Made by a program: the position numbers and the translations under genes. Of a stretch of 64,000 bases of DNA, positions 1 through 64,000 are shown piece after piece. This DNA comes from Patescibacteria group bacterium (GTDB lineage Bacteria; Patescibacteriota; Gracilibacteria; BD1-5; UBA6164). The notes below the pieces were generated by a model, which was not told where the DNA came from, searched no databases, and saw nothing but the letters and a program-made list of their open reading frames with translations. Every line of letters begins with the position of its first letter. Positions within the stretch are counted from its first letter, which is position 1. The DNA is taken from NCBI GenBank assembly GCA_036172015.1, contig JAVHSE010000023.1:42266-106265 (forward strand), given 5' to 3'.

Positions 1-674
1 ACATATATTTGAGAAACCAGATTTTGTATATGAAGAATATCTTCTTTATGTAATATTTTTTCGATATCTTGTTGCTCTTTTGAAGTGATTTTTTTATACA
101 TTTCTATTTCATCTTCTTTTTTTGGATAGGTTACTTGTGTTTTGAGTAAAAATCTATCAAGTTGTGCTTCTGGAAGTTTATAAGTTCCTGATTGTTCTAC
201 TGGGTTTTGAGTTGCTAAAACAATAAATGGTTCATCAAGTTGGTAGCTTTTATTTCCAATCGTTACTTGTTTTTCAGCCATAGCTTCCAAAAGAGCTGAT
301 TGTACTTTACTTGGAGCTCTATTAATTTCATCAGCAAGGATAAAATTATTAAAAACAGGTCAAAATTTAATGCTAAATTCTCCAGTTTTTGTGTTAAATA
401 TCTCCGTTCCAATCAGATCACTTGGTAATAAATCTGGAGTAAATTGAATTCTGTTACATCATAAATCAAGAGTTTTTGAAAGGCTATCAATCGTTAATGT
501 TTTGGCTAATCATGGAACTCATTCAAGGAGTATGTGTCATTTCGTTAAGAGTCCTATAATGAGACTTTTTATTAAATTATCTTGTCCAACTACTTTTTTG
601 TGGACTTCCGTAATTACTTTTTGAATTTGCTCTTGAGCGGAAATTACTTCATTTTGTAAAATTTCTTGTGTCAT
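1..674 (-). CDS. MoxR-like AAA+ ATPase (N-terminal part; gene continues past window start)
   Basis: ATG at 674. Code-25 translation [10 protein letters not shown]...[30 protein letters not shown]...[21 protein letters not shown]. All three Gly of GHILLEGVPGLAKT are TGA codons (537-539, 519-521, 510-512). Confidence 0.85.
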
Positions 675-699
675 ATATGTATAATTATAAATTAAATAT

Positions 700-1581
700 T
701 TAAATGCGTTGTAATAATTCAATTATTCGTGAATTATTCGTTATGAGATGAGAATATTTCAGTTTCTGTAAAAGTTCTATGAGTTCTTTTATTTCATCTC
801 TTGTCTCAATATCTCGAATCAATGATACTATTTCAGAATAATTTTTTGCTTTTAAGTTTATATTATATTTGAGTGATATTTTTTCTCGAAATATTTCATC
901 CACTTTGAAAGCAAAATTTTCATCCGTTCATTCTGGGTAGGCATATTCTTGTTTTTGATCAATATATATTTTTTCTTCTTGTTGTTCGTTTGGTTCTTGT
1001 TTTTGTGTTGTTTTGAGTGAGAAATAAACGATAAGAGTTAAGATACTTATAACTCCTAAAAGTAAAAATAGTTGAGAATTATTTTTTTGTTCTATTGTAT
1101 CTAATTCTCCTTTATTTATTTTCTTTGGTGGGTTTTGTAATGGATTATTTTGAGTTCCTATATTATTTTTTGATTGATTTCAATTAAGAAATATTTTTTC
1201 TCCAGTAATATCTATTTTTACGATATTACTTTCAAATTTTTCTTTTCCATCAGTCATTATTATTGGTCCTATTTCATAGCTTCCTTTTTTTTTCGGTATT
1301 AATGTAAAATTGATACTGAGAGTGGAAGTAATTTCACCGTTTATACTCGAAAAATTACTCGATTGCGATTTTGAAACGATATCAAAATTTTCTATTCATT
1401 TGATTTCATTAATTTGTATACTTCATCAATTTTTTGAATCAATAGTGAGTTTGAGATTCACTCTATCATCTACTGTTGCTTTATTCGTATCTATTTGAAG
1501 ATTGGTATTAAAAGCAAAACCAGTACAAAAAAAGATGAAAAGAGAAAAAAGAAAAAGTATTTTTATTATTTTTTTCTTCAT
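700..1581 (-). CDS. Secreted/membrane-anchored protein, BatD-like, upstream of moxR
   Basis: ATG 1581, TAA 700-702, 293 aa with 4 in-frame TGA. N-terminal signal MKKKIIKILFLFSLFIFFCTGFA and an internal TM LFLLLGVISILTLIVYF. BatD-like call rests on architecture and moxR linkage only. Confidence 0.55.
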
Positions 1582-1629
1582 ATTTTTCAGTTAAATATTA
1601 AAAAGATGAGTGTATTATAAGACTCATCT

Positions 1630-1805
1630 GTTAAGAAACCGTTAAGATTTTGTTTATTTTTTGTAAAGATAATAAGCATACATACTTGGAAATATTTATA
1701 TTTCTGCTCTACTTTTTATTACTATAAAATTTTGAAAATTAGTTAGTTACATTATTCTTTTTTCTATTACAATATCTATGAGTTAATTGAGCATTTTCTA
1801 TATTA
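1630..1805. repeat. 176-bp direct repeat, copy 1 (identical to 2929-3104)
   Basis: Base-by-base comparison shows identity over 176 bp at an offset of 1299 bp. Contains a duplicate of the last 22 codons plus stop of the DUF262-HNH gene. Confidence 0.9.
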
Positions 1806-1952
1806 ATTTATTAATATTTTGATTAAATTATTTTAATTCTTATACTTATATAACATAAATTATTTGAATACTATTAGTAAAAAATATATAAATCAATTTA
1901 TAAATAATGATTTATATTGTTAAAATATAATTTAATAGTAACATTATATATA

Positions 1953-2786
1953 ATGATCCTCACTTCCTCAAAATTTCTTAAATTTCAAACTAATACTTCT
2001 TTATGAACTGACAAAGATAGGCATTTAGCGATATTAAAATATTTCAATGATAATAATATTATATTCACCCAATATAATTTAAGCTACGATATAACAGAAA
2101 TATTATATACCTTATGATTTTTACATTTAGATGAATATATTACTCAGTCAAGAAAGTCTGACTTATTTTCTCCAGCAATCGAATATTTGTGACTAATTAA
2201 TAAATGAATTGATTTGTTAGAAAGTACTAATTTTTGTTTTTGTATTTGATATCCCGCATGACATCATGCAGAAAAGACATGGTCAGCTGGGAAATGATTT
2301 TGCGTATTCTCAAATGCTTCATTTGCAGCATTAAAAATGAAGCAAATCTATGGTAATGTGTTAATAATAGATTTCGATTTACATCAATGAAATGGAACTA
2401 AAGATATAATAAAAGATGAAAAAAATATTTTCTTATTTTCTTGTCATAACAGTAATCTATATCCATTATATTGAGAAAATTATGATACTTCATTAATAAA
2501 TTATATGGGCTATAACATAAATAATCCTAATTTTGAAAATTGAATTATTGAATCCATATGAAAAATTTGTCATACTTTTAATTCCGATTGTATAATTCTT
2601 TCAGCTTGATTTGATAGTCATATAAATGATCCCATGAGATGATGAAAATTTACAAATGAAAGTTATATAAATCTGTGAAAACTTATTAAAAAATTAAATT
2701 TACCAACTCTAGCTATTCTTGAAGGATGATATAATTTAGAAATTATTTGACGCTTAATATTTGAATTTAATAGTTTATTTGATTAA
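1953..2786 (+). CDS. Histone deacetylase/AcuC/acetylpolyamine amidohydrolase family protein (short N-terminus)
   Basis: 277 aa in code 25. Motifs GYPAGHHAEK, IIDFDLHQGNGT, LSAGFDSHINDP and LEGGYN supply the His-His pair, the Asp/His metal ligands and the catalytic Tyr of the HDAC fold. Confidence 0.8.
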
Positions 2787-2928
2787 TAATATTATATATA
2801 ACTGACTTATTTATATGAAAATCTTAGCAATTGCAGATAAAAAATAAATAATCTATTTATATCCTTTGTTAAAACCATACATATCTATGATTTTAGCTTT
2901 TGTATATTGTATTGAATTATTATTTTCA

Positions 2929-3104
2929 GTTAAGAAACCGTTAAGATTTTGTTTATTTTTTGTAAAGATAATAAGCATACATACTTGGAAATATTTATAT
3001 TTCTGCTCTACTTTTTATTACTATAAAATTTTGAAAATTAGTTAGTTACATTATTCTTTTTTCTATTACAATATCTATGAGTTAATTGAGCATTTTCTAT
3101 ATTA
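2929..3104. repeat. 176-bp direct repeat, copy 2 (overlaps the true 3' end of the DUF262-HNH gene)
   Basis: Identical to 1630-1805. Positions 3038-3104 are the last 22 codons plus stop of CDS 3038-4435. Confidence 0.9.
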
Positions 3105-4435
3105 GTTTTTCATCATCTTGAAAATGGTATAATATGATCTACTTCTGCATCATCAATTGATATTATTTGTTGTTTACATATTTTACAAGTTTTATCTAAT
3201 TCAAATAATGATTTTTTTATATTATATGGGTATATTCTGTTTTCTTCTTTAGGATTTCATATAATTTCTTCTAATTTTTCAAACCAAATTTTAAATCTTT
3301 TTTGAAGTTGTTCTTTATTACTTGTTTGATTTAATATACAATCAATAAACTTTTGATTATTAGACATTAATTTTATAAATTCTTCTTTAATAACATCTGT
3401 ATTTTGAATTATTTGATTTTTTGTATATTTCGCAAAGCAACACATTTGAATGTCATAAATTGCCATATTTATTCTTGTTAATGCCCAGTATCAATTTGTA
3501 TTTTCATTATCTCATGGTATATATCTTCTAAAAGCATTTTCTCAAAATACACTATATACTAATTCAGTGGTATTTTTAAATATTTCTTTATATTCTTTTA
3601 TTTTTTCATCAGAAAGGTTTCTAAATTCTCTTAAATGTTTATTAGAAAATTGTTTTATACTTGGTTTATAATTTAAATATGATTTTTCATATAAGGCAAA
3701 AAATCTTAAAATCATTCATCTATAAATCATTCTATTCTTATAATTATCTTTTCTTACAAGTTTATTAAAGATTTCACTATTTTCTAAATCTGCTAATAAA
3801 TCCATATATTTTCATCTATAAACAGTATTTCTTATTTCATCCTCATTTAGTTTAATAGATCACGTGTTTAATCTTTCAAATATTTCAAATTTTATATCCT
3901 CATTAGATTCTTTTTTTATAATTATTGTATGAAGAGTCGTTGTTTTTATTTTATTTTGATCTTCCTTTTCTAATTGAGAAAAAGTTTTTCAATTTAATTC
4001 TTTTAATATATTCAATCAAATTAATTTAAAAGGTTTATTAGTTCAGGAAATTTTTTCTTCAATAAATGTTAAAAATGATGTTAATCTTTGTTGTCAATCA
4101 ATAACACTATATTTTCAATCTTTTTCTTCATTTAAATATATAACTGGAAGAGGAACATTCATTAAAATTGATTCAATTAATCTACTTGATTGTTTTTGAT
4201 TCATAACAAAATTTCTTTGATAATCAGGTTGTAATACCAAATCTCAATCTTGTTTCATAGATAAAAATTCTCTAATTGTTATATCTTTAGGTTGCCAAAT
4301 AATATTTCTATTATTTCATTCAATTTCTATAAATTCATTATCTTTTTCAACTTCTTCATCATAATTTTCTTCTTCTATTTCATTTTGAACCTTATTTTTT
4401 AATTTTTTTTCATCTAATATTGCATCACTATTCAT
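3038..4435 (-). CDS. DUF262 (GmrSD/ParB-like NTPase) protein with C-terminal HNH endonuclease; type IV restriction-like
   Basis: 465 aa. N-terminal LQPDYQRNFVM...IDGQQRLTS. C-terminal HNH DHIIPFSRGGKTNIENAQLTHRYCNRKK, in which GG is TGA-TGA at 3110-3115. Confidence 0.8.
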
Positions 4436-4530
4436 AAATTTAAATTAATAATTAAATTCCAAAAATATTATATATTTTTTCAAATTTTAGCTCGTTTAGT
4501 ATATAAATATTAACAATTTTTGCAAAAAAT

Positions 4531-4548
4531 AAAAGCCATTTGGCTTTT
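4531..4548 (-). terminator. Hairpin aaaagcca-tt-tggctttt followed by a T-tract on the minus strand
   Basis: Perfect 8-bp stem overlapping the toxin stop codon, with T-run downstream in the transcription direction. Confidence 0.5.
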
Positions 4549-4864
4549 ATAACTCATCCAGAATTTTTTCTAATGCGAAAATAATCTCTTTTTCATTTAC
4601 ATTTTCTTTTATAGTTTTTGAATAAATAAGAATTGGGAGTATATTATCTCAAAACTTTTTTACAATTATTCTAAATCCTCATCTTTTTCCAGTCGGAATA
4701 GAAGAATTTTTTAATCTATATTTCAAAATATTATTTCATAAATCAGAAAATGGTTCTATAATTAAATTATTTTCGAAAAATAAAATATCTTCATGTATAT
4801 TTTTATATTTTTTTGATAATTCTAAAACTTGAGAATTAAAAAATGTTGTTTTTATAAATTTCAT
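4547..4864 (-). CDS. RelE/HigB(Gp49)-type toxin
   Basis: 105 aa, MKFIKTTFFNSQ...PTGKRGGFRIIVKKF.... The G-K-x-G-G-[FY]-R-[IV]-I motif is typical of this toxin family. Start overlaps the upstream small ORF. Confidence 0.65.
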
Positions 4865-5085
4865 AATTTTTCTTCAAGTTTATTATTAAGATTTGCAAAA
4901 TAGGCATTCTGAGAAAGTTTATTTTTTGTTTCTAAATCTTGTTTTTTCTCAATATAATCAAAAACTGTTTCTGTAATCACTGCTTGAAAAATATTATCGT
5001 CACTTAAATATTTATAATCTTTTTCAAGTATATTAATACTAATCGTAGTCATATTTTTAAAATTAAATTTTAAATTCATTTTCAT
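4852..5085 (-). CDS. Putative antitoxin (small ORF overlapping the toxin start)
   Basis: 77 aa from ATG 5085 (alternative ATG 5052). TISINILEKDYKYL may be an RHH-like strand-helix. Role inferred from position only. In code 25 it reads through TGA 4861-4863 to TAA 4852-4854. Confidence 0.45.
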
Positions 5086-5187
5086 TATTCATTATAAACT
5101 TTTTTCAAATTTTGCAAAAAAATAAGATATAAATAAGAAATCTTTTTAGACTTCTTATTTATACAAACAAAATATTCCTTTTATTTC

Positions 5188-5277
5188 AAAAACACAATTT
5201 CAAATTCCTTTCGTAATCACTCTTGCGAAACTATATGAATTTTCCAACCAAACATATCAGTAATCTTTTTTACTATT
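5188..5277 (-). pseudogene. Orphan fragment of a histidine-kinase 3' end (about 88% identical to 9844-9933)
   Basis: Translates IVKKITDMFGWKIHIVSQEGLRKEFEIVFLK*, versus the intact HK end ...IVKKITDMFGWKINIVSQEGVGTEFEIIFLR*. No upstream coding continuation. Confidence 0.75.
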
Positions 5278-5333
5278 TTTATTATATATGTCTAAAAAAT
5301 ATAAGACATGGTAACCCCTTATAAGAGTTTTTC

Positions 5334-6518
5334 CTAACTTCTTAATGCATCTACCGGATCCATTTTACTCGCTTTATAGGCTGGATAATATCAAAAAAAT
5401 ACTCAAACAAATACAGCAAAACTAAATGCTCCAATTCTTCCAAAAATACTTGGTAACACTTCAATGATATCAAAATAAGTAATAAGAGGAATAATAATAT
5501 CTCCTAAAATAATTCATAAAACTCCTCCAGAAATACTTAAAATAATAGATTCAAATAAAAACATATTTAATATATCATTTCTTTTAATTCCAATAGATTT
5601 TAAAATTCATATTTCTTTTGTTCTTTCAGCGACTCCAGCAAACATAACATTCATAATTCAAATACCAGATACTACTAAGACTATTATAGCCACTCCTGTT
5701 AATAACAAAGTCATAGTATGAGCAGCATCTTGAGCTGCTGTTACTTTTGATCATTGATCAACAACTCTAAAATCATCACTATCAATAGATCTTAATTTAT
5801 GTTCTTGTCTCAAAATTTCTCATATCTGAGTAATTGCTGGAGAAATACTTTCTATATCTTTTGCTAAAGCTATTAGTCTCGGACTTCCACTGTCTCAAAT
5901 AATAGATTGACTCATAGGATATGATATAAATATAGAATCATCATAAGTTATTGGTCATATAGCTGTTCCTGATTTTTTAAAAACTCCTATAATTTCTACT
6001 TTCTTTTTTCAAATATTTATCGTTTGCCCGAGAGCGAGTTCGGGACTTCAAAAGAAATCAATGGCAGCTCCATTTCAGAGTATGGCTCATTTTGTCTTAT
6101 TTTCGAGTTCAAGGTCACTGAAATAATTTCCATATTCTATATTGAGTTTTGAAATAGTTAAAAATTCTCCCATGATTCATAAAATAGTAGTTGAGAGTGT
6201 ATTTTGATTACTTTGAGTTAATAATTTTCATTGTAAAATAGCAGTTACCGATGAAATATAGGTACCATTATTTTTTATAGTTACAACATCTTCTTCATTT
6301 AATTGTGATTTTTGTGTTCCAGATGAAACTGGATTTATGAGTATAGAAGTCACGGCTAGATTGGCATACTGATCTTCTATTGATTTTTGAGCTCCAAGTC
6401 ATATCGCAATTACGAGTACTATCGTAGAAACTCATATAATAATACCTAAAGAACTTAAAAAACTTCTGAGTTTATTATTATAAAGAGATTTAATAGCCAT
6501 TTTTAATATTTCTCACAT
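5334..6518 (-). CDS. ABC transporter permease, MacB/FtsX type
   Basis: 394 aa. N-terminus ..AIKSLYNNKLRSFLSSLGIIIGVSTIV, C-terminus GYYPAYKASKMDPVDALRS*. Alternative start at 6500. Confidence 0.8.
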
Positions 6519-6521
6519 AGA

Positions 6522-7226
6522 TTAATTTGTTAACTTATAATCACAATTTTCAACTTTTCAGTCTTTCAAAAAGATGATTCTATCAGCATATTTTGCTACA
6601 AAAGGAGTATGAGTTACCATGATAATAGTTTTTCATTCTTGTTTTAATTCTGTAATGAGATTCATCACTTCTTCAGTTGTTTGACTATCAAGGGCTCCAG
6701 TAGGTTCATCTGCTAAAAGTACTTCTGGATTATTCATTAAACTTCTTGCAATAGATACTCTTTGTTGTTGTCATCCTGATAATTCTCAAGGTTTACTTGC
6801 ATATTTGGTTCAAAGTCATACCCTTTCTAGAAGGCTTTTTGCTTTTTGTATTTTTTCTTTTTGAGGGCTATCAAGGTATATTCCAGGAAGAATAACATTT
6901 TCTAATGCAGTAAGTTTTGGTATCAGATGAAATTGTTGAAAAATAAATCACATTTTTTTATTTCTAATGTATGAAAGCATTTCGTCATCTTTTAAATGTG
7001 AAATATCTTCATTTTCAAAAAAATATTTTCCATCTGAAAGAGAATGTAAACATCAAATAATATTTAATAATGTTGATTTTCCACTTCCACTTTCTCACAT
7101 AAGCACAACAAATTCTCAAGAATTTATTTCTAGATTAATTCATTTCAAAACTGGTACTTCTACTCCGTTCGTTAAAAAATATGACTTTTTTACCTCTTCA
7201 AACTTTACTATTATTTTTTCGTCCAT
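6522..7226 (-). CDS. ABC transporter ATP-binding protein (MacB/LolD-like)
   Basis: 234 aa. Walker [13 protein letters not shown], signature [13 protein letters not shown], Walker [12 protein letters not shown]. Confidence 0.9.
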
Positions 7227-7236
7227 AATGTATTTT

Positions 7237-9231
7237 TTAATAAGTTATCTTATCTCCAAGTTTTAATCAACTCATGACTTCGACCATCTTTCCATCAGTA
7301 AATCAGGTAATTATTTGTTTATATGTTCCATTTTCCATCATAACAGAAGGTTTTTTATTAATATTTTTTACTCATGGAACTGGAATAATAAGAATATTTT
7401 TTACTTGTTTTGTTATAAATTGGATAGTAGTGGTCATAGAGTCCTTTACTCTCGTATCAGATACTTCAAAGAGTATTTTTACTTCATAACTTACAATTCC
7501 ATTACTATCAATATTTGCTTTATCATTTATATATATAACCATTCCTGTGAGAGTCAGTCATTCTATAGAATCAAATGTTAAATATACCTCTTGTTTATCT
7601 TTTATTTTCATAATATCTCATTCTTCTACAAAAGATTCAACATACATAGTAGAAGTATTTATAACAGTAGCAAAGGCTCATTTCAAATTATTAGTTTGAT
7701 CTCATACTCTCCCAGTGATATCAACTATTTTTCCAGAAATAGGACTATATAATTTTGCATCTTCTTTTTTTTGATTTGCTTCTTCTAGGTTCTTTTTTGT
7801 CGTAGCTATAGCAATAATAAAAGGATCTAAATCAAGTATATCAACTTGAGATTTACTTTCTAAAAGAGTTTTTGAAATATCAACTTGTGAGTTTTCTTTT
7901 GAAAGTAATGATTCATTTTTTAGTTTTGTATTTTCTATTTGTATATTTACTTGATCTAACTTTTGTTGCGCTCAAGAAAGTAAAATATCATTTTCTAAAA
8001 GGATTTTTTGATAATTTGCTTCGGCTATTTTTAATTTTTGCTGTGTAGATACTACTTGATTTTTTGAGGCATCAATTTTTACATCGGCACTTGTTTTTAT
8101 TTCAGCTGCAGTTTGGATGAAACTGCTAAAATTAGCCAGACTCGTTTTACTGTCAGATAATACTTTTTCAAAATTTGAAATATAATTATCAATCGTGATT
8201 TGAGATAAACTTTGGGAAGTAATAGAATTTTTTAACACATCAAGAGTGGAATGAAGAGTTCTATTTACTCAACTTCAGATTTCTTTGAGTTGATTCATAT
8301 ATTCATCTCATTTTGACAAATCTGGACTTTGTCTATATATTTTCCAATCAGAATAAAAACTATCAAATCCTTGTTTTGTTTCTCTATAATTATTTTCTGC
8401 AATATTTTTTAATGAACTATTTTTTGCTCAAAGATATATTTCAAAAGTATCATTGTGATATTTATTGGAATCACTTATTCATAAAAGCATATCGATATCA
8501 AATAAATTTTTCTCAATTATACTTATTATTTGCCCAACTTCCATAAGTAATTTATTTTGAGCATTGGTATATTTTTCTTCTTCTTGAGAAATAGTATAAT
8601 TTGCATTATCTTGAGCTATTTGTAGGTCTATTTTTGAGGTATCAATATTATTTTGAGCATTGAGAAGACTCAGTTCTATTTGTTTTTGTATATTATCTAG
8701 ATTATCTTTTGCTATTTGTTTATTATCAAGAGCTGTTTGAAGATCAATTTCAGTTTGTGATTGTACACTCTGTAAAGAAATGATATTCGCCTCTAATTGC
8801 TTTGATTGAATATCTATTTCATTTTGAGTTCATCATCTGTTTTTAATTTCATAGTTTGATTGTGCTGTTTTGAGTGATAGTTTTGCTTTTTCTATATTTA
8901 TATTGAGATATGTATCATCAAGTTCAGCTATAAGTTCTCATTTTTCTACTCTATCTCACTCTGTTTTATATATATTTTTAATAATTCATATATTTTGAAA
9001 ATCTAAGCTAAATTCATCTTTGAGACTCACTTTCCCATCAGATTCTATATATACTTTTAAATCATCTTTTTTTACGGTAAATTTTTTTGTTTCATTTGTG
9101 TTTATGATTTCTTTTGGTATAAAAACATAATTATAACCAAAATACGAAATTCAAACGAAAAGGAAAAGAAAAAATATTTTTTTAAATATTGATTTTCTTT
9201 TATCTGATTTTATTTCATCTACTAATGCCAT
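7237..9231 (-). CDS. HlyD/MacA-type membrane-fusion (periplasmic adaptor) protein with long coiled coil
   Basis: 664 aa. N-terminal TM FFLFLFVGISYFGYNYVF, repetitive coiled-coil middle, C-terminus ..GKMVEVMSGLKLGDKITY*. Confidence 0.7.
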
Positions 9232-9241
9232 ATATAAAAGA

Positions 9242-9730
9242 TTATTGAGTAAAAGATATTTTTACAAATTCAGCTACTTTTTGTTCCTTTATTTCAACAT
9301 TAAGCCAAACTGAAATATATTGTCATACCTTAAAATCAGCAATACTCGCTTCTGTATTTGGTGCATCTGGTCAAGAAGCTGTTTTCTTAAGTATTTCAAT
9401 TCCAACGGGTACTATTAATTTTATTTCTCATAAAGTAGCTTTATTAATTTCTTCTTTTAAAGCCATTCTGGCAGATTCATCCATAGATTGCATATATTTC
9501 TTTTTTTCTGTAGGAGTCATATTAAAAGTTGGATCTTTTGAAATATCAACTGGTAATAATGTAATTTCATTTCATTCCATAGAAACTATTTTTCAATAAA
9601 CATCGACTTTTCTTTCTGGTTGTAGAGATTCTTGTGGAGTGTTAGAAACTTCAGGAGATAGAGTTGTTTCTTTTGAACAACTTGCGAGTATCAGAAATAA
9701 TACTGATATCAATAATATATATGTTTTCAT
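9242..9730 (-). CDS. Lipoprotein, first gene of the efflux cassette
   Basis: 162 aa. MKTYILLISVLFLILASCSKE is a signal peptide plus lipobox Cys. Confidence 0.65.
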
Positions 9731-9836
9731 AATTATATGGTAAGTATATAAAAGTAACTTACAAATAATATGTATGGAGTTTAAACTAAGTTTAAATTTT
9801 CTCTAAAAAATTCAATTTTAATAGTGCATTCAGATT

Positions 9837-11117
9837 TTATCTTAAAAATATAATTTCAAATTCCGTTCCTACTCACTCTTGAGAAACAATATTTATTTTC
9901 CAACCAAACATATCCGTAATCTTTTTTACTATTGATAATCCTAATCAAGAACCACTTTCAGAGTACAGAACTGACTGGTCATGTCTATAAAATCTTTCAA
10001 ATATTTTTTTCAAATTTTCTTCTTTTATTCCAATACCTCTATCAATTATTTTTATAGATTTCGCTCAAATTATCACTTGTATTTCGTTATTTCCATTATT
10101 ATAAAAAATCGCATTCATAATAATATTATCAAACAGTCTATCGATATAATACACATTGCTTTCAATGACTAAATCATTTTGAGAGAGAATATTTATTTTT
10201 ATGTTTTTTTTCGAAGCAATCGTCTCATATTCGACTCATTTATGAGTAAAATATTGAGTAAAATGTATGATTTCCTTTTGTGTATTTATTTCTTCTCCCC
10301 TGAGTAAAAATGAAAGATTTGAAATAATATTATTTATATTTGTAACAGCTGAACGAATATTTTTTAATTTTAATAAAATTTTTTCATCGGTAATTTTGTT
10401 TTCTAAAATTTCAATACTCGAATCAATTTGCATCAATGGAGTTTTTAATTCATGACTCACATCTTGAATAAAATCTTTTTGTGAATGAAATATATCTTTT
10501 ATTTTTACAATAAAACTATTCGTAGAGTCAATATATTTTCAAATTTCAGAATCTCAATATTCATTTTGGATTCATTTTGAATCTCGGTAAATATCATAAT
10601 CTTTTATAAAATTTGATATATTTCAAATAGGTTTTAATAAATTGATAGTAAGAAAATAAGTAATTAAAAAAATAACTCCTACAAGAAATACATCCAGAAG
10701 AAGAACTAATTCAATAAATTGATTTTGTATTTTTAACAGATCTTCAATATTTTTCCCAATAATTATATTATAACCTTTATAATCTCATCTAAAAATAATA
10801 TTTTTATTATCATAATAGTGAATTCAAATTTTATATTTGAGTTGCAATGTTTCATCATTATTTCAAAGAGAAAAGAAAAATCATAAAGAATGTATATGTT
10901 TCATTTCATATTCTCATAAAACAAAAATATTTTCTTTTTGTATATCTATAAAATGAGTAATTGTTTGATATTCATTCTCAATATTTTTAATAATCGTATC
11001 TCTAAATTTCTGAGTGATTCCAATATATAAAAAATACGAAAAAATATTGACTACAAAAATAATGAATAAAAAAAATGTTATAAATATACGATTTTGTATT
11101 CAAAGTTTAGTTTTCAT
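9837..11117 (-). CDS. Sensor histidine kinase
   Basis: 426 aa. TM segments near the N-terminus, H-box MSHELKTPL, C-terminal ATPase end ..ITDMFGWKINIVSQEGVGTEFEIIF. Start overlaps the response-regulator stop by 11 nt. Confidence 0.85.
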
Positions 11118-11787
11118 TGGTTTCAAATTTAAATCATATTCATCTGACGGTTTTTATATAATCAGCTTGATTTCATATATTTATTTTGCTACGAATAGAA
11201 TTAATATGAGTTCGCACTACATCTGACCAAATATCATTATTTATTCCCCAAATATATTCTACCAATTCTGATTTTTTTATGACTTTATTTTTATGTATCA
11301 TGAGATATTCGAGTATTTGAAACTCTTTTGGTGTTAATAAAATATTCCTTCCATTTCTATTGACTTCTTTCAAATCTTGATTTAAAACAATATCGGCACA
11401 CTCAATTATATTCAAATTATTACTCTTATGTACTCTTCTTAAAATACTTCTCACTCTCAAAATAAGCTCTTTCAAACTAAATGGCTTTGTTATATAATCA
11501 TCAGCTCAGAAAGTAAATCATTTTTCTTTTGTTTCTAAATCTTCTTTTGCTGTGAGGAGTATTATAGGAGTATTTATTTTATGGAGTTTTATTTCTTTCA
11601 GTATTTCTATTCCATTGATATATGGAAGCATAATATCAAAAATAAAAATATCATATTGATTTTTGAGAGCTTCTTTTAATCCTGATTGCCCATCACTTTT
11701 TAAAGTAACGATAAAATTATTCTCACTTAAAAATTCTCTTATATTTTCTCAAATAATTTTATCATCTTCGATAAGAAGTATTTTCAT
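11107..11787 (-). CDS. OmpR-family response regulator
   Basis: 226 aa. MKILLIEDD, FDIMLPYINGIE, DDYITKPF. The wHTH end ..DYIKTVRGIGFKFETNEN is reached only by reading TGA 11173-11175 as Gly. Confidence 0.9.
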
Positions 11788-11855
11788 AGTATTTGATTAT
11801 CATTTAATAAAATGATTATAATTAATTTCAATAAAAATCAATGAATCAAAATATT

Positions 11856-13139
11856 TTATTGTGATAGCTTTCAAATTTTAGATTGAATTTCTGACCAAAT
11901 ACATACCGATTGATATTCAAAAATTTTTTGTTCTAATTTTTCTATTTCCATAGAAATACGGTGAAAAAAATCCGCCCCTTGTAAAACATCAAATTCTTTT
12001 GAGATTCTATAAAAAAATTTTTTTGTTTCTTCTATTTTTCTGTATGCTTTTTTAATATTTTCGGTTGTAAAATGAGAATATACTTCGGTAGTTTGCAAAT
12101 TGTCTATTCTATCCCAAAATTTTACTTCAAGTGCATCTAAAACGATACTTTTTATAGTAGATACTTCTATAATAATTTTATTTTGTTCAATAACATCTCT
12201 GGTATGATTATAAAAATTATTCATACAAGGAGTATCTCTAAAATGATCTATGTAATAAATAAAATGAGTTGCTGGAAGCATATGAGAAAAATATTCATAA
12301 TTTCTCATATTTCTATATTTTAAATTTAATTCTTCATACCACTCTTCAAAAAATTTTTCTTCTACAGTAATTTGTTCTGGATTAAAATTTTTTTTATTAA
12401 TAAATCTATCATTGAGTAATCACTTTCGATTGAGTATACCTGACGATTGTATATATTTTAATTTTTCCCAATCTGATAAAGACTGTACCCATTTTCTTTC
12501 ACATTCTATTTCTGATTTTTTTAGTAAGTGTCGTTTATTGTATTTTTTTTCTAAATATTCATGAGTAGGATATCGATCGTCATCTTTTCTTAAAAATCAT
12601 ACTTCTTTCAATTCGTCTAAAATATATACCTCAGGTAATATTTTATCTCAATTTTTTTGATCTTGTGTAGTTAATTCAGTAAAAGGTCGTTTGCTAATAA
12701 TCGCAACTCAAAGAGCAATTTTTATATTTAAAGTAGTTTCTAAAGTATGTAAATCATAATCAGTATCTTCAATACTATCATGATGAAGTGCTATGAGTAA
12801 TTTTCTTAAAGATGGTTTTTTTGATTCAATAAGTACATTATAAGCAACTCTTAAAAGGTGATCAAAATACCTTCCTCCATTATTTCTATTAATATTTTGA
12901 AATTTATGTTTTACAGAAGCATAGGTATGATTGAGTGCTTGAAGTTTTTTTTCTGCATATTCTTGGGTAATTTTTCATGATTGGACATCTTGTTGATATA
13001 ATATTTTATATGCTGTATTCCATAATATTTCAATAGATCTTTCAGGTGACCAATTTACAGCATCATTAAAATGAACAAATTCCTTATTAAGAACTCGTTT
13101 TCCATTTTCTCATGATTGACTTAAAGTAGGAATAATCAT
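11856..13139 (-). CDS. HD-domain protein, RelA/SpoT-type hydrolase-like N-terminus plus unassigned C-terminal half
   Basis: 427 aa. HLLRVAYNVL...LLIALHHDSIEDTD carries the His...His-Asp...Asp pattern of SpoT-type HD hydrolases. The C-terminal ~250 aa have no motif I recognise. Confidence 0.6.
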
Positions 13140-13230
13140 ATGAAAGATTAAAAAATATTTTGATGTATAAGAATAAATAATAATCATTTTTGACTAAAAT
13201 CAAATTTATTTTATAAAATATTTATATATT

Positions 13231-13437
13231 CTAAAAATCAAGTAAAAATGGAATAATTATAAAAAACAATCCTATTCAAACCAGATAATATATATTGGTA
13301 ACAAAATAGGGAAATATCATTAAAACAAGACCACTCAGAAATGCAGAATATTTTTCAGTTTTTTTTCAATACATAAAATATCACATTCCTATTGATCAAA
13401 GAATTACTCAAGAAATAAGTACTGATGTATCAAACAT
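13231..13437 (-). CDS. Small membrane protein (2 TM)
   Basis: 68 aa, MFDTSVLISGVILGSIGMGYFMYGKK...LVLMIFPYFVTNIYYLVGIGLFFIIIPF. Five TGA codons, all in Gly-compatible TM positions. Confidence 0.45.
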
Positions 13438-13453
13438 TTTTTTATAATTAAAA

Positions 13454-14134
13454 TTATTTTTTTCCTAAACAAACAATATATTCTTCATGAGAGCTATCTC
13501 TACAAGCCATCGGTTTGTATGTTTTCATATCAACAAATCTTTTTTTTACTTGCATCACAAGATCATTAAAGTCTTCTCATTTAAAAACTTTTAAAATCAT
13601 ATTTCATCATTGCTTCAAAAATCTATCACTAAATTTACAAATAGCTATATTTAATTCAACGGATGCATATTGGTCAACATCGAATATTCCAGTAGTATTT
13701 GGAGCAATATCACTCGTTATGATATCAAATATATGATTTTCTGGTAATATTTTATCCAGTTCTCCAGTCAATTTTTCATAATCAAATATATCACAAACTA
13801 TTGTTTTTACATTTGAATAATTGAGTGGAGCTATTTCTTTAATATCAACCCCAACTATTATATTTTCTTTTGAAACTATATTTCTAATAGCTTGTAAAAA
13901 ACTTCCCGGAGCTGCTCAAATATCTATCACACTAAAATCTGGTTGAATCAAATCAAATCTTTCTTGAATTTCAAAAAGTTTATAGATACTTCTTGCTCGA
14001 AATCAAGCTTTTTTTGCTTTTATAAAATATTCATCTTGTACAACAAAATTTCCTCTTTGTACTTTCTTTTTTCTATGAAATCATATTTTCATCGGTCATG
14101 ATTGTTTATTTTCAATTCTATTTTTTTTTGCCAT
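13454..14134 (-). CDS. rlmE: 23S rRNA 2'-O-ribose methyltransferase RlmE/FtsJ
   Basis: 226 aa. ARSIYKLFEIQERF, SAM motif DIGAAPGSFLQ (the first G is TGA), SDIAPNTTG, KVFKGEDF. Confidence 0.8.
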
Positions 14135-14143
14135 ATTTATATG

Positions 14144-15625
14144 TTAATAATATTTTTTTATAAATTCTAATCATACTTTTTCATCTTCTTTTATATACAT
14201 CTCAACTGCTTTTTTTGCAACCTCTAACAAATTTTTTGATTTAGTTTTTGCTTCAAAAGATTTTTGTATTTTTTCAGTAATTATTTTAATTTTATCATCT
14301 CAAATGAAAGGAATATCAAAATTTAGAGCATCAGTAATTTTTAGATGTTGAATTAAAGCTCCATTTGTTTGTCTTTCTATTTCTTTTTGAATAAAAATAC
14401 TATTTAAAACTAATTCAATATATTCACTTGGAGCATTTGATATATTTTGAAATCTTAAAATTCAACCACTTATTATTCAATCAATATCTTCTCTCAATAA
14501 ATAAGTTATTCAAGCCGTTCAATCTTTAGAAAAAAGTATTTCTCATTTTTGAGGTTGATAATCTTTTAATGTTTCAAAATGACTATTTTTTATAAATTTA
14601 GCATTATTAAAAGTCATTCAATTTGTTGAAAAATTACTTACTCTTACAAAATATTTTTTATCATCTATTCCTTCAACTTCACTTTCTTCAATATATGCTT
14701 CACCTCAAACCTCAATTCACTTTTTATAATTTATTAATTCTCATAATTTTTCTGATTTTATATTTTTGACTCTCTTTTTAATTTCTACAAAATCATAATC
14801 CCAATATTCAGCATCAAATCTATCAAATTCTTTTAAAATACTATAATTTGTAGTTGAATGATTTTCTTGTACTTCTAAACTATATCAAGGAATTAAATCT
14901 ATATTTTTAGTTTTTGCTTTATAATCAAGTAAATCAAGTTCAGATAAAAGTAAATTTTCTGCTTCTTTATAGAGTTTTTCTGAAAATTCTTTTTGATTAT
15001 AACTTTCTATAATTAATTCTTGAATTTTTTCTTGGAAAAATTGAGAAGGGATAGAAATTAATATTTCTGCTAAATTATCTGGATAAATTTCTATTTGTCC
15101 AGAAGTTCAATTATAAAGTTTATTTATTTGAGCTTGTCATATATTTGAATTAAAAAAAGAATATAAATAAGATGAATTTATTCACTCTAATTTTCTAAAA
15201 GCTGTAATATGTCAATCAATAAAATATTTTTCATTACTTAAATTTATTGAAGCTCTTCATAAAGTTCAAACTCAGGTTGAAGTTAATAAAACATCTCAAT
15301 ATTTTATTTGTCATGATTTTTTAGAATTATAAAAATATTCTTCTATATATTCTTGTCTATCATCAGAAAAACCATTTTCTCTAATATTTACACTTCTAAG
15401 AACTTTTATATTTCAGTTAGAATAGTTGGGTTGAGTTCATCTTTTAATATATCATGCTAAATTTCATAGACTATGAGCTTTTTTAGAAATGAGACTATTT
15501 CTAATTTCTAAAATTTCTGGTTCGTAAAATTCAGCATTCAATCTTAAAATTCAGTATAAACTAGATTTATTTACACTTGAATATTCAACATCAAATAATT
15601 TTCATTTAAATGTATGTGTTTGCAT
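14144..15625 (-). CDS. Restriction-modification specificity subunit (HsdS-like, two TRDs)
   Basis: 493 aa. Duplicated TRD-end motifs GDVLLTSTGVGTLGRA and GEILFSKDGTAGITY, plus conserved helical spacers. Confidence 0.8.
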
Positions 15626-15669
15626 AATTATTTTTAATTAATTTAATTTTTAAAACTGGTCGATTTCGA

Positions 15670-16650
15670 CTAGTTTAAATTTTTCATCTCTTCTATAGTC
15701 TCAATATAAATATCTAAACTTCACCATTTTTCTTGATATTTTATTATTTCTTTTTCAACTATTTCTTCCATTTTTTCTTTACTAATTTTTCAAGCATTAT
15801 CTAAAAAATCTAGCTTATTCATTTTTAAAATATCCTCTAAATAATTTGACCAATCTTGCATTTTTATCTCTCTTTCAAGTGAAACTTGTAATTCAGCAAA
15901 AGCAAAAAATTGTTCACAAAGTAAATATAATTGCTTTAATTCTTTTTCTAATAAATAATTTTTTCAAACAGTAGCTTCTTTTTTTGTGATGATTTCTTTT
16001 TTATTTGTTTGCATTCAAAGAGCTTGTTTATTTGCATCAACTCTATTTACGATAAGTTCAGCTGTTGTAAATCCAGTAATTGCATAAACAAATTTATTTT
16101 GAATTTTAGCAAAGAAATTCTTTGTTATCTGGCTTTTAGAATTATAATCAGTTGAAGTTGTAAAAAGGTCTTTTATTTTTTCATAAATTTGTTTCTCACT
16201 AAATCTTATTTTTTTTACTCTTTGTAAAAGAGTTTCAAAATCTATTTTTCAACTTATAGTATTTCAATTTTCAAGCCTTTCATCGTCCATAACAAATCAT
16301 CTTAAAGAAAATTCTTTTAATACACTTGTTGCCCAATTTCTAAAAGCTATTGCTTTTTCGCTATTTCTTACCCTATAACCTACTGCAAAAATTAAATCTA
16401 AATTATAATAATTAGTTGGCTTTACAAAGCTATTTCCGGAATTACCGGAATTAGTTAATTTTTGCATTGTTAAGCTCATTTCTTTTTCTCATTCAGAATA
16501 AATATTAATTATATGTTCTGATATAGTTTTTTGAGATTTTCAAAATAATTCTCAAATTTGCTCCTGAGTCATCCATACATTTTCACTTTGAATTAAAACT
16601 CTTATTTGTCACTCAGAATTTTTATATATAATTACACTATTATTTTGCAT
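15670..16650 (-). CDS. RhuM-family protein inserted between the M and S genes
   Basis: 326 aa. ..NYYNLDLIFAVGYRVRNSEKAIAFRNWATSVLKEFSLRGFVMDDERL is the characteristic RhuM core. Confidence 0.8.
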
Positions 16651-16702
16651 ATTTTTAAATTTAGAACATATATTTATTATTTTTTCCAGCCTCCTGGAAA
16701 AA

Positions 16703-16726
16703 CTTACTTACTTACTTACTTACTTA
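16703..16726. repeat. Tetranucleotide SSR (CTTA)6, i.e. (TAAG)6 on the coding strand
   Basis: Six perfect tandem units spanning the stop codon of the methyltransferase gene. Followed by hairpin tttttccag-cctc-ctggaaaaa at 16681-16702. Confidence 0.95.
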
Positions 16727-18743
16727 AAAAACGAAACATTTCATCTCAATCATGTAACTTTTTCTCTCAAAAATCAATAAAAGCATCTGCTATATCAAGT
16801 AAATCTGTTTTATAAATCAAATCTCATTTTTTGTATGGAAAATTATTTTCAGGGGCTAATATATCTCAACCATTTTCATCTTTCAAAAATATATAATTTC
16901 AAGAATTATCTTTTGCAGGAACTTTATTTACTCACATAAATATCTCATAATCATCCTGAATATATTTTTGTCTTTGTTCTTCTGATTCCCATTTTTTTAA
17001 AAAGAAAATAGATGTTTTTGTTCAAGTGTGAGGTTTAAAACTATTTCCGTGTAATCAAACTACTCATAAGATACGAGCTTTATCTAAAATAAATTGTCTT
17101 ATATATTTATCATTGGTATTATTAAAAACTCATTGTGGAAGTATGATTGCTGTTCTTCATCCTGGTTTCAACATATCTAAAATTCTTTGAATAAACAAAA
17201 TATGTCTATCAACTGATTTTCCATCTGCTTTATCTCAAAGTAAATCTCTATATTGTGCTATTAACTCTTTTTCCCCGATATCTCAAGCAAAAGGAGGATT
17301 TGAAAGAATAATATCAAAATTTAGCTTCTTATTTTGTTCTCATAAAATAAGTTTTTCATCATTTAATCAAACGAAAGCTTTATCTGACCATTTCTTATAA
17401 TCAAGAGTGTTTTCATTAAAAATATGAGTTTTTCAATCTCCAGCAATAAGCATAATAGCTTTTGATATCTTTGCTGATTTTTTATCAAAATCTATTCCAT
17501 ACAGATATTTTCAAGCATAATGACTTTTTTGTCTATAGGTAGTTAATTTGTATTTTTCCCAAACATATTGCATATTATGAACCAAAAAACCTGCACTTCA
17601 ACAAGATGGATCTAAAACATATTCTTCATGAGTAGGATTAAGTATTTTCACACAAGTATCAATTATAATTCTTGGTGTAAAATATTGTCATTTTTTTGAT
17701 TTTGATGCTTCAGGAATAAGGTATTCAAAAGCTTCATCAATAATTCTTAAATTGTTTCAAAAAAGTTTTACTTTTTCAAGCTTTGGTATACAAATATCAA
17801 GATGTTCTGGTTTTAATTCAATTTTTTCTTGTGTATCAAAAATATCTTTCCATTCTTTTTTTGATCTTTCAAACAGACTATTTATTTCTTTATGTGTAAC
17901 TTCTGCACTGACATAACTTTTAAATTTTAACTCTCAATTTCAAGCATTTTCAGCTTCAAATTCATCATAAAGTTTCGCATAAATAAGTTTAAATATTTCA
18001 TTAAAACTATCTTCTCAAGAGTTTGCTAAAACAAGTTCTTCTAAATCTTCAATAATCGTTTTTAAATTAAAATTTTGAGTCTCATTATGTTCTACTAAAT
18101 CATTGTATTTCCATTTTCTTGATAATATAATATCTCTTATTCATTTTGTTGGCTCTGCTAAAGTTTTTACTTGCTGAAATTCACTATATTTTGGAATATC
18201 TGGCATTACTTCAAAATTTTTTGGATATGGTCTTAAGAAAACATTTATGTCTCTCCCATTTATTCAAACTCAAATTGGAGAACCTTCAGCATTGAGATAA
18301 CTTTTTAATTGTTGTATATTGTTTCTTTGATTTGACTCTTTTACTTCAACTATTATCCAAGGAGTAGTAAGTTCTGAACTCTGATAAACAACTATATCAG
18401 CTCTTTTTTTCTCGTGTCCGAAATTTACTCATACCTCACATTTAATACATTCTTTTGGGTATCAATATTCTTCAACAAGTTTTATTAAATATAATTGTCT
18501 CACAATTTCTTCTGGCTGAGATTTATTTTTACTTTCAGTTAAAATTTGTTTTTTTCATCATTCACTATCATAAGAATTTATAAACCAACTATCACCTTCA
18601 TTACTTAATGATAGTTTATTATTAAATATATCAAGTAAATCTTTTCCCTCATCTATGTAAGATTTAAAAAGAATAAGATTTGTTTCATATCAAGGAACTA
18701 TTTTATTTAATAATTCTTTTATTTTTTCAATTGAATAAGCCAT
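16716..18743 (-). CDS. N6-adenine DNA methyltransferase (HsdM-like) with N-terminal PD-(D/E)xK/HsdR_N-like domain
   Basis: 675 aa. N-terminal RADIVVY...PWIIVEVKES. MTase motifs GQYFTPR, LDPSCGSAGFL and SNPPFAG. Confidence 0.85.
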
Positions 18744-18918
18744 ATCATCGTTTATAAAAAGTAAATATTTCACTCATTTTATAAGTATTTCAGAAAATAC
18801 AAATATATTTTTAAAAATATATAAAAAATATATACATAAATAAATTATTTTTTCAAATAATTTGATTTTACTTTTGCAGACTAAAAAATATAATAAAGAC
18901 AAATTATTCTCTAACTTT

Positions 18919-19641
18919 ATGATTATGTTAAGACTCATAGAAACTGAATTATATCAAAATTATATACATATAATAGAAAAAATAGAAATCAAATGACCAA
19001 AAATTATAGTAGCTTTACTTATTATACTTATTTGAGCTATTCTTGCGAGATTTTTATATTTACTTTTAATGGTTCTTTTTAAAAAATTTAAACTCAATGA
19101 GTTTATAGATAAACTAAAAATAAGTTTTGATGAAGAAAATTGTGAAATTTGACAAGAAAAAATAAAAAAGAAAAGTAAAAAAAATAAATTTACTGATAAA
19201 ATTAAAGTAGATGATGTAGTGGCAAAATCTATGAGTTATTATATTTTGATAATATTTTTTAGAATATCTATTAGTTATATTTGAATTATTGAAATAGAAA
19301 AATTTTTAAAAGACCTCACCAATTATCTTCCGAACTTATTTGTATGAGTTATGATTTGATTTTTTGGGATCAGATTTGCTAATTTCGTGTATGATGTAGT
19401 ATATCATACTTTAAGTTTAACGAGAGAAAAAACAAGTAAAATTATAGCTTCTGGTGCAAAAATAATTATATTATTTTTTACACTAATGGTATTTTTAGAT
19501 TATACCCAAGTAGTAAGTATGTTTATTATTAATACCATTCTCATAGGATTTATATCAATGCTCGCATTATCTTGCTGACTTGCTTTTTGACTTGGATGAA
19601 AAGATATAGCTCATGAAATACTGGAAAGTTTTAGAAAATAA
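18919..19641 (+). CDS. Multi-pass membrane protein (conserved TM-helix repeat type)
   Basis: 240 aa with at least 4 hydrophobic segments, C-terminus ..LSCGLAFGLGGKDIAHEILESFRK. Confidence 0.5.
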
Positions 19642-19649
19642 CAAATACT

Positions 19650-20903
19650 ATGAAATACAAAGTTTTTTGATGTAAGGTAAATAAATATTATACCGATGAA
19701 TGGTTAAATAGTGAATATTTAAAAGATAAAAATGGAATATTTATAGCGAGTTGTGTAGTCACTGATCAAGCGAAAAAAAAATGGTTAAAATTTGTTAAGC
19801 AAGAATTACCAACTCTTCAAGAGAATGAAAAAATATATATAAGTGGTTGCTGAGCTTTTGAAAAGTGAGAAGAAAATAAGACTTTTTTTGAATTATATGA
19901 TGAACTGAAAGATTTTAAAGATAAAATTGAAATATTATGAGAATCTCCAAATGAAAATAAAAAAAATTGGAAGCATGAAAAAAAAATAAATATTTCTCAT
20001 AAAATAATTTGATTTCAATCGAATTATACGAAAAAATTTATTGTTATACAATGATGATGTGATAGTCATTGTAGCTTTTGTCTTACGGTAATAAAAAGAT
20101 GAAAACATTTTTATAGAAGTCATGAAGATATTGTTGATGAAATTATTGAATTTGAAATGCAAGGATGAAAAGAAGTTGTTCTTACATGAATCAATCTCTG
20201 AGCTTGGGGGCTCAATAATACAAATAACTATAAAGAAGGGAAATTAGCAGAAATACTGAGTTATATTTTAGAAAAAACAGAAATTCAAAGAATTAGAATT
20301 AGTTCTCTTGGTCCTGAATTTGTTGATGAAAAAGTATTGAAAATATTTGAAAATAAAAGAATGTACCCTCATTTTCACTTTTCTATTCAATCCGGAAGTT
20401 CTCCTATTTTAAAATCTATGAGGAGACATTATGATGGTGATTATATGAAAAATTTGCTGAAAAAAACACGAGAAATAAAAAGAGAAGATTGAGTTTCAGT
20501 AAGTATTTGAGCTGATATAATCGTTTGATTTCCTTGAGAAACGGAAAAAGATTTTTTAGAAACTTATCATTTGGTGCAAGATTATAATATTACAAAGATT
20601 CATGCATTTCCTTTTTCTAATCATACTTTTTGAGAATCAGTACCGGCCAGTTTTTATGAAAATCAAGTGGAGGAAAAAATAAAAAAACAAAGATTAGAAA
20701 AAATTATGTGATTATGAGACGAAATAAGAAATAATTTTATTCATTCTCAAAAATGAAAGATACTTCATGTACTTATTGAAAGTATAAAAGACAATCAATT
20801 TAAATGATGGAGTGAAAATTATATAGATTGTACCAATAATAATTTTGAAATATTATCAGGATTAGTCAAAAAAAATGAAATCGTCACTGGAAGATTAAAA
20901 TAA
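19650..20903 (+). CDS. mtaB: Radical-SAM methylthiotransferase, MiaB/MtaB family
   Basis: 417 aa. Radical-SAM cluster motif GGCDSHCSFC plus ..MRRHYDGDY.. and ..GFPGETEKDF... MtaB versus MiaB cannot be resolved by eye. Confidence 0.75.
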
Positions 20904-20926
20904 AATCGGAAAAAATTTCCGATTTT
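20902..20926. terminator. Bidirectional hairpin between convergent mtaB and trpS
   Basis: aaaatcggaaa-aaa-tttccgatttt, an 11-bp perfect stem flanked by A/T runs. Confidence 0.6.
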
Positions 20927-22043
20927 ATTTATCATTTTTGCCATAATTTATAATCCCCATAGCACTTTTTAATTCTCATAATATTTTTTGTCCTTCTTTT
21001 CTTGCATTCATAGATCATTGCTCAATAGCTTTGACTACTATATCCATATTATTTTTATAATATTCCCTTCTTTCTCTTATAGGTGCTATAATTTCTTCCA
21101 AAACTCATATAAGAAGTTTTTTTAATTCTCCATCTCAAACAGAATTCTCTCATCATGTAATATATCTTTTTTTCAAATCAGAAAGGTGATTTTTATCATT
21201 ATAAAAAATGTCTAAATATTGAAATACCACATGTTTTTCGATATTTCAAGGAGAAGTAATATTAATTTTACCACTATCGGTATACATACGATTGACTCAT
21301 AGAGTAATTTCTTTTAATGTAGAAGTTAAATAAATAGTATTTCCTAAACTTTTACTCATTTTATCATTTCCATCTATTCAAACTAATCTTGGAGTATCTG
21401 AAATAAAAGCCACCGGTAATGGAAAATGAGTGGTATATAAAGTATTTACTTTTTTTATCACTTTTCTAGCGAGTTCTATATGAGGAATTTGATCTTCTCA
21501 AACCGGAACTATTTGTCATGAAAGTAACATAATATCTGCTACTTGACTTACTGGATAATTTACAAATCATAAGGAAATAGAATTATTTGCATTACCCTCT
21601 CTTCATTCAATTTTTTTCATTTCATCTTTTAAAGTTGGATTATTCGTAGCAACATTATAGGGAACAAACATAGTTAAAAAATTGAAAAGTTCACTGAATT
21701 CTGGCACATAACTTTGTACGATAAAATTTGATTTTTCTGGATCGAGTCAAACTGCTAACCAGTCAATAACCATATCAATAACAGAGCTTCTTAATTTTTC
21801 TGTCTCTCATAAATGATCTCCCAAAACTTGATAATCAGCAACAAGAAAATTATTTTTAATACTTGAATTATTTTGGAGTAAAAGCCAATTTTCTAAAGCT
21901 CATTTATAATGTCATAAATGTAATCTCCCACTTGGTCTCATGCCAGTGAGACAATTAAAATGTTTACCTCATTCACATTTACTTAACAGATCTTGATATG
22001 AGTTCATAATATGTGGGGTATTTTTACTCTGAGTTTTTTCCAT
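20925..22043 (-). CDS. trpS: Tryptophan--tRNA ligase
   Basis: 372 aa. GMRPSGRLHLGHY (HIGH), KMSKS and ..VPVGEDQIPHIEL... Confidence 0.85.
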
Positions 22044-22058
22044 TTTTATATATAAAAT

Positions 22059-23252
22059 TTATAAATATTTATTTAATGCAAAATAAAATTTTGTTCCTTT
22101 TCCAACTTCTGATTCAACATATATTTGTGAATTATAATGATGTATAATTCATTCAATAATAGAAAGACCTAATCATAATCATTCTGTATTCCTTTTTAAA
22201 GCAACATCTATTTGATAAAATTTATGGAATATTTTTTCTAATTGTGTTTTATTTATTCCAATTCAGCTATCTTCTACTTCAAATCTTATACTTTTCTCTT
22301 CATCAATCAAATTAATTTTTACCAATCATCATTTATTCGTAAATTTAAAAGCATTATTGACAAGATTAATGATTATTTGTTTGAATTTATTTGGATCTAT
22401 TTTTATAATTTTATTTTTAAATATTCATTTTTTATTCAATTCAAAATGAATATGTTTTTCATCAGCAATTATTTTTAAATCATTATAGAGTTTGTTTGAT
22501 AGTTCAAGCATGTCTACTTTTTCATCTAAATAGAACATTTTCCCACTATCAATTTTTGATAAATCTAGCATGTTATTAACAATTCCTATAAGAGAAATTG
22601 TAGATTCAAATGATTGATTGATTGATTCTTTTACTTGAAGATTTATATTTCACATATCTCACTCTAATATCATAGAAAGATACCCTTTTATAATAGTAAG
22701 TGGAGTTCTGAGTTCATGTCAAACAATAGAGATAAACTCATCTTTCATTTTATTAATATCTTTGAGTTCTTCTTTTGCTTTTTGTAAAGTTTTTACTTCT
22801 CTGAGATCAGTCATAATTCAAACCGTACCCCCAGGAATAGGAGTTCAACTACACAAAACAGGTATCAAAGTTCCATCTTTTGCTTTTAAGACTCATTCAT
22901 ATTTTGAAGCCTGTCATTCCGATCTCCTTTCATTATTATCTGCTACTGTTTTGACACTTTCTTCATCCCGAAAATCATAAGATTCTCTTCCTATCATTTC
23001 ATCTAATGAATATCAAAGAAGTTTACAAAAATTAGGATTTGCATATGTTGTTCTTTCTTTTTCATCTCATATCCAAACACTTTCAGACATGTATTCTATA
23101 ATTTTTTTATACTTTTCTAATTCTATTTTATCTCATTTCCTTACATAATCTAATTGTCTTCTGACTTTTTTCATTACTTCTAATACTTCTTGTTCTTTTT
23201 TTCTCGCAAGGAGTAAATAGTCTTCTTGTTCTTGAAATGTTTTTCATAACAT
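22059..23252 (-). CDS. PAS-domain sensor histidine kinase (cytoplasmic)
   Basis: 397 aa. PAS-like ..SVWIGDEKERTTYANPNFCKLLGYSLDEMIG.., H-box VGHELRTPL, N-box NLVNNAFKFT, G-boxes DSGIGI and GLGLGLSI. Confidence 0.85.
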
Positions 23253-23270
23253 ATGTTTGAAAATTAATAA

Positions 23271-25913
23271 TTAATATTTTCTTTTTCCACTCAAATTCAT
23301 CCATTCAGGAATATAAATTTCAGATGAAATAATAGTTTCTAATGACTCATTTCCAATAGAATATTTTGTTAATATATCCATATTTATAATATCGTATATA
23401 ATATTATCATTTTTATAATGAGAAGCAATAAAATTTATTAAATTTAAAATAATATTTTTTACCGGAGTAATATTTTTTTCTATTAATAATTCCATTATTT
23501 CTTTTTCAGCAGCTCATATCTCTTTATTAAAACTCCAAAATACATTATAATTTTTAAAATTATTCATAATAAAATTTCTAATAAAATAATCAAGTTTAAA
23601 AAAAGTCGAATTATTCGCTTCTTCAAGAGATACTATTGTATATCAAGGTTGCAATGTATGAGAAAAAAAACTCTCATCATGATATGGGATTTTTTCAATA
23701 ATTATAGTCGTAAAATAATTCGTATTTTCATCATAAATTAATGAGATTTTCGTATCTGTAAACATTTCGCTCAATCTTTTCATCTCAGGAAGTCTGACTA
23801 CTCAAGTATAAGACTGAGTTAATCAATTTTCTAAATTAATACTTCATGGATTTGCTGATTTTGTGACATAATCATAAATTATTTTTTGAAATTCTCTTGG
23901 TCATACATGTGAAGTTGATCTGACTGCTGTTTGAAAATCAATTTTTCATATATGGGAAGTATCTAAATTAAAATCAATAAATTTGGATATATATATTCTT
24001 TCAAAGTATCATTCGAGTAAAAAAAATAAATTATCAATAATATATTTTTTAAGTTTTTCTATTTGAATAGGATTTTTTTGTATATATTGAACTGAGTCAC
24101 TTGACATATCATATTCTCATTCTCAAGAAAACATAACCGTATTATTTCATGTAATAGATGAAATATGAATTTTATGGATATGATTCAATTGAGCTTGTTC
24201 TAAAGCATTTTTAATATTAACAAAAACATCTAATCAAGACATATTTTTATAATTTTCTAAAAATTCTTCAAACAATAAAATAATAACATCTTCAGGAATT
24301 CACATTTTCAGTCATTGCGATTTTAAAGATGGATAAATATCAAAATATATATAATCTCATACTCAATAAAATAAAATATTTTTCCCTTTATATTTTGAAT
24401 AGAGATCTTTTAATAAACTTCCATCTCCCGCTCACCAATCTCTAAAAAAATACACTTCTTTTTTTGGAAAATGTAGTTTTAAAAAATCTATTTGTGCTTC
24501 TAATAATTTTCATACATCTTGAATTCCATAGACATCAGAAACTTTTTCTATTCATCTGTTTACACTCCAATCAGGTTTATCATTCAAGCGAACGAGTCAA
24601 CATTCGGATGATTTCTTTAAAAAGCTAACACTTTCTTTTTTATCATTCAATATAGGATTTGTCATAGCAAGTTTTGAATCTATTTTTTTTCTTACTTCCT
24701 TAATAATTTCTTGAGATAAACTTTCATATGATATATTTTTTTCTATGTTTTTTACTTTGCTATTTTTTTTATGCAATTGAATATAACTTTCTTTAATAGA
24801 TTTGATAAATGCTCATATAACAAATGTATAAAAAGCCTCCCCAATATCTTGTTGGATAATGTCTTGAAATCAAGTTTCAAAATTAAAATTTTCAATGAGT
24901 TTTTCGTGATTTTTATATTGAGCTAAATAAGGGATAATAGCTTCTATATTATTTTGCAAAAATTTTCTATCATCAAAATAACTAATTTCTGGATGAAATT
25001 GAGCAGTAAGTATTTTTCTACTTTGTGTTCCAAATGAAACTGGTGTACCGGTAATTTTATCCCTAATAAGAGGTTTAAGTGTACTAGCATGTCAAGTTTT
25101 TAACACATCTTCATCCACATATCCAGTTCGAGTAAAAAAAGTTGAAAATTCATTATTTGATCCATAATTAGAAAGACCTAATAATGCTTCTTGATAAATA
25201 CTACTCATATATTTATAATTTTGTAATGAACATACCGATGGTCAAAATTGTGCCAACCATCTATATGTTGCTATTACCGATGAAGCATGGCTATTTTTAA
25301 TTCATAAAAAATTAGAAAAAAGTTGATGTCAAAAACAAATTCAAACAGCTCTATTATTTATTTCTGGTGGACAGAAATCATCTCATAAATTTTTTATTAA
25401 TTCAGAAAAAGATCATGAATAATACTTTTTATCAATTCTGTCTGTATCTTGTAAACTTCCTCCAAAAAATAATAAACTATTTGAATTTACCTTAAACAGA
25501 TCTTCATTTGATGGTTTACTCAAATCAAGAGTCCTAACTGAAACAAATCTTTCAAAATTTTTCTCTCAAAGTATTTTTACAAATAATTTGACTAATAAAG
25601 TATTGGTAAAACAATCATCTGCAAATATGACAATATTTTTTGATTCTCCAGTTAATTTTTCTAATTCAAATAAATTTTGAATAATTTTTGACTGGACACC
25701 AGAGAGTATATCTTGATGTGGAAGTCAAATATTTGAATTGAGATCATTTTTATGAAGAATATTATATTTCTTGGTAAGTAAATCAGCAACTCTTTTTTTT
25801 ATTTCTGTTCCAAGTGTTGGTAAAAGTCATAATATATTTAAATAATTAGTGTCTTCTAATGGGTTATTTAAGAGTTTTTCTCCTATTTCTCAGAGATAAA
25901 TTCTATTTGGCAT
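23271..25913 (-). CDS. Large fusion protein: class-I glutamine amidotransferase-like domain plus SAM-methyltransferase-like GxGxG domain plus unassigned regions
   Basis: 880 aa. GATase1 triad context AVGICFGHQLF and TAQFHPE. Later FFRDWGAGDGSLLKDL resembles SAM motif I. Confidence 0.55.
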
Positions 25914-25996
25914 GGTAAAGTATAAATTAAATAAGATTTTATCTTATTTAATTTGAGTTTAAAGTCAAAAAAAAGAGGCTATTATTCCTCTTCTAT

Positions 25997-26767
25997 TTAT
26001 TTATAATTTAAAAAATATTTTTTGTAGTATTCTTTTATAGATTCTAAATTATATAAAACTTTTTCATCTATTCATACTCATATTTCAGAAGGCTTTACTT
26101 TCAGAGAAAAAAATCAATTGTATCAAGAAATTTTTAATTTCATTAAAAAACTTTCAATCGGTAGATATGAAACTCAACCTCAAGAAGCTCATGGTAATAA
26201 TCCATCTTTTATTCAAATTTTATCATTGAGATAGACATGAGTTAAAGTATTTCATAAAATAGCTTGAGCTTTTGCCAAATCGATGCCAGATAATTTATCT
26301 ATATTTCATAAATTTAATGCTGTATCTCCAGTTACTTTTTTTATATCAATTAAATTAATATTTCTATATTCGGGAATAATAAATAACATAAATTTTTGTT
26401 CTACATTTTGTAAAGTGACTTTAATATTGAGATCTTTTTTTATTTTTACTAAATATTCAGTAAAAAAATTCATATTTTTATCAGAAATATGCGGAGGAAA
26501 AAAATTTAAAACCTGGATTTTTAAAGTTTTTGCAATCAAAACTATTGTATCTATTTTTTCTTTATTTAAACCAATTTGAGGTGCTGTTATAGATAAAATA
26601 GGTATATCAAAAGCATCTTGTAGTCATTTTAGATAATTTACATCCAATGTATCAAAATCTTTTTCATCAATTATTAGATCAATTCCATCATATTTTGCTT
26701 TTTTAACTAAAGTAAATATTTTATGTAATCAATATCATTTTAAACTTGAAGTTGATAATAAAAGCAT
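25997..26767 (-). CDS. Xylose-isomerase-like TIM-barrel (sugar phosphate isomerase/epimerase) family protein, tentative
   Basis: 256 aa, MLLLSTSSLKGYGLHKIFTLVKKAKYDGIDLII.... General resemblance only. Confidence 0.4.
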
Positions 26768-26773
26768 AGAAAG

Positions 26774-26793
26774 TAATTAATTAATTAATTAAT
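26774..26793. repeat. Tetranucleotide SSR (TAAT)5
   Basis: Five perfect units, 7 bp upstream of the start codon of CDS 25997-26767. Confidence 0.9.
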
Positions 26794-26842
26794 AATTTAT
26801 TTTTGCTTATTATATAAGAAAATGAGAAAAAATACAAAAATA

Positions 26843-28105
26843 TTATATTTTTTCTCTTCCTCACATAAATAATCTTAATACTTCTGGAATTATTACATCT
26901 CAATCTTTGGTTTGATAATTTTCAATAATAGCAATTAAACATCTAGAAAGAGCTATAACAGTACCATTTAAAGTATGAATATATTGAGTTTTTCCCAAAG
27001 AATTTCTATATCGTATTCCAAGTCTTCTTGATTGATAATCACCAACATTACTACAACTCGTTACTTCTCTATATTTATTTTGACCCGGCATCCAAGCTTC
27101 TAGATCATATTTTTTCATCGCAGGATTTCCAAGATCTCATGAACAAATATTTAATTTTTGATACGGAATTCAGAGTCATTGCCAAATTTCTTCTTCTAAA
27201 GCAACCATTTCATTATGTAATTTTTGACTTTCTTCAGGCTTACAAAAACACACCATTTCTATTTTATCAAATTGATGTCCTCTTAAAATTCATCTCATAT
27301 CTTTTCCAGCACTTCCAGCTTCTTTTCTAAAACAAGAACTATAGGCAGCATATTTCATAGGGTGGTCTAAATTTTCAAAAATTTCTCAAGAATGATAGGA
27401 AGTTACCGGGACTTCAGAAGTTCAAACGAGATATAAATCATCATCATTTTCATTGACTCTATAAACACCATCCTCTCAAGCTGGTAAAAATCAAGTACCA
27501 AACATAGCTTCTTGTCTTACTAAAACAGGAGGTAAAATAGGACTAAATCATTTAGTTGCTAATAAAGATAATGCATATTGAATAACAGCAAATTGTAAAA
27601 AAACGAGATCTCATTTTAAATACCAAAATCTTGCTCCAGAAATTTCAGCTCATTTTTCAGTATCAATCCATCATTTTTTTTCTCAAATTTCAAAATGTGT
27701 TTTTGGTTCAAAATCAAATTTTGTTGGTTCTTTAAATTTTGACTCTACTTGATTTCCACTATCATCTGGTCAAATAGCAGTTGTTGGATCTAATAGATTT
27801 GGGAGTCTATAAAGAATTTGATTATATTCGATTTCTAAATTCTTTATTTCTTCCACCAATCATTTTTCTTTTTCTCATAAAGATTTTAATTCAGATAATT
27901 TTATGATTTTTTCTTCTGAGGAAAATGTTTGCATTGATTTTGAAAAGATATTTTTTTCATTTTTTATCTGATCCAAAGATTGATTCAATGCAATAAGTTT
28001 TTTGTCTCTCTCTAAAAACTCATCTAAATCTATATTAAGATTTCTGTTTTTTATATTTTCTTTCATCATCTCAGGATTACTTCTCATTAATTTTAAATCC
28101 ACCAT
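26843..28105 (-). CDS. serS: Serine--tRNA ligase
   Basis: 420 aa. N-terminal coiled-coil arm [22 protein letters not shown]... C-terminus ..[26 protein letters not shown] is reached by reading TGA 26900-26902 as Gly. Confidence 0.9.
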
Positions 28106-28173
28106 ATCATATAAAGTTTAATATTAAATTAGATGTAGTTTATTTATTTTTTATAAAATTCAAAAAAATAAAA

Positions 28174-28199
28174 AAAATTCTTCATTTCTGAAGAATTTT
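28174..28199 (-). terminator. Rho-independent terminator after rpsU
   Basis: aaaattcttca-tttc-tgaagaatttt, with a long T-tract downstream on the minus strand. Confidence 0.65.
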
Positions 28200-28206
28200 T
28201 TATGAA

Positions 28207-28407
28207 TTAAAAATATACTTTGTTATTTAGCTCTCTATACTTTGTTTTAATTATAGCTTTTTCTCTTATTTTTCTCGTACTTAAACCTCTCACTGCATAT
28301 CTTTCAGCTTTTAATTTATTTGCAATTCTAGATTGGAAAAATAATTTTTTATATCTGAGAATCAATTTTTCATTGGTTTCTCCATCATTTCTAATAGTGT
28401 ATATCAT
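28207..28407 (-). CDS. rpsU: 30S ribosomal protein S21
   Basis: 66 aa and basic. ..EKLILRYKKLFFQSRIANKLKAERYAVRGLSTRKIREKA.. matches the bS21 pattern. Confidence 0.6.
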   Translation of the reverse strand: MIYTIRNDGETNEKLILRYKKLFFQSRIANKLKAERYAVRGLSTRKIREKAIIKTKYRELNNKVYF

Positions 28408-28527
28408 AATTTCTATCTCCTTAAGATAGTTAATATTAAAGTGTGATTATTGTATTTAAAAATTAAATTTGTCAAATAAAAAGTATTAAATACAATACTT
28501 AAAATTAATTTCTATAATCGATATACT

Positions 28528-28875
28528 ATGAACCAAGATAAACTAAAAAAAATGAATGCTCTTTTAAGAAATATAGTGAGCACTTCCCTTTATGAACATA
28601 CTTTTGAAATACAAAGTAATTTTGATATCATAACAGTAATGAGTGTAAATCTCGCTCCTGATATGTCATATCTAGATATATATGTAAGTTCCATGAAAAA
28701 TAATGAGCTTCTTTGCAAATCTTTAGCAAAATATGCTCAAAAAATAAAAGAAGACATAAATACAAAAATAATACTCAGAAAAACTCCAATAATTAGATTT
28801 AGATATAATGATGAAATGGAATTTGCTACTCAATTAATATCCAAAATAAATCATTTAGAAATAAAAGATATTTAA
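28528..28875 (+). CDS. rbfA: Ribosome-binding factor A
   Basis: 115 aa, no internal TGA. ..ITVMSVNLAPDMSYLDIYVS.. and ..LRKTPIIRFRYND.. are typical of RbfA. Confidence 0.8.
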   Translation: MNQDKLKKMNALLRNIVSTSLYEHTFEIQSNFDIITVMSVNLAPDMSYLDIYVSSMKNNELLCKSLAKYAQKIKEDINTKIILRKTPIIRFRYNDEMEFATQLISKINHLEIKDI

Positions 28876-28893
28876 TATAAATAAAAGAAAAAA

Positions 28894-29856
28894 ATGAGAG
28901 AAAGTATAAAAAAATTTTTTAATACTTATATAAAAAAAGTATCTTCTTTGCAATTTAAAAAGAAATTGAGAGAAGAGAAGTCTAAATTATATATAACAAA
29001 TAGCTCTAGTAAAAATTTTCAAACGAAAAGAAATAAATTTCAATTTTTCAAATCAAAACTTGAATTTGAAAATACATTTGAAGAAATAAAAAAAATAAAT
29101 CTATATTATTATATAATTTGAACTTTTTTAATCCTTTCCAGTATATATGTACTCTTTTTTTCGCACTATTTTTCTATAAAAACTATCGATATAATCAGAG
29201 AAGATGATATAATAAATATAGATTTGTCATATAAATCTATAGAAAATATTCGATATAAGCCTATTTTACTCGAAGATAAAGAACTTATAAAAACAAATCT
29301 TTTCGTTCATCAACCAAACATAAAGGATATTTATGTAAGAAAAATATTACCAGATACTATAAAAATACTCATAAGTTCATATAAAAGTGTTTTTATATTT
29401 GAAAAAGAATGAAAAAATTATCTCATCACTGAAAATTGAGTGGTGGTACCAACAAAAATAAAAACAGATATTCCAAAAATAAATATAAAATATAAAAATA
29501 ATTTATCCATTATTGATTATAAACAAATATTTAAAGAAGATTATATCAGAAAAATAAAAACTATTATTGATCTTATGAATCAAAAAAATTCATTTATAAC
29601 TATAAATGAATTGAATTATTATAAAAAAGAATCAGAACTTCATCTCATAAGTAAAGACGGAATTGTGATAATTTTTGATTTAAATAAAGAATCTGAAATA
29701 CAAATAGAAAAACTAAATATTTTTTACAAAAAGTATGTCAATAAATTAAAACTTTGAATTATTTATATAGATCTTAGAGTAAATGAAAAAATATTTTATT
29801 GTTGAATGGAAAATGAATTTCAATGTAGAGTAAATTTAAAAAATATTTATGAGTAA
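28894..29856 (+). CDS. FtsQ/DivIB-like cell-division protein (TM plus POTRA-like domain)
   Basis: 320 aa. Basic N-terminus, TM LYYYIIGTFLILSSIYVLFF, then IKTIDIIREDD... Three standard-code ORFs (28894, 29224, 29440) are in one frame joined by TGA. Confidence 0.5.
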
Positions 29857-29885
29857 AAAAACTAAAGCTTTGCTTTAGTTTTTTT
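29855..29885. terminator. Bidirectional hairpin between convergent genes
   Basis: aaaaaactaaagc-ttt-gctttagtttttt. Confidence 0.6.
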
Positions 29886-30354
29886 ACCATTTTAAGTTAA
29901 TGAATTCTGTATTTTCTACTCAAAGTTCAGCTTTTAGTTTAAAATTTTCTACTTCTTCTTTATGCTGACCAAGAGTATTTAAAAATATATCTTTTCATTC
30001 TCAAAAAGGTATTACGACTCTTGCCTCAATATTTTCTACTATTTTTGGTGAATTTTTAGTTCCAATAATAAGTAATACATCAATATCTCAAAAGAAAGAC
30101 ATGATTTCTTCTTTCATTTCAAAAGATTCTTCCAAAATAACAAGTATAATTTTTCATTCAATTAATAAACTATAAAACAATATATTTTCATATTCTTTTA
30201 CTTCTACTAAAATAGATGATTTTTCATATTCTCATGGAAAATCTATAAGATAATCAGATATTTGAACTGTTTTTTTCGTTACATCTACAAATACTATAGT
30301 ATTATCAGAATTTTTTATATTTACAACATTTTCTTTATTATATATTTCTATCAT
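29884..30354 (-). CDS. Hypothetical protein
   Basis: 156 aa in code 25, MIEIYNKENVV...DFPGEYEKSSILVEVKEY.... No secure motif. Confidence 0.45.
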
Positions 30355-30363
30355 ATTTTAAAA

Positions 30364-30816
30364 TTAAATAAAATAAACTTTATTTTTATTAACAATACTT
30401 GGGAGATCAAATTTCACTTCTAAACTTTTTATTTCATCAAAAGTAACCCATTTATAGCCAGTAAATCTTTCTTCTTTTTGAGGAATAGGATTTGTTTCTC
30501 ACTTATATTTTATTAAAAATAAGTACACATCCTTATCTATTAATGGATTATCTTCTAAATATCCAGCTGTAAATGTATAATTTAATTTCGTAATAAATTT
30601 AATTATTTCTAATTTTTTTATATCGAGTCATGTTTCTTCAGATGTTTCTCTTAAAGCTGTTTGACTTGCTGTTTCTCAATCTTCCATATGTCATTTTGGA
30701 ATAACATATTCAGATTGTCATTTTGAGTTTAACCATTCGAGTAAAAGTATTTCTATTTTATCTTTTGATTTTCGATAGAGTACTCATCCAGAACTTTTTT
30801 CATAAATTTTTGCCAT
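30364..30816 (-). CDS. NUDIX hydrolase
   Basis: 150 aa. Nudix box GHMEDGETASQTALRETSEETG. Confidence 0.85.
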
Positions 30817-30922
30817 AATCATAAAATGAAGGATAATTTATTTTAATATAATAATTTTTAACAAAGTTGCAAACTAATTTTTTTGCAATATAAATTATAA
30901 AAAATACAAATAATATTGATTT

Positions 30923-31657
30923 ATGTATAAAAAACCCTTTTATATTCAAGTACCTCTTGGAAATAATACTTTCAGTTATGACAGAAGAATGAATAAAAAT
31001 CTATTTGTTTCAAATCTTATAGAATGAAATATTGAAAATATTCAATGATGAAACGAAATAGTTTTTGAAGACTATGATTTTGATAATAATCTTATGAGTG
31101 CAAAATGATTAAAAAATTTTTATCAACTCAAATGGAATCAAAAAGACATATATCTTTTTGATAATCATAACCATGCTTTTTATTTTTGGAATCAAGCAAG
31201 AATACAGTGAATAATTTGAAAAAATTCTCTTTTATATCATATAGATGAACATTCTGATATGAGAAAACCTGAAAGAATGTTGGATAAAAAATACATAGGA
31301 AATATGCAAAAAATATTTGAATATACAAATTTTGAACTCAATGTTTGAAATTATATAATTCCAGCAATAGAAATTTGATGTATAAATGAAGTAATTCAAA
31401 TACGAAATGAAAATAATTTACTGGATTATGAAAAACAGAAAAAAATAATTCATAATGATATAATTTTGAATTTAGATTTAGATTTTTTTGAACCAAATTT
31501 GGATTATATTGATTATAATTTGAAAAAAAAAGTCATACTTGATATTGCAAAAAAAGCAAAAATTATTACCGTAGCGAGTAGTCCATTTTTTATAAATCAG
31601 GATTTAGCAATAAAAGTTTTTAAAGATTTATTTTTTAACAATGAAAAATATGTATAA
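30923..31657 (+). CDS. UPF0489-family protein
   Basis: 244 aa. LFDNHNHAFYFW, HIDEHSDM and LDLDFF match my recollection of the UPF0489 (C5orf22-like) signature. Confidence 0.5.
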
Positions 31658-32150
31658 TTCTATTAAAAATATACTCAAAAAGTTAGATATTTCTTTTGAT
31701 GAAATCGATCATGAAAGATCAACAAGTTGTGAACATTCTCAAGAACTCAGATGAAAAGCAGGTTTAGAGGGGATTGGAAGTAAAAATATTATTTTTCATG
31801 CAAAAGGAAAATTTTATCTCGTAACGACACTTGGAGAGAAAGATATAAAAGCCAGAAAATTTAAAGGAGAATTTGGAACCAAAGATATAAGATTTGCGAT
31901 GCAAGATGAAATTAATATGTTATGACTTGGTACTATTGGAAGTATTTCACCCTTTGGTTTTGAAAATCAGGAAGTTCCAATTTTTGTAGATAATGAAATA
32001 TTTACATACGAATATTTTATCTTTAATCCAGCTGATCCCTGTAAATCTATCAGAGTAAAAACAGTGGATTTGAAAAAAATATACGAAACATTGAAAAATC
32101 CAATCAAATTTTTTACTATTACTGAGGAAACTATTACTTTTACAGACTAA
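31641..32150 (+). CDS. YbaK/ProX/EbsC-type aminoacyl-tRNA deacylase domain protein
   Basis: 169 aa. ..KNIIFHAKGKFYLVTTLGEKDI.. and ..GSISPFGF... Overlaps the upstream gene by 17 nt. Confidence 0.5.
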
Positions 32151-32166
32151 AAGATATATTTTAGTC
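32145..32166. terminator. Hairpin gactaaaa-gatata-ttttagtc between convergent genes
   Basis: 8-bp perfect stem overlapping both stop codons. Confidence 0.5.
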
Positions 32167-32838
32167 TATTTTTAATGGATTAAAGTTGGTTTTATAATCA
32201 TAATAATCTTCTCATTCAATCTTTTTTATTTTGTTGATAATAATATAAGTAAAAGGAGTGAAAATAACTTCTATTCAAACCTTAAAGAAATAATTTGAAA
32301 TAATTATACTAAGTAATAAATCGTTTCCAAATAGACCATAAAAAGCAATAGAAACAAAAAGAATAGTATCAAAAAATTCTCAAACGAGTGTTGATCAAAT
32401 AGTTCTTACCCAAAGTTTTTTTCATTTCATCCATATTTTTAATTTTGCCAGTAGGTATGAATTCGTAAATTCCCCAACAAAATATGCAATGAAGCTGGCT
32501 AGAATAATTCTTGGAGCAGCTCCTAAAATATTTTGATAGTCTGTTTGAAATGGCCGATCTTTTGCTCATGGGAGAGCTCAAACTATTATGATAGTAATTG
32601 CCATAAGTATCAAAGCTCAAAATCAAGTCCAAATTATTTTTCTACTTTGTTTGTATCCATATACTTCTGTAATGATATCTCAAATAATATAACTAAGTGG
32701 AAATAAAATAGTTCCTCCATCAAAAGTAAAAAATCAAAAATCAAGTATTTTTGTTGATACAATATTTGAAATTAAAAGAATAGTGACAAAATAAACTGAG
32801 ATCAAAGAAATAAGCTTATAATTTTTATGATTTTCCAT
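32161..32838 (-). CDS. yhhQ: Queuosine-precursor transporter, YhhQ/VUT (DUF165) family
   Basis: 225 aa. ..GGTILFPLSYIIGDIITEVYGYK.., ..FVGEFTNSYLLAKLKIWMKGKKLWVRTIGSTLVGEFFDT... The standard-code ORF at 32369-32632 is in a different, wrong frame. Confidence 0.75.
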
Positions 32839-32847
32839 AGAGTAATG

Positions 32848-33138
32848 TTAATTATGTAATATTTTTATATTCACTTTTGAGTATTTCCATAGCAATACTA
32901 TCGATATATTCTCACATAATATAAGCATCTTCTTTAAAAATTCAAACTTCTCTGAATCAGCATTTTCCAGTTTTGAATTCAAAAATTTTTCTTCTGTTTC
33001 TTTCGTATTATGTCGAATGGGTTGTAAAAATTTAATAATATTTACATTATTTATTGCTGTATACATAACATCAAAATCCTGTTTTTCAGGAATAACGAGA
33101 GATACTCTTTCTCAAGGTACAAAAATAATTCTTTCCAT
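32848..33138 (-). CDS. Short GNAT-like N-terminal fragment (possible gene remnant)
   Basis: 96 aa. MERIIFVPGERVSLVIPEKQDFDVMYTAINNVNIIKFL.. resembles the start of RimJ/RimL-type acetyltransferases but lacks the acetyl-CoA-binding half. Confidence 0.35.
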
Positions 33139-33180
33139 AGTTTTTAAATTAAAAAATAAATTTATTTTTTTGGTGGATTT

Positions 33181-33609
33181 TTAAATTGTATCATATTTCA
33201 TAATAATAGGATCAAGATTATTTTCTTGAGCCCAAATTAATGTATAGTTTAATTTCTCAGGAATAATATCTACTATTATTCGAAAATAAGCTTTTTCATA
33301 ATATTTTTCTAATTCTCTTTTACAAGCTAAAAATAAATTATTCTTTTTATCAAATTTTAATCATATTAGATCTTCAATAATCGTAATTCAAAGTTTTTTT
33401 CATCGATAATTTTCATCAACCCAAAGACTTGATATTTCAAAATCATTTCATCATATATTATAAATTCTTCAAAAAGAAATCATTATTTCTCCATCTTTAT
33501 AACAAATAAAATCTTCTTTTTTTATCAAATAATTTGATAATCAAGTTTGATTTATAATTTCTTGAATATATTTATAATCATTTTTTGTGATAGTTTTTAT
33601 TTTTTTCAT
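33181..33609 (-). CDS. GNAT family N-acetyltransferase
   Basis: 142 aa. ..ISSLWVDENYRGKKLGITIIEDL.. is the acetyl-CoA motif A, R-G-x-x-[LI]-G. Confidence 0.75.
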
Positions 33610-33642
33610 ATAATTTATATTTTTTAATGTATATTTTAAAAT

Positions 33643-34128
33643 CTAAATCTTTTTACTCATAGTAATCATTCTATTTCGATATCATAACTTTTCATAAAAA
33701 TGATAAGCTCAAATATTTGGAGCAAAAACATCAACATATATATATTCACAATTCTTTTGCTGAAAATATTTTTCCATTTTATTCATTAAAGTAAGTCATA
33801 ATTTTTGTCATCTATAATTTTCGTCGATAAAAAGCTCTATAATATTTCACATTTTCACATACTTGAATTCATCTTTATACTCATCTTCAGTAAATCATAC
33901 TATTCAAGCTATACATCAAATTACTTTTTTCTCATCATATACGAGGTAAATAATCCCATTATTTTTCTCAATATTATCAAGTAACAACTTTGTATAATCT
34001 TCTCAGTAATTCTCAGTTCTGATATTTAACTCAAATGGATCAATTTTTACTATGTAATCTTGCAATTTTCCCATGCAAAAAATTAAATCTTTCACATTTA
34101 GTGGAGTATATTCTTTTATTTCTAGCAT
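33643..34128 (-). CDS. GNAT family N-acetyltransferase
   Basis: 161 aa. ..IIELFIDENYRGQKLGLTLMNKM.. and ..AYHFYEKLGY... Confidence 0.8.
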
Positions 34129-34138
34129 ATTTTTATAA

Positions 34139-34699
34139 TTATATTTTAATCTGAATTTCTTCCTTAAACTCGGAATTCACTTTATAAAAATGGATATTAT
34201 CAGATGAAATATTTATATTTTTTATTTTTTCTAGTTCATCTATAATTATTTTTTCAATACTGTTTTTATGTATGAAGAATATTTCATAATTCAATATTTT
34301 AAAAAAAGTTATATGTGGAATAAATGAAAAAGTATTGTCTTCAATATCATTTCTTTGAAATTTTTCATGAAAAATATTTCTTATATTTTCAAGGTTATCT
34401 ACTGTTTGAGATGAGAGATAACATAAATATTCTTTTTCATTTCTATAAAAATATTGCAATCCTCAAACAAAAATATCACTCAGAAAAATACTATTTATAA
34501 TATTTTTTATTTCAAAAACCGTTTTACTATCTAGATCTTTTTCAAAATAATACAGTGTAATATGAATTGATAAAATATTTTGAAACGAAATAATATCTTC
34601 AATATCATTTTCTTTTAAATATATCCAAATCTCTCTATATAAATCAGAAAATATTTCTGATTTTAATTTAATTCAAACAAAATGTGATGTAGAAATCAT
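34139..34699 (-). CDS. 2H phosphoesterase superfamily protein (LigT/2'-5' RNA ligase-like)
   Basis: 186 aa with two H-x-T-x motifs, SIHITLYYF and IPHITFFKI. Confidence 0.65.
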
Positions 34700-34742
34700 A
34701 ACCTTATTAATAAAATGTTTTTATAAATACTTTTACTATTTT

Positions 34743-35153
34743 TTATTTTTTAAAATGAAAAGCTAATTTTAAGATATTTTGAAGCCAATCTGGAAAATTA
34801 TTTTTTTCTATTTCATCCAATCATACCCAACTATAAAGAGAATGTTCATAACTTAATTGCACTTCTGGATTGTATTCTAATTGACTGAGAAAAGTAATTC
34901 CAATGATTTGAGTTTCTCACTTTGAAAATGACCAAGTATTGATAGGAAATGCTTTTTGTATTTCAATCCCACTTTCTTCAAAAGTTTCTCTTTTTACTCA
35001 ATCGAGTGGACTTTCTCATAAATTAAGTCTTCCTCAAGGTAAATCATATTGTCCTCAAGCATATTCATCTGTCATACTTCTCACGAGTATGAGAGCTTCA
35101 TTATTATTATTTAATACTACTAATTTTGTAGCAACCTCAATTTTATTCAGCAT
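34743..35153 (-). CDS. NUDIX hydrolase
   Basis: 136 aa from ATG 35153. Nudix box GGRLNLGESPLDGVKRETFEESG. The longer standard-code ORF reaching 35294 would run into the riboswitch. Confidence 0.8.
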
Positions 35154-35273
35154 AGAAATATAAAAAGATATTATTGAATCAATAATATCTTTTTTAAAAA
35201 AATGTAAAAGAAAAAGTAAAGAAATTATTTGCTTTCCAAAAAAATAATATATAATTACCTGGTCCAATATGGA

Positions 35274-35447
35274 CAACAATATCAAGAGTAACACAGAAGA
35301 GATTAGGCTCGTTAGTATGTGTTCAGCAACCTTATAATTATATAAAAGGTGCTCATTCCTACCCGTTATGGGAAAGATATTTTAAGAAACCAAAAATTCT
35401 AAAAAATAATAAAACTTTCCCATAATTAAGGAAAGTTTTTATTTTTT
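35274..35447 (+). promoter_or_regulatory. SAM-I (S-box) riboswitch with intrinsic terminator, leader of metK
   Basis: Conserved blocks tatcaagag, agcaacc, aaggtgctcattcc and gaaagatatt. P1 is aatatc(35278-83)/gatatt(35376-81). Terminator aaaactttcc-N9-ggaaagtttt plus T-tract at 35411-35447. atgggaaag (35368-76) can instead pair with ctttcccat (35415-23) as an antiterminator. Confidence 0.75.
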
Positions 35448-35462
35448 ATAACTTTTTTCATT

Positions 35463-36596
35463 ATGTTACAATATATTACGAGTGAATCCGTTACTTCTGG
35501 ACATCCAGATAAAATTTGTGATCAAGTATCTGATGCTATTTTAGATGCATGTTTAACTCAAGATCCTTATTCAAGAGTAGGATGTGAATGTTTAGCAGCG
35601 AATGATAATCTCGTTATTGCCGGGGAAATTACTACCAAAGCCAATGTTGATTATGTTAAAATAGCAAAAGAAACACTCAAAAAAATCGGATATGATAGTG
35701 ATGAAAAATACTATAATGCTGATAAAGTAAATTACTATAATTTCGTACACACTCAATCAAGAGATATCGCACAAGGAGTAGATACTGGTTGAGCTGGAGA
35801 TCAAGGGATTATGTATGGATATGCAACGAATGAAACTTCAAATTATCTCCCCCTTCCCATTGCTATCGCTCATACTCTTGGGAGAAGACTTGAAGAAGTA
35901 AGAAGAACTGGAGAAATCAATTATGTGTACCCAGATGGAAAGACACAAGTTACCGTGATTTATAATGAAACAGGAAAAGCTATCTGAGTTGATACTGTTC
36001 TTATTTCAACTCAACATGCACTTTGAGTAGATCAAGAAGTTTTGAAAAAAGATTTGATAGCAAAAGTTATTACTCCTGTTTTGAAATATTTTTGATATGA
36101 TATTACTGATGTAGCACATATTTATACCAACCCAACTGGAATATTCAATATAGGTTGACCTGTTTGAGATAGTGGGCTTACTGGAAGAAAAATAATTATT
36201 GATACCTATGGATGAGTTGGAAGACATGGATGAGGTGCTTTTTCTGGAAAAGATCCAACAAAGGTAGATAGGTCATGAGCTTATATAGCGAGATATTTAG
36301 CAAAAAATATTGTTGCTTCAGGAGTATGCGAAAGATGTGAAATCCAACTTTCTTATGCTATCTGAATAGCAAATCCTACGAGTATTTATGTAGATACTTT
36401 TGGAACTCATAAAGTTCCGGTAGAAAATATCATCAATACGGTAAAAGAGAATTTTGATCTTTCACCAGCAGGAATCATAAAAAAACTTGATTTAAGAAAA
36501 CCTATTTTTTCTCAAACTTCTACATATTGACATTTTGGAAAAGATTGACTTTCTTGGGAAGCACTTGATAGTATTGAAATATTTAAAAAAATATAA
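35463..36596 (+). CDS. metK: S-adenosylmethionine synthase
   Basis: 377 aa. [23 protein letters not shown] and GVDTG-[TGA][14 protein letters not shown] 35790-35792 sits on the first Gly of the invariant GAGDQG. Confidence 0.95.
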
Positions 36597-36630
36597 TTCA
36601 ATCTAACACTAAATGTTTATGCCATAAATT

Positions 36631-38343
36631 ATGCTAAAAAATATAAAAAGATTTTTTGAACCGATTCTTATAGAACCAAAATATTTTTATAAAACTATTA
36701 TAACTCGGATTATTCAGTGATTTGCTGGAGTATTTAATATTTTTATGATTAAAGATATTATTTCTATGCTGGAAATGAAGCATATTACTGACCTTTCCAC
36801 TTATATTTGGTTGTATGGAATAGTAAATATTATTTTATTTATACTTATTTTTCTTTGTAGAAATTGGTCTTGGGGAGAATCAGCACAACATATTTTCAAA
36901 ATGATTCATCGCATGTATATAAAAGAATTTAATACTATTGATAATACCTATATTGAAAATATTGGAACTGGGAAAATTGTTTCTATATATGGAAAGTGAA
37001 GTTATACTTGGGTAACTTTTATATTAGATTTTTTTGAAATATCTATTAAATTAATTTTTTCTCTTTGAGCAAGTTTTATTTTACTCTTCAGTATTGGAAA
37101 TATTTATATTATTATTTTTTTTCTTATTTTTATTTGAGTTCATATTTTAATATATTTTTTAAATCAAAAAGCAAAAGAGTGGAGAAAAGGCAGAATTGAT
37201 ATGATGATAGAATACGATAAACAAATGGTAAAAATAATTATGTCCAAGTTTGAAATATTACAAAATAACAAAATTGACCAGGAAATAAAAGTTTTAGATA
37301 CTTATATTGATACAGCGAAATATTATAATTTATGACTGAATAACTATTTGGTTACGATGATAAATATTCCAAATATTGTATTTTTTGTTTTTTCACTCTG
37401 ATTACTCATCACTTTTTCAAAAATAAATATTTCTTTCTCAACTATTATTTCACTTTTTATGATTTTATGATTATTAAAAGAAAATATGTATTCATCTATT
37501 AATTTCTTTAAAAATTTTACGAAAGATATCTATCAAATTCAAAAACTTTGGTCTCTTTTTGATGATGCTCCAAGAATACTCGGGCTGACTACTGGAAAAG
37601 ATTTTATATATACATGATGAAATATAGAAATAAAAAATCTTACTTTTTTATATGGAGAAAATACAGTATTTGAAAATTTTTCTATTATTATTCCATGATG
37701 AAAAAAAATAGCATTGGTTTGAGCGAGTTGATGATGAAAAACTACGTTAGTAAAACTGATATCTTGATTTTTGTCTCCAAATAATTGAGATATAATGGTA
37801 GATTTACAAAAATTAAGTGGAATAAATCTTCAGTCATATTATAAGAATATTTGATATCTTACACAAGAACCATCTGTTTTTGATGGAAGTATTTTAGAAA
37901 ATTTAACCTATGGAATTGATGAAAATAATATTGATGAAACACTTTTAAAAGAAGCAATACAAAATGCGAAATGTGAGTTTATTTACGATTTTAAAGATGG
38001 ATTAGAAACACAAATTTGAGAAAGATGAGTCAGACTTTCTGGATGACAAAAACAAAGACTTGCGATTGCAAAACTTTTTATCAAAAATCCACAAATTATT
38101 ATATTGGATGAACCAACATCAGCACTTGATAGTTTTTCAGAAGAATCTATTAGAATATCATTTGAAAAATTATTTCAAGGAAAAACAGTTTTTATTATTG
38201 CTCATAGATTGCAAACCGTAAAAACAGCTGATGATATTATTGTTTTTGAAAATGGACAAATGTTAGAAAGAGGGAATCATGAAAAATTGATACAAGAAAA
38301 TGGATATTATAAAAAAATGCTCGATTTACAAAGCTGATTTTAG
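36631..38343 (+). CDS. ABC exporter, fused permease/ATPase (MsbA/MdlB-like), paralog 1
   Basis: 570 aa. P-loop LVGASGGGKTT encoded tga-gcg-agt-tga-tga-tga at 37720-37737, LSGGQKQRLAIAK, ILDEPTSALD. Ends ..LDLQS-[TGA]-F*. Confidence 0.9.
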
Positions 38344-38364
38344 TTTAAAATTTTACATAATATT

Positions 38365-40089
38365 ATGAAACAATATACATTTTTAGAAACATTACAGATA
38401 TTTTTATCTCCCATGAAAGAAAATAAAAAACTTCTTTCTTTTTCTCTCACATTCTTTTTATCAGATGCTATTACGAATATATGACTTTTGTATTTATTTA
38501 AAATAATTGTTGATGATATTGCACTCGGAATAAATATATATTTTTATGTATTTATTTTCTTTGTAGGGATCAAATTTTTGATAATTATTTATTTTAGAAA
38601 TTTTTTTGGAACATTTTATCCAGAAATGAGAAAATATTTTTACAATAAATATTTACATGAATACTTACAACTCGATAATAATAAATCAGAACTTCATGGA
38701 ACCGGAAAAGTGATTAGTGTAGTGGAGAAATCAACTATGGTTTGGCTCGAACAATTGGCGAATTTTTTTAAAGATTTTATTGGATGAATATTGAATATAA
38801 CTTTGTCTTTATTAATTGTATTTTCAATAAATTATTATTATGGATGTATCATTCTTTTTCTTATCATAATGATTTTTATTATTACTATAATAATTCAAAA
38901 AGTGAATAGGAAATATAGACTGGAAAGAAGAGAATTAAATATTGATATTAGTAAAAAAATAGTGAATTTAATCATATCAAAATTTGAGATTCTGCAGAAT
39001 TTTAAATGAAAATCAGAAGTAAATAAAATAGTTTCTATACTGGAAAAAAATAAACAGGCAAATTCTAAAATGTCCAATAACGATGTATATTTAGGATTAT
39101 TTTCCAATTTTATTATTTATGCTACCAGAATATGAGTAATAGTACTCTTTGTATACGGATTTGATAGAGGATTACTTTCTATGTGAGAATTTATAATATT
39201 TGTATCATTTACCTATATTTTAGAAAAATCCCTTACTGGTCTTACTTCTATGTATACAAATTTTAGTAATAATCTGGTTGATATAGAAAAAGTTTGGGAA
39301 TTTTTTGACTGAGAATCAAAAATTATTTGATACGAAGAGTGAAATGAATTCAAATATGAAAATGGAAATATTGAAATAAAAAACTTAAATTTTTATTATT
39401 ATGAAGGAAAAAATATTTTTTCAAATTTTAACTTACCTATTGCAGGTTGAAAAGTAACAGCATTTGTTGGAAATAGTGGAAGTGGAAAATCAACACTGGT
39501 AAAACTTATTTCTTGATATATTAGAGCAAATTCATGAGATATTATAGTTGACTGACAAAAAATAAGTGAAACTTCTTTAAAAAGTTATTATAAAAATATT
39601 TGATATCTTACTCAAGAACCATCAGTTTTTGATGGAACTATTTTAGAAAATCTTACTTATGCGATATCAAGAGAGTTAAAACCTTGAGAACTCGATAGAG
39701 TAATCAGCCAATCAAAATGTGAGTTTATCTATGAATTACCACAAAAAGAGTTTTCACATATTTGAGAAAGATGAGTAAAACTTTCTGGGTGACAAAAACA
39801 AAGACTCGCTATTGCCAAAATTATGCTCAAAGATCCACATATTATTATTCTTGATGAACCAACCTCGGCACTCGATAGTTTTAGCGAAGAACAAATCACT
39901 AATGCTATGAATAATCTTTTTAAAGATAAAACGGTTATTATAGTAGCTCATAGACTTCAAACCGTGAAACATGCTGATAATATAATAGTGCTTGATAATG
40001 GACAAGTAGTAGAAGAATGAAATCATAAAACTCTTATACATAAGAATTGAATTTATAAAAAAATGCTTGATTTACAAAGTGGGTTTTAA
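38365..40089 (+). CDS. ABC exporter, fused permease/ATPase, paralog 2
   Basis: 574 aa. P-loop [11 protein letters not shown] and ILDEPTSALD. Ends ..LDLQSGF* with GGG at 40081-40083, aligned to the TGA of paralog 1. Confidence 0.9.
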
Positions 40090-40180
40090 AAAATACATCT
40101 CAATACTACTCATTGCCAAAAATTTGCATTTTATCTAAAAATCATATAATAATCGGGATTTTAAATTTTAACTATAAAAA

Positions 40181-41632
40181 ATGGCAAACGAAACGGTCAT
40201 CAATTTTAAATGAGTAGAATTTTTTTATGATTTTAGAAAACCTATTTTAGAAGATGCTACTTTCAATGTAAGAGCAGGATCAAAATTAACGATTATGTGA
40301 CAAAATTGAGCTGGAAAATCAACTATTTTTAAATTGATCAACGGAACTTTAGAAAAAAAATCAGGAATTATCAATATTGATAAACAAGCGACTATTGCTA
40401 CTTGATATCAAGTCATATTAGCAGAAGATAAAGAATTAACCATACAAGCTTTTTTTAGAAAATATTTTGTAGACAAAGCTGTTTTTAATATCGATAAACA
40501 AATTGCTGAGATTCTTGATGTAGTAAATTTAAAAGCACCTCTTGATAAAAAAATTGCATCATTTTCATGATGACAACAAGCAAGACTTCTTTTAGCAGCA
40601 GCACTCATTCAAAATCCTGATATTTTACTTTTGGATGAACCAACAAATAATCTAGATAAAGAATGAATTTGGCATTTAACGACATTTTTACAAAATTATA
40701 AAAAAACAGTTTTGGTTATTTCTCACGATGCTGAATTTCTGAATAGTTTTACTGATGGAGTTATTTATCTTGATGTTCATACAAAAACTACTGAACAATT
40801 TATTTGAGATTATCATGATGTAGTTGAACAAATTAAAAGAAAAATAGAAAAAGATAATATGGCAAATGCTCGTCTTGCCAAAGAAGCACAAGCAAAAAAA
40901 GAACAAGCAAATGTTTTTGCTCATAAATGATGAAAACTCAGACTTGTAGCAAAAAAAATGAGAGAAGCTGCTGAAGAAATGGAAGACGATATGGTGGATA
41001 GTAGAAAAGAAGATAAAACGATTCGTGAATTTAGTATTCCTCTTCAAGAAGATATTGGATGAGTCTTACTGAAAATACACTCTGTTCATATTATTAGACA
41101 TAATGAAGTAACAATAAAAGATATAGAAGTAAATATCAGAAAAAATGATCACCTGCTTTTAAGTGGGCCAAATGGTATAGGAAAATCTACCCTTCTTGAA
41201 AAAATTGTAAATGGTGATGAGACTGGATGTACATTGACTTCTGGAATCAAAATTTGATATTATAGACAAGATTTTTCCAATCTTGATTTTAATCAAACCG
41301 TATATGATTGTTTTATAGAAGCAACTCAATGAGCTATGTTAGAGCAAGATTTAAGAAGTACAGCTGCATGATTTTTGATTACTGGAGAAATTATGAAAAC
41401 TCGTATTTGAGATCTCTCAGAAGGACAAAAATGACTCGTTGCATTTTGTAGATTGGTATTTTTAAAGCCAGGAATGCTTATTTTGGATGAACCAACGAAT
41501 CATATAAATTTTAGACATATCCCAGTAATAGCAAAAGCTCTTGATGAATTTGAATGAGGAATGATATTAGTCAGCCATGTGGATGAATTTGTTTGGCAAA
41601 TTAGAATCGATCAATATTTAGATTTAGATTAA
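40181..41632 (+). CDS. ABC-F family ATPase (two NBDs, no TM domain)
   Basis: 483 aa. GQNGAGKST and GPNGIGKST P-loops, two LSGGQ/LSEGQ signatures, and a charged linker between the NBDs. Confidence 0.85.
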
Positions 41633-41657
41633 AAAGGAAGATGCTATCTTCCTTTTT
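41631..41657 (+). terminator. Rho-independent terminator after the ABC-F gene
   Basis: aaaaaggaagat-gct-atcttccttttt. Confidence 0.65.
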
Positions 41658-41679
41658 CACAAGAGAGAAAGTATTAATA

Positions 41680-42366
41680 ATGACAAATATGAAAATTACG
41701 GATCAACTTTCCGTTTGATGGAAAAAAAAATTCAAACCAGAATTTGAAAAAGATTATTTTTTAGAAATAAAAAAGCAAATAGTATCTGACATCAATCTTT
41801 GAGAAACTATTTATCCACCACTAGAAAAAATTTTTTTTGCTTTTGAAAAAACTTCATTTGATGATCTGAAAGTAGTCATTTTATGACAAGATCCATATCA
41901 TGGAAATGGACAAGCTCATGGTCTCAGTTTCTCTGTACCAGATTGAATTATCCCACCACCAAGTTTAAAAAATATTTATAAAGAACTTCGTAATGATTTG
42001 GGTTTTGATATACCAAATTGATGAAATTTAGAGAAATGGACGAGTCAATGAATTTTACTCCTCAATGCTATACTTACCGTAAAAGCTTGAATTCCAGCCA
42101 GTCATTCTCACATAGGTTGGGAAACTTTTACCGATGAAATCATAAAATATATTTCAGATGAAAAAGAAAATATTATTTTTATACTTTGGGGAAATTTTGC
42201 AAAAAGTAAAAAACAATTTATTGATGAAAAAAAACATTTTATTATAAAATCAGCTCATCCATCTCCATTTTCAGCTTACAACTGATTTTTTGGAAGTAAA
42301 CCTTTTTCAAAGACAAATGAGATATTAAAAAGTATTTGAAAAAAAGAAATTGATTGGAAATTATAA
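41680..42366 (+). CDS. ung: Uracil-DNA glycosylase (family 1)
   Basis: 228 aa. [21 protein letters not shown] (the G before QDPYH is TGA), LLLNAILTV and AHPSPFSA. Confidence 0.9.
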
Positions 42367-42383
42367 TACATAACTCAAAACAA

Positions 42384-43082
42384 ATGAGACTCGATAGATT
42401 TATAGTTCACTTATGATATGGATCAAGAAAACAAGTAGCAAAATATATAAAAGATGGAATTGTTGGAGTAAATGAAGAAATTATATACAATAAAGATTTT
42501 GAAATTACATTTTGAGATATGATAAATATAGGAGAAGAATCTATTGAATATAAAGAATTTATTTATGTTATTTTAAATAAACCTACCTGATATATTTCCA
42601 GTAAAAAAGCTGAATGATGACATAAATCATATCTTGATTTACTCGATGACTGCCCATATGGAAAAATAATTGATATTGTTGGGAGACTTGATTTTGATAC
42701 AACGGGTTTAATATTTCTTACCAATGATTGAGAAATGACTCATAAAGTTATTCATCCAAAAAAAGATATTTTTAAAAAATATTATGTAAAATCTCATCTT
42801 TCTCTGAGTGATAAAGATAGAATAAAACTTGAATCCGGAGTAAAAATTGATGATTTTCTAACCAAGCCTGCGAAAGTAGAAATAATCAGTGAAAAAGAAA
42901 TATATCTGAGTATTTCTGAGTGAAAATTCCATCAAATAAAAAAAATGTTAGAAGCTATTTGAAATAGTGTTGTAGAGTTACAAAGAGTCAGTATTGGTTA
43001 TTTAGAACTTTGAGACTTAGAACTTTGAGAATGGAGATATCTCTATGGAGAAGAATTGATAAATTTTAAAAAAATGCTCTAA
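42384..43082 (+). CDS. Pseudouridine synthase, RsuA/RluB family (S4 domain plus catalytic domain)
   Basis: 232 aa. MRLDRFIVHLGYGSRKQ (S4), VGRLDFDTTGLIFLTNDG (catalytic Asp), FHQIKKM. Confidence 0.8.
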
Positions 43083-43098
43083 AAGAGAGCATTTTTTT
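43068..43098 (+). terminator. Rho-independent terminator
   Basis: aaaaaaatgctct-aaaag-agagcattttttt. Confidence 0.65.
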
Positions 43099-43207
43099 AA
43101 AATTATGAATTTTTTCCCTTAAAAAAGAGAAAAACTCATAATTTTTTCTTGATTTAAATGAAAAAATAAATATATTAAAAAAGTATTTTACTATTTAAAT
43201 TTTTCAA

Positions 43208-45817
<2,610 letters not shown>

Positions 45818-45863
45818 TTCTATTCTTTTCATATTAAAATCTTTAATTATTATTAATATTAAT

Positions 45864-46421
45864 ATGTATAAAATTACCAGAGAGGAGGCATCAAATTTAT
45901 TAAATATGTCAACCAGAAGTATTGATAGATATATACGAGCTTGAAAACTCAGATCTAAAAAAGATGGAAAAATAGTATATATTCATCATGATGATGTGAA
46001 TAATTTTTTATCTTGATGAAAGAAAAAACAAGAAATTATTTATGGAAATATGAGGAATAATGAATTTAAAACAGAAATTCCAACGACTTTATTACCAGAA
46101 AATTTACATATTATGAATATTTTTGATAGCTTACGATCAGAAATAAAGCAAAAAGATGAAGAAATAAAAGAAATGAGTATAAGAATCTGACAAATGCAGG
46201 AAATAGTCAATAATTCTATTTCATTATTAGATTTCAAAAAAACTCAATTTTTACTCGAAGAATCAAAAAGTTCTCTTTCTTCTGATTTAGAAAATATAAA
46301 AAAAGAATTAGATAATAAAAATATTTTATTAAAAGAAGAAAAAAATCTTAATTTTATACTTATTTTTATATCTTTTATAGTTTTTTTTACTCTTGTGCTT
46401 ATTTGGTTTATAAAAATTTAA
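45864..46421 (+). CDS. HTH (excisionase/MerR-like) - coiled-coil - C-terminal TM protein
   Basis: 185 aa. ITREEASNLLNMSTRSIDRYIRAGKLRS is HTH-like. C-terminal TM FILIFISFIVFFTLVLIWFI. Confidence 0.5.
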
Positions 46422-46451
46422 CATATGAATAATAATTTTATTATTCATATT

Positions 46452-46526
46452 CTGTTCTCATAGTTCAACGGATAGAATAGTCCCCTCCTAAGGGACAGAT
46501 GCTGGTTCGATTCTAGCTGGGAATAC
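46452..46526 (+). tRNA. tRNA-Arg (anticodon CCU), CCA encoded
   Basis: Manual fold: acceptor gttctca/tgggaat (two G-U pairs including 1-72), D arm gttc-aacggata-gaat, anticodon arm gtccc-CTCCTAA-gggac, variable agat, T arm gctgg-ttcgatt-ctagc, then A-CCA. Confidence 0.8.
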
Positions 46527-46529
46527 CAC

Positions 46530-46574
46530 TTTTAAGATAAAAATAAAGGAGCTTAGCTCCTTTATTTTTATCTT
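46530..46574. terminator. 21-bp perfect inverted repeat between tRNA-Arg and the pheT 3' end
   Basis: ttaagataaaaataaaggagc-tta-gctcctttatttttatcttaa. The right arm contains the pheT stop codon. Confidence 0.7.
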
Positions 46575-48904
46575 AAAATTCATCATTTTTTTTCAACTTT
46601 TGAAATAATTTCTTTCATTATACCCAACTTGACTTCATCTTTTAATGTTTCTGTCATCGATTGGATATAAATTTTAAAACTTAAACTTCTCTTTCCAGGA
46701 AGTTTTTCTTCATTTTCATATATATCAAAAAGTTCAACTTTTTTAATGAGTTCTTTATTCGTTCCAAGTATAGTGAGATATATTTCTCTTCCGTGAATTT
46801 TTTTATCTACCACAAATGATAAATCAAAATTATTTTCTTGAAAATTTGATAATTCTTTTGCTTTTACTTTATTATAAATAGTGGGTAATAATTTTGATAC
46901 TTCTATATCAAAAAATCCAATTCTCTCTGAAATACCAAATCTTTTTGCAATACTTGGATGAATTTCTCCAACATATCACACTTCTTTTCCTCTTACTATT
47001 ATTTTAGCAACTCTTCCAGAATGTGCATAACTCGGATGTTTTTCACAAAATGTAAAGTAAAAATTATCTACAAATATCGTTTTTAAAAAATCACTTACTC
47101 ATTTTTGAATATCATAATATACTATTTCTTTTATTGAAATCATAACTCAAGATAATCTATAATCTTCGGTAATATTGGTACCATCTTTATAAAAAACTTT
47201 TTCTATTTCAAATAATTTTATATTTTTTCTTTCTCTAATATTATCCTCTAATCACACCATTAAATTTGGAATTAAACTATTTTTCATATGGGTAGCATCT
47301 TCACTGAGAGAATTTTTTAAATCAACACATTCTGAAATATTCATATTCAATTTTTCGAGTAAATTTTTATTTACAAAAGAATAATTATATACCTCAAAAA
47401 ATCATCTATCAGTAAAAAATTTTTTTGAATCTTTTTTAAAAATATAAATTGGATCTTGAATAATAGCTCATAAATTTACTCTTGGAATCGTTGGTATTAT
47501 TTTATCATATCCATCTATTCTGGCAATTTCTTCAGCAATATCAGCTTTGGTAGTTAATTCTTTCCTCCAAAAAGGAATAATAAGTTCATTTCCATTTTTT
47601 TGAATTCAAAGATGATGTAAAATATCTATCACATAGGATTCTTCATAATGAGCTCCTATTAAATTATTATAAAATGATAAATCAAATTCTTGTTTTATTA
47701 CAGGTTGTTTTTTTATATAGCTATCAAAATAACCTTCTATTTTTAATTGAGGAAATTCTTTTAATAATTCATTATAAATGAGACTCGTAGCATAACTTGC
47801 GAGATCAGTTAAAATATCTTTTTCAAATACATTGAGAGCATCAGTTCTTACTCATAATCTTTTTCCAGTCATTCTTAAAATAGCTTGATCAAAATGAGCT
47901 GTTTCAATGATTATATTTTTTGTTTGATCAGATACTGCACTTGATTTTCATCAAATAATTCCAGCAAGAGCTAATACTTTTGTATTATCTGCAATAACAA
48001 TATCTTTTTCACTGAGTTCATATACATTATTATCGAGTGCTTCTAAACTTTCTCATGTGCGAGCAAATCTTATGGTAATATATCAATCAATACAATCAGC
48101 ATCAAATATATGGGCAGGTTGCCCGTAAAAATAGAGTGAATAATTTGATACATCAACCAAGAGTCATCTTACTTCATGTCAAGCAGATTCAATAATAGTT
48201 TTTATTTCATCTCTTGAAATCACATTTCAAACTCAAGAAATTTTTAATAAACTATATCTTTTTACTACTTCAGGTAATTCGTTTATTGCTTTTAGTTTTG
48301 GTATATTTGAAAAGTCCATTGTTTTATATTCATGTCAAAAATCTTTCCCATAAATAGTAGCAAGTTCTCTTCATATCCCCATATAAGAAAACATATCTGG
48401 TCTATGATTAATAGCTTTATTATCTATTTCCAAAATTTCATCATTTTTTCCTAAATACTCTCTCAAATTTATTCATAGTGGGGTATCTTTCGGTAACTCC
48501 CGAATTCAGTCTTGTCTTTGTTCTATTAATCCAAGTTCATCTAAACTACAAATCATTCACTCCGAAATTTCTCATCTGATTTTTGTTTTTTGTATTATCA
48601 TTTCAGAACTTAATTGAGCTCATACTATAGCTATTGGAACTTTTATACCAGCTTTCACATTTGAAGCTCAACAAATAATTTGTTTCGTTTCTCACAAAAT
48701 AGAAACTTGACAAATATGTAATTTTTCACTTTCAGGATGTTTTATACATGAAATCACTTCTCCGACATATACATTTTTGAGATTTTCATTTTGCATAATA
48801 ATTTCTTCTACTTCAGCTGTGTGCATAATTAACTTTTGAGCTGTTGTATTTGAATTTTCTAAATATGGTACATATTTTTTTAATATTTTATAAGAAACTT
48901 TCAT
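46568..48904 (-). CDS. pheT: Phenylalanine--tRNA ligase beta subunit
   Basis: 778 aa. N-terminal tRNA-binding domain MKVSYKILKKYVPYLE...VGEVISCIKHPESEKLHICQV. C-terminus ..SKVEKKGGILR* uses TGA-TGA at 46580-46585. Confidence 0.9.
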
Positions 48905-49013
48905 TGGTACTTATCTTAAAGAATTAAAATTTGAAATGAGAATATGAAAAAATACAATAAAATCAAGAAAATATACAAAAAATAAAGAGCATTTCTATAT
49001 ATACTCTTTATTT

Positions 49014-49571
49014 TTACTTTGATAAAAGATCTTTTAATTCAAATATATTTCTCTCAATTATAGGCTTTACTTCTTCAAAAATCCAATTACGATTGATAGA
49101 TTCTAATTCATTAATACTGAGTTTTGTATTATTTACACATAAATAATATATGTTATTTATATTTCCAATCATATCAAAACTTGATCATTCAGCTTGAGTT
49201 ATATATTGCCAATCTCATATATTAAAAGTATTTCAAATAATTGCTAATTCTTCAAATTCACTATTTTCTATAGCAGACTCTTCTTGATCTCTTAATGAAA
49301 AATCATACACTGGAGTAAATATTTCATCTTTTTTTTCAATAATTATAATTTCATCAAAACAACGAGTTAATTGTATAAATTGTAAAGATATATAATCAAG
49401 TTCTTCTGTAATTTTATCAGGGAAAGAACTTATAAACATTCTTCTTCTAAAAGAAAGTTTTTTTTGAATTAATGGTGCGATTTGTGATTGTATAATTCAT
49501 CTGGTTTCATCTATTTTGTTTTTTCAATATGGTTGAGGTACACTATTATTTTGATATTCTTCTATAATCAT
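49014..49571 (-). CDS. Hypothetical protein
   Basis: 185 aa in code 25, with no recognisable motif. Preceded downstream by hairpin aataaagag-N14-ctctttatt. Confidence 0.45.
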
Positions 49572-49908
49572 TTGATTCTATTATTATAATTTAAAATTAT
49601 TATTTGCCACTTCATTTTACTTAATAAATATATAAATCAAATATAAAAAGAAATACTTTGAATATAGTAAAATAGTAAGATGTATAGTAATACCTTTTCA
49701 ATGTCTTCATAGTATTATGGTTCAGTATAGCAGAAACATTGAGAACTTTCTTTGTAAAAAACCCTGATTTTACTCTACCTAATCAGTATAACCAAGGTTT
49801 TAACGAGTATTATAAGTATAGATGAAAGCCAAAAGAATTTTATAGTAAATCTAAGAAAATGTAGCTTTAATCATATAGTTACTTTTTGTTTATTTATATA
49901 AGCATATT

Positions 49909-51771
49909 TTAGTGAGAATTAAAATCAAGGATTATATTAAATAAAATTCTAAAATTTTCAAATTCTCCACTATCTAATATTCTAACTTTTTCAGTAAAAT
50001 TATTTTTTGAAGTATCTGATTCAGAAATTTTATAAAAATATAAATCTTCTTTTTTATCTATTTGATCCTGATTTAATTTATCTCTCACATTTGTTATACA
50101 ATGATTTATATCATCAAAAGTTCTTTTTGATATCATTCAACTAGTTTTTAATATTTCTTTTGAATATAAAAATTCAATCGGACAATTTTTATGAGTTTCA
50201 AAATCTGTATTTGGACAAGGAAGAGTAATTCAAAAAATATTATCTCTTTCTTTTACTTTATATTTTTTATTATCTTCCAAAGAATCTCAAATTTGTTTAA
50301 TTTGTTTTAATCATTCATTATCATAATCGAATATTCAAACTACAACTTTATTTTTAAAGAAGTCTTTTGGAATTCAAAGTAAAAACTGTTTTAATTTATC
50401 AGCTCAATCACATGAATAAATATCAAATTGATTTTTAATTCAAAGTTTTTCAATTGCAATTTCTAAATGCTTTTTATCTGTAATTCACTCTGTAACTAAT
50501 AAATATTTATTTCAACTATTTAGAAGAATTTCCATTTCATTTAGTGACATTTGTCAATCAGTAATTTTATCCAAAATTTCCCTTTTTTCTTTTAAATCAA
50601 GTTTTCAGTTTTCTAAATAAAATAAATGTTTTTTATTAAATTTATTCATTAAGGTTGGCGAATGTGTAGTCATGATAACTTCTCATTCTCAAAAGTTTAT
50701 TAGATAATTTTCAAATAAAATTTTTAATTTTTGTTTATTTCAAACATGAATATATGAATCAGGTTCATCTAGTAAAACTAAACTGTTATTTGAAACTAAT
50801 ATATTTGTAACAAAATAAATAAGTAATTGCTTTTTTTGTCATTCACTTAAATCTAATAAGGGTATATTATCAATAAGCTTTAAATTTATATTGTTTATAA
50901 GTTTATCATTTTTAGTTAATCAAAAACAAGCAATTGATAAATGCCAAAAGAAATCTAAATGACTTCAAATAGTTCAATAATCATCACTGTATTTTCTCAA
51001 AGATTCTAGAGTCCAATCATTTTTTGAAGATATTATTTTTACGAAATTTGTTACATCATTTTCTTTAAATTTTTCTAAGTTTTTTTCATCAATATCAAAC
51101 TCAATTTCATTAATCTTAATTCATTTTCAAAGTATATTTTCAACTCATTTGTATAATTCGTCTGTTTCAAAATCATATACTGAAATTAAGATTGTTAACA
51201 AAGCAATATTCCAAAAATCTTTGTTAATAAAAATCATTTTTGGAGTATCAAAAGAGAGAGTTGCTCAATCTAAAGTTAATTTATTATTTTTAACTGAAAT
51301 AATAAAATTTTGATAATATTCTTGATAATATTTTTCGTAAAGTCTTGTTTCTTCTCCTGAGTATAAAGCAATAATATTATATGGTAATATTAAACCTCTA
51401 TCAATATTTTTTGTAAATACTCAATCAATGTAATATCAAACCATTCTCATTTCTGTATCTTCTCACATCATACTCATAAAATCTCCTCAAGTAGGTCAGA
51501 TTGAAATTCATCATTTTGTATATTGTTGAATAACTTTTATATTTTTTCAGTCTTTAAAATATTCTAATTCATAACTAAAAGCACATCTTCTTTCATTTGT
51601 CTCATCATAAAGTCAATAAAAAATTGCACTTATTGCTTCAAGTACATTTGATTTTCAACTTCAATTGTTTCAAACAAAAATTGATATTCATTCAGATTTT
51701 GTAAAATCTATTGGATTTTCCCAGAAATCTAGGTTTTTAAATCATTTTATTTTTAGTGAGATTAGTTTCAT
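49909..51771 (-). CDS. Fused ABC-type (AAA_21-like) ATPase plus C-terminal TOPRIM/DUF4435- or RloB-like domain (AbiL/PARIS/OLD-like)
   Basis: 620 aa. Walker A VGNNGSGKSNVLEAI, LSEGQKK, Walker B LVLLDEPDSYIH, TTHSP. C-terminal LLVTEGITDKKHLEIA (TOPRIM Glu) and GIFDYDNEG (DxD). Confidence 0.75.
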
Positions 51772-52205
51772 TGTGTTCTTTTATTACAATATTTTTCTAT
51801 ACTCCTAACAAGAATATCCATATCATTACCATTAATTCTTGGTTCTGGTTCAGAAATCTTAATATCTTCATTATCATAATAAAGACTAGCTGATAGTATA
51901 ACTGAAATAACTATCGTAATGAATAATAAAAATCATGAAAAAATTAAATATGCTTTATCTTTAAAATCTTTATATTTTTCAATAATAATTCACACTGAAA
52001 TAAATGCTATTCAAAAAGAAATATTTATGAAAATATTTAATTCTAAATCAGGTTTTATAAAATTTGGTATAAAATAATTAATTCAAATTATAAGTATTTT
52101 TATTAAAGCTATAAATAAAACTGGTAATATCCCAATAATTATACTTTCTTTAAATCTAATTTTATTATCTTTTCACATAAAAAAATTTATAATTTTATTA
52201 AGCAT
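51762..52205 (-). CDS. Small 3-TM membrane protein overlapping the start of the ATPase-TOPRIM gene
   Basis: 138-147 aa (ATG 52205 or 52178). TM segments IIIGILPVLFIALIKILIIG, IFINISFGIAFISVGIII and LIFSGFLLFITIVISVILSA. Its 3' end overlaps the downstream start by 10 nt. Confidence 0.5.
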
Positions 52206-52232
52206 AAATAAATAAATTAAAAAAATAAAATA

Positions 52233-53603
52233 TTAACTAAAAATTTCCCTCTCAAACTCAACTTTTGCAATTTCTTTCAAATCCCCAGAAAGTTTTTTCA
52301 AACTCTTAATTTCTTCTTTTAAATCTCAAATATGTTTTACTATTTTGTCTTGAGTTTCAATTTCTGGTAAAGGAAAAAATATTTTTAATAAATTTCAAAC
52401 TCATAATTCAGTTTGTTTTGTTGCTTGAGCAGATTTTATATTATCTACTTGTTCTTGTCATAAATTATTATTAAAGAAAGTTACAAAAAAATCTGGATTA
52501 ATTATACTTTGATTCAGTCTTAATAATAATAAGTGACTATCATATAATAATCCTTCAAATCATTCCCTTATTAAACTAGCTCTTCATATTGTCCCTTCTC
52601 AAGTTGAATTAATTAATATATCTCAAGTTTGAGTCAATAAATTATTATCAATTCATTTTAACCAATTTTCATCAACTATTTTTCAAAATTGTAAGTCTAT
52701 TTCATCCCACCTATTACATTTTTGGTTTAATATGATTTTATTTCATTTTTCCGAATATTCAGGACTTTTTCATCTTTTAATATCTTTATAATAATCTATA
52801 TTATCTCATAAAGACACAAGTTTATATTTATCACTAGAAAAAAGATTAAATATATTTATCTTATCAACTCCCCATTCCTTTATTTTTAAATAATCCACAA
52901 AATTTAATCATATTTTTTTATTTTCTTTTTCTTTCACTTCAATTCCTAATTCTTCCATCAAATAACTTTCAATTTGTTTTTCTAATTCTCCAGCTTTTAT
53001 ATCAGCATTTAAAGAATCTTTAAGCTTTGCATTATATTCTTCTACAATTCTATTTTGTTCTTCTAAACTTGGAAGTGGTATTTTTGTATTTAGAAAAACA
53101 TTCATATCAACTCTTTGTCTTCAAGTTGTTCAACTACTTCATTGTTGAGTGTAATCCAAAAATTCTTTTGTTCATAAAATAAGTATTAGAAATTGAATAT
53201 TTATTTTATTTTTATCTACTATAAAACTTGGAAAATCATTTGTTACAATAGCTCATTTTAAATCTACTGGAACTATTCAAAAAGCTCAATTTCTGGCATC
53301 AATTTTTGACATTATAAATTCTCATCATGAAACTAAAAATTGTTTTTTAGTTCAGATATTTTCTCACTTTTCTATATCTCTCAAAAAAACTCAATTATTA
53401 TTCATTTTTATAGTAACTCTTTTGTATTCTTTTCAGTCTTCTATATCTATTTGAGTTTTATTTCTCATCAAAAAATCTCAAATTTTTACAAATTCAAAAT
53501 TTTTGTTATATGAAAAGGCTGTTCATTTCAGATATTGAACACTCCAGTTTGAGACATCTATAAAGTCTATAAATTTCAAATATGTATTATTTAATATTTC
53601 CAT
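52233..53603 (-). CDS. hsdS: Restriction-modification specificity subunit (HsdS-like, two TRDs)
   Basis: 456 aa. ..SSGTTGRQRVDMNVFLNTKIPLPSLEEQNRIVEEYN.. (central conserved region), ..STGEGTIGRA.. and ..IFFPLPEIETQDKIV... Confidence 0.85.
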
Positions 53604-53630
53604 AATTTTACTTTCCTTATTTATTTTAAA

Positions 53631-53800
53631 TTACATACTAGTTACATAGTTTGTTGGCTTATTATAAACATTATTACTTTTTATGAACTTCTTCAGTTAC
53701 ATACCAGTCACATATTACTTTGGCTTATAATAAGGATTTATATATTAAACACTCTTTTAGAATCACATGCCAGTCACATAGATTTATGCCCAATATGGAA
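53631..53800. repeat. Three imperfect direct repeats with exact 66-bp spacing (starts 53631, 53697, 53763)
   Basis: 18-nt core tYACATRCYAGTYACATA: ttacatactagttacata, ttacataccagtcacata, tcacatgccagtcacata. Repeats 1 and 2 also share ttggcttatNataa. Lies between the hsdS start and the 3' end of the AlbA_2 gene. Confidence 0.8.
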
Positions 53801-55214
53801 TGTATTCATTATTCTTTTCTCATGCTTTAATTTTATTATTATCTATGGCAAGTTTTATAATTCTTGAAGCCATTGAATAATTTTTTTCTGCAATATTAAA
53901 TCTTTCTCTTAGACTACTATTTGTCATTTTTTCTTCACCAGATAAATACTTTAAAACACAATGTTGATAACAAGCCCTTATTTTATCTGATTCAGTCATA
54001 TTTCTTAATTCTCTAGGAGAATATAATGTTACTCTTGTAAATTCATCATATATTTCAAAATTTGGTGCTGGTAATTGAAAAAGTTCTATATTTGATATAG
54101 CTCTATCAACTCAAGATCCACTTTCTTCACAATATCAGAATCTTCTCATTAAACTGGCTAAATCTTCATTTCTAGATTTTGGAGGATGATCCATAAATCT
54201 ATCAACATCAATTAAAGGAATTCAAGGATTTGTTATTTCAATTCTATTGTTATAAATTTCAATTAATGGTCAAGTTCATGTAATTGAAAAATCTTGATGA
54301 ATAATAGCATTAGCAATAAATTCTCTTAAACTAACTTCTGGGTAAATAGATTTTTTAATTCTTAAAGCTCTTCATATTTCTTCATTTTCTCATATTTTAG
54401 AAATAATATAATCTATAAGTCCTTCAAATCATACTGCATATCACTTTTTTCATTCGATTTCTTCTTTTCTAATATTTTTATTATTTCAATCATATATTAT
54501 AACTCTAATTGTTTTTCTTTTAATTAAATCAAATTTTTGTATATCACGAGCAAATAATATAGCTCATAAAACAGTTATTGAATATTTTCAATTATCTTGA
54601 ATTTTTACTAAATTATCTTCTGCTAATTTTTCAACAAATTTTTTAGTTTCAGTTGGTAAGTCTTGTTTTGTTAATATAAAATATTTATCATAATCTAATA
54701 ATTTTAAAACTTCATCATAAGTTAAATTTTCATAACAAATTTGTTTTTCAAAATTTTTATTTTTTAAGTTATTCCAAATTTTTTCTTCTATTCTAGGATA
54801 GTTTGCTAAATTAGTTGTACTTTCTCCGTCTCTAATATAAGCAATATTATCAAATCTAATAGGAATATTTTTAGCACTTTCAATTTTTAAAATAACTACT
54901 TTTTTTCATTCAACTTCTAATTCTAAAAATTCTACAAATACTTTTGGAGATAATTTTTGAGATAACCAAATATGTAAATTTTGATTTCAAACTTTATAAT
55001 CATTTGGCTTAAAATCTGTTCAAATTATCTTTTTAGTTAAATTTTCAACTCAAAAAAGAATATATCAAAAATCTCTTCATTTTAATAAAGCTGTATTTGA
55101 AATAGCAGAAATATTTTTTCAATCTCTTTCTTTATCAAAATTTTCTTTAAATTCTATATATCAAATTCATTCATGTTGATTTAATAGAGTTTTTAATAAT
55201 TCTATATTTTCCAT
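53784..55214 (-). CDS. AlbA_2 (Schlafen-like) plus HATPase_c_4 putative DNA-binding/regulatory protein
   Basis: 476 aa. N-terminal ..HEGIGYIEFKENFD.., central ..REFIANAIIHQDF...IEITNPGIPL...SRNEDLASLMRRFGYCEESGSGVDR.., and a C-terminal wHTH-like tail. Confidence 0.7.
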
Positions 55215-55233
55215 ATTGTTAAAATTTAAATTG

Positions 55234-57366
55234 TTACCATAAATTATTTTGTTTTCTATATTTTGCAAATTCTTCTGCAAGTGGTTCAAGTTCATTTTCT
55301 ATAACTGCTCAAGTTGTAGAAATTCAAGCTTTATCAACTTCTGCAATAGCAATTTTGTAATTAAAAGTTTCTTTTATTTTCCTTTTTGTTTCCATATTTC
55401 TTTTTTCCCATAATACCACTATCTCAGCAGGAATCTTCTTTTTTTCATCTTTGTCTTTTATTTCTTTGAGTTTTTTAGTAAGAGACTTAATTTGTGAATC
55501 ATAGATTCATCCTATATCTAATTCTGCATGTGCTTTTATTTCTTCATATTCTTTTTCCTCTTCTAAAGTAAATTTCTTTAGAAAAACTAAACTTGGCTTA
55601 ACTGTTGCTCAACTTGCAACAAACACATCTTGAGGTATTGAAGTAATTAATAGTATTTTTGCTCTTCATTCAAAATAATCTCTTACTTTTTGTAAATTTG
55701 AATTATTCAAAACTCATTCAGGAAGAACAATTCACATTCTTCATCATGCTTTTAAAAGCCTTAAATTTCTTTCCATAAATAAGACTTCTGTAAGAGTTGT
55801 AAACTTTCCTAAATCATATAAATCAACCAAATTTTTACCTATATTTCATTCAATTTGATTCAAAGCTTTTAAATATTCATCTCAATATTTTTCAATATAA
55901 TATTTCTTCTTAACTTCATCTTTATATTTATCTCATTCTTCTATTTTTAAATCTTTAGGAACTCTAGAACCAAAAGGAGGATTTGCAAGTATTACATCAA
56001 ATCTATTTTCAAAAATTCAGTTTACATTTAATAGTCAGTCATTATGATGAATTCCATTATGTCAATCTCAGTGCATTATCATATTCATTTTTGAGACTCT
56101 TGCCATTCTAGGATTTGCATCAGTCCCAAAAATAGAATTATGACAAAGTTCATTTATTCTTTTTTCTTCTTCTTTGTTTATTTCTTCTAAGTAATTATTA
56201 TATTTTTTATTTAGTTCTTCATTCTCAATATTTTCCAAATTTTCTCAGAAAATTTCTTTTTGTTTTTGTTTCTTTAATAAAATAAATTCATTAGATATTT
56301 CTTCTCTTATTTTCTCAAAAGCTTTAATTAAAAATCAACCTGAACCACAAGCAGGATCGCAAATTAACTCTCATTCTTTTGGTTCTAATATATCAACCAT
56401 AAAGTTTACTATGCTTCTTGGTGTAAAGAATTGTCATAATTCACCTCTTAAGGTTCTTCAAAGAAATTTTTCAAAAGCAATTCACTTTATATCTGAACTT
56501 GTAGTAGTTAGATTATATTTTTCCAGTTCTTTTACTATTTGTTCAAAACTTACTTCTCTTAGATTTATTTTCTCATATTGGTCAAAAATATTATCATTTT
56601 TAAATTCTTCTTTAACATCTTCAAAAAGTCTTTGCATATATGAATTTTCTTTTTCACTTCCCATTCTTATAGTTTCCCATGCATCTTTTAATTTTTGAAA
56701 TTGTTTAAAAGAAAAAATTGCTTCTTGTTTTGGTTTTCTTTCATACATTATTTTAATAAAAAGTATTTTCGATATTTCATCAAAAGCACTTTCAGGAGAA
56801 AGTTTATCATTATTTCTTATTATATTATGACATTTTTGTAATACTTTTGAAAATTCGTCTCAAGTAAATTCTTTGGTTTTAGCTAAAAAATCTTCTAATT
56901 TCGCATTATCTAAAATATCTTTTACATGAGGAATATCGTTTACTGGTTGTAAACTTAAAGGTAGTTCTTCTTCTACTGTTTTATAAACTTGAAGTTCTTT
57001 TGAATTGCTTACTGCAAAAAGTTTTGCTCTACTCCAAGTAGCATAATTATATCATTGATAACAATCTTCAACTTTTAAATTTATATAAGGAGCTTTTAGT
57101 TCCACAACTAAAAATGCAGTTTTATTTGATAATTTTTCCTCTTTAGTTTTCCATACTACTATATCTGCTCTTGCTTTTCAATTTCCTCTTTGAGAGTTTG
57201 TTAATAAAACCTCTTCATACATTTGCTCAAGAGAGTATCAATAATCATTTATTAATTTACAAACAAATTCTTGTCTTACAATCTCTTCTGGAGTTGATTC
57301 AAGATATTTATCTCTTATAAAAGAATAAATTTTTCAATTTTTATCATATTTTAATTCTAGATTCAT
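55234..57366 (-). CDS. hsdM: N6-adenine DNA methyltransferase (HsdM-like) with N-terminal PD-(D/E)xK/HsdR_N-like domain
   Basis: 710 aa. N-terminal KARADIVVW...AFLVVELKAP. GQFFTPRSIV, CDPACGSGGFL (motif I), LANPPFGS (motif IV). Confidence 0.85.
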
Positions 57367-57436
57367 AATTATAATATTTTAAATAATTTTATTAAATATA
57401 TATAATATAAGTTGTTATTCAAGTTTAAATAATTAT

Positions 57437-57565
57437 TTATAGTTCTGAATATTTTTCTTTTCAAGAAATATTGTGTTTTAAAGATTTAAAATCTTTATGT
57501 TCAATATTTTTGTTTTCTTTTGGAAAATTTGATTTTATATATTCTTTCAGTTGATTTTCTAGCAT
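57437..57565 (-). CDS. 42-aa ORF, possibly a remnant of an AlbA_2-type N-terminus
   Basis: MLENQLKEYIKSNFPKENKNIEHKDFKSLKHNISGKEKYSEL. Weak resemblance to the E-x-E-F-K start of AlbA_2 proteins. May not be expressed. Confidence 0.2.
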
Positions 57566-57589
57566 ATAGAATTTGAATTAGTTAATAAT

Positions 57590-59314
57590 TTAAATTTTAT
57601 TTCTCAAGATAAAATTAATAAATTTATTTAGTAGATTTTGAAAGTTTATCAATAAGATTTTTTTAACTCATAAAATTTTTTCTACATTAAGAACTCAACC
57701 TCATAAAAAATCATACATTCATATAATTCTTTCTATTGGTAAAAAATACCTTTGAACATTCTCATCATTAACTAATTTATTTATGGATCATACTGCTATA
57801 ATTCATTTATTGTCTTTTATATTTAGTTTAAAAGAAGAAATATCTAGTCATAATTTTTTTATATTGTTTTCTATAAACTCAAGATATTCCCTATGAGAAT
57901 CATATAAAATAATTTTTGAAAAATTTTCGTAATACTCCTTAAATTTATTTTCAAATTTCAAACTACTTCTTACTATAATATTTGAAGTAGTAAATTTAGA
58001 ATCAAATAAAGTTATATTTCTACTTTCATAATTTATTATTAATAAATCTATTTCTAAATTTCAACTTTTATGGTTTCAGACATTTCTATAAAAATCTAAA
58101 TAATTTTTTCAATAATTTGTTATTCTAATAAATTTAAATCAATCTAGAGTAATTAGAAATTTATTATTATAGTTTTTTAAATCAATTATTCAATTAACTA
58201 GTTTTAATACTGTGTAAATTTCAAATATATTAAATAATGCAGTATCAATACCTATAGCAGTCTTAAATTTATTATAAAAATCTTCTATGTCCTCAAAATT
58301 TGTTAATCAAATGTCCTCTATATTTTTATGCGATAAGAATCTACTCTTTATTTTATCATTTTTTAGTAAATTTGAAACTATAGAAAATATTTTATCAAAA
58401 GAATTAAATATACTATTTTGATTATAATCAATATTATCTATAAATTTATTATTTTTAAAAGAAATAAAATCATCATAGTAAACTATATTTTTATTTTGTC
58501 TTAAAACTTCTATAATATCTTTAACATTCAGTATAGAAACTATAGTATTTGAAACTAATTCACTTATAGCTAACTTTCAAATGTCAGATTCATTATAAAT
58601 ACTCTTTATATTTGAGATAAAATTATCTATATTTAGAAAATCCAAGTTCTCTATTATTCTTGATATTTCAACTCATTCAATTATTTGTTCTAATTGATTT
58701 TTTAATTCCTCATATTGTCTTGGAAAATTATATTCATCAAATGATATATTATCTAGTATTTCATCAATTTTTATATTATCAGATTGTAAAGTATTACTAT
58801 TATTTAATTTTACATCTTTTGTTAAAACAAGATCTTTTAAATCAAATTTATTTCTCAACACATTAATCCACTTTCTATACTCAACTACAATTTTATCATT
58901 AATATAATTTAAAGTAGCTCATGGATATAATGATAATATTTGTTTATTAATGTCATCTATATTTGGGTATATTCAGCGAATTATAAAGTTTTCTATAAAA
59001 GTGAATATTTTAGGTTTAATATTTTTAGAAAATTCATCATCGATTATTATATTAAAATATTTTTCAAAATTATAATCTTCTAATATTTTTCTTACACCTG
59101 TTTTTATTCTTCAAGGCTTTAACTTTAAAATTTCAGGACAAGGTGCATTTTTAGAATCTCACTCTATTCACATAACTTTATCTAAAAGTCTATACCTATC
59201 AAAATTAGGAGCTAATGTACTTCTATAGATATTAGACAAATAGTTAAGATAAATATTTATTACTTTATCTTCCATAGAAATTCAATCATTATATCAAGGA
59301 TTTTTAATACTCAT
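57590..59314 (-). CDS. Hypothetical 574-aa protein downstream of the OLD-UvrD pair
   Basis: Single code-25 ORF with about 20 in-frame TGA, starting 21 nt after the helicase stop. No TM segments, P-loop or nuclease motif that I can assign with confidence. Confidence 0.6.
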
Positions 59315-59335
59315 ATACTTTTAAAAAGTTAAAAA

Positions 59336-61024
59336 TTATAGCTGGATTACATTTTCTTCTCAAAAAACATTTTCCCATCAATTTAATGCATTTGCATTTA
59401 AACTAGATAAATAAAGAACAACTAGTTTGTGTTTTGCTCTTGAAAGAGATACATATAATAAATTTAGTAATCTTTCTTCTGCTTCTAAATGTTTTTCTTG
59501 ATCTTTATTTAGTTTTTCTCAAGAAACTAGCTTATCAAATCATCTATAAATATACCACCTATGAGAATCATCAATTATTACTAAAACATTATCATATTCA
59601 GCTCATTTAGTTCAATGTTGTGTTGAATAAGGAGTCATATTTTCTCTATATTTATAATATTCAATTATTTCTTTGTATTCCAGATTTAAAATAGAGTTTT
59701 TAAATTCATTAGCTATTTCTTGTCTTTCAATTTTTTCCTGTTCAGAAAAACTCTCTAATAAATATTCTTCAAATTTTGAAATTCTATCAGTCTTTTTAAA
59801 AATGTTATTATTAAAAATATATTTTAGAACTGTTTCAATAGATTCATTATTTCTTATTTTCTCCAATCAAATAATTAAATTTTTTAATTTCTCTTTATCT
59901 GTTATTTTATTTACTTTAAAATCTTTATCTCAAAATAATTCAAATAAATTATAATAATCCTTTTTGTTAAAATAAAAAATAAGCTTTTCAATTTTTGTAA
60001 CTAAAAAATTAATATAAGGTTCATCAGCCTCTTTTAATCTATCATTTCCATTTAAACTGTATCTTTTTTCAAAAATATCTATTAAATTTCTAAATCATAA
60101 ATCTTCTCATATCTTTTTGTTAGTTAGAACTAATATTTTATTTTCAGAAGGATTATTTTCGAAGTCCCAGTTTAAAACTTCTAAAGTTTTTTTATATTTT
60201 TCTTCAACATCTAAAGAATTTGAGTAATAAAAGTTTACTTCACCATCAAAGTCTTTCATAGCTACTTGTTTTAGTCAATCTTTTTTTTCTCTGACATTAT
60301 TTACTAATTTAACAATTTTTTTTCAACTTCTAAAATTTTCTAATTTTTCTATTTTTTCTAATTTATCACTAATAAGTTTTCAAATTGTATTATTTTGATA
60401 GATTTTTTGCATTGAGTCTCAAAAAAATCATAATAAAAACTTTTCTTGATTTCAGTTTAAAACTTCTAAAAAAGTATTTACAATTTCTTTATTAGTATCT
60501 TGATATTCATCAATAAATAAATATGGATATTTTCTTATTAGTATTTTTGCTAAAGAAGGATACTTATTGAACATTTTTACTGAAAAATTAATAACATCAT
60601 CATGTCATATTTCTCAATTTTTTAATCTTCTTCAATATTTTCAATAACTAATAGTTAATGATTTTAATAATGATTCAATATCATCAATTTTTTTATCCCA
60701 ATCTAAGTCATTATTTAATTCTATTATTTCCTTCTTTAAATTAACTTGATAGTCTCATATTAATGACCAAAGAAACTCATGTATTGTATTTATTTCAACT
60801 ATATCAGAGTATCATAATCTTTTTATCATTTCATCTTTAGCGACATTTGTATAAGTTATACAAGCTATTTTTTCTCATGTATGATAAAAAGAGTCTCATT
60901 TAATTGAAATTATATGTCTTATAGTTTCAATTAGTGTATATGTTTTTCATGATCATGCTCAAGCTTCTAATATAAAGCTTTTTTTATTTTTTATTGATTC
61001 TATTACTTTTTCTATTGTAGTCAT
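59336..61024 (-). CDS. UvrD/PcrA/Rep-like SF1 helicase (GajB-like)
   Basis: 562 aa. Walker A LEAGAGSGKTYT, FIDEYQDTN, FFGDSMQKIY, STQHGTKGAEYDNV, LLYVSLSRAKHKL. Confidence 0.85.
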
Positions 61025-61025
61025 A

Positions 61026-63038
61026 TTATTTTGATAACCAAATTAAACCTTCTTTAATATATTTTGGAATAATAAATGACTCCATCATCAATACATCAAA
61101 AGCAAAATCTGTCTTTAAAGAATTATTATCTATATAACTTGAAATTTCCCAAGATTTCTCTTTTACTTGATCTTTATTTAATGAAGAAAATTTATTTTTT
61201 AAAATTATAGATTCTTTAGAGTAATTTTCTAGTTTTTCATAATTTGCTAATATAAATGCCTCTTCAAAGCTTCTTCATGTATTTCAGTTTTCCTCAATTT
61301 GATATGCAACTCTATAATTTCATACAATTTTGCTATTTTCTGCTAATGATAATAAAACTGACAATTCCTTTTTTCAAGGAATCCAATTTATTAAAGTATA
61401 ATTACTAGTGTATTTTCATTCAGATACTTTATAACTACATTCTTTAGAATCATCAGAATCAATCTTTTTTCAAGTAAATCATAATAGTATTTTTTCTTCC
61501 TTTGTTTTTTTATCAACAGAATCAATATCTGTAATTATTAAAGTTTTTATTCATATAAATTCAAGAAAATTCTTAAATTTATGTGAATATGCTCATCAAA
61601 CTTCTATAATAGAAATATATTGAGAAGTTAATTTTTCATGAATATTTTCAATCTCATTATCTATATTTAAAATAAATAATGGTAATAAAATTCTTTCTAC
61701 CATTCACTCTATTAATATTAATTTATCAGCAAAAAATATATCTGATTTTTCTAAAGTTAAATATTTTTTTAGAAATTCAAAATTTCATTCATCGTTGAAG
61801 TTGTTCAAATCTTTGACTTCAGTATTACTATTTTCTTTTTTGAAGTATCTAATTTTTGTAAAATCAGAACATGTGATAATATGAGAAGAATGAGTCGTTA
61901 AAACTATTTGCACATTCCATCATTTGCTATTTATAAACTTTTCTATTTGCTTAATAAAAGTTTGTTGCATTTGTGGGTGTAAATGAGCTTCTGGTTCTTC
62001 TATAAATAATAATTGAAATTGTGGAATAGGTTTTAACTTGATGAATTCTCAATATAAATATGAAAATTGAAGTATTATATATATTAAATTACTATATCAA
62101 AGTCCATTGTAGGATTCAGGTAACTGATAATCTCAGTTTGAGTAGTATATTTTTGAGTTATTTCATTTCATTAATTCTACTGCAGACAATTCAGCTTTTA
62201 ATGATAATTTTCTATCTTTGTCAGACAATCATGGATATCAAAAATTTCATAAATCTTCTTGTAGAACTTTAAAAAACTTTAAATATTCTCCATCTAAGCT
62301 ATCGTTAGTTTTAGACAGTAATGTATCTAAACCTTTTTCTATGTTTAAGTCTGTATTTTTCTTAAAGTAATTTTCAAATATTTTTGATAAAGTATTATTT
62401 TTATCAGAAGAGTTATCATCTAAATCTCTTTGGGCATTTATAAAACTTGTATTAAATATACTACCTATATCTTTATTAAGTTTATGCATTAAATTTGATG
62501 AATCAATAACAAACTTTTGAATCTCAAAATTTCATTCAAAGTTATTTTTTATATAATTTATAATTTTAAAATCTTCTTCATCTCAATATAATTCTTTAAT
62601 TTTTTGATAAAATCATATCTTATTTTTCATCACTAATTTTAGACAGATTTTATACTCATCTATTGAGTCTTCTAAATCTCCTCTAAAATCTAATCAATCA
62701 TCATCTTCTTCTATCTTAAAGTTAATAATAAGAATTATTTCCGGTATGGATTCTTCAAATATATTATATTTTTTACCTCTTTCTTTTTCATCTTCTATTT
62801 CTTTTTCATAGTCCATGTATAACTTTAAAGATTCTTTTAATTTAACATGTGTACATATTGAGAAATCATTGAAATCAAATTTACTTCAATCATTAAAAAA
62901 TTTTTTAAATAATTCTGTTAATGATGTTTTTCAACTATTATTTCTTCATACAATAATAGTATGATTTTTATTAAATTCTAAATTCTCAATGTTATGTAAT
63001 AATCTAAAGTTTTTTATACCAATGCTTTTTATGTACAT
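61026..63038 (-). CDS. OLD-family ATP-dependent endonuclease (class 2 OLD / GajA-like): ABC ATPase plus TOPRIM
   Basis: 670 aa. Walker A VGRNNSGKTSL, Walker B LLFIEEPEAHLHPQ, LTTHSSH, TOPRIM LILIEGMVERILLP and LIITDIDS. Stop lies 1 nt before the helicase ATG. Confidence 0.85.
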
Positions 63039-63156
63039 AAAATATTAATAATTAATAAAATTTAGATAAAAAATTATCTATAAACAAATTGATTATATTC
63101 ATTACATATTAATTTTATATTAATTTTTAAAAGAAAATTTTATTTTATGTTAAAAA

Positions 63157-63747
63157 CTATAAATCTAGCTTATTACAAGCATTCATAATTTCATCTGCAG
63201 TTATTCATAAATATCTCATAGTTACAGCAAGAGAAGAATGATTTAACTTATGTTGTATAATTTCAAGAGGTATTGCATTTATACGAGCTTGATATCACCA
63301 AGTTTTACGGAGAGTGTGATTTCAGAAATTACCTTTAAGTCAAACATCTTCGCAAATTTTAGAAAGAAGTATCCAGCTCATTTTACGACCTATAGATTTA
63401 ATTCAAAGTGGGAAAGTTTTTTTTTGAAAAAATATAAAATTATTTTTATCTAAAATAATATTTGGATAAGTTTCTTTATATAGTTTTAAAGTTTCTTTAA
63501 CTTTTGGAGTAATAGTAATCCTATTAGTTTTATTTGTTTTTTCTTCTTTTATATCAAAAAAATCCTTTATACCTGAGTTATTCTCAAAAATATCTTTTAC
63601 TTGAATAGAAAGTAAGTCTGAAATACGAAGAGCTGAATTTATTCATAATTCAAATAAAAGTAAGTCACGAATATTTCAATCAAATCTAAGTAAATTTTTT
63701 ATTTGAGAAATCTTTTTTATATCTCTAATTGGTTCTACAAATTGCAT
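63157..63747 (-). CDS. Short tyrosine site-specific recombinase (catalytic domain only)
   Basis: 196 aa. ..GINSALRISDLLS.. (Arg I), ..GNHTLRKTWGY.. (His-x-x-Arg), ..LNHSSLAVTMRYLG.. (His, catalytic Tyr). Confidence 0.75.
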
Positions 63748-63778
63748 GAATATATTAGTTAAAATATAATAAAACTTA

Positions 63779-63900
63779 TATTAAGTCTAATAATATGAAA
63801 TGTAAAATAAAAAGCAAATAATTTTATTCGCTTTCTTTTGATATAAATCAGGAAATATTAGACACAATACTATTAAGTCTAATATATTAAAATGCAATAC
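63779..63900. repeat. Two ~30-bp imperfect direct repeats upstream of the recombinase gene
   Basis: tattaagtctaataatatgaaatgtaaaata (63779-) and tattaagtctaatatattaaaatgcaatac (63871-). The first 14 nt are identical, spacing 92 bp. Confidence 0.7.
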
Positions 63901-64000
63901 CTATTAGTTCATTATTAACTATATGTTTAAAGTTTGAAACTATCAAGATAATAACAAATACAAAAGAAAAAGAGATTAATTTATTAATCTCTAAAATCTA

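Follow-up and report, generated by a model that had tools for sequence, protein, structure and literature searches.

The DNA analysed here, a 64-kb stretch that we refer to as the window, is best explained as part of a Gracilibacteria genome in which UGA encodes glycine and CGG probably encodes tryptophan, a reading in which we have very high confidence. The original prediction had proposed translation table 25. Its central element, UGA as glycine, is upheld by four concurring independent tests, namely comparison with orthologues of solved structure, GyrA alignment columns, exchange between TGA and GGN codons, and profile HMM scores. The implied standard meaning of all other codons did not hold up equally well, as CGG behaves like a tryptophan codon at three of its four sites in the window, a small sample. 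Because of this behaviour, the code probably goes beyond table 25.

Reading frames and in-frame TGA codons

The window is chromosomal and gene-dense, with a GC content of 23.9%. Under table 11, in which TGA is a stop, it yields 29 ORFs of at least 100 aa covering 16% of its length, versus 92% for the 54 non-overlapping ORFs obtained when TGA is read as sense. One of these 54 is a spurious antisense ORF. In the 53 real genes, TGA stands in frame 753 times (3.9% of all codons), and 52 of them carry at least one, so that table 11 breaks nearly every gene, as had been foreseen. Genes end in TAA (48) or TAG (5). That these are the sole gene ends, also claimed originally, is partly so by construction, because the ORFs were delimited by those codons; lengths and C-termini agree with orthologues as well. 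MetK measures 377 aa versus 384, GyrA 869 versus 875 and SerRS 420 versus 425, and a match to the GajA profile spans 27 TGA codons (protein residues 1–670, profile positions 1–661 of 679, E = 8e-157). In the genes of the window, UAA and UAG are terminators and UGA codes for an amino acid.

Re-reading all positions cited in the original prediction revealed an in-frame TGA at each one. The S-adenosylmethionine synthase gene metK (35463–36596, plus strand) has 12 in-frame TGA codons, one of which (35790–35792) lies in the GAGDQG motif as G(TGA)-AGDQG. Its product matches E. coli-type MetK with an E value of 1e-120. The 32 TGA codons of gyrA (43208–45817, plus strand) include 43544–43546 in G(TGA)KYHPHGD, and the ten of the uracil-DNA glycosylase gene ung (41641–42366, plus strand) include 41884–41886 in G(TGA)QDPYHG. 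In an OmpR-family response regulator (11107–11787, minus strand), TVRGIG is spelled TVR-TGA-I-TGA, with the two codons at 11140–11142 and 11134–11136. A MoxR-type AAA+ ATPase (1–672, minus strand), cut by the window edge and covering the AAA_3 profile completely (1–131 of 131, E = 4e-60), has TGA codons in its P-loop region at 510–512, 519–521 and 537–539. An NsnA-like GmrSD-N/HNH nuclease (3038–4435, minus strand) carries TGA-TGA (3110–3115) in SRGGK. Both of these last genes are encoded on the minus strand, a location that the original prediction omitted, and their sites therefore appear as TCA on the plus strand.

Two ABC exporter paralogues provide an internal control. The Walker A motif of the first (36631–38343, plus strand) contains three consecutive TGA codons (37729–37737, TGATGATGA) in the context V-x-AS-xxx-KT, and that of the second (38365–40089, plus strand) reads GNSGSGKS. 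At their C-termini, the first ends in LDLQS-TGA-F* (TGA at 38335–38337) and the second in LDLQS-GGG-F* (GGG at 40081–40083). Between the two genes, TGA is paired with TGA eight times, with GGN ten times and never with TGG.

Glycine as the meaning of UGA

The most direct evidence comes from orthologues with solved structures in the PDB, compared for six families (MetK, GyrA, SerRS, UNG, OmpR and PheT). Here, 61 of 91 TGA sites are opposite glycine and none is opposite tryptophan, an enrichment with a binomial p of 3e-47 against a glycine background of 7.2%. MetK alone contributes eight of 12 sites opposite glycine and none opposite tryptophan. About one third of the TGA sites face residues other than glycine. 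Since the GGN controls show a similar fraction (64 of 87 opposite glycine), this third is no argument against glycine; TGG is opposite tryptophan at eight of 13 sites.

The same picture emerges from GyrA. In 33 relatives without in-frame TGA, the 32 columns that correspond to TGA hold glycine in 74% and tryptophan in 0% of cases, with glycine invariant in 17 of the columns. Glycine reaches 79% at the GGN control columns, and the background is 7%. Applied to all codons, the column method decoded the other well-sampled ones correctly, as standard. Glycine enrichment at TGA alignment columns, a test that had been set beforehand, is thus seen, and tryptophan is absent from the 91 PDB and 32 GyrA sites alike.

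Codon exchange within the recoded clade points in the same direction. In recoded relatives, TGA has a GGN partner 319 times and a TGG partner once; the partner of TGG is TGG in 95% of cases and TGA in none. In the full set of recoded loci fetched, TGA occupies 834 conserved-glycine columns. Profile scores likewise favour glycine over tryptophan, by 147 bits summed over 53 TGA codons and five NCBIfam models; MetK scores 509.5 bits against TIGR01034 with glycine at TGA and 479.7 with tryptophan. Finally, UGA as glycine gives a glycine content of 6.0%, versus an otherwise resulting 2.1% glycine and 4.4% tryptophan. As judged from these alignments, UGG stays a tryptophan codon.

Three other readings of UGA have to be weighed against glycine. 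Table 4, used by Mycoplasmatales, Entomoplasmatales and several insect endosymbionts, reads UGA as tryptophan. It shares with the window a clearly sense UGA, a very AT-rich small genome (the low GC of the window would fit) and the fragmentation of genes under table 11, and public collections carry these very proteins with W at TGA (P0001, P0190). However, the lineage is unrelated, the relatives of the window GyrA being Gracilibacteria and not Mollicutes. Tryptophan is missing from every PDB and GyrA site, TGA exchanges with TGG once, and tryptophan at TGA costs 147 bits in five families and leads to an implausible composition; this reading is extremely improbable. The standard code, with TGA as a true stop in pseudogenes or through sequencing errors, or with selenocysteine or programmed read-through, would account for table 11 breaking nearly every gene. 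Against it, the 753 in-frame TGA codons sit preferentially on invariant glycines, independent assemblies from at least six samples are 99.9–100% identical, dozens of related genomes share the same TGA positions, and selenocysteine is impossible at 3.9% of codons; we regard the probability of any such artefact as vanishingly small. A UGA that mostly means glycine and terminates in some contexts, that is, an ambiguous or context-dependent code, could draw on the rare non-glycine peptides at UGA reported by Hanke et al. (PMC4032931). Yet TGA is not required as a stop by any gene of the window, each of the 53 ORFs is closed by TAA or TAG, protein lengths agree with orthologues and coding density is already 92%, so that a dual meaning is very unlikely.

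CGG and CGA in the window

CGG occurs four times in 19,490 window codons (2 per 10,000), and arginine is mostly encoded by AGA (about 85% of arginine codons). The clearest case is a Vut_1/YhhQ queuosine-precursor transporter (32161–32838, minus strand, 11 TGA), where CGG at 32554–32556 occupies an otherwise invariant tryptophan column. This column holds TGG in 59 of 61 standard-code homologues and CGA (10), CGG (7), TGG (4) and no AGA in recoded relatives; among the closest of these, TGG and CGG alternate. In pheT (46568–48904, minus strand, 27 TGA), CGG at 48500–48502 lies on a hydrophobic column that shows TGG in the closest relative (L175) and neither arginine nor lysine in any of 51 homologues. 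In ABC exporter paralogue 1, three species retain the CGG at 36706–36708, with AGA 10–13 times commoner in the genes concerned; the column itself is variable. The fourth CGG, in the PAS domain of a histidine kinase (22968–22970, minus strand), is uninformative. Taken together, window CGG codons are paired with CGA ten times, with CGG eight times and with TGG seven times, and never with AGA, AGG or CGT, while the control codon CGT is paired with AGA 90 times.

CGA shows a different pattern. It occupies the invariant arginine of the RlmE/FtsJ methyltransferase (13454–14134, minus strand; CGA at 13997–13999 in G(TGA)-F-R(CGA)-ARS.YKL) and a conserved arginine of SerRS (serS, 26843–28105, minus strand, 18 TGA; CGA at 27011–27013). 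A further CGA, in a GNAT protein, falls on what we take to be the R-x-x-G-x-G motif. By this conservation, CGA remains an arginine codon.

We weighed two accounts of CGG. According to plain table 25, CGG is arginine and its correspondences with TGG are real Trp-to-Arg substitutions. In favour of this account, the window has four CGG codons only, the ABC site varies, arginine is what the sister codon CGA encodes in the same genome, and in a related lineage (L032) CGG occupies a conserved arginine. Such substitutions are nevertheless difficult to reconcile with a Vut_1 column that is almost uniformly tryptophan under the standard code and that never takes AGA in recoded relatives despite its share of about 85%, with the alternation of TGG and CGG among the closest relatives, with the retention of CGG at one ABC site in three species, or with the complete lack of AGA, AGG and CGT partners against 90 CGT–AGA pairs in the control. 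We consider plain table 25 unlikely. CGG is probably read as tryptophan, a reading built on four codons of which three are informative and one of those lies in a variable column. The conserved-arginine CGG in at least one related lineage, L032, makes this trait lineage-specific.

How does the resulting code compare with those described? UGA as glycine in SR1 and Gracilibacteria has been validated by proteomics (Hanke et al. 2014, PMC4032931), and the code of table 25 goes back to Campbell et al. 2013 and Rinke et al. 2013, both cited in PMC8629427. NCBI table 25 (Candidate Division SR1 and Gracilibacteria) has UGA as glycine, UAA and UAG as stops and UGG as tryptophan in common with the window, as well as low GC and, by GyrA, the clade. 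It differs in CGG, which is arginine in the table and apparently tryptophan in the window. For Absconditabacteria (SR1), Codetta predicts UGA as glycine and both CGA and CGG as tryptophan (Shulgina & Eddy 2021, PMC8629427). This code resembles that of the window in its glycine UGA, Trp-like and extremely rare CGG and dominant AGA, but differs in CGA, which is tryptophan in SR1 and arginine in the window. The SR1 state is also seen in related loci with CGA on tryptophan columns, e.g. in an SR1 MAG (L088). With CGA as arginine, the window fits the state predicted by Codetta for some Gracilibacteria, in which CGG alone is tryptophan (PMC8629427), and not the SR1 state.

A code with UGA as glycine, CGG as tryptophan and the wobble-linked CGA still as arginine, which matches no NCBI table, is thus likely. 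If true, such a code would split the CGA/CGG pair, for which one tRNA(UCG) normally suffices. It would call for a tRNA(CCG) of its own that accepts Trp and for a tRNA-Arg(UCG) that reads CGA only, and it might be a stage on the way to the SR1 state, either intermediate or reverted.

Lineage, decoding and implications

The best GyrA matches are Candidatus Gracilibacteria MAGs (JANJUN01, 83%; JAUCDK01, 81%), and in a neighbour-joining tree, a distance tree of this single marker, the window is nested inside the TGA-recoded clade, with Peregrinibacteria-type sequences of standard code and without in-frame TGA as outgroup. The gyrA placement called for by the original prediction therefore supports the proposed Gracilibacteria/Absconditabacteria origin for Gracilibacteria specifically, with an uncultivated Candidatus Gracilibacteria bacterium (BD1-5 lineage, Patescibacteria/CPR) as the probable source. 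The 64-kb window contains no rRNA or ribosomal protein genes.

By analogy with published genomes of the clade, a tRNA-Gly with anticodon UCA would read UGA, and RF2, which otherwise terminates at this codon, would have been lost; reassigned genomes possess tRNA-Gly(UCA) and lack RF2 (PMC8629427). Neither the 64-kb window nor about 170 related loci yielded a tRNA(UCA). The window has a single tRNA, a tRNA-Arg(CCU) (46454–46528, plus strand), and its annotated genes include no RF-type domain.

UGA as glycine in Gracilibacteria is known biology, here code 25 in its expected lineage, and adds little new knowledge. What counts is the practical side. With table 4, the common fallback, proteins come out at full length with some 4% of residues wrong, W standing where an invariant G belongs. 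Such translations are what a large public collection of proteins contains for the window genome (P0001, P0190) and for many relatives. Table 25 itself probably mistranslates CGG. For analyses of the window's genes, its defence systems included, UGA has to be read as glycine, and CGG is best treated as tryptophan.

TGA is the majority glycine codon of the window (65% of all glycine codons), outcompeting GGN because of strong AT pressure. Its share rises to 81% in those accessory and defence genes that are richest in AT, versus 52% in housekeeping genes. Defence-island genes with TGA at 81% of their glycine codons suggest that these mobile genes circulate only among recoded hosts, and their recoding illustrates the idea of a 'genetic firewall'.

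Meaning of the TGA codon

With all three standard stop codons in force, ORFs of at least 100 aa number 29 and cover 16% of the window, whose GC content is 23.9%. Once TGA is treated as a sense codon, long ORFs tile the window, and a greedy non-overlapping set comprises 54 ORFs with a coverage of 92%. One of these, 370-684 (+), was dropped as an antisense shadow of the MoxR gene, which extends past the left end of the window. The 53 real genes terminate in TAA (48) or TAG (5), and 52 of them contain at least one TGA, giving 753 in-frame TGA codons or one per 26 codons. This is the pattern described in the original prediction, according to which the standard code fragments nearly every gene and genes end in TAA or TAG. 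Each in-frame TGA it located is present, those of the MoxR and HNH genes on the minus strand and hence as TCA on the plus strand. The TGA codons of the UNG and GyrA motifs lie at 41884-41886 and 43544-43546, and those of the OmpR motif at 11134-11136 and 11140-11142.

To identify the encoded amino acid, we aligned six proteins (MetK, GyrA, SerRS, UNG, the OmpR-type regulator and PheT), with each TGA written as X, to standard-code, experimentally studied PDB orthologues. A script count on these six alignments found Gly opposite TGA at 61 of 91 aligned sites and Trp at none, a clear excess over the 7.2% Gly background (p = 3e-47). In the controls, 64 of 87 GGN sites had Gly opposite them, and 8 of 13 TGG sites had Trp.

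Codon-aware alignment of GyrA (43208-45817, +) from 80 loci, obtained by scanning one genome per GTDB species, gave the same picture. In 33 relatives without in-frame TGA, the 32 TGA columns of the window GyrA are 74% Gly and 0% Trp, with an invariant Gly at 17 of them; GGN control columns reach 79% Gly and the background 7%. When every codon was decoded by this procedure, essentially all of those with at least three columns came out with their standard meaning, and the Gly signal of TGA was as strong as that of GGA and GGT. Compared with 35 TGA-rich relatives, window TGA codons align to TGA in 54% and to GGN in 29% of cases, with 319 TGA/GGN exchanges and a single TGA/TGG exchange, while TGG stands opposite TGG in 95% of cases. 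Since gene order is poorly conserved, few genes besides gyrA could be compared with the closest relatives by synteny.

The two ABC exporter paralogues (36631-38343 and 38365-40089, both +), put forward in the original prediction as an internal control, behave likewise: TGA pairs with TGA (8) or GGN (10) and never with TGG, and Walker A reads x-AS-xxx-KT in one and G-NS-GSG-KS in the other. Translation of TGA as Gly gives NCBIfam scores that exceed those of the Trp translation by 18-45 bits per protein and by 147 bits in total (five proteins, 53 TGA codons). It also yields a proteome with 6.0% Gly, as opposed to 2.1% Gly and 4.4% Trp otherwise. Together, these results support the predicted decoding of UGA as Gly in the window genome.

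Decoding as Trp (table 4), as selenocysteine, or the presence of pseudogenes would each account for in-frame TGA differently. All three are excluded because the PDB, GyrA, codon-exchange, profile-score and composition tests uniformly give Gly. The Trp reading is the one used in the public protein collection. P0001 and P0190, the public-collection proteins matching the Vut_1 transporter (32161-32838) and the first ABC exporter, differ from the window proteins solely in having a W at every TGA. Proteins of most recoded relatives (Logan, ENA, JGI) are likewise stored with TGA as Trp (table-4 fallback) or as fragments; the PheT relatives, for instance, are fragments of 215-660 aa, against about 780 expected. 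Invariant glycines are shown as W in such sequences, an artefact of storing relatives with TGA as Trp. Raw residue counts from homologue lists were thus not used at face value, and we relied instead on PDB orthologues, relatives without in-frame TGA and codon comparison at the DNA level. The practical effect is real, as the public collection carries the proteins of the window genome mistranslated.

Lineage and decoding machinery

The closest GyrA sequences belong to MAGs labelled Candidatus Gracilibacteria or Patescibacteria (JANJUN01, 83%; JAUCDK01, 81%). In a neighbour-joining tree of GyrA, the window is nested deep in a clade with in-frame TGA at Gly columns, and no in-frame TGA occurs in the outgroup, whose labels include Peregrinibacteria and Altimarinota. 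This placement supports the proposed Gracilibacteria (CPR) origin. Within the clade, members of higher GC content (L026, L028, L030 and L040 with 54-58% GC; also L009, L010, L031, L035, L048 and L053) use TGA 0-4 times in gyrA. Because these rare TGA codons fall on invariant Gly columns, UGA reassignment is clade-wide, with TGA usage following GC content. Several Logan assemblies (SRR25490519-551) contain contigs that match parts of the window at 99.9-100% identity; the sequence is therefore not an assembly artefact. A phage origin is excluded by the housekeeping genes gyrA, metK, serS, pheT, trpS, ung, rlmE and rbfA.

In this clade, UGA = Gly has been ascribed to tRNA-Gly(UCA) and the loss of RF2, and Gracilibacteria-labelled genomes that lack this tRNA and retain RF2 use UGA as stop (PMC8629427). 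Gly at UGA was confirmed by proteomics in a BD1-5 bacterium (PMC4032931). The sole tRNA detected in the window by ARAGORN and Rfam is tRNA-Arg(CCU) (46454-46528, +); neither tool found a tRNA(UCA) or tRNA(CCG) in the window, nor were these found in about 170 related loci. The alignments establish the meaning of UGA; by analogy with the published clade genomes, we infer that tRNA-Gly(UCA) would read the codon and that RF2 would have been lost. The window is a plain example of NCBI table 25 in the lineage where this code is expected, so the main claim is already known. The phenomenon is established, but the UGA = Gly reading is essential for annotating everything else in the window.

Meaning of the CGA and CGG codons

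CGA and CGG were examined because Shulgina & Eddy predicted both to encode Trp in Absconditabacteria, and CGG to do so in some Gracilibacteria (PMC8629427). The window contains 24 CGA and four CGG codons, and AGA accounts for about 85% of Arg codons. In rlmE (13454-14134, -), CGA at 13997-13999 falls on the invariant Arg of the motif GYR(S/A)R..(Y/F)KL, and in serS (26843-28105, -) CGA at 27011-27013 falls on a conserved SerRS Arg. A further CGA (33403-33405) lies on what we take to be the GNAT R-x-x-G-x-G motif. Judged from these positions, CGA encodes Arg in the window genome.

CGG behaves differently. In the Vut_1/YhhQ transporter (CGG at 32554-32556, -), the column holds TGG in 59 of 61 homologues without in-frame TGA, the other two having Phe and Tyr. 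TGA-recoded relatives carry CGA (10), CGG (7, window counted) or TGG (4) and never AGA, AGG or CGT; the nearest relatives have TGG. In PheT (46568-48904, -; CGG at 48500-48502), the column is L, M, V, I or W, with R or K in none of 51 homologues and TGG in the nearest relative. The CGG of the ABC exporter (36706-36708, +) is kept in two other species, whose genes contain 10-13 AGA codons and no further CGG; homologues at greater distance show W, Q, N or S. The fourth, in a histidine-kinase PAS domain (22968-22970, -), is uninformative, as is gyrA, from which CGG is absent in all 35 recoded relatives. Thus, AGA is never found in relatives at three of the four CGG codons, where they carry TGG, CGG or CGA. 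When all alignable pairs are pooled, the partners of window CGG are CGA (10), CGG (8) and TGG (7), with no AGA, whereas the control codon CGT has 90 matches with AGA.

On this comparative evidence, CGG very probably encodes Trp in the window genome. The window would agree with the state already predicted by Codetta for some Gracilibacteria and differ from the SR1 state, in that CGA is still Arg. The Absconditabacteria-type state, with both codons as Trp, is seen in relatives whose Vut_1 genes have CGA, and some CGG, on two invariant Trp columns (L088, L092-L097, L101, L109, L112, L113, L122, L130 and L140). By contrast, CGG falls on a conserved Arg in L032. Across lineages of the recoded clade, CGR codons vary in meaning. 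Of the original assignment to table 25, UGA = Gly holds, but since CGG appears to be Trp, the table probably does not give the full code. This refinement is represented by no NCBI table, though the literature anticipates it.

Gene content under the recoded code

The share of TGA among Gly codons is 81% for defence and mobile genes and 52% for those with housekeeping or transport functions (Fisher p = 2e-18); gene by gene, it declines with increasing GC (Spearman rho = -0.64). With such a share, adaptation of the accessory genes to the recoded code is complete, implying exchange solely between hosts in which UGA is Gly.

The window encodes a complete Gabija defence system (59336-63038, -). GajA (61026-63038) is a full-length PADLOC match (E = 8e-157) with AAA_15 and OLD-like TOPRIM domains, and the adjacent GajB (59336-61024) is a UvrD-like helicase (E = 2e-119). 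This pair is followed by a 574-aa ORF without annotation (57590-59314, -). A first restriction-modification-type cluster (49909-57366, -) includes fused HSDR_N_2 and N6_Mtase proteins (55234-57366), a specificity subunit (52233-53603) and a Schlafen/AlbA_2 protein with HATPase_c_4 (53784-55295); a PtuA-like/ATPase-TOPRIM protein lies at 49909-51771 (-). The defence island is flanked by a short phage-integrase-family recombinase (63157-63747, -) at its far end and by tRNA-Arg(CCU) at its near end, a layout that suggests an integrated mobile island.

A second cluster of this type (14144-18938, -) comprises a fused HSDR_N_2 and N6_Mtase protein (16716-18938), a RhuM-family protein (15670-16650) and an unannotated 493-aa ORF (14144-15625). 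A GmrSD-N (DUF262) protein with an HNH nuclease (3038-4435, -) matches the PADLOC NsnA model (E = 1e-82), and its gene encodes each of the 16 glycines by TGA and none by GGN. Directly upstream of metK lies a SAM-I riboswitch (RF00162; 35276-35383, +; 48 bits, above the gathering score). Reading through TGA also yields ORFs of 880 aa (23271-25913, -), 443 aa (11856-13187, -) and 320 aa (28894-29856, +) without Pfam match; the 443-aa ORF contains 5 of the 24 CGA codons in the window.

Follow-up and report, generated by a model that had tools for sequence, protein, structure and literature searches.

The locus examined here raises the question of how one HDAC-family gene came to lie between two identical copies of a sequence that includes the end of a neighboring nuclease gene. 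The window, by which we mean the whole 64,000-nt stretch of Gracilibacteria DNA that was analysed, holds this arrangement near its left end. The repeat, referred to here as R, occupies positions 1630–1805 (R1) and 2929–3104 (R2) and, as the preliminary description had it, the two copies are identical at 176 of 176 bp, the first mismatch falling at 1806/3105 on one side and the bases at 1629/2928 being unlike on the other. BLAST against the 1.10-Mb genome identified these two copies only (E = 3.6e-88 each), which excludes chance as their origin, and the spacing between them is 1,123 bp. R is not a multicopy sequence, as there are two copies in the genome and an exact-pattern scan of two public contig collections (genome and metagenome) with a 32-37-mer of R gave no match.

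The composition of R proved to be more complex than a duplicated gene end. R2 takes in the stop codon of the DUF262-HNH gene, as had been claimed, together with 64 nt of that gene (3038–3104), but this amounts to 21 full codons plus one base and not to 22 codons. It also extends 109 nt past the gene (2929–3037), again as described; however, this part is not all associated with the nuclease, because its distal 44 nt are native batD upstream sequence. On its right side R2 is contiguous with the nuclease gene, and the 44 nt at its left are an orphan copy of the batD upstream region. R1, the end of which lies 48 nt upstream of the batD start (1581) as stated previously, is contiguous on its left with the native batD upstream sequence, and its right 67 nt (1739–1805) repeat the 3′ end of the DUF262-HNH gene in orphan form. 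R is, then, a chimera of 44 nt of native batD upstream sequence (1630–1673, minus strand), 65 nt from the tail of the toxin-antitoxin/nuclease island (1674–1738, minus strand) and the 3′-terminal 67 nt of the nuclease gene.

The native segment is found once in related genomes and twice here (the second time at 2929–2972), and it is conserved, in a single copy each, in four related contigs (L030–L033). Native homology runs 35–44 nt into R, to 1664 in L030 and L031, to 1669 in L032 and to 1673 in L033, and it recurs in R2. The 65-nt segment was unmatched both in the relatives that retain the ancestral site and downstream of the homologous nuclease genes in L028 and L029. Because the nuclease homology with the latter two contigs stops at the end of the CDS, R spans an older junction. 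Moreover, only one side of each copy of R still adjoins the original context, and we, therefore, conclude that a once-single R was duplicated around a 1,123-bp insert. A duplication-insertion event was one of the two origins suggested in the preliminary description, and the chimeric R with its one-sided native neighbors bears it out: the nuclease gene and batD were once separated by one copy of R.

The four junctions were also seen in Logan assemblies. Independent assemblies with k=31 break exactly k−1 = 30 nt inside R, and they do so at each of the four edges. The contig that carries the HDAC gene (L034) corresponds to 1776–2958 at 100% identity and is present in 16 runs, apparently all of one series (SRR254905xx) and so not independent populations; nine batD contigs have an edge at 1659, and the nuclease-side contigs L044 and L048 end at 3075, each 30 nt into R. 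Since the breaks lie 30 nt inside R on all sides, the four junctions are real, and the repeat structure is not an artefact of one assembler. The forms that are compatible with these junctions are an integrated cassette, a circle plus an empty site, and a tandem array.

One could envision that the chromosome in fact runs from the nuclease gene through a single R to batD, while the HDAC gene is carried on a separate 1,299-bp circle or by a co-occurring strain, the assembler having threaded the loop into the chromosome. In a de Bruijn graph, the integrated form is, indeed, identical to a circle plus an empty site, and R exceeds the usual assembly k-mers in length. We consider this very improbable, however, given that all four junctions are found in many runs and that the identical cassette contig occurs in the 16 runs alongside the same strain. 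In addition, a 1.3-kb circle that lacks a replication gene would not be expected to persist, the presence of exactly these junctions on a circle would in turn imply an integrated R-X-R parent, and k-mer overlaps do not typically measure 176 bp. We infer the linkage of the four junctions from the MAG assembler and from the expected non-persistence of a replication-less 1.3-kb circle in 16 runs.

The genome uses code 25, in which TGA specifies Gly, and its genes are readable only under that code. The HDAC-family (PF00850) gene encodes a compact, class-IIb-like protein of 277 aa on the plus strand and is better placed at 1953–2786, with an ATG start, on the basis of the match to its homologues. 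Within the insert it has an upstream flank (1806–1952, plus strand) of 8% G+C that contains promoter-like hexamers and is unique in the genome, and a downstream flank (2787–2928, plus strand) that is represented in L034. TGA accounts for 17 of its 22 Gly codons, and the Gly of the motif YPAGHHAE is encoded in this way. The protein scored 137.8 bits against PF00850 (cut-off 27.9), with profile positions 90–290 of 298 aligned. The catalytic residues, which had been described as intact, are all in place, namely the tandem His residues H104/H105, the Zn ligands D142/H144/D221 and the Tyr residue Y260, and they align with the HDAC6 motifs GHHA, DxDxH, SAGFD and EGGY. The catalytic domains of HDAC6 and HDAC10, along with acetylpolyamine amidohydrolase (APAH), were the best solved-structure matches (E 4e-40 to 1e-18). 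The paired His residues, Asp-His-Asp zinc ligands and catalytic Tyr of the protein are shared with class IIb-like deacetylases and APAH, but its N-terminus is about 35–60 aa shorter than that of HDAC6, HDAC10 or APAH. In all probability the gene encodes an active deacylase that depends on Zn. The protein falls into a small clade, the members of which have 276–281 aa and 36–46% identity, mostly from TGA-recoded contigs, and the few members known so far adjoin nucleases (DUF262-HNH here and DUF1016/YhcG in L026). It is conceivable, as a speculation that we think rather doubtful, that this compact clade is an accessory, conflict-related gene family of TGA-recoded bacteria.

The nuclease gene (3038–4435, minus strand) is intact and encodes a stand-alone, type IV-restriction-like protein in which Pfam identified an N-terminal DUF262 (GmrSD_N) domain (1.1e-29) and a C-terminal HNH domain (5.7e-13); all 16 of its 16 Gly codons are TGA. 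It is oriented oppositely to the HDAC gene, as noted earlier, so that the two genes are convergent. Homologues in two other Gracilibacteria (L028 and L029) are 87–89% identical at the nucleotide level, in the CDS only, and lie in different contexts. The DUF262 (ParB-like) domain is common to the GmrSD/BrxU type IV enzymes, whereas GmrSD-type proteins carry DUF1524 at the C-terminus where HNH is found here. PADLOC gave a strong match to the Menshen sensor NsnA (6.8e-92) as well as a match to PD-T4-2_A. Menshen (NsnABC) is a three-gene operon that also includes the ABC ATPase NsnB and the effector NsnC (PMC12065111). In contrast, the NsnA-like protein stands alone at this locus, with no adjacent NsnB or NsnC, and its neighbors are a RelE-like pair and the HDAC gene. 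An exact look-up with the complete nuclease protein (TGA=W translation) found no match, because the Logan contigs break inside R and the gene is always truncated there. The RelE-like toxin (4547–4864, minus strand; Pfam RelE 1.1e-5, 26 bits, just below the 27-bit cut-off) and its 77-aa upstream partner (4852–5085, minus strand) together span 4547–5085; the pair had no PADLOC match. A functional pairing of the HDAC gene with the nuclease was considered and rejected, as the genes are convergent and separately acquired, the nuclease homologues in L028 and L029 have no HDAC neighbor, and PADLOC yielded no match for the HDAC gene, PF00850 being all that was found in the cargo.

Comparison with related contigs places this insertion in a longer history. 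To the left of R1 is a batD-like gene (700–1581, minus strand; Pfam BatD 2.5e-16), the first gene of a native batD-moxR-DUF58-VWA operon, the layout of which is seen in L030, L032 and L035; the second gene, moxR (3–722, minus strand; AAA_3 ATPase, Pfam AAA_3 4.4e-63), is cut by the window edge. In the ancestral layout of the related contigs, the gene for a two-component histidine kinase (HK) is followed by 25–34 nt, the conserved batD leader and then batD-moxR. Thus, batD orthologues with 74–77% amino acid identity lie directly downstream of HK in L032 and L033, and both flanks of this adjacency show 88–92% nucleotide identity to the window. The HK-batD adjacency in relatives indicates that about 8.2 kb of the window (1674–9835) accreted at one hot spot, the accreted DNA consisting of an efflux cassette, the toxin-antitoxin pair with the DUF262-HNH nuclease, and the HDAC gene. 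The efflux cassette (5334–9730, minus strand), in which Pfam identified a MacB permease, an ABC ATPase, an HlyD-like protein and a 162-aa protein, is not present at the ancestral site in L032 and L033. The neighborhood of the HDAC gene had been called unusual for its family; serial accretion at the HK|batD hot spot accounts for it. The close nuclease homologues in the two other Gracilibacteria have no HDAC neighbor.

The same hot spot bears the mark of an earlier event. An orphan copy of the HK 3′ end (5180–5277, minus strand) is 87.6% identical to its partner, the true 3′ end (9836–9933, minus strand; HK gene 9837–11117), and 93–94% identical to the L032/L033 orthologues. It marks an earlier insertion with the topology of the HDAC insertion, in which 98 nt were duplicated around the 4.6-kb efflux cassette. 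The junction position varies between strains, being 1664 in one case and about 1673 in the other. From the related contigs one can reconstruct in which order three acquisitions took place at this single intergenic hot spot. A single mechanism for all local direct repeats in the genome was rejected, because the HK 3′-end duplication is the only one with a matching topology. The repeat pair on contig C1 is a diversity-generating retroelement, the pair at 9.9/12.2 kb of C23 is a C-terminal domain common to two adjacent secreted proteins, and the pairs on C27 and C2 are short hairpin-containing intergenic repeats.

How recent the HDAC insertion is can be judged from its distribution and from the identity of the repeats. 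The HDAC gene is missing from 39 of 40 related genomes, including those of all nine congeneric species, although these species-level relatives are too distant to reveal an empty site, the closest (G003) having only batD-moxR in common with the window. A contig from a conspecific strain with 99% nucleotide identity, the strain to which L030 and L031 belong, carries other DNA beyond 1664 and no HDAC gene; L030 runs there into a repeat element. The search for a nuclease gene directly followed by batD-moxR, which had been suggested as a check, produced the HK-batD adjacency, but the order nuclease-single R-batD was not found in the relatives or in the contig collections. The earlier statement that 100% identity implies a recent event holds in a loose sense, given the lack of differences in R, the absence of the HDAC gene from the nine congeners and the conspecific contig, and the identical cassette contig in 16 runs; the identity itself dates the event weakly, because about 1.8 differences in 176 bp would be expected at the 1% conspecific divergence and none was found. 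One might argue instead for an old, stable arrangement in which gene conversion, or selection on a regulatory element in R, has kept the copies identical, as repeats 1.3 kb apart can undergo conversion and the 44-nt native part, being conserved across relatives, may be regulatory. We find this hardly credible. No relative carries the HDAC gene at the HK|batD site, and the 99%-identical conspecific strain differs there; the orphan nuclease fragment is perfectly conserved without a conceivable coding role, and the HK repeat, which is older and belongs to the same hot spot, has diverged to 87.6%.

The island was also examined for mobility functions. A Pfam scan of all genes in 1–9231 detected no transposase, integrase or recombinase, and the only tyrosine recombinases are encoded on contig C54 and at a distance of about 60 kb. 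Searches of 1–12 kb gave no match to a tRNA, a tmRNA or an Rfam family. A site-specific element was rejected on these grounds, namely the lack of a tRNA/Rfam match and of a nearby recombinase, together with the unlike junction positions between strains. There is no notable inverted repeat at the cassette ends, and microhomology at the two novel junctions is confined to TTT at one and TC at the other, too little to be informative at a G+C content of 20%. A role for R as a terminator or promoter was likewise rejected, as consensus scans performed no better than on shuffled sequence and fold z-scores were about 0. The sole feature to stand out in that survey is a hairpin just outside R1. This native hairpin (1599–1629, minus strand), AGATGAGT-N10-ACTCATCT followed by a T-run, was identified by folding and is conserved in L030–L033; it has TATAAT in its loop, adjoins the left end of R1 and is missing after R2.

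We, therefore, put at roughly 70% the probability that the HDAC locus is a real, chromosomally integrated and fairly recent insertion with long target duplication at the HK|batD hot spot of a code-25 Gracilibacteria strain. The ancestral site comprised HK, 25–34 nt, the batD leader and batD. The toxin-antitoxin and DUF262-HNH island was joined to the batD leader at about 1673/1674, and a single R was thereby created. A 1,123-bp segment, consisting of one HDAC gene with its own flanks, now has an identical copy of R at either end. The nuclease gene has thus retained its own last 21 codons, stop codon and 3′ region, and of the sequence that lay upstream of batD before, 224 nt are still in place, the conserved hairpin among them. 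The segment would have been fixed by recombination or repair, in the course of which 176 bp of the target were copied to both sides of the insert. The use of TGA in 17 of the 22 HDAC Gly codons suggests that the incoming DNA derived from another TGA=Gly organism, and as the genome encodes ComEC and RecA, entry was probably via the competence machinery. Candidate routes for the duplication include a filled-in long-overhang break, a replication template switch, and the additive RecA-mediated integration of a circularised fragment carrying R. We lean slightly toward a one-step duplicative repair event among these, without a confident ranking.

The preliminary description had proposed, as one of its two origins, a circular element carrying R and the HDAC gene, integrated reversibly (Campbell-type) by a single RecA crossover at the chromosomal R. 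A single crossover would give exactly this product topology. The two copies of R show 100% identity, RecA is present and 176 bp is enough homology for it. R, however, holds a lineage-specific junction, so that an R-carrying circle would have come from the same lineage and not from a foreign element. Such a circle would need a sibling chromosome with the HDAC gene already beside R, which leaves the first association of the two unexplained, and the 1,299-bp unit is without a replication or recombination gene. In the present data, the junctions of such a circle would look like those of the integrated form. Transforming DNA enters cells as linear single strands. There is no integrase nearby, the structure matches the described insertion with long target duplication, and we regard the circular element as unlikely. 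The two perfect repeats should allow RecA to remove or amplify the HDAC cassette.

The HDAC locus provides a clean, datable example of a recoded-stop candidate-phyla-radiation bacterium gaining accessory genes without recognisable mobile-element machinery. For annotation, orphan gene 3′ ends beside accessory genes in such genomes become readable as insertion scars, provided that they have first been told apart from template/variable repeats, as diversity-generating retroelements also occur in the same genome. A bolder proposal, which we think rather doubtful, is that ultra-small bacteria that are naturally competent and poor in integrases generally gain and lose genes by insertion with long target duplication, whatever the cargo. 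If it were true, the two stacked events at HK|batD would be snapshots of a cycle in which R-flanked single-gene units enter, amplify or leave by RecA, and the cassette with the HDAC gene would be mobile at present.

Three known systems resemble this arrangement. In a diversity-generating retroelement, as here, a gene 3′ end is repeated about 1–2 kb away as a non-coding copy. The copies of R, however, have no mismatches, adenine-specific or otherwise, R runs 109 nt beyond the stop codon into the leader of a neighbor, and neither a reverse transcriptase nor Avd is encoded nearby; the true retroelement on contig C1, which served as a positive control, has 10 of its 12 mismatches at template adenines, plus RVT_1. 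Islands and prophages that integrate into a gene 3′ end leave attL/attR repeats that include the 3′ end, an intact gene and a displaced copy at the far end, all of which are seen here. Unlike them, the insert is a single 277-aa gene without integrase, excisionase or tRNA, and its repeat greatly exceeds the usual attachment core in length.

The third system, insertion with long target duplication, was reportedly treated by Nobusato et al. in 2000. It was described by Furuta, Abe and Kobayashi (2010, Nucleic Acids Res; PMC2853133), whose cases consist of a gene unit of a few kb between long direct repeats of 46–423 bp; the repeat is single at the uninterrupted site and unique in the genome, often overlaps the 3′ end of a neighboring gene, and is accompanied by no transposase, integrase or inverted repeats. 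Most of these cases are from naturally competent bacteria, and all of them carry restriction-modification genes, for the DNA cleavage of which a role was proposed (PMC2853133). The HDAC locus likewise has direct repeats of more than 30 bp around the insert (176 bp) and lacks mobility genes and terminal inverted repeats. It differs from the published cases in that a strict empty-site genome was not found, although the native 44 nt are single in L030–L033 and the nuclease 3′ end is single in L028 and L029. It differs also in its host, a code-25 candidate-phyla-radiation bacterium, in a duplicated target that spans an older insertion junction, and in a cargo that is an HDAC-family gene and not restriction-modification. 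We attribute the restriction-modification cargo to the way in which the published screen was done and do not regard it as defining the rearrangement. The extension to non-restriction cargo weakens the published idea that DNA cleavage by the cargo drives such insertion. The HDAC insertion, real and tidy as it is, belongs to a known, poorly understood kind of insertion and not to a new one.

Two stretches of the window, R1 (1630-1805) and R2 (2929-3104), are identical over 176 bp without a mismatch, as both a repeat search and direct reading confirmed for the pair in the preliminary description. The identity ends at the edges of the repeat (R), where positions 1629 and 2928 differ on the left and 1806 and 3105 on the right, and a search of the genome (1.10 Mb, 87 contigs) returned these two copies only (E = 3.6e-88 each). 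Between them lies an HDAC-family gene (1953-2786, plus strand); all other genes mapped in this region are on the minus strand. On the left are moxR (3-722) and batD (700-1581). On the right are the DUF262-HNH nuclease gene (3038-4435), a RelE-like gene (4547-4864; Pfam score of 26 bits, slightly below the 27-bit cut-off) with a 77-aa partner (4852-5085), an efflux cassette consisting of a MacB permease (5334-6518), an ABC ATPase (6522-7226), a HlyD-like protein (7237-9231) and a 162-aa protein (9242-9730), and finally a histidine kinase (HK, 9837-11117) and a response regulator (11107-11787). The moxR, batD, HDAC, nuclease, permease, ATPase and HlyD-like assignments are from Pfam. Translation with table 11 gave only short open frames in the region; table 25, in which TGA is read as Gly, gave long genes. 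TGA encodes conserved glycines, for example the one in YPAGHHAE, a deacetylase motif, and close homologues of the nuclease carry the NCBI name Candidatus Gracilibacteria.

Independent assemblies were available as Logan contigs (k = 31), reached by exact protein look-up. The HDAC protein was found in 16 runs on a 1,183-bp contig that matches window positions 1776-2958 at 100% and consists of 1,123 bp of unique sequence flanked on either side by exactly 30 nt of R. Identical BatD was found on nine contigs from nine runs, all starting at 1659, 30 nt into R1. The two contigs with the toxin gene cover, in this order, the response regulator, HK, the efflux cassette, an orphan HK fragment, the toxin-antitoxin pair and the nuclease gene, and stop at 3075, 30 nt into R2; one agrees with the window at 99.99% across 9,790 nt and the other, present in 8 runs, at 100%. 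Because the contigs break k-1 bases inside R on all sides, R has two entries and two exits per graph, and all four junctions are therefore represented in reads from many runs. The same graph would be produced by a circle carrying the HDAC segment together with an empty chromosomal site, in which case the linkage in the window would be an artefact. We think that this is very improbable, since a 1.3-kb circle lacking a replication gene is not expected alongside the strain in 16 runs, and a circle with R and the HDAC segment would itself stem from an R-X-R parent.

Closer relatives came from a BatD protein search of the Logan assemblies; species-level relatives were too distant to inform. In two contigs with 88-92% nucleotide identity to the window (L032 and L033), batD-moxR-DUF58-VWA comes immediately after a response regulator and a 426-aa HK, with 25-34 nt separating the HK stop codon from the conserved batD leader. 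Their left flank aligns with window positions 11998-9836 and their right flank with 1669/1673-1, which makes the sequence from ~1674 to 9835 extra DNA gained at a single intergenic position. In a conspecific strain (L030 and L031), 99.0% identical over 1,664 nt, the leader matches up to 1664 only and is followed by unrelated sequence, and thus the site is polymorphic within the species. In L030 (Logan SRR25490530), the DNA upstream of window position 1664 (L030:1-223) is AT-rich, and a terminal sequence of ~35 nt also ends two contigs of the source genome (C40:14134-14188 and C86:24332-24382), which suggests that an unassembled multicopy element occupies the hot spot in that strain. The leader itself (1599-1673), composed of 44 nt, a T-run and a hairpin whose loop contains TATAAT, is far more conserved among the four related contigs than the DNA immediately upstream, and all insertion junctions (1664 and ~1673) map to its distal edge. 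The leader is probably the promoter/5' region of the operon and sets the boundary of the hot spot.

The leader alignment also bears on the composition of R. Positions 1630-1673 (44 nt) are native batD-upstream sequence, single in each of the four related contigs and found a second time in the window at 2929-2972; homology of the nuclease gene halts ~10 nt short of its stop codon. For these reasons, R is a three-part chimera made of nuclease 3' end (67 nt), island tail (65 nt) and native leader (44 nt), with the junction between the toxin-antitoxin/nuclease island and the leader falling inside it. It was correctly noted earlier that R1 lies 48 nt from batD and that R extends 109 nt past the nuclease stop codon, and R does contain the 3' end of that gene, although the coding share measures the stop codon plus 64 nt instead of 22 codons and a stop. 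On the batD side, R1 runs on into native sequence, first a conserved hairpin and T-run (1599-1629), and R2 runs on into the nuclease gene; the opposite side of each copy is foreign DNA. This arrangement is what would be predicted if a once-single R was duplicated around a 1,123-bp insert. The same arrangement places the gain of the HDAC gene after that of the nuclease island.

A second scar of the same topology lies farther into the added DNA, where a true gene end is followed by a 4.6-kb cassette without mobility genes (the four-gene efflux cassette) and then an orphan end. In a genome self-comparison, 5180-5277 proved to be an orphaned HK 3' end whose true partner is 9836-9933; this target is single in L032 and L033. 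The copies share 87.6% identity, and each shares 92-94% with outgroup orthologues, so that they are not recent duplicates of each other. Either an old event or the arrival of one copy in donor DNA would account for this.

Two other Gracilibacteria assemblies have genes 87-89% identical to the nuclease gene in nucleotide sequence, located among methyltransferases and other nucleases. In PADLOC, the nuclease has matches to the Menshen sensor NsnA and to PD-T4-2_A, but it has an HNH domain and no NsnB/NsnC partners, and is best described as a stand-alone type IV-restriction-like enzyme. All 16 of its Gly codons are TGA (36-63% in the neighbouring core and efflux genes), and the nuclease family shares ~60-67% identity with proteins from standard-code phyla. 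The gene has therefore been recoded at every Gly, and its expression in a standard-code host or phage would be impossible.

The HDAC protein (277 aa) scores above the Pfam threshold, and the catalytic residues, reported earlier as intact, are indeed all present in the sequence (H104, H105, D142, H144, D221 and Y260); the N-terminal third is short and divergent. The best matches among solved structures are the catalytic domains of HDAC6 and HDAC10 and acetylpolyamine amidohydrolases. PADLOC gave no match for the protein. The gene is rare in the order (2/41 genomes). One of the two closest homologues with context adjoins a DUF1016/YhcG PD-(D/E)XK nuclease gene (L026:802-2656) and the other lies near an NT5C deoxyribonucleotidase gene (L027:236-2132), cases too few for an association. 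The neighbourhood had been called unusual for this family. The HDAC gene and the nuclease gene are convergent and were gained separately, and no HDAC gene lies beside the close nuclease homologues in the two other Gracilibacteria assemblies; the adjacency is thus an effect of the hot spot and not of shared function.

The perfect identity of the repeats had been taken to imply a recent event. At 1% conspecific divergence, ~1.8 differences would be expected in 176 bp, so that zero differences alone date the event weakly. Together with the cassette's strain-specific presence, they support an event about as recent as the split of the two conspecific strains, or later.

Genome self-comparison gave several further local direct repeats. 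One pair belongs to a complete diversity-generating retroelement outside the window (C1:170-3950), with a 493-aa pilin-like target (N_methyl motif) variable at its 3' end (1658-1777), a bAvd-like gene (239 aa), a reverse transcriptase (346 aa, YMDD; RVT_1, 2.9e-23) and a template repeat (3821-3942) in which template adenines account for 10 of the 12 mismatches. Upstream of both the target gene and the accessory gene lies a copy of a 79-nt GC-rich palindrome-bearing element (173-251 and 1915-1992). As the retroelement pair demonstrates, a nearby repeat of a gene 3' end does not by itself signify an insertion. R is not such an element, having zero mismatches and no reverse transcriptase. The remaining pairs represent paralogous domains or short, hairpin-containing intergenic repeats. 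Upstream of the window (C23:9409-12431), adjacent secreted proteins of 243 and 741 aa have a common 221-nt 3' end (94% identity) encoding one ~70-aa C-terminal domain, the product of either domain sharing with gene conversion or in-frame insertion with duplication. On C27, 76-bp direct repeats (12214-12288 and 16686-16761; 93% identical), each with a terminator-like hairpin, bracket three genes, which encode a RhuM-like, an HNH and a 731-aa protein and adjoin the rpsM-rpsK-rpsD-rpoA cluster. This cassette may be a further insertion with target duplication; the second repeat copy sits at the contig end.

How was the HDAC segment inserted? Pfam identified no transposase, integrase or resolvase in the island, and of the two tyrosine recombinases in the genome, one is on another contig and the other is ~60 kb away. 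No tRNA, tmRNA or Rfam family was found within the first 10-12 kb of the window, and the repeat search found no terminal inverted repeats. Genes for RecA and ComEC are present in the genome. Since R holds a lineage-specific junction, a foreign circle that contained R by chance is ruled out. For the same reason, the Campbell-type crossover proposed in the preliminary description cannot have been the primary event: it presupposes an HDAC gene already next to R, and a circle from a sibling chromosome could only have spread or restored the structure. We favor a one-step duplicative repair or replication event that would have fixed imported DNA. The donor was probably another organism reading TGA as Gly, because 17 of the 22 Gly codons of the HDAC gene are TGA; its closest homologues are 36-46% identical and mostly on TGA-recoded contigs. 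Both genes flanking the insert retain intact ends, and such a duplication would spare the nuclease gene despite insertion into its last 22 codons.

As judged from its sequence, the structure matches the class that Kobayashi's group termed insertion with long target duplication, where units without mobility genes are flanked by long direct repeats of variable length (46-423 bp), the repeat sequence being single at the empty site (PMC2853133). The repeats sometimes overlap a gene 3' end, and most cases are from naturally competent species; the mechanism is unexplained, and a part for DNA breakage has been proposed (PMC2853133). The present case differs in that the cargo is not a restriction-modification system and the host lineage is unusual. 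It is a real, well-resolved example of an already known insertion class.

Follow-up and report, generated by a model that had tools for sequence, protein, structure and literature searches.

A probable gathering place of independent defense modules in a code-25 Gracilibacteria-like genome

Introduction

Several described systems resemble the genes analyzed here. In Gabija, GajA and GajB form a complex whose DNA cleavage is triggered by phage infection, through disturbed nucleotide pools or exposed DNA ends. The gene for PrrC sits within a type Ic hsd locus (EcoprrI), and in XerS/difSL the recombinase gene adjoins its own site.

MADS, the methylation-associated defense system of P. aeruginosa, is encoded by mad1 to mad8. 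In MADS, mad2 (the methylase, M), mad3 (the ATPase), and mad4 were required for defense (bioRxiv 10.1101/2023.03.30.534895), and mad5 (the specificity subunit, S) could be deleted only when mad2 or mad3 was also deleted (bioRxiv 10.1101/2023.03.30.534895), which implicates M and the ATPase in restriction. Modules with an OLD-type ABC ATPase and a TOPRIM domain were reported as pervasive partners of methylation-based systems and described as backup (PMC12839542), and bacterial Schlafens were reported to be phage-activated tRNases (PMC13056530).

We analyzed a 64,000-nucleotide stretch of DNA (the window) from a Patescibacteria group bacterium, in which a first-pass annotation had described 13.8 kb as a defense island on a single strand, capped by a short tyrosine recombinase. 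With moderate confidence, we favor a different reading, namely, that the stretch is a gathering place of independent defense modules in a code-25 Gracilibacteria-like genome and not one mobile island.

Results

Layout and genetic code of the locus

ORFs of at least 100 aa in the window numbered 8 when TGA was read as a stop and 78 when only TAA and TAG were. About 18 of the 29 in-frame TGAs in GyrA aligned (by eye) to Gly in E. coli GyrA and none aligned to Trp; the TGA-Gly positions included the GQGNFGS and GIAVGMATN motifs. The host code is code 25, in which TGA encodes Gly. Read in this way, positions 49909 to 63747 held nine minus-strand ORFs. All of the ORFs in the first-pass list were present with the coordinates and strand given there, and the domain searches agreed with it. 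Matches in Pfam, PADLOC, and NCBIfam also bore out the reported density of defense genes (a complete Gabija pair, a restriction-modification-like cassette, and a Schlafen-type protein), and the housekeeping genes placed to the left, gyrA, tRNA-Arg(CCT), and pheT (the last by Pfam), were all found. The minus-strand run was not specific to the island, as it started at pheT (46568) and extended at least 3.4 kb past the window end. Two additional ORFs lay beside or between the modules.

49014..49571, minus strand: orf185, 185 aa, between pheT and the restriction-modification-like cassette
57437..57565, minus strand: 42-aa ORF, within the 223 nt that separate orf574 from M

No family match for orf185 was found in Pfam, PADLOC, NCBIfam, or PHROGs, and it was not seen beside pheT in 16 related genomes, in which neither side of pheT was conserved. 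Its composition was island-like (GC, 0.229; TGA share of Gly codons, 0.83), and its position between pheT and the island makes the left border of the island uncertain. The 42-aa ORF had no match in family searches, had no similarity to the AlbA_2 protein, and was not kept upstream of orthologous M genes; with no detectable relatives and no conservation, it is probably not a gene. Three public contigs had the same sequence as the window, and each of them stopped at 51742; this shared end hints at variation inside the block.

Every gene had been described as dense in TGA-Gly codons, which the counts confirmed (6 to 37 in-frame TGAs per gene, all island genes counted). The TGA share of Gly codons was 0.82 within the island and 0.60 across the remaining window (P = 0.001). 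The island was slightly more AT-rich (GC, 0.216 versus 0.247; P = 0.015), and its tetranucleotide profile showed no deviation. In every island gene the first in-frame TGA was at codon 7 to 43; thus, in their present form the genes cannot be expressed by a standard-code host. Full adaptation of the island to code 25 was supported.

A Gabija pair with an orphan neighbor

61026..63038, minus strand: GajA, OLD-family ABC ATPase plus TOPRIM nuclease; PADLOC GajA, 576 bits, full length
59336..61024, minus strand: GajB, UvrD-like SF1 helicase; PADLOC GajB, 459 bits; 1 nt from gajA
57590..59314, minus strand: orf574, 574-aa orphan, 21 nt downstream of gajB

As in described Gabija systems, whose nuclease is of the class 2 OLD type, an OLD ATPase-TOPRIM protein and an SF1 UvrD-like helicase are encoded by adjacent, co-oriented genes with strong, full-length PADLOC matches. 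GajA matched AAA_15 (162 bits) and OLD-like_TOPRIM (62 bits) in Pfam, and its top solved-structure match was B. cereus GajA, with which the EEPE..LH, LIEG, and DxD motifs aligned. GajB matched UvrD-helicase and AAA_19 in Pfam, and its top solved-structure matches were PcrA and UvrD. Each gene contained 27 in-frame TGAs. The pair differs from described Gabija systems in belonging to a recoded-only group: the nearest GajA relatives were in TGA-recoded contigs (54% to 66% identity), whereas standard-code relatives were at most 44% identical. It also differs in the presence of orf574, which was not found beside other Gabija loci; the GajA-GajB pairs of other recoded contigs stood alone (L026 and L027).

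The orphan orf574 is probably co-transcribed with gajB. It had no matches in Pfam, PADLOC, NCBIfam, PHROGs, or PDB, and its single relative among 1.84 billion representative proteins (P0122) was 28% identical. The stretch best conserved between the two was a PD-(D/E)xK-like block in the C-terminal region (EIDLLIINY-x7-LFDSKFTTSN), a nuclease-like motif that is a pattern in two sequences only. The AF2 model was unusable (pLDDT of 37).

A restriction-modification-like cassette without HsdR

The second module consisted of five genes.

55234..57366, minus strand: M, 710 aa, N-terminal HsdR-type PD-(D/E)xK domain fused to a gamma-class N6-adenine methyltransferase
53784..55214, minus strand: Schlafen/AlbA_2 plus HATPase_c_4 protein, 476 aa from Met-28 of a 503-aa ORF
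52233..53603, minus strand: S subunit, two target-recognition domains; Pfam Methylase_S in two stretches; PADLOC Specificity_I, 174 bits, full length
51762..52205, minus strand: 147-aa small membrane protein, about three hydrophobic segments (16-50, 54-77, and 83-111, by hydropathy)
49909..51771, minus strand: OLD-like ABC ATPase-TOPRIM-like protein, 620 aa, overlapping the preceding gene by 10 nt

M matched HSDR_N_2 (76 bits; ADIVVW...VVELK) and N6_Mtase (125 bits) in Pfam, MTase_I (PDLC03018; 983 bits) and mad2 (161 bits) in PADLOC, and MAD2 in NCBIfam (287 bits, under the cutoff of 720). Its longest aligned solved-structure match was the type IIB enzyme RM.BsaXI, and the D...ExK residues were kept in 27 of the 27 homologues read. 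The Schlafen/AlbA_2 protein matched SLFN_AlbA_2 (67 bits) and HATPase_c_4 (75.5 bits) in Pfam and was 95% identical to its orthologue in L021, another recoded genome. Its gene probably starts at 55214, as in the L017 gene call and the L021 orthologue, and this start removes the overlap with M. For the 147-aa protein, searches of Pfam, PADLOC, NCBIfam, and PHROGs yielded no match.

The ATPase/TOPRIM protein matched AAA_21, SMC_N, and AAA_15 in Pfam, and PtuA (104 bits), mad3 (65 bits), AbiLi (62 bits), ATPase-Toprim_I-B (56 bits), and AriAB (46 bits) in PADLOC. Because these weak to moderate matches (46 to 104 bits) are spread over PtuA, AbiL, mad3, and AriAB, its role may be that of a restriction partner or an abortive backup. 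It aligned over its full length with the Aliarcobacter cassette ATPase (34% identity), with vEGxtD and FDxDxxG kept; the TOPRIM assignment rests on these two conserved motifs, a weak, sub-threshold DUF3226 match (residues 423 to 504), and the partial PADLOC ATPase-Toprim match.

In L021, the cassette was collinear from M to the ATPase gene (79% to 94% DNA identity), was flanked by rplK, terC, and recJ, and had neither Gabija nor the recombinase. S was 56% to 79% identical to its orthologues, and relative to L021 its second target-recognition domain and the small gene had been swapped. The slot of the small gene held a different gene in each orthologous cassette, with unrelated proteins of 165 aa in L021 and 272 aa in L054. 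L054 and L053 carried M-S-(x)-ATPase at yet other loci. The M-S-ABC-ATPase triad was also found in four standard-code loci (Elizabethkingia L022; Aliarcobacter L023, of which L024 is a second contig; L055; and L056), and the nucleases that followed it in three of the four differed (FokI; NOV_C plus HATPase_c_3; and Mrr). Between M and S, the Schlafen/AlbA_2 gene is optional: it was absent from L053, L054, and all standard-code loci. That the cassette occupies "different loci" could be due in part to how very poorly synteny is kept among these genomes and not to mobility.

No HsdR was encoded in the island or any orthologous cassette, nor was one among the 52 ORFs of the window. The M and S subunits of the first-pass list are not a decayed type I system; the M-S-ABC-ATPase triad, lacking HsdR, is kept in different phyla.

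The nearest M relatives were in TGA-recoded contigs (70% to 83% identity), and standard-code relatives were at most 67% identical (65% to 67% for the Aliarcobacter and Elizabethkingia proteins). In a neighbor-joining tree of M, the 15 recoded sequences formed one clade, with the low-TGA copy of L053 as its sister; this earliest-branching recoded copy had 3 in-frame TGAs versus 27 in the M gene here.

Comparison of the cassette with known systems

The cassette shares with MADS the grouping of methylase, specificity subunit, and ABC ATPase and the absence of HsdR. M resembled MAD2 over nearly its full length, and the ATPase and S resembled MAD3 and, weakly, MAD5. However, all cassette scores were under the NCBIfam equivalog cutoffs, and MAD6, MAD7, and MAD8, which are defining in the authors' detection model, were not found in the island. 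There are five genes here versus eight, and the Schlafen gene and small membrane protein are not listed for MADS. As in type I systems, there is a gamma-class N6-adenine methylase (the top PADLOC match was a type I M), a two-domain S subunit, and, as in many type I loci, embedded accessory genes. In contrast to type I systems, the HsdR motor is absent, M carries the N-terminal nuclease domain of HsdR as a fusion, and the third position is occupied by an ABC ATPase/TOPRIM protein. Type IIB enzymes such as BcgI and BsaXI share the fusion polypeptide (N-terminal PD-(D/E)xK plus methyltransferase) and the separate type-I-like S, but the similarity to RM.BsaXI was confined to the methyltransferase part of M (residues 174 to 610; 72.6 bits), and a conserved ATPase partner is not a feature of type IIB systems.

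As in PARIS, an OLD-type ABC ATPase is joined to a TOPRIM-like domain and the AriA and AriAB models matched, and as in BREX-related loci, such a module is tied to a methylation-based system (PMC12839542). The PARIS scores were weak (46 to 52 bits), though, with PtuA, AbiLi, and mad3 equal or higher, and the link to M and S is tight here. Finally, the Schlafen-type gene lies inside a restriction-modification-like operon, as does PrrC in EcoprrI, and encodes the N-terminal SLFN_AlbA_2 domain of bacterial Schlafens; it differs in its C-terminal partner (HATPase_c_4), in being optional, and in that its nuclease role is a prediction.

In the mechanism that we propose, M and the two-domain S would methylate a bipartite adenine target as a mark of self, and unmodified targets would be cut by the N-terminal PD-(D/E)xK domain of M, by the ATPase/TOPRIM protein, or by both. 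By analogy with PrrC, the Schlafen/AlbA_2 protein might be a second-line tRNA or RNA nuclease, and the small membrane protein may be a variable accessory. The target of methylation, the cleavage activity, and any effect on phages are predictions.

Alternatively, M and S could form a self-sufficient type IIB-like (BcgI/BsaXI-style) enzyme. The ATPase/TOPRIM protein would then lie outside the restriction complex and act as an abortive-infection sensor, of a fused PARIS-like or class-1 OLD kind, protecting the enzyme from phage anti-restriction proteins. The layout of M and S, the RM.BsaXI alignment, the PADLOC matches to AriA (52 bits) and fused AriAB, and the description of OLD-ABC/TOPRIM modules as backups (PMC12839542) are consistent with this idea. 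However, the ATPase gene followed S directly, often overlapping it, in 8 of the 8 cassette loci examined across phyla, which suggests that the ATPase is an obligate partner. Furthermore, the MADS ATPase is required for defense and contributes to the lethality of S deletion, and the PARIS scores are weak. This alternative is possible but rather unlikely.

The recombinase and its palindromic sites

63157..63747, minus strand: tyrosine recombinase, 196 aa, catalytic domain only; Pfam Phage_integrase, 67.5 bits
63856..63884, no strand: site 1, imperfect palindrome TATTAGACACAATACTATTAAGTCTAATA, 11-7-11 geometry, about 110 to 135 nt upstream of the recombinase start
63778..63792, no strand: distal arm of site 2, ATATTAAGTCTAATA

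The recombinase aligned to residues 109 to 275 of XerA (4a8e) with the R, HxxR, H, and Y residues kept, and it is intact as judged from these residues. It matched phrog_216, "integrase" (150 bits), in PHROGs and a XerA-like model in NCBIfam (68.7 bits, under the XerA cutoff of 220). Orthologues (69% to 82% identity) were found in four other recoded contigs. Site 1, a candidate recombinase binding or recombination site, was kept upstream of the gene in all five orthologues, at the same place and with a similar sequence, and the surrounding intergenic DNA was unconserved. The proximal arm of site 2 (about 63751 to 63767, beside the start codon) was degenerate in this genome, and a hairpin and then a T run lay between the two sites (about 63812 to 63838). 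In a position weight matrix scan of the window, no partner site was found; the only other match was a lone half-site at chance level. Nor was an att-like repeat pair or direct repeat found at the left border or elsewhere in the window. The recombinase thus caps the genes in position only, and with its conserved upstream palindromes it marks a variable region and does not delimit a block. The recombinase and palindromes may have helped insertion.

Another reading, unlikely in our view, has the recombinase unrelated to the defense genes. It would then be a resolution module of the Xer/dif type with one recombinase, its gene beside its own site as in XerS/difSL, or else a DNA invertase of FimB size or an autoregulated protein that binds its two palindromes. 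Its top NCBIfam matches were XerA, XerC, XerD, and XerS models, its sole solved-structure match was Pyrococcus XerA, the 11-7-11 palindrome was directly upstream in all orthologues, and its size is close to that of tyrosine invertases (the PRK09871 match was weak, at 19.9 bits). However, its Xer scores were far under the family cutoffs, and the PHROG integrase family scored much higher. Unlike at a replication terminus, neither gene orientation nor the sign of the GC skew flips at the site, and the roughly 90 bp between sites 1 and 2 is short for an invertible switch.

Still more doubtful is the first-pass reading, in which the recombinase would mobilize everything through the ATPase/TOPRIM gene as one integrative island via the site upstream of its own gene. 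Agreeing with it are the intact catalytic residues and strong integrase-family match, the palindrome adjoining the gene in five genomes, the AT-richness of the island, and the variable, defense, or mobile genes that neighbor the recombinase orthologues (in L029, HsdR, a UvrD-like helicase, and a KilA-N protein; in L032, two serine recombinases). Against it, neither a second site nor a direct repeat was found at the left border or elsewhere in the window, the tRNA gene is 3.4 kb off behind pheT, the recombinase has no N-terminal DNA-binding domain of the kind seen in typical integrases, and both defense modules were found elsewhere without the recombinase and the recombinase elsewhere without them.

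Discussion

Our preferred reading is that of separate modules gathered at one place. The idea of one island did not hold up, as the cassette was found elsewhere without Gabija or the recombinase (L021, L054, and L053) and Gabija was found alone (L026 and L027). The cluster is a real but fairly ordinary anti-phage gene cluster.

Judging from sequence relationships, the modules have lived in recoded bacteria for a long time. The claim that they are native to recoded hosts was upheld by the recoded-only relative groups of GajA and M and by the TGA share in the island. The further claim that the genes cannot be exchanged with standard-code bacteria stood for export, given the in-frame TGAs, but not for import. 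M was 65% to 67% identical to standard-code proteins and the early-branching recoded copy had only 3 TGAs; therefore, import across the code boundary took place. On this evidence, the code barrier is one-way, with export blocked and import into recoded hosts having happened. Genes would have passed from standard-code bacteria into the recoded gene pool at some point, and diversification in that pool, together with the gain of TGA-Gly codons, would then have made them unexpressible in a standard-code host.

RESULTS

Gene content of the minus-strand defense block

We recovered every ORF that the first-pass annotation had listed in the defense block (referred to here as the island), all on the minus strand and at the same coordinates, with gyrA, tRNA-Arg(CCT), and pheT to the left of it. 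Profile searches of table 25 translations (Pfam, PADLOC, and NCBIfam) bore out the earlier gene assignments as well.

Genes of the island (49909-63747)
63157-63747, minus strand: tyrosine recombinase, 196 aa; catalytic domain alone
61026-63038, minus strand: GajA; PADLOC 576 bits; AAA_15 plus OLD-like TOPRIM
59336-61024, minus strand: GajB; PADLOC 459 bits
57590-59314, minus strand: orf574, 574 aa; no match in any library
55234-57366, minus strand: M protein; HSDR_N_2 plus N6_Mtase; PADLOC MTase_I 983 bits
53784-55295 (ORF), minus strand: AlbA_2 plus HATPase_c_4 protein; Pfam 67 and 75.5 bits
52233-53603, minus strand: S subunit; Specificity_I 174 bits; two target-recognition domains
51762-52205, minus strand: 147-aa hydrophobic protein; about three hydrophobic segments
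49909-51771, minus strand: ABC ATPase with TOPRIM-like C terminus; motifs, sub-threshold DUF3226, PADLOC ATPase-Toprim

A 42-aa ORF that had been read as a remnant was unsupported as a gene; it was not conserved and had no similarity to the AlbA_2 protein, whose gene most likely started at 55214. The minus-strand run began at pheT, which was separated from the island by a 185-aa ORF without a family assignment (49014-49571), and it extended past the window end through four further ORFs. One of these had no Pfam match, one had a weak match to Fib_succ_major, one was partial at the contig end and had no match, and one was 79 aa long. These ORFs looked like secreted or membrane proteins and not like defense genes.

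Defense genes were not limited to the island, since a second R-M-like locus was located 31 kb away (14144-18938, minus strand). It contained a 740-aa protein with HSDR_N_2, N6_Mtase, and Eco57I matches (16716-18938) that was 25% identical to the island M protein, a RhuM-family protein (15670-16650), and an S-like 493-aa protein (14144-15625).

The Rfam scan yielded tRNA and a SAM riboswitch only, none of them inside the island. The riboswitch (35276-35383, plus strand; RF00162, 48 bits, over the gathering score) was upstream of a 377-aa ORF (35463-36596). Between gyrA and tRNA-Arg was a plus-strand gene (45864-46421) for a 185-aa protein with an N-terminal HTH_17 domain (excisionase/MerR-like) and a C-terminal hydrophobic tail. 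Downstream of tRNA-Arg was a likely bidirectional terminator, a perfect inverted repeat (24 nt, loop of 1 nt; 46530-46578) situated between the 3' end of this plus-strand tRNA gene and the minus-strand pheT stop codon. A promoter and terminator scan was uninformative in DNA of 21% GC (151 sites versus 144 expected).

Genetic code and public contigs matching the window

The window had a GC content of 23.9%. When TGA was treated as a stop, it contained 8 ORFs of at least 100 aa, compared to 78 when only TAA and TAG were stops. To assign the TGA codons, gyrA was translated with an X for each TGA and aligned with Escherichia coli GyrA. About 18 of the 29 X positions (counted by eye) fell on Gly, including positions in the invariant GQGNFGS and GIAVGMATN motifs, and none fell on Trp; thus, we assigned code 25. 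The best relatives of PheT (47 to 69% identity) were from metagenome-assembled genomes named Gracilibacteria, "Peribacteria," or Patescibacteria, none of them from the same species.

Four public Logan contigs (SRR254905xx samples) were 100% identical to window 51742-64000, and one of them reached 3.4 kb beyond the window end. Three (L017, L018, and L020) ended exactly at 51742, which is 30 nt into the 5' end of the ATPase/TOPRIM gene, and no repeat of the sequence at this position that would explain the contig ends was found within the window. The shared end may reflect population or strain heterogeneity on the border of the stretch where the cassette (the genes from M to the ATPase) varies most, or a second, paralogous copy in another part of the genome.

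In the public protein collection, the Gracilibacteria proteins considered here (P0001, P0002, P0123, and the relatives P0003-P0021 and P0124-P0131) are code 4 translations with Trp at each TGA, and the window's own proteins therefore appeared as matches of about 96% identity. Such storage can mislead annotation; conversely, Trp counts at conserved Gly columns provide a fast flag of recoded origin.

The Gabija module and orf574

Gabija is a well-studied system. The PADLOC GajA model (576 bits) spanned residues 1 to 670 of the island protein, the Pfam AAA_15 (162 bits) and OLD-like_TOPRIM (61.8 bits) matches both exceeded their cutoffs, and the ATPase and TOPRIM motifs aligned with those of the solved Bacillus cereus GajA. 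GajB, a UvrD/PcrA-like SF1 helicase, matched PADLOC GajB (459 bits) and Pfam UvrD-helicase (77.8 bits). With the two genes on the same strand and 1 nt apart, the pair was complete on all sequence criteria examined.

The closest relatives of GajA were eight proteins (54 to 66% identity) that all had Trp at expected Gly positions, for example in "IIVWRNNSWKTSL", which indicated that the public collection contained code 4 translations of TGA-containing genes. The next-best matches, from standard-code Bacteroidota and others, were at most 44% identical. Two recoded contigs contained gajA-gajB alone, without the recombinase and without the 574-aa ORF. Scans of viral contigs with the recombinase and GajA revealed no close relatives, and the sole match was an integrase with 30% identity.

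The orf574 gene is probably cotranscribed with gajB because it starts 21 nt after it. A word-indexed search of 5.8 billion proteins matched orf574 solely to itself (in code 4 translation), and of 1.84 billion representatives scanned in full with HMMER, one was a relative (P0122, 28% identity), which was located on a recoded contig without defense neighbors. The block best kept between the two proteins, EIDLL-INY-x7-L-DSKFTTSN, looks like a PD-(D/E)xK nuclease motif, a pattern from two sequences and not a family assignment. Neither a profile search against PDB nor relaxed Pfam and PHROG scans returned anything for orf574, and an AF2 model of its code 4 proxy (P0001) was unusable (pLDDT of 37).

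An HsdR-less M-S-ATPase cassette

The M protein was identified as an HsdM-type N6-adenine methyltransferase (Pfam N6_Mtase, 125 bits; PADLOC MTase_I, 983 bits). It was not a plain HsdM, however, since residues 26 to 146 matched HSDR_N_2 (76 bits), an HsdR-type nuclease domain at the N terminus. Residues D68...E89-x-K91 were kept in all 27 of the homologues read. In the S subunit, two stretches matched Pfam Methylase_S, and PADLOC Specificity_I (174 bits) covered residues 7 to 455. We found no inverted hsdS fragments of the kind that hsdS shuffling would call for. A plasmid search with M returned three distant matches alone, each with at most 51% identity.

A search of the island ORFs for an HsdR-type motor turned up neither a ResIII protein nor one of the helicase type. 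In addition, an HsdR from L029, a recoded contig carrying an orthologue of the recombinase, had no homologue among the 52 window ORFs when used as a query, and none of the orthologous cassettes contained HsdR. What the neighborhoods of M homologues shared was M, S, and, as the third member of a conserved triad, an AAA_15/AAA_21-type ABC ATPase; gene neighborhoods, here and in the rest of the analysis, were read from short metagenome contigs that may come from near or distant relatives.

Order of genes in cassettes around M homologues
L022, Elizabethkingia, standard code: HTH, M, S, ATPase, 228-aa protein, FokI-type nuclease
L023 (L024 is a second contig of the same locus), Aliarcobacter, standard code: M, S, ATPase, HATPase_c_3, NOV_C
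L055, metagenome contig, standard code: HTH, M, S, ATPase, Mrr nuclease
L056, metagenome contig, standard code: HTH, M, S, ATPase
L021, recoded: M, AlbA_2 protein, S, 165-aa protein, ATPase
L054, recoded: M, S, 272-aa protein, ATPase
L053, recoded: M, S, ATPase

The window ATPase was 34% identical to the Aliarcobacter ATPase over its whole length, and the alignment covered the C-terminal vEGxtD and FDxDxxG motifs that are typical of TOPRIM. We made the TOPRIM assignment because of these two motifs, a sub-threshold DUF3226 match, and the PADLOC ATPase-Toprim model.

The AlbA_2/Schlafen gene was an optional insert, found in the window and L021 (95% protein identity) and absent elsewhere. Its product matched Pfam SLFN_AlbA_2 at 67.2 bits (cutoff of 25.3) and contained an E-x5-E-x-K pattern (HEGIGYIEFK) that was spotted by eye. 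Bacterial Schlafens are phage-triggered tRNases (PMC13056530).

Relationship of the cassette to known systems

The cassette shared an HsdM-type methylase and a two-domain HsdS with type I R-M systems, but it did not have HsdR (the SF2 motor plus nuclease). By NCBIfam and PADLOC, three proteins of the MADS system had relatives in the cassette: MAD2 was related to M, MAD3 to the ATPase, and MAD5, weakly, to S, with every score under its equivalog cutoff. Specifically, the NCBIfam scores were 287 bits for M against MAD2 (cutoff of 720), 43 bits for MAD5 (cutoff of 400), and 28.9 bits for MAD3, on GajA only (cutoff of 420). Based on these scores, the island proteins are relatives, not equivalogs, of MAD2, MAD3, and MAD5. 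PADLOC and NCBIfam scans of all island proteins gave only mad2, mad3, and MAD5-type matches, with no match to MAD6, MAD7, or MAD8, which are mandatory in the detection model of the MADS authors (bioRxiv 10.1101/2023.03.30.534895). According to the same study, MADS defense needs mad2, mad3, and mad4, and the S gene is deletable only along with mad2 or mad3, which implicates the methylase and the ATPase in restriction activity. OLD-ABC/TOPRIM modules were described as pervasive partners of methylation-based systems in a comparative study (PMC12839542).

The Pseudomonas aeruginosa MADS operon is in a defense hotspot bounded by pheT (bioRxiv 10.1101/2023.03.30.534895), and the MADS-core-like cassette described here adjoins pheT (46568-49908). 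This common position is probably a coincidence because the pheT neighborhoods of 16 related genomes share nothing.

We propose that M and S, as an M2S complex, would mark a bipartite adenine target and, on unmodified DNA, would set off cleavage. The cutter would be M's own nuclease domain, the ATPase/TOPRIM protein, or both. The Schlafen protein would act as a second-line effector, in the manner of PrrC, which is encoded within a type Ic locus.

An alternative is that M and S form a type IIB-like enzyme guarded by a PARIS-like sensor. As in the type IIB systems BcgI and BsaXI, PD-(D/E)xK and methyltransferase domains are joined in one polypeptide and S is separate, and RM.BsaXI was the longest aligned relative of M among solved structures. 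The conserved, linked ATPase argues against simple type IIB membership. As for the sensor, the ATPase did match the PADLOC PARIS models AriA (52.5 bits) and AriAB (46.4 bits), but these were outscored by PtuA (104), mad3 (65), and AbiLi (62), and the Pfam evidence consisted of a weak DUF3226 match alone, with no match to DUF4435. MANTIS (Gao_RL) was discarded because its composition was unrelated.

Separate modules and the sites of the recombinase

The block had been read as a single island capped by a recombinase. At the DNA level, the window cassette and that of L021 were collinear (79 to 94% identity) but differed in the small gene and in the second S target-recognition domain, both of which were replaced. 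The flanks were wholly unlike those in the window: rplK, terC, and recJ in L021, and ligA plus a tRNA methylase in L054. Because the cassette flanks differ entirely between genomes, Gabija and the cassette appear to travel separately. In L021 (16807-17244) and in L027, a lone-Gabija contig (17582-18013), a defense module was located immediately upstream of rplK (ribosomal protein L11), the cassette in the former and Gabija in the latter, and this position may be a defense hotspot in these genomes.

A predicted site-specific recombinase was located at one end of the island; it matched a PHROG phage integrase model (150 bits), and Xer models matched weakly. Its orthologues (69 to 82% identity) were in four other recoded metagenome contigs and had no neighbor in common with the window. 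On L029, these neighbors included HsdR, a UvrD-like helicase, and KilA-N; L030 carried an SDH-type protease and L032 two large serine recombinases. With the modules found apart and the recombinase among other genes, the single-island reading appeared unlikely.

A 5' region was kept before all five recombinase genes, and the rest of the intergenic DNA was not conserved. It contained a palindrome of 11-7-11 geometry, TATTAGACayAAT-N3-ATTrwGTCTAATA, that spanned about -135 to -107 relative to the recombinase start codon (63856-63884), and a second pair of the same arms (63751-63792) adjoined the start codon. Between the two sites, a hairpin followed by a T run was kept in the five loci. The arm of both palindromes was TATTAGAC(a/t)(c/t)AAT (window 63751-63884 and L029, L030, L031, and L032). 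The two palindromes could be a recombination site, an operator, or both, and their conservation is the strongest hint of a cognate site of the recombinase. A chromosomal dif or terminus reading was rejected because no skew or strand switch was present at the site.

No counterpart was found at the other end. A position weight matrix built from the arms found no further copy in the 67 kb scanned and no site at the left island border; a lone half-site (41092) was at chance level and had no partner arm. The 337 nt at the left border of the cassette (49572-49908) were locally richer in G+C than their surroundings, with no Rfam match and no recombinase site. A repeat search around the island found low-identity, AT-rich chance repeats alone and no att-like pair. 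In the repeat, pattern, and matrix searches together, the site occurred beside the recombinase only. In 16 Gracilibacteria and "Peribacteria" genomes (PheT, 47 to 69% identity), no other window gene was located within 10 kb on either side of pheT, so no empty site could be defined, and the only close relatives of the window were the 100% identical contigs, which carried the island. We concluded that the recombinase marks a variable region and that nothing found marks the block as an excisable unit.

Residence in recoded hosts and the code barrier

The proposal that the island is native to recoded hosts was supported by its composition, which indicated long residence. Island genes had a GC content of 0.216, compared to 0.247 elsewhere in the window (P = 0.015), and TGA accounted for 82% of their Gly codons, compared to 60% elsewhere (P = 0.001). 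The tetranucleotide profile was within the spread of the remaining window.

A further claim, that the island cannot be exchanged with standard-code bacteria, was upheld in one direction only. Each island gene had 6 to 37 in-frame TGAs, the first at codon 7 to 43, and the genes are therefore not expressible in a standard-code cell. Import is a different matter, as M was 65 to 67% identical to Aliarcobacter and Elizabethkingia proteins. In a rough neighbor-joining tree of M, with Trp positions masked to offset code 4 translations, 15 recoded sequences formed one clade, with L053 as its sister. The in-frame TGAs in M numbered 3 in L053, 16 in L054, 27 in the window, and 29 in L021. Read most simply, the gene came in from standard-code donors, then spread among recoded hosts and was gradually locked in as TGAs accumulated, which makes the barrier asymmetric.

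L053 (JGI Ga0256843_1010888, 45-5194) carried the earliest-branching recoded M-S-ATPase set. In addition to the 3 TGAs in M, it had 1 in S and 5 in the ATPase gene, compared to 29 and 37, respectively, in the window. These low counts fit a later import or a lineage with lower TGA use.

DISCUSSION

Absconditabacteria, a sister recoded lineage, are already known to carry R-M, CRISPR-Cas, and abortive-infection systems (PMC8080830), so a Gabija system and an R-M-like cluster in a Gracilibacteria-like genome extend the known picture and do not change it. The code compatibility of Gracilibacteria phages has already been analyzed, too. The less charted elements are the HsdR-less triad (the MADS core), the recombinase-site module, and orf574.

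One reading would join these three elements, and we think it improbable as a whole. The HsdR-less triad would be a self-contained, widespread restriction system and a minimal MADS core, in which the ABC ATPase/TOPRIM nuclease replaces the type I motor and to which Gracilibacteria added a Schlafen tRNase within the operon. The catalytic-domain-only recombinase and its two palindromic sites would be a dedicated insertion platform for defense cargo in code 25 bacteria, and orf574 would be a new nuclease effector limited to recoded lineages.

The HsdR-less M-S-ABC-ATPase triad is conserved across phyla and corresponds to the R-M-like part of MADS, and such compact triads could be handy for dissecting the MADS mechanism. 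The cassette also provides a worked case of how a change of genetic code shapes the defense gene pool. On the simplest reading, a methylase family came in from standard-code bacteria and then diversified among recoded hosts only, and the rising TGA count across M copies (from 3 to 16 to 27-29) closes the way back. The code would thus be a one-way valve, not a wall.

Follow-up and report, generated by a model that had tools for sequence, protein, structure and literature searches.

An OLD-family nuclease gene linked to BcgI-like restriction–modification genes and preceded by an exchangeable cassette slot in a Gracilibacteria contig

What is the role of a single-chain ATPase–nuclease encoded directly behind an hsdS gene, and does the small membrane protein encoded between the two belong to it? 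The question is raised by a locus in the window, the whole stretch of 64,000 nt of DNA that was analysed. The first-pass annotation had described a 620-aa protein joining an ATPase to a TOPRIM module, the position of its gene as that of a restriction-linked ORF, and a candidate membrane partner encoded immediately upstream.

When read with translation table 11, the region yielded short ORFs only, and long ORFs require TGA as a sense codon. The Walker A motif of the 620-aa protein appears as 'WNNWSWKS' with table 4 but as the canonical 'GNNGSGKS' with table 25, which indicates that TGA encodes glycine in the window. Based on ORF length and Walker A, tables 11 and 4 were discarded and table 25 (Gracilibacteria) was adopted. 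The ORF of the 620-aa protein contains 37 in-frame TGA codons and that of the 147-aa membrane protein six. The features of the locus are as follows:

55234–57366, minus strand: R~gammaM subunit, 710 aa, HSDR_N_2 PD-(D/E)xK domain fused to a gamma-class N6-adenine methyltransferase (NPPF) (Pfam, PADLOC)
53784–55295, minus strand: optional insert between M and S, SLFN_AlbA_2 and HATPase_c_4, 503 aa (Pfam)
52233–53603, minus strand: HsdS-like specificity subunit with two target-recognition domains (TRDs), 456 aa (Pfam Methylase_S in two stretches, PADLOC)
52233–52343, minus strand: left flank of the cassette slot, formed by the conserved hsdS 3' end (DNA identity to related loci L001–L004)
51762–52205, minus strand: slot cassette of family A, 147 aa, with three transmembrane (TM) helices, then an acidic linker and an amphipathic helix conserved at the C-terminus
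51762–51771, minus strand: overlap of 10 nt between the cassette stop (TAA) and the OLD start (ATG AAA CTA A)
51624–51771, minus strand: conserved 5' end of the OLD gene, right flank of the slot (DNA identity to L001–L004)
49909–51771, minus strand: OLD-family nuclease, 620 aa, with an ABC ATPase (about residues 1–400), a TOPRIM domain (about 420–540) and a C-terminal helical region
61026–63038: canonical GajA (576 bits)
59336–61024: GajB (459 bits), paired with this GajA and not with the 620-aa OLD protein

The genes are tightly packed. The hsdS gene lies 27 nt upstream of the 147-aa ORF, which ends with ...CAA TGA AAC TAA and thereby contains the ATG of the 620-aa ORF (caATGAaa), while a gap of 337 nt follows downstream of the OLD gene. 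A scan of the region revealed fewer promoter-like sites than in shuffled sequences and zero terminators. The region is present in groundwater DNA metagenome runs only; no RNA runs contain it. The M, S, cassette and OLD genes form a single operon in the best explanation, to which we give about even confidence.

By domains, motifs and fold, the 620-aa protein is an ordinary OLD-type ATPase–nuclease. It matched AAA_21, AAA_15 and SMC_N in Pfam, and its TOPRIM motifs read T-E428-G-I-T-D432 and D482-Y-D484-N-E-G. An alignment of 28 sequences shows no variation at the catalytic residues E428, D432, D482, D484 and E533, nor at K40/S41 of Walker A, S309/E310 of the signature, D335/E336 of Walker B or H370. 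In a PDB profile match, the retron Ec67 OLD protein was aligned with the TOPRIM and C-terminal region, and the ATPase-Toprim_I-B, AriAB and GajA models also align with the TOPRIM region. PF20469 (OLD-like_TOPRIM) was not matched by this protein at E ≤ 0.01; many family members have precomputed PF20469 matches. The AF2 model (pLDDT 84.7) retrieved the retron-Eco8 OLD (E 3e-11), the Thermus scotoductus OLD 6p74 (E 3.7e-8), GajA (E 5e-8) and also AriA with Foldseek. TM-scores to solved OLDs are low (~0.3), as expected with multi-domain chains, and sequence identities to them amount to 11–15%. More than 650 homologues were found, many of them named 'ATP-dependent nuclease / OLD family endonuclease'. 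An ATPase and a TOPRIM domain in a single chain is the defining architecture of the OLD family (PMC10568477). The first-pass annotation was thus right in joining an AAA_21/AAA_15-type ABC ATPase to a TOPRIM domain with intact catalytic acids, but its view of a fusion of normally split parts has to be dropped, given the standard architecture, the number of homologues and the presence of GajA in the same window.

The 147-aa protein contains three strongly hydrophobic segments according to the Kyte–Doolittle scale (residues 16–50, 54–77 and 83–111). The AF2 model places helices at 12–45, 52–77 and 81–112, followed by an acidic linker modelled as disordered and by a last helix at 126–144, at the C-terminus (pLDDT 70). 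The ORF at the same position in locus L001 encodes a protein with 75% identity, and a dN/dS of ~0.41 (dN 0.128, dS 0.314) was obtained for the pair. Residues 1–9 are identical in both proteins and position 10 of the L001 homologue is not a methionine, which favours the 147-aa start over a 138-aa start. Based on dN/dS and on a conservation above that of the neighbouring gene, a spurious ORF was discarded. The small upstream ORF had been described as a three-helix membrane protein overlapping the nuclease start by 10 nt, and this description is confirmed; the reading frame is maintained in L001. The gene is real and under purifying selection, but it is an orphan. Pfam, NCBIfam and PADLOC gave zero matches, and L001 contributed the only homologue across libraries of 5.8e9 proteins and 1.84e9 representative proteins. 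Following the positive-inside rule, the conserved acidic tail is predicted to lie outside the cell, which in this model would suit a sensor or an exclusion protein better than a cytoplasmic dock.

Comparison with related loci revealed what lies between hsdS and the OLD gene elsewhere. The 3' flank of hsdS has DNA identities of 90–92% to L001, L002 and L003 and of 78% to L004, whereas the adjacent cassette sequence is unalignable except with L001. The OLD 5' flank is 93–96% identical to L001–L004 (window-oriented positions 1891–1980), whatever cassette precedes it. The unrelated cassettes of L002 and L005 share both this overlap and the terminal 'GN*' with the 147-aa ORF because they end inside the conserved 5' sequence of the OLD gene. 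The slot is vacant in 45 of 65 loci and is elsewhere filled by at least nine unrelated cassette families. Several cassettes are soluble, among them a kinase, a TIGR03899-like protein of 287 aa, a family of 197 aa and a second copy of OLD. Cassette sharing is incongruent with OLD similarity. Between hsdS and OLD there is thus a recombination slot for interchangeable cassettes, and the 147-aa protein is one of many occupants, not a fixed partner. The survey proposed in the first-pass annotation, for homologues of the membrane protein in front of ATPase–TOPRIM genes, returned L001 only. The refuting condition set there, a small ORF that is not conserved beside homologous ATPase–TOPRIM genes, largely applies to this particular membrane protein.

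Judging from the empty slots and several soluble cassettes, membrane function does not belong to the system as such. Four cassette families are membrane proteins, all of them in CPR bacteria, and the slot is occupied in nine of the ten table-25 loci (Gracilibacteria, Peregrinibacteria). Of the five families in CPR loci, four contain one or more TM helices and three contain two or more; the corresponding shares among the genes of the window are 32% and 14%. The p value of this enrichment is ~0.02–0.04 for five families only, from AT-rich genomes with hydrophobic-rich proteins. The idea of a membrane partner is therefore largely refuted in its obligate form and is left with a weaker, lineage-specific one, in which the TM proteins are unrelated to each other.

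Taken together, the best explanation, which we regard as evenly balanced against all others, has an OLD effector backing a restriction system, together with an optional, lineage-specific membrane accessory. Alternatively, the membrane protein could be an independent passenger at a recombination hot spot between hsdS and OLD, e.g. a superinfection-exclusion factor, which makes contact with neither OLD nor the restriction–modification (R-M) enzyme. We consider this rather unlikely, but several observations fit it. The cassette has a lower synonymous divergence than its surroundings (dS 0.31, half of the 0.65–0.68 of the flanking genes), and together with the conserved flanks this indicates recent lateral exchange. 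No co-variation was seen when cassette type was compared with the OLD 5'/N-terminal region. A passenger would be in line with the orphan status of family A, the predicted outside position of its tail, the many vacancies and the diversity of occupants, soluble enzymes and an OLD copy among them. The same applies to the existence of another variable slot between M and S with Schlafen/AlbA_2 or NYN genes. The arrangement of the cassettes speaks against it: all are on the same strand and tightly packed, and their ends lie inside the OLD start or only a few bases away from it, which implies that their translation is coupled to that of OLD. The high occupancy in table-25 loci is likewise not what a passenger predicts. 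Values of dN/dS, which mark the cassettes as genuine genes, are 0.41 for family A, 0.28 for family C and 0.13 for family B. The latter is found at the slot in both Gracilibacteria and Peregrinibacteria with identities of 40–66%, and its retention across these groups suggests selection for residence instead of random landing.

The M protein matched Pfam HSDR_N_2 with 76 bits and N6_Mtase with 125 bits, and over its full length PADLOC MTase_I PDLC03018 with 983 bits, a best model that carries a Type I label. D68, E89 and K91 (D68...E89-x-K91) and the NPPF motif are invariant in 14 of 14 M orthologues. The S subunit matched PADLOC Specificity_I with 174 bits. Compared to L003, the DNA of its TRD1 is 90–96% identical while TRD2 is unrelated, which points to TRD shuffling. 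In the window and in annotated relatives, no HsdR was found inside or beside the module, and no ResIII or helicase gene was found inside it. In Pedobacter, the methyltransferase lacks a nuclease domain and a gene with a FokI cleavage domain follows the OLD gene instead. The M/S junction was observed to be a second variable slot: an SLFN_AlbA_2 protein is encoded there also in L003, a NYN protein takes its place in L049, and most loci have no insert. By sequence, the R-M partner is of BcgI-like (Type IIB/IIG) architecture without HsdR, and not a classical Type I locus. BcgI consists of two R~gammaM subunits and one S subunit, and single-chain Type IIG forms are also known (PMC3874165). The restriction linkage after hsdS noted in the first-pass annotation is thus retained, but the nuclease is not a passenger in a classical Type I locus: HsdR is absent and M has its own PD-(D/E)xK site.

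Relatives of the OLD gene share this neighbourhood. A scan of genome contigs with Walker-A-like patterns gave only ~8 true relatives among 39 loci; a core sub-alignment was then used for a metagenome scan, which yielded 80 good loci. Of the 69 distinct members of the subfamily for which 1.5 kb or more of upstream sequence was available, 65 (94%) have S or a fused nuclease–methyltransferase–S gene directly upstream of OLD, a separate S in 52 loci and the fused polypeptide in 13. The linkage extends across several phyla and was seen in Gracilibacteria, Peregrinibacteria, Aliarcobacter, Kordia, Clostridia, Treponema and Flavobacteriales. In nearly all loci, the OLD start is abutted or overlapped by S or a cassette (− 35 to + 30 nt). 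As part of the best explanation, the 620-aa protein belongs to a distinct restriction-linked OLD subfamily, an assignment that we make with middling confidence. The R-M linkage is the new part of this work; a prior mention by Krishnan et al. may exist.

Such linkage could also mean that OLD is an ATP-dependent restriction subunit docked on M2S in the place of HsdR, and thus part of a new ATP-dependent R-M type in which the membrane protein is still an accessory. The overlap of the OLD gene with S, the frequency of the linkage and the lack of HsdR in the module are compatible with this view. It also agrees with the grouping of M among Type I methyltransferases by PADLOC and with the relationship of M to MAD2, and weakly of OLD to mad3, of another methylation-based system. 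We nevertheless regard it as unlikely: the invariant PD-(D/E)xK site makes a second nuclease unnecessary for cleavage, RM and S alone suffice in BcgI-type enzymes, and the ATPases of known OLD proteins act as sensors or clamps of the ABC type and not as translocases.

Four classes of OLD nucleases are distinguished by their neighbours: solitary genes, genes next to a helicase, those of retrons, and PARIS. Class 1 OLDs are solitary genes without conserved neighbours (PMC10568477, PMC6755086). Those of phage P2 and T. scotoductus share with the window's protein a length of ~570–620 aa and the lack of the Class 2 helical insert; they differ from its subfamily, 94% of which is linked to R~gammaM and S. 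GajA of Gabija (Class 2) is the same two-domain nuclease, but its models match the 620-aa protein weakly (at most 40 bits), and an adjacent UvrD/PcrA/Rep-like helicase is absent from the locus, where the neighbours are the 3-TM ORF and hsdS upstream. In contrast to Class 3, no reverse transcriptase domain was found in neighbouring ORFs of the window or in annotated relatives. AriA of PARIS (Class 4, AriA/AriB) is a structural neighbour of the 620-aa OLD. By analogy, the two systems may have a concept in common, an ABC-ATPase-controlled nuclease that backs restriction and fires when restriction is attacked. PrrC–EcoprrI is likewise a restriction backup in which an ABC-ATPase-controlled nuclease fires once restriction is attacked. 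PARIS-like OLD-ABC/TOPRIM modules were reported beside BREX, and a role as backup effectors has been proposed for them in systems based on methylation (PMC12839542). The locus differs from PARIS and PrrC in that it has neither a DUF4435-type AriB nor an anticodon-nuclease domain, and in that its R-M partner is BcgI-like and not an HsdR-bearing Type I enzyme. The AriA and AriAB models matched partial regions of the 620-aa protein with 46–52 bits (AriAB 46 bits), and DUF4435 was not matched. Compared to AbiL and RloA–RloB, the locus has a single gene, with an AbiLi match of 62 bits to the ATPase only and no AbiLii match. BcgI-like Type IIB/IIG enzymes have in common with the locus the R~gammaM and two-TRD S subunits (or a single-chain R~gammaM~TRD) with intact PD-ExK and NPPF motifs. 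Characterised BcgI-type enzymes consist of RM and S genes only (PMC3874165), whereas the locus adds a third, tightly coupled OLD gene. MADS was considered because the M protein matches MAD2 with 287 bits, next to the weak mad3 match of OLD, and a MAD6-like kinase occupies the slot of one Clostridia relative. Membership was discarded: the mandatory MAD6, MAD7 and MAD8 are absent from the window, and the MAD2 score is below the cut-off of 720 bits.

How would a restriction system with an OLD effector and an optional accessory work? Judging from its domains, the R~gammaM subunit with the two-TRD S would mark self DNA and cut unmodified DNA without an HsdR motor. The start of OLD would be translationally coupled to whichever gene precedes it. 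From the gene neighbourhood we infer that OLD serves as second-line effector of the R-M enzyme, for which two activation routes are conceivable. Double-strand ends made by the restriction enzyme in invading DNA could switch OLD on; P2 OLD senses dsDNA ends via its ATPase and then cleaves tRNA (PMC13648713). OLD could also fire when an anti-restriction protein blocks the R-M complex, by analogy with PARIS and PrrC. Once activated, it would destroy DNA or tRNA. The slot accepts unrelated accessory genes, and the 147-aa cassette would be dispensable for the core system and lineage-restricted. Made together with OLD, the 147-aa protein might contact the nuclease physically and act as a membrane tether or gate, placing or restraining it at the envelope where foreign DNA enters. 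A wider interpretation can be put forward only tentatively, as one that is more doubtful than probable: R~gammaM and S (or a single chain) with this OLD subfamily would be a distinct, phylum-spanning defence system and a fifth genomic OLD class, a Type IIB-like enzyme and an OLD sensing DNA ends or inhibition would work as one machine, the hsdS/OLD junction would be a plug-in site for adaptors, and the CPR adaptors would be small membrane proteins by which the nuclease is positioned or gated at the envelope.

Small multi-TM effectors occur in CBASS, Pycsar and some retrons, and the membrane protein could likewise be a killing effector, a small pore-forming or depolarising protein triggered by the OLD ATPase to bring about abortive infection. 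Families A, B and D, which are hardly more than helical hairpins or bundles, have a suitable shape. This role is nonetheless improbable: with its full set of TOPRIM catalytic residues OLD is an effector in its own right, most lineages have the core system without any cassette, and soluble cassettes are found in the same place. It is hardly credible that the protein is an atypical fusion of the AbiL, RloAB or PARIS pair, whose parts are normally split, and that it has a dedicated membrane partner conserved with it. The weak partial AbiLi, AriA and AriAB matches (46–62 bits) that suggest this cover generic ATPase segments only, the protein has the architecture and fold of single-chain OLD nucleases and belongs to a large family, and the membrane protein is not conserved with OLD.

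If the membrane protein were a mere passenger, the finding would shrink to a known nuclease in a new genomic setting. In the favoured reading, a restriction system backed by OLD with an optional accessory, the nuclease subfamily is large and almost always welded to a motor-less BcgI-like enzyme, which makes its trigger guessable: DNA ends made by restriction, or blocked restriction. The exchangeable slot illustrates in compact form how lineage-specific accessories are acquired by defence operons. The membrane cassettes of CPR bacteria may indicate that organisms with minimal genomes control a nuclease in association with the envelope.

When translated with table 11, the region (GC content about 21%) yields short ORFs only; long frames appear once TGA is read as sense. 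The Walker A motif reads WNNWSWKS with table 4 and GNNGSGKS with table 25, which shows that TGA encodes glycine in this organism. Among public genomes, one of Candidatus Gracilibacteria is the nearest relative, and the window sequence is contained in groundwater metagenomes. With table 25, the two ORFs reported in the first-pass annotation were found at exactly the positions claimed, including their 10-nt overlap: the small ORF ends in ...CAA TGA AAC TAA and the start of the larger ORF is the ATG within caATGAaa. The genes form an island on the minus strand, in the order short tyrosine recombinase, GajA, GajB, an unassignable 574-aa gene, 710-aa HSDR_N_2 + N6_Mtase protein (M), SLFN_AlbA_2/HATPase_c_4 protein, HsdS (S), small ORF and ATPase-TOPRIM ORF, followed by a 337-nt gap, a 185-aa orphan and pheT.

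Features of the window
49014-49571, 185-aa ORF between the island and pheT
49909-51771, minus strand, ATPase-TOPRIM ORF of 620 aa (table 25)
51762-52205, minus strand, small ORF of 147 aa (table 25)
53784-55295, minus strand, SLFN_AlbA_2/HATPase_c_4 protein in the M-S intergenic slot
59336-63038, minus strand, canonical Gabija pair (PADLOC; GajA 576 bits, GajB 459 bits)

No HsdR-like helicase was detected by domain annotation between the tyrosine recombinase and pheT. The 185-aa ORF has no match in Pfam, NCBIfam or PADLOC and is absent downstream of the corresponding nuclease gene in relatives, where the genes differ (L11, DpnI, GatB).

Pfam profiles AAA_21, AAA_15 and SMC_N matched the 620-aa protein, and the PADLOC models reaching its C-terminal half are all of ATPase-TOPRIM type (retron I-B ATPase-Toprim, AriAB, GajA). 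In an alignment of 28 homologues (32-71% identity), the ABC motif residues K40, S41, S309, E310, D335, E336 and H370 and the TOPRIM acids E428, D432, D482, D484 and E533 are invariant, confirming the domain content proposed earlier. PDB profile searches related the ATPase part to retron Ec83/PtuA and AriA, and the TOPRIM and C-terminal region to the OLD-type protein of retron Ec67. AlphaFold predicted the structure with confidence (pLDDT 84.7). Foldseek placed full-length OLD proteins at the top of the matches to this model: those of retron Eco8 (E 3e-11) and Thermus scotoductus (6p74), and GajA of Gabija; AriA and Rad50/SMC heads were matched as well. We conclude that the protein is almost certainly an OLD-family nuclease. 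The combination of ATPase and TOPRIM in a single chain defines this family (PMC10568477), so the earlier idea of an unusual fusion of normally split parts fails; more than 650 homologues were matched, many of them titled 'ATP-dependent nuclease' or 'OLD family endonuclease'. Among Bacteroidota, many subfamily members (P0072-P0120, about 700-755 aa) have an additional hit to DUF4357 (PF14267) or PF14088 in precomputed Pfam lists. With GajA, the organism possesses two different OLD-family nucleases, both within 13 kb.

Contexts of close and distant homologues were annotated with Pfam and with HMMs derived from the module genes of the window. Upstream sequence of 1.5 kb or more was available for 69 distinct members of the subfamily. 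The S subunit is located directly upstream of OLD in 52 of them, one chain of about 800 aa (nuclease domain, methyltransferase and S-like region) in 13 and neither in 4, which bears out the proposed restriction-linked position after hsdS. Where the sequence reaches far enough, an HSDR_N_2 + N6_Mtase gene precedes S. The same arrangement occurs in Gracilibacteria, Peregrinibacteria, Aliarcobacter butzleri, Kordia, a Clostridia MAG, Treponema and Flavobacteriales, and the start of OLD is adjacent to the gene before it or lies inside that gene (-35 to +30 nt). The linkage to restriction-modification (R-M) genes is near-obligate, of which we are highly confident, and comes with translational coupling. 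The two-gene form, in which OLD follows the fusion, was observed in the related loci L078, L080, L084, L092-L095, L098, L100, L101, L104, L106, L118 and L122.

The M protein carries its own PD-(D/E)xK site in the N-terminal domain (D68, E89, K91) and the methyltransferase motif NPPF, both kept in 14/14 M proteins. The layout of the M and S genes is that of BcgI (Type IIB), with a nuclease-gamma-methyltransferase subunit and an S subunit with two TRDs (PMC3874165), and the single-chain form is the counterpart of Type IIG enzymes; both types are complete R-M enzymes without a motor subunit (PMC3874165). Judged by sequence, the partner of OLD is a BcgI-like enzyme and not a Type I system short of its R subunit. 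Gene identities are established and the catalytic sites are intact. In a Pedobacter albus variant (L012, 3056-9180), the methyltransferase has no nuclease domain at its N-terminus and the OLD gene is followed by a gene with a FokI cleavage domain, suggesting that the cleavage domain can be provided in trans; a short Mnuc-like ORF (2373-3041) precedes this methyltransferase. The first half of hsdS (window 52233-53603) shares 88-96% DNA identity with that of L003 (4192-5481) and the second half only background identity (about 40-57%), a pattern of TRD shuffling. The M-S intergenic position is a second variable slot, vacant in most loci. It holds another SLFN_AlbA_2/HATPase_c_4 protein in L003 (2650-4080), an NYN-domain protein in L049 (Peregrinibacteria, 3839-4471) and an unannotated 285-aa ORF in L074 (3030-3887). 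Adjoining the module in L002 (Gracilibacteria, 8173-13151) is a second, different R-M system, consisting of an 825-aa HSDR_N_2/ResIII helicase-nuclease and an 832-aa N6_Mtase~Methylase_S fusion.

The 147-aa protein has three strongly hydrophobic segments, and in its predicted model (pLDDT 70) three long helices are followed by an acidic, disordered linker and, at the C-terminus, by an amphipathic helix, in agreement with the three TM helices noted before. Given charges of +3 at the N-terminus and +2 in the second loop, the positive-inside rule would place both in the cytoplasm and the acidic tail outside. No profile in Pfam, NCBIfam or PADLOC matched. The only true homologue is an ORF in the identical position in L001; P0121, matched in a word-based search, was rejected as the window's own protein translated with TGA as W. 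HMMER, run exhaustively against 1.84 billion representatives, yielded nothing beyond the L001 homologue, in public sets where proteins of table-25 organisms are often mistranslated. Since the two copies are 75% identical with a dN/dS of about 0.41, whereas the neighbouring OLD proteins are only 65% identical, the ORF is a real gene.

The space between hsdS and the OLD gene is vacant in 45/65 loci and occupied in 20/65; among table-25 loci it is occupied in 9/10. At least nine unrelated families were found there.

Occupants of the slot between hsdS and the OLD gene
Family A (window, L001), 3 TM
Family B, 79-86 aa, 2-TM hairpin with KRFLQW-YY-GG motif (Gracilibacteria, Peregrinibacteria, one table-11 contig; 8 proteins known in total)
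Family C, 165 aa, one N-terminal TM helix and a soluble domain
Family D, 91-179 aa, 3 TM
287 aa, TIGR03899-like, soluble
Ser/Thr kinase resembling MAD6/PglW (L010, Clostridia MAG, 4705-5985)
198 aa, soluble
197-aa soluble family (six metagenome loci)
Second OLD paralogue

In L016 (Faecalibacter rhinopitheci, 4161-8139), two OLD paralogues (577 and 712 aa) stand in tandem after the S gene. In L010, a 1153-aa DEAD/ResIII-like protein (7792-11253) follows the OLD gene; together with the kinase, this makes the locus a possible link from the module to MADS/BREX-type systems.

How the exchange takes place is visible in DNA identity profiles. Two flanks are conserved among relatives, the last ~110 nt of hsdS (90-92% identity, but 78% in L004) and the first ~150 nt of OLD (93-96%); between these flanks, the sequence is alignable only among loci with the same cassette family. 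Unrelated cassettes end in an identical 'GN*' because their ends fall inside the conserved OLD start. Cassette sharing is incongruent with OLD similarity, the window OLD being nearest to those of L002 (family D) and L003 (family C), and dS of the cassette (0.31) reaches half the value of the genes on either side. The junction genes are thus very likely exchanged cassettes. The 147-aa protein is real but an orphan, an exchangeable accessory rather than a conserved partner. The observations of the first-pass annotation stand; its interpretation is supported in part, namely for the restriction-linked nuclease and the genuine membrane-protein gene.

The main rival explanation takes the junction for a recombination hot spot in which the cassette is an unrelated passenger, a reading with which the exchange itself is compatible. 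Purifying selection acts on the cassettes (dN/dS 0.13 in family B). By the same hydropathy criterion, 32% of the window genes have at least one hydrophobic segment and 14% at least two, compared to 4/5 and 3/5 of the cassette families in CPR loci (binomial tails ~0.04 and ~0.02); for a sample as small as five families, this membrane bias beyond chance is suggestive.

P2 OLD dimers sense dsDNA ends with the ATPase and then cleave tRNA (PMC13648713), and PARIS-like modules are proposed to act as backup (PMC12839542). By analogy, OLD would serve the restriction enzyme as a second-line effector. Its trigger would be either the DNA ends that restriction generates, as with P2 OLD, or a blocked restriction complex, as with the PARIS-like modules. 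As an optional component, the 3-TM protein might tether OLD to the membrane or act as its gate there, a role we consider rather doubtful. The composite of R-M enzyme, OLD effector and optional membrane accessory is our best explanation, held at even confidence. OLD proteins have been sorted into four published classes, solitary, helicase-linked, retron-linked and PARIS (PMC10568477), and linkage to R~gammaM and S is described in none of them. The OLD nuclease belongs to a known family, and its conserved genomic context is new.

Follow-up and report, generated by a model that had tools for sequence, protein, structure and literature searches.

The window, by which we mean the whole 64,000-nucleotide stretch of DNA analysed here, carries an ordinary Gabija pair followed on the same strand by a gene, X574. 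This gene founds a very small, new family of proteins that share a conserved acidic/lysine motif and recur directly behind gajB. On current evidence, we would not list the locus among Gabija systems as a three-gene type. The explanation we favour, to which we give about an even chance of being correct, is a canonical two-gene Gabija accompanied by X574 as a separate, facultative cargo gene that is not an integral third subunit.

Under translation table 11, no ORF in the region exceeds 95 aa. With TGA as a sense codon, three minus-strand ORFs of 670, 562 and 574 aa appear, the first two separated by 1 nt, the second and third by 21 nt, and the last followed by 223 nt before hsdM. These are the three same-strand genes that an earlier note on this DNA had described, recovered at exactly its coordinates and with all three of its spacings. 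The features of the locus are as follows:

63061..63082, minus strand: AT-rich hairpin followed by a T-run, between a small tyrosine-recombinase gene and gajA
61026..63038, minus strand: gajA, class 2 OLD nuclease (ABC-type ATPase plus TOPRIM), 670 aa, 27 TGA codons read as Gly
59336..61024, minus strand: gajB, UvrD/PcrA/Rep-like SF1 helicase, 562 aa, 27 TGA codons read as Gly
59315..59335, minus strand: gajB-X574 spacer of 21 nt, with a sigma70-like match overlapping the gajB stop codon
57590..59314, minus strand: X574, 574 aa, member of a new three-member family; candidate PD-(D/E)xK-type nuclease by its motif
57367..57589, minus strand: 223-nt gap separating X574 from the methyltransferase gene, with a 42-codon ORF and a sigma70-like match inside
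55234-57366, same strand as X574 and directly downstream of it: M gene (hsdM), restriction-modification
52233-53603: S gene, restriction-modification, in the same defence island

TGA encodes glycine here, not tryptophan. Both ATPases have TGA at the glycine positions of Walker A (G-RNNS-G-KT in GajA and A-G-A-G-S-G-KT in GajB), and the catalytic motifs of the two proteins read correctly only under this assignment; the codon share of TGA is 4.0%, against 0.48% for TGG. The host genome uses code 25 at a GC content of ~22%, and its lineage is most likely Gracilibacteria or Absconditabacteria. Four sister contigs are 100% identical to the window.

GajA scores 576 bits against the PADLOC GajA profile PDLC00063, with residues 1-670 aligned to positions 1-661 of 679, and carries the Pfam domains AAA_15 (3e-47, residues 1-388) and OLD-like_TOPRIM (9e-17, residues 435-506). 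Its best PDB relatives are the B. cereus GajA structures 8wy4, 8jq9 and 8sm3 (E ~1e-9), with which the TOPRIM LIEG glutamate and the TDxD motif align. The Walker A (GRNNSGKT), Walker B (LLFIEEPE) and TOPRIM (LIEG and TDID) motifs are intact. GajB scores 459 bits against PDLC00135, the PADLOC GajB profile, and matches UvrD-helicase (1.4e-21) and AAA_19 in Pfam; its best relatives in the PDB are PcrA, UvrD and Rep, and helicase motifs I (AGAGSGKT) and II (FIDEYQD) are intact. The protein has 3515 homologues at E<=1e-10, and a locus search of genomes with GajB alone returned no match. PADLOC, Pfam and the PDB thus confirm what had been proposed earlier for these two genes, an OLD ATPase-TOPRIM and an SF1 helicase. 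Domain content, the gajA-then-gajB order on one strand, the 1-nt junction and the catalytic motifs are those of Gabija, and these sequence features identify the OLD and UvrD genes as a true and complete Gabija (class 2 OLD) pair. Because GajA and GajB cover their subfamily profiles almost end to end, there is no missing domain for a third protein to supply.

Gabija consists of GajA, a class 2 OLD nuclease, and GajB, a UvrD-like helicase (Doron 2018; Schiltz 2019; reviewed in PMC10568477), and the two genes of B. cereus Gabija are sufficient for anti-phage activity (PMC10568477, PMC10781630). The present locus shares with the described system its gene order, 1-nt junction, domain content, intact catalytic motifs and strong PADLOC matches. 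It differs in its code-25 host, with the 27 TGA-encoded glycines in each of gajA and gajB, and in the extra gene that follows the pair, both in the window and in a related locus, L014, and that lies outside the system as described. A literature search found no paper naming Gabija together with Gracilibacteria; four papers name Gabija and Patescibacteria together in passing. A Gabija system would be expected to form a GajA4-GajB4 complex. By analogy with published B. cereus Gabija, GajA and GajB of the window would form a large hetero-oligomer, in which GajA would nick DNA once phage replication has lowered the nucleotide pools that inhibit it; the DNA ends that GajA makes would stimulate GajB to hydrolyse (d)NTPs and deepen the depletion.

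A different use of GajB is known from Type II Gabija, a two-gene operon in which a split MazF-like GajC replaces GajA (PMC13069673); in no other system has the name GajC been published for a partner in a non-canonical Gabija. The idea of an alternative nuclease working with GajB is common to that system and to the locus described here. However, GajC is much smaller than the 574-aa X574, which has no MazF or other recognisable domain, and GajA is present in our locus. A MazF-like GajC identity for X574 was rejected on the same grounds: neither MazF/PemK nor any other Pfam family matches it, and GajA has not been replaced.

X574 is, judged by its conservation, a real gene and not a chance ORF, because a 578-aa homologue from another code-25 genome, P0122, aligns with it end to end. 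Its description in the earlier note as unassignable stands. Pfam, PADLOC and NCBIfam hold no match, the best PDB sequence reaches an E value of 0.28 and is not significant, and PHROGs gave a single chance-level match (phrog_18544, E 0.003, function not known). Profile searches of the PDB with alignments A1 and A3 of the X family returned noise only.

The N-terminal part of the protein (residues ~1-340) is variable and mostly helical; the C-terminal core (~355-540) is conserved. In alignment A3, made of three divergent sequences (X574, the X-like protein of L014 and P0122), the invariant core residues are E365, K371, R410, E421-I-D423 and D438-x-K440-F441. The motif begins with a Glu in a predicted helix, continues with E-I-D423 and, after 14 residues, ends with D438-x-K440, which is D438-S-K440 in X574. 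This E..EID..DxK motif resembles that of a PD-(D/E)xK nuclease: the invariant residues come in the superfamily's order and at its spacing (Cas4/PDDEXK_1, HamA, restriction endonucleases), but X574 has no supporting profile, PDB-sequence or hhalign match, and the likeness stays at the level of the motif. In particular, hhalign of the X core against a Cas4-like protein (from locus L016) and a HamA-like protein (from L007) found no relation. Of the structure and profile checks that the earlier note had advised, the profile searches matched no known family, and AlphaFold reached a pLDDT of about 30. The values were 30.5 for the full-length protein and 31.8 for the core only, from a TGA=Trp translation in which 22 glycines were given as tryptophans, and the models are not usable. 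They place short strands around both the E-I-D and the D-x-K motif, at a pLDDT of 30-32; members of the superfamily bear their D...(D/E)xK motif on neighbouring strands of an alpha-beta-beta-beta-alpha-beta core. A HEPN assignment, which calls for a conserved Rx4-6H motif, was rejected: X574 has R410-x4-H415, but neither homologue has a His there.

The X family is very rare and fast-evolving. An exhaustive phmmer search of 1.84 billion representative proteins found one homologue of X574, P0122 (E 7.7e-33, full length). No relative was found among plasmids and phages by tblastn of X574, nor among viral contigs (IMG/VR), GTDB genomes and JGI metagenomes with X574, A1 and A3. Queried with X574 and with the A1 profile, a word-indexed protein search recovered nothing but the protein's own TGA=Trp translation; this method missed P0122 and is insensitive for such a low-complexity query. 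The remaining intact member came from the neighbourhoods of related gajB genes. In L014, whose GajB is 54% identical to that of the window, a remote homologue of the X574 core lies directly 3' of gajB on the same strand, behind a spacer of ~22 nt; it scores E 6e-8 among 682 same-composition ORFs, with the next best at 0.12. The three X proteins share the N-terminal start M-[S/K]-I-K. The locus L011, 91% identical to L014 across gajAB, retains the start and the last ~13 codons of the X-like gene on either side of an internal deletion of ~1.45 kb, and its gajA and gajB are intact, which is suggestive of X being dispensable. L011 and L014 together form a natural comparison with and without X.

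P0122 stands alone in its locus (L012), behind a hairpin and T-run terminator that follows a rubredoxin-oxidoreductase fusion gene and a ferredoxin-like gene. No Gabija gene occurs in the 1.5 kb upstream of it, within a 5-kb contig, and a more distant pair is possible. The earlier note had held that its proposal of a third partner would fail if the homologues were found mostly away from OLD/UvrD genes, and P0122, a single case, is such a homologue.

We compared the eight closest GajA-GajB loci, six of which are readable after gajB, and the post-gajB content differs in all six. The slot holds a Cas4-like PDDEXK_1 gene with Nmad3 in L016 and a HamA-like gene with a helicase in L007; elsewhere it holds a membrane protein, an opposite-strand gene, a 353-aa unknown and, in L014, the X-like gene. 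Five of the six thus carry genes unrelated to X574 after gajB, among them L005, L007, L009 and L016, and related GajA-GajB pairs in normal-code genomes (L013, L018) have no X-like gene. A third gene is not conserved next to gajB across the related loci. The conserved third Gabija partner that had been suggested earlier therefore survives in part, in that the family is real, new and found again behind gajB (in L014 and as the L011 remnant), and fails in that five of the six readable loci have no intact copy, L011 has deleted its own and P0122 stands by itself.

In a second reading, X574 is a facultative third component of a lineage-specific Gabija variant, co-transcribed with the pair and acting with the complex. 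We regard this as possible and rather doubtful. X574 would then serve as an added DNA-degrading effector or as a specificity or anti-evasion module, which some lineages would have lost or swapped for other nucleases; more broadly, the X family might, as a tentative suggestion, be a Gabija accessory nuclease module specific to code-25 candidate-phyla bacteria, for example a second DNA-cleaving effector or a counter to phage anti-Gabija proteins, and facultative like the accessory genes of other defence systems. An X gene lies 3' of gajB, on the same strand and behind a ~21-22-nt spacer, in two loci with GajB proteins as divergent as 54% identity, and a remnant in a third; the shared M-[S/K]-I-K start adds to this. 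Two of the three intact members and the remnant in one spacing and orientation suggests more than would be expected for an unrelated gene. The genes 3' of gajB vary by locus and several are defence-like, as in the variable cargo slots of defence islands, but two divergent lineages have the X gene in exactly this slot, a more specific pattern than the mere sharing of an island. The presence in L016 of another PD-(D/E)xK nuclease, the Cas4-like PDDEXK_1 protein, hints that a nuclease at this position may be functionally meaningful.

Four observations argue against an acting third component. First, the recurrence is ascertainment-biased: one of the two members adjoining gajB was found by searching gajB neighbourhoods only, whereas P0122, found free of that bias, is not beside gajB. 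Second, an intact X-like gene is present in just one of the six readable close loci, and L011 deleted its copy while keeping gajAB intact. Third, GajA and GajB are full-length for their subfamily. Fourth, Gabija has been described as sufficient with two genes (PMC10568477, PMC10781630). If X574 does modulate Gabija, one of the most widespread defence systems would have its first accessory factor, and this would be the first three-component Gabija variant.

We return to the preferred reading of X574 as separate cargo. The X family fills the slot 3' of gajB in at least two lineages, also exists alone, and can be lost while gajAB is kept. Its motif suggests that the core may act as a Mg-dependent PD-(D/E)xK DNA nuclease, and the long, variable, helical N-terminal part may be a sensing or regulatory region. 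X574 would then be a defence or toxin module of nuclease type that stands on its own and shares the island with Gabija and the M/S genes. If it works alone, this little-explored lineage would supply a new candidate for single-gene defence by a nuclease-type protein.

The M/S genes themselves offer a further explanation, that X574 is the missing restriction or nuclease subunit of the restriction-modification unit downstream. No hsdR-like gene occurs in the 49-64 kb island, X574 lies directly upstream of M on the same strand, and its motif is nuclease-like. The M protein, however, already has an N-terminal HSDR_N_2 domain, 223 nt separate X574 from M, and the helicase and ATPase motifs of HsdR are absent from X574. 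Moreover, the X homologues in L012 and L014 have no methyltransferase or S gene nearby, which largely settles the matter against this explanation. We consider it very improbable.

It is also unlikely, to a lesser degree, that X574 has no role in defence and is a lineage-specific structural or regulatory protein, or a decaying gene of a selfish element in a variable region. The extreme rarity of the family would fit such an origin, as would the redox housekeeping-type genes upstream of the stand-alone P0122 and the failure of X574 to match any defence, phage or general family. Against it, the ORF is intact at full length in three divergent genomes with its charged-residue motif conserved, and an X gene twice sits inside a defence island directly behind gajB. 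The family also combines fast divergence with a conserved core, a pattern typical of defence genes.

Transcription signals bear on whether X574 belongs to the gajAB unit. The 21-nt spacing that had been put forward as evidence of linkage carries no weight, as it is typical of the genome's same-strand gaps: 45% of those in the window are <=21 nt, with a median of 30 nt. A standard terminator scan, which needs GC-rich stems, found none anywhere in the region; the genome uses AT-rich hairpins, such as that at 63082-63061. A separate hairpin scan found no convincing hairpin between gajB and X574, nor after X574. The earlier statement that no terminator separates the two genes thus holds on rescanning, and counts in favour of X574 as a co-transcribed component, but in this genome it is no evidence that the genes are functionally linked. 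Read-through from the gajAB transcript probably expresses X574.

An own promoter for X574 is possible. A sigma70-like sequence, TTGAGA-17-TATAAT, precedes the gene at 59363..59335 and matches at 11 of 12 positions; we rejected it as evidence of such a promoter, since matches of this kind are about as frequent as chance predicts (8 observed in the window, 7.7 +/- 2.9 expected) and show no enrichment in front of genes. The 42-codon ORF in the 223-nt gap (57437-57565) has no family match, and a further sigma70-like match lies just upstream of hsdM, at 57395..57368. At the other end of the locus, the hairpin at 63061..63082 (stem 9, loop 4, dG -5.0 kcal/mol in the hairpin scan) is followed by TTTTATT and is a probable 5' boundary for the transcription unit of gajA.

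Under the standard bacterial code, the longest ORF in 54-64 kb is at most 95 aa, and with TGA read as sense the 64-kb window (GC ~22%) resolves throughout into tightly packed long ORFs. TGA encodes glycine, not tryptophan (code 25): it specifies the invariant Walker A glycines of both ATPases, GajA and GajB, and its share of codons in the window is 4.0%, versus 0.48% for TGG. Together with the low GC, this suggests a lineage that uses code 25, Gracilibacteria or Absconditabacteria. Three minus-strand genes, which an earlier note had proposed as a three-component OLD-UvrD variant, are found where that note placed them:

61026-63038 (-): gajA, 670 aa
59336-61024 (-): gajB, 562 aa
57590-59314 (-): X574, the 574-aa ORF 3' of gajB

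The junctions also have the lengths claimed: 1 nt between gajA and gajB, 21 nt between gajB and X574, and 223 nt between X574 and the methyltransferase gene. Public databases carry TGA=Trp translations of the protein entries P0001, P0002, and P0122, with 22-27 wrong residues per protein, which weakens homology and structure searches.

The first two genes are a class 2 OLD/Gabija pair, as had been claimed. The 670-aa protein matches PADLOC GajA (PDLC00063, 576 bits) nearly end to end as well as Pfam AAA_15 and OLD-like_TOPRIM, and its nearest solved structures are those of B. cereus GajA, with which the TOPRIM Glu and DxD align. The 562-aa protein matches PADLOC GajB (PDLC00135, 459 bits) and Pfam UvrD-helicase, with PcrA, UvrD, and Rep as its nearest solved structures. 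Compared with the subfamily profiles, neither protein lacks a domain, and the pair shows all defining features of class 2 OLD/Gabija that are testable in silico. Both Gabija and class 2 OLD systems comprise two genes by definition (PMC10568477, PMC6755086, PMC10781630). The name "GajC" has been published only for a MazF-like protein taking the place of GajA in a GajB-GajC pair (PMC13069673), which is unrelated to the case of X574. The literature searched contains no paper in which the terms Gabija, GajA, GajB, and "third gene" occur together, and none naming Gabija together with Gracilibacteria. The core system is already known, and what is new is a tiny orphan family.

Neither Pfam, PADLOC, nor NCBIfam yields a match to X574, and PHROGs and PDB sequences give matches at chance level only. 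A word-indexed protein search returned only P0001, the TGA=Trp translation of X574 itself, on seven contigs from one study; four of these sister contigs were fetched and match the window at 100% identity. When 1.84 billion cluster representatives were searched exhaustively with phmmer, using the TGA=Trp translation as query, a single homologue emerged: P0122 (578 aa), with 28% identity from end to end (E 7.7e-33). Because this full-length homologue exists, X574 is a genuine protein-coding gene, and the description of the third ORF as real and unassignable holds. Searches of GTDB genomes, JGI metagenomes, IMG/VR, plasmids, and phages, using X574 alone and two- and three-sequence profiles, found no further relatives, and X574 is nearly an orphan.

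P0122 lies on a short contig (L012: 4,957 bp, 22% GC, code 25). On its upstream side come a rubredoxin-FAD/NAD oxidoreductase fusion, truncated where the contig ends, and a gene for a ferredoxin-like lipoprotein; an evident AT-rich hairpin followed by a T-run separates them from P0122. Downstream are three small genes on the opposite strand. No OLD or UvrD gene occurs in the 1.5 kb upstream. The only homologue recovered without bias stands away from OLD/UvrD genes on the sequence available, an outcome that the earlier note had named as refuting a conserved third partner, although this is one instance and its contig is under 5 kb. X574 could also be an unrelated non-defence gene, a reading that P0122's surroundings would suit and the recurrence behind gajB described below would not; we regard it as improbable.

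GajB homologues number in the thousands. The eight nearest to the GajB of the window (BLAST identity 49-62%; 53-66% in the alignment) all lie on TGA-recoded contigs, mostly of 19-22% GC, and gajA is directly upstream of gajB in every one. The gene content 3' of gajB differs in every readable locus among them, contrary to a third gene conserved in this slot.

Gene content 3' of gajB in related loci
L005: small gene, opposite strand
L007: 840-nt gap, then HamA-like protein and large helicase
L009: 185-aa membrane protein and 102-aa protein
L011: 353-aa uncharacterized protein
L014: 515-aa uncharacterized protein and 331-aa protein
L015, L017: contig ends
L016: Cas4-like PDDEXK_1 nuclease and Nmad3 protein

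Code-25 tblastn with X574 found no match in L005, L007, L009, L011, and their duplicates. Related pairs in the normal-code genomes L013 and L018 show no X-like gene: L013 carries unrelated genes 3' of gajB, and the L018 contig ends ~150 nt past it. In L016, whose GajB is 65% identical to ours in the alignment (only L015 is higher, at 66%), the slot holds a different, nuclease-containing module (2642-4622): the Cas4-like protein (404 aa, with a 4-Cys cluster motif) begins 30 nt past gajB and is followed by Nmad3, a nucleotide-modification-associated protein. The L007 pair (10541-14170) consists of a 276-aa protein, which bears a D...EVK motif but has no Pfam match, and a >900-aa protein in which DEAD/DEAH-helicase motifs are seen by eye; it resembles Hachiman (HamA/HamB), a tentative assignment.

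L014 carries a remote X574 relative in this slot. Its 515-aa protein matches X574 residues 360-469 at 35% identity (E 5e-7). Since both proteins are N/I/K-rich, a composition control was run with the X574/P0122 core profile against 682 ORFs of at least 60 aa from the window and fetched loci: only the L014 protein matched (E 6e-8; next best E 0.12), and the reciprocal search returned X574 at E 1e-4. Counted from its second ATG, the L014 gene begins 22 nt past the gajB stop, versus 21 nt in the window, and its N-terminus would read MKIK..., as in P0122, beside MSIK... in X574. The GajB proteins of these two loci are only 54% identical. Judged by these matches, the X family sits directly behind gajB in two divergent loci. 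The L014 member was found by searching beside gajB; the unbiased search was not sensitive enough to detect it and would also have missed members just as remote in other places.

L011 is 91% identical to L014 in nucleotide sequence across gajA-gajB but lacks L014 positions ~4119-5586. It keeps the start of the X-like gene (ATGATTTATA) and its last ~13 codons (DKEMIIEDIFDNF* versus DKKIIIEDVFDNFKKIN*), and homology resumes into a common 331/353-aa gene (78% protein identity). Its gajA (689 aa) and gajB (568 aa) are intact. What separates the two loci is thus a deletion inside the L011 copy of the X-like gene rather than sequence gained by L014, and the gene appears dispensable for keeping gajAB. 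The common gene (L014 5659-6654, L011 9784-10845) lies downstream of Gabija in both, with or without the X-like gene; its product has no Pfam or PADLOC match. It is another, so far undescribed, candidate gene linked to Gabija in these loci.

The three-gene proposal survives in part: the arrangement is confirmed and an X gene recurs behind gajB, but P0122 stands alone and L011 has lost its copy. Our preferred reading, at roughly even odds, is a canonical Gabija pair accompanied by a cargo gene that is separate from it, facultative, and fast-evolving, carries a nuclease-like motif, and tends to lie behind gajB but also exists alone. That X574 is a genuine accessory of Gabija, in a variant specific to this lineage, is a possible but less likely alternative, which the shared slot in L014 favors and the stand-alone and deleted copies do not.

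The motif of the putative cargo gene comes from the three-way alignment, whose invariant core comprises E365 (F-E-I-Y), K371, G402, R410, G413, E421-I-D423, D438-x-K440-F441, and S444. The order and spacing (helix Glu, hydrophobic plus Asp, 14 residues, DxK) are like those of PD-(D/E)xK nucleases. Short strands at 424-428 and 433-437 appear in the AlphaFold models, but both models are unreliable (pLDDT ~30), partly because 22 glycines were entered as tryptophans. Profile, PDB, and hhalign comparisons gave no backing for membership, so we propose X574 as a candidate nuclease at motif level. The motif might also suggest the missing restriction subunit of the adjacent M/S genes; we consider this very unlikely. 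A HEPN-like assignment was rejected: the Rx4H motif of X574 is not kept in its homologues.

Operon signals around X574 are uninformative. The 21-nt gap, offered as a sign of linkage, is commonplace, with 45% of same-strand gaps in the window no longer than this. A standard terminator scan found none anywhere in the region because stems in this DNA are AT-rich; an AT-tolerant scan found a hairpin upstream of gajA (63082-63061) and no notable one in either the gajB-X574 spacer or the 223-nt gap. The best sigma70-like match of the region (11/12) ends 21 nt before the X574 start, and such matches occur in the window at the random rate without enrichment at gene starts. With spacing, terminator, and promoter signals all uninformative, read-through from gajAB is at most plausible.

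Other features of the window are as follows:

35276-35383 (+): SAM riboswitch (Rfam RF00162, 48 bits), upstream of ORF 35463-36596
46454-46528 (+): tRNA-Arg(CCT), the sole tRNA
49909-51771 (-): second ABC-ATPase/Toprim-like defence-type gene, 620 aa
51762-52205 (-): 147-aa membrane-protein ORF, 10-nt overlap with the 620-aa gene
52233-57366 (-): restriction-modification unit without adjacent hsdR
53784-55295: SLFN_AlbA_2 and HATPase_c_4 gene within that unit
57437-57565 (-): 42-codon ORF (MLENQLKEYIKSNFPKENKNIEHKDFKSLKHNISGKEKYSEL) in the 223-nt gap
63061-63082: AT-rich hairpin and T-run after the recombinase gene
63157-63747 (-): 196-aa tyrosine recombinase (Phage_integrase), directly upstream of gajA

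The 42-codon ORF has no family match, and just one of the sister contigs has it annotated as a gene; it may represent either a small gene or the remnant of one. In the restriction-modification unit, the 710-aa methyltransferase has an N-terminal HSDR_N_2 domain; the SLFN_AlbA_2 gene follows with a 62-nt overlap as called, and then an HsdS-like gene. Possible identities for the unit are a type I system lacking R and a type IIB arrangement resembling BcgI. The 620-aa protein matches PADLOC PtuA (104 bits), ATPase-Toprim_I-B (56 bits), and, weakly, Pfam DUF3226. Three of four sister contigs (L001, L002, L004), from different sequencing runs, stop at ~51742, at the start of its gene, which suggests a repeat or strain-variable junction. 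The recombinase, with the hairpin after it, may indicate that the defence island is bounded here by a mobile or invertible element. The tRNA adjoins a 778-aa ORF (46568-48904, pheT-like by eye) and lies ~2.5 kb from where the cluster of defence genes (49-64 kb) begins.
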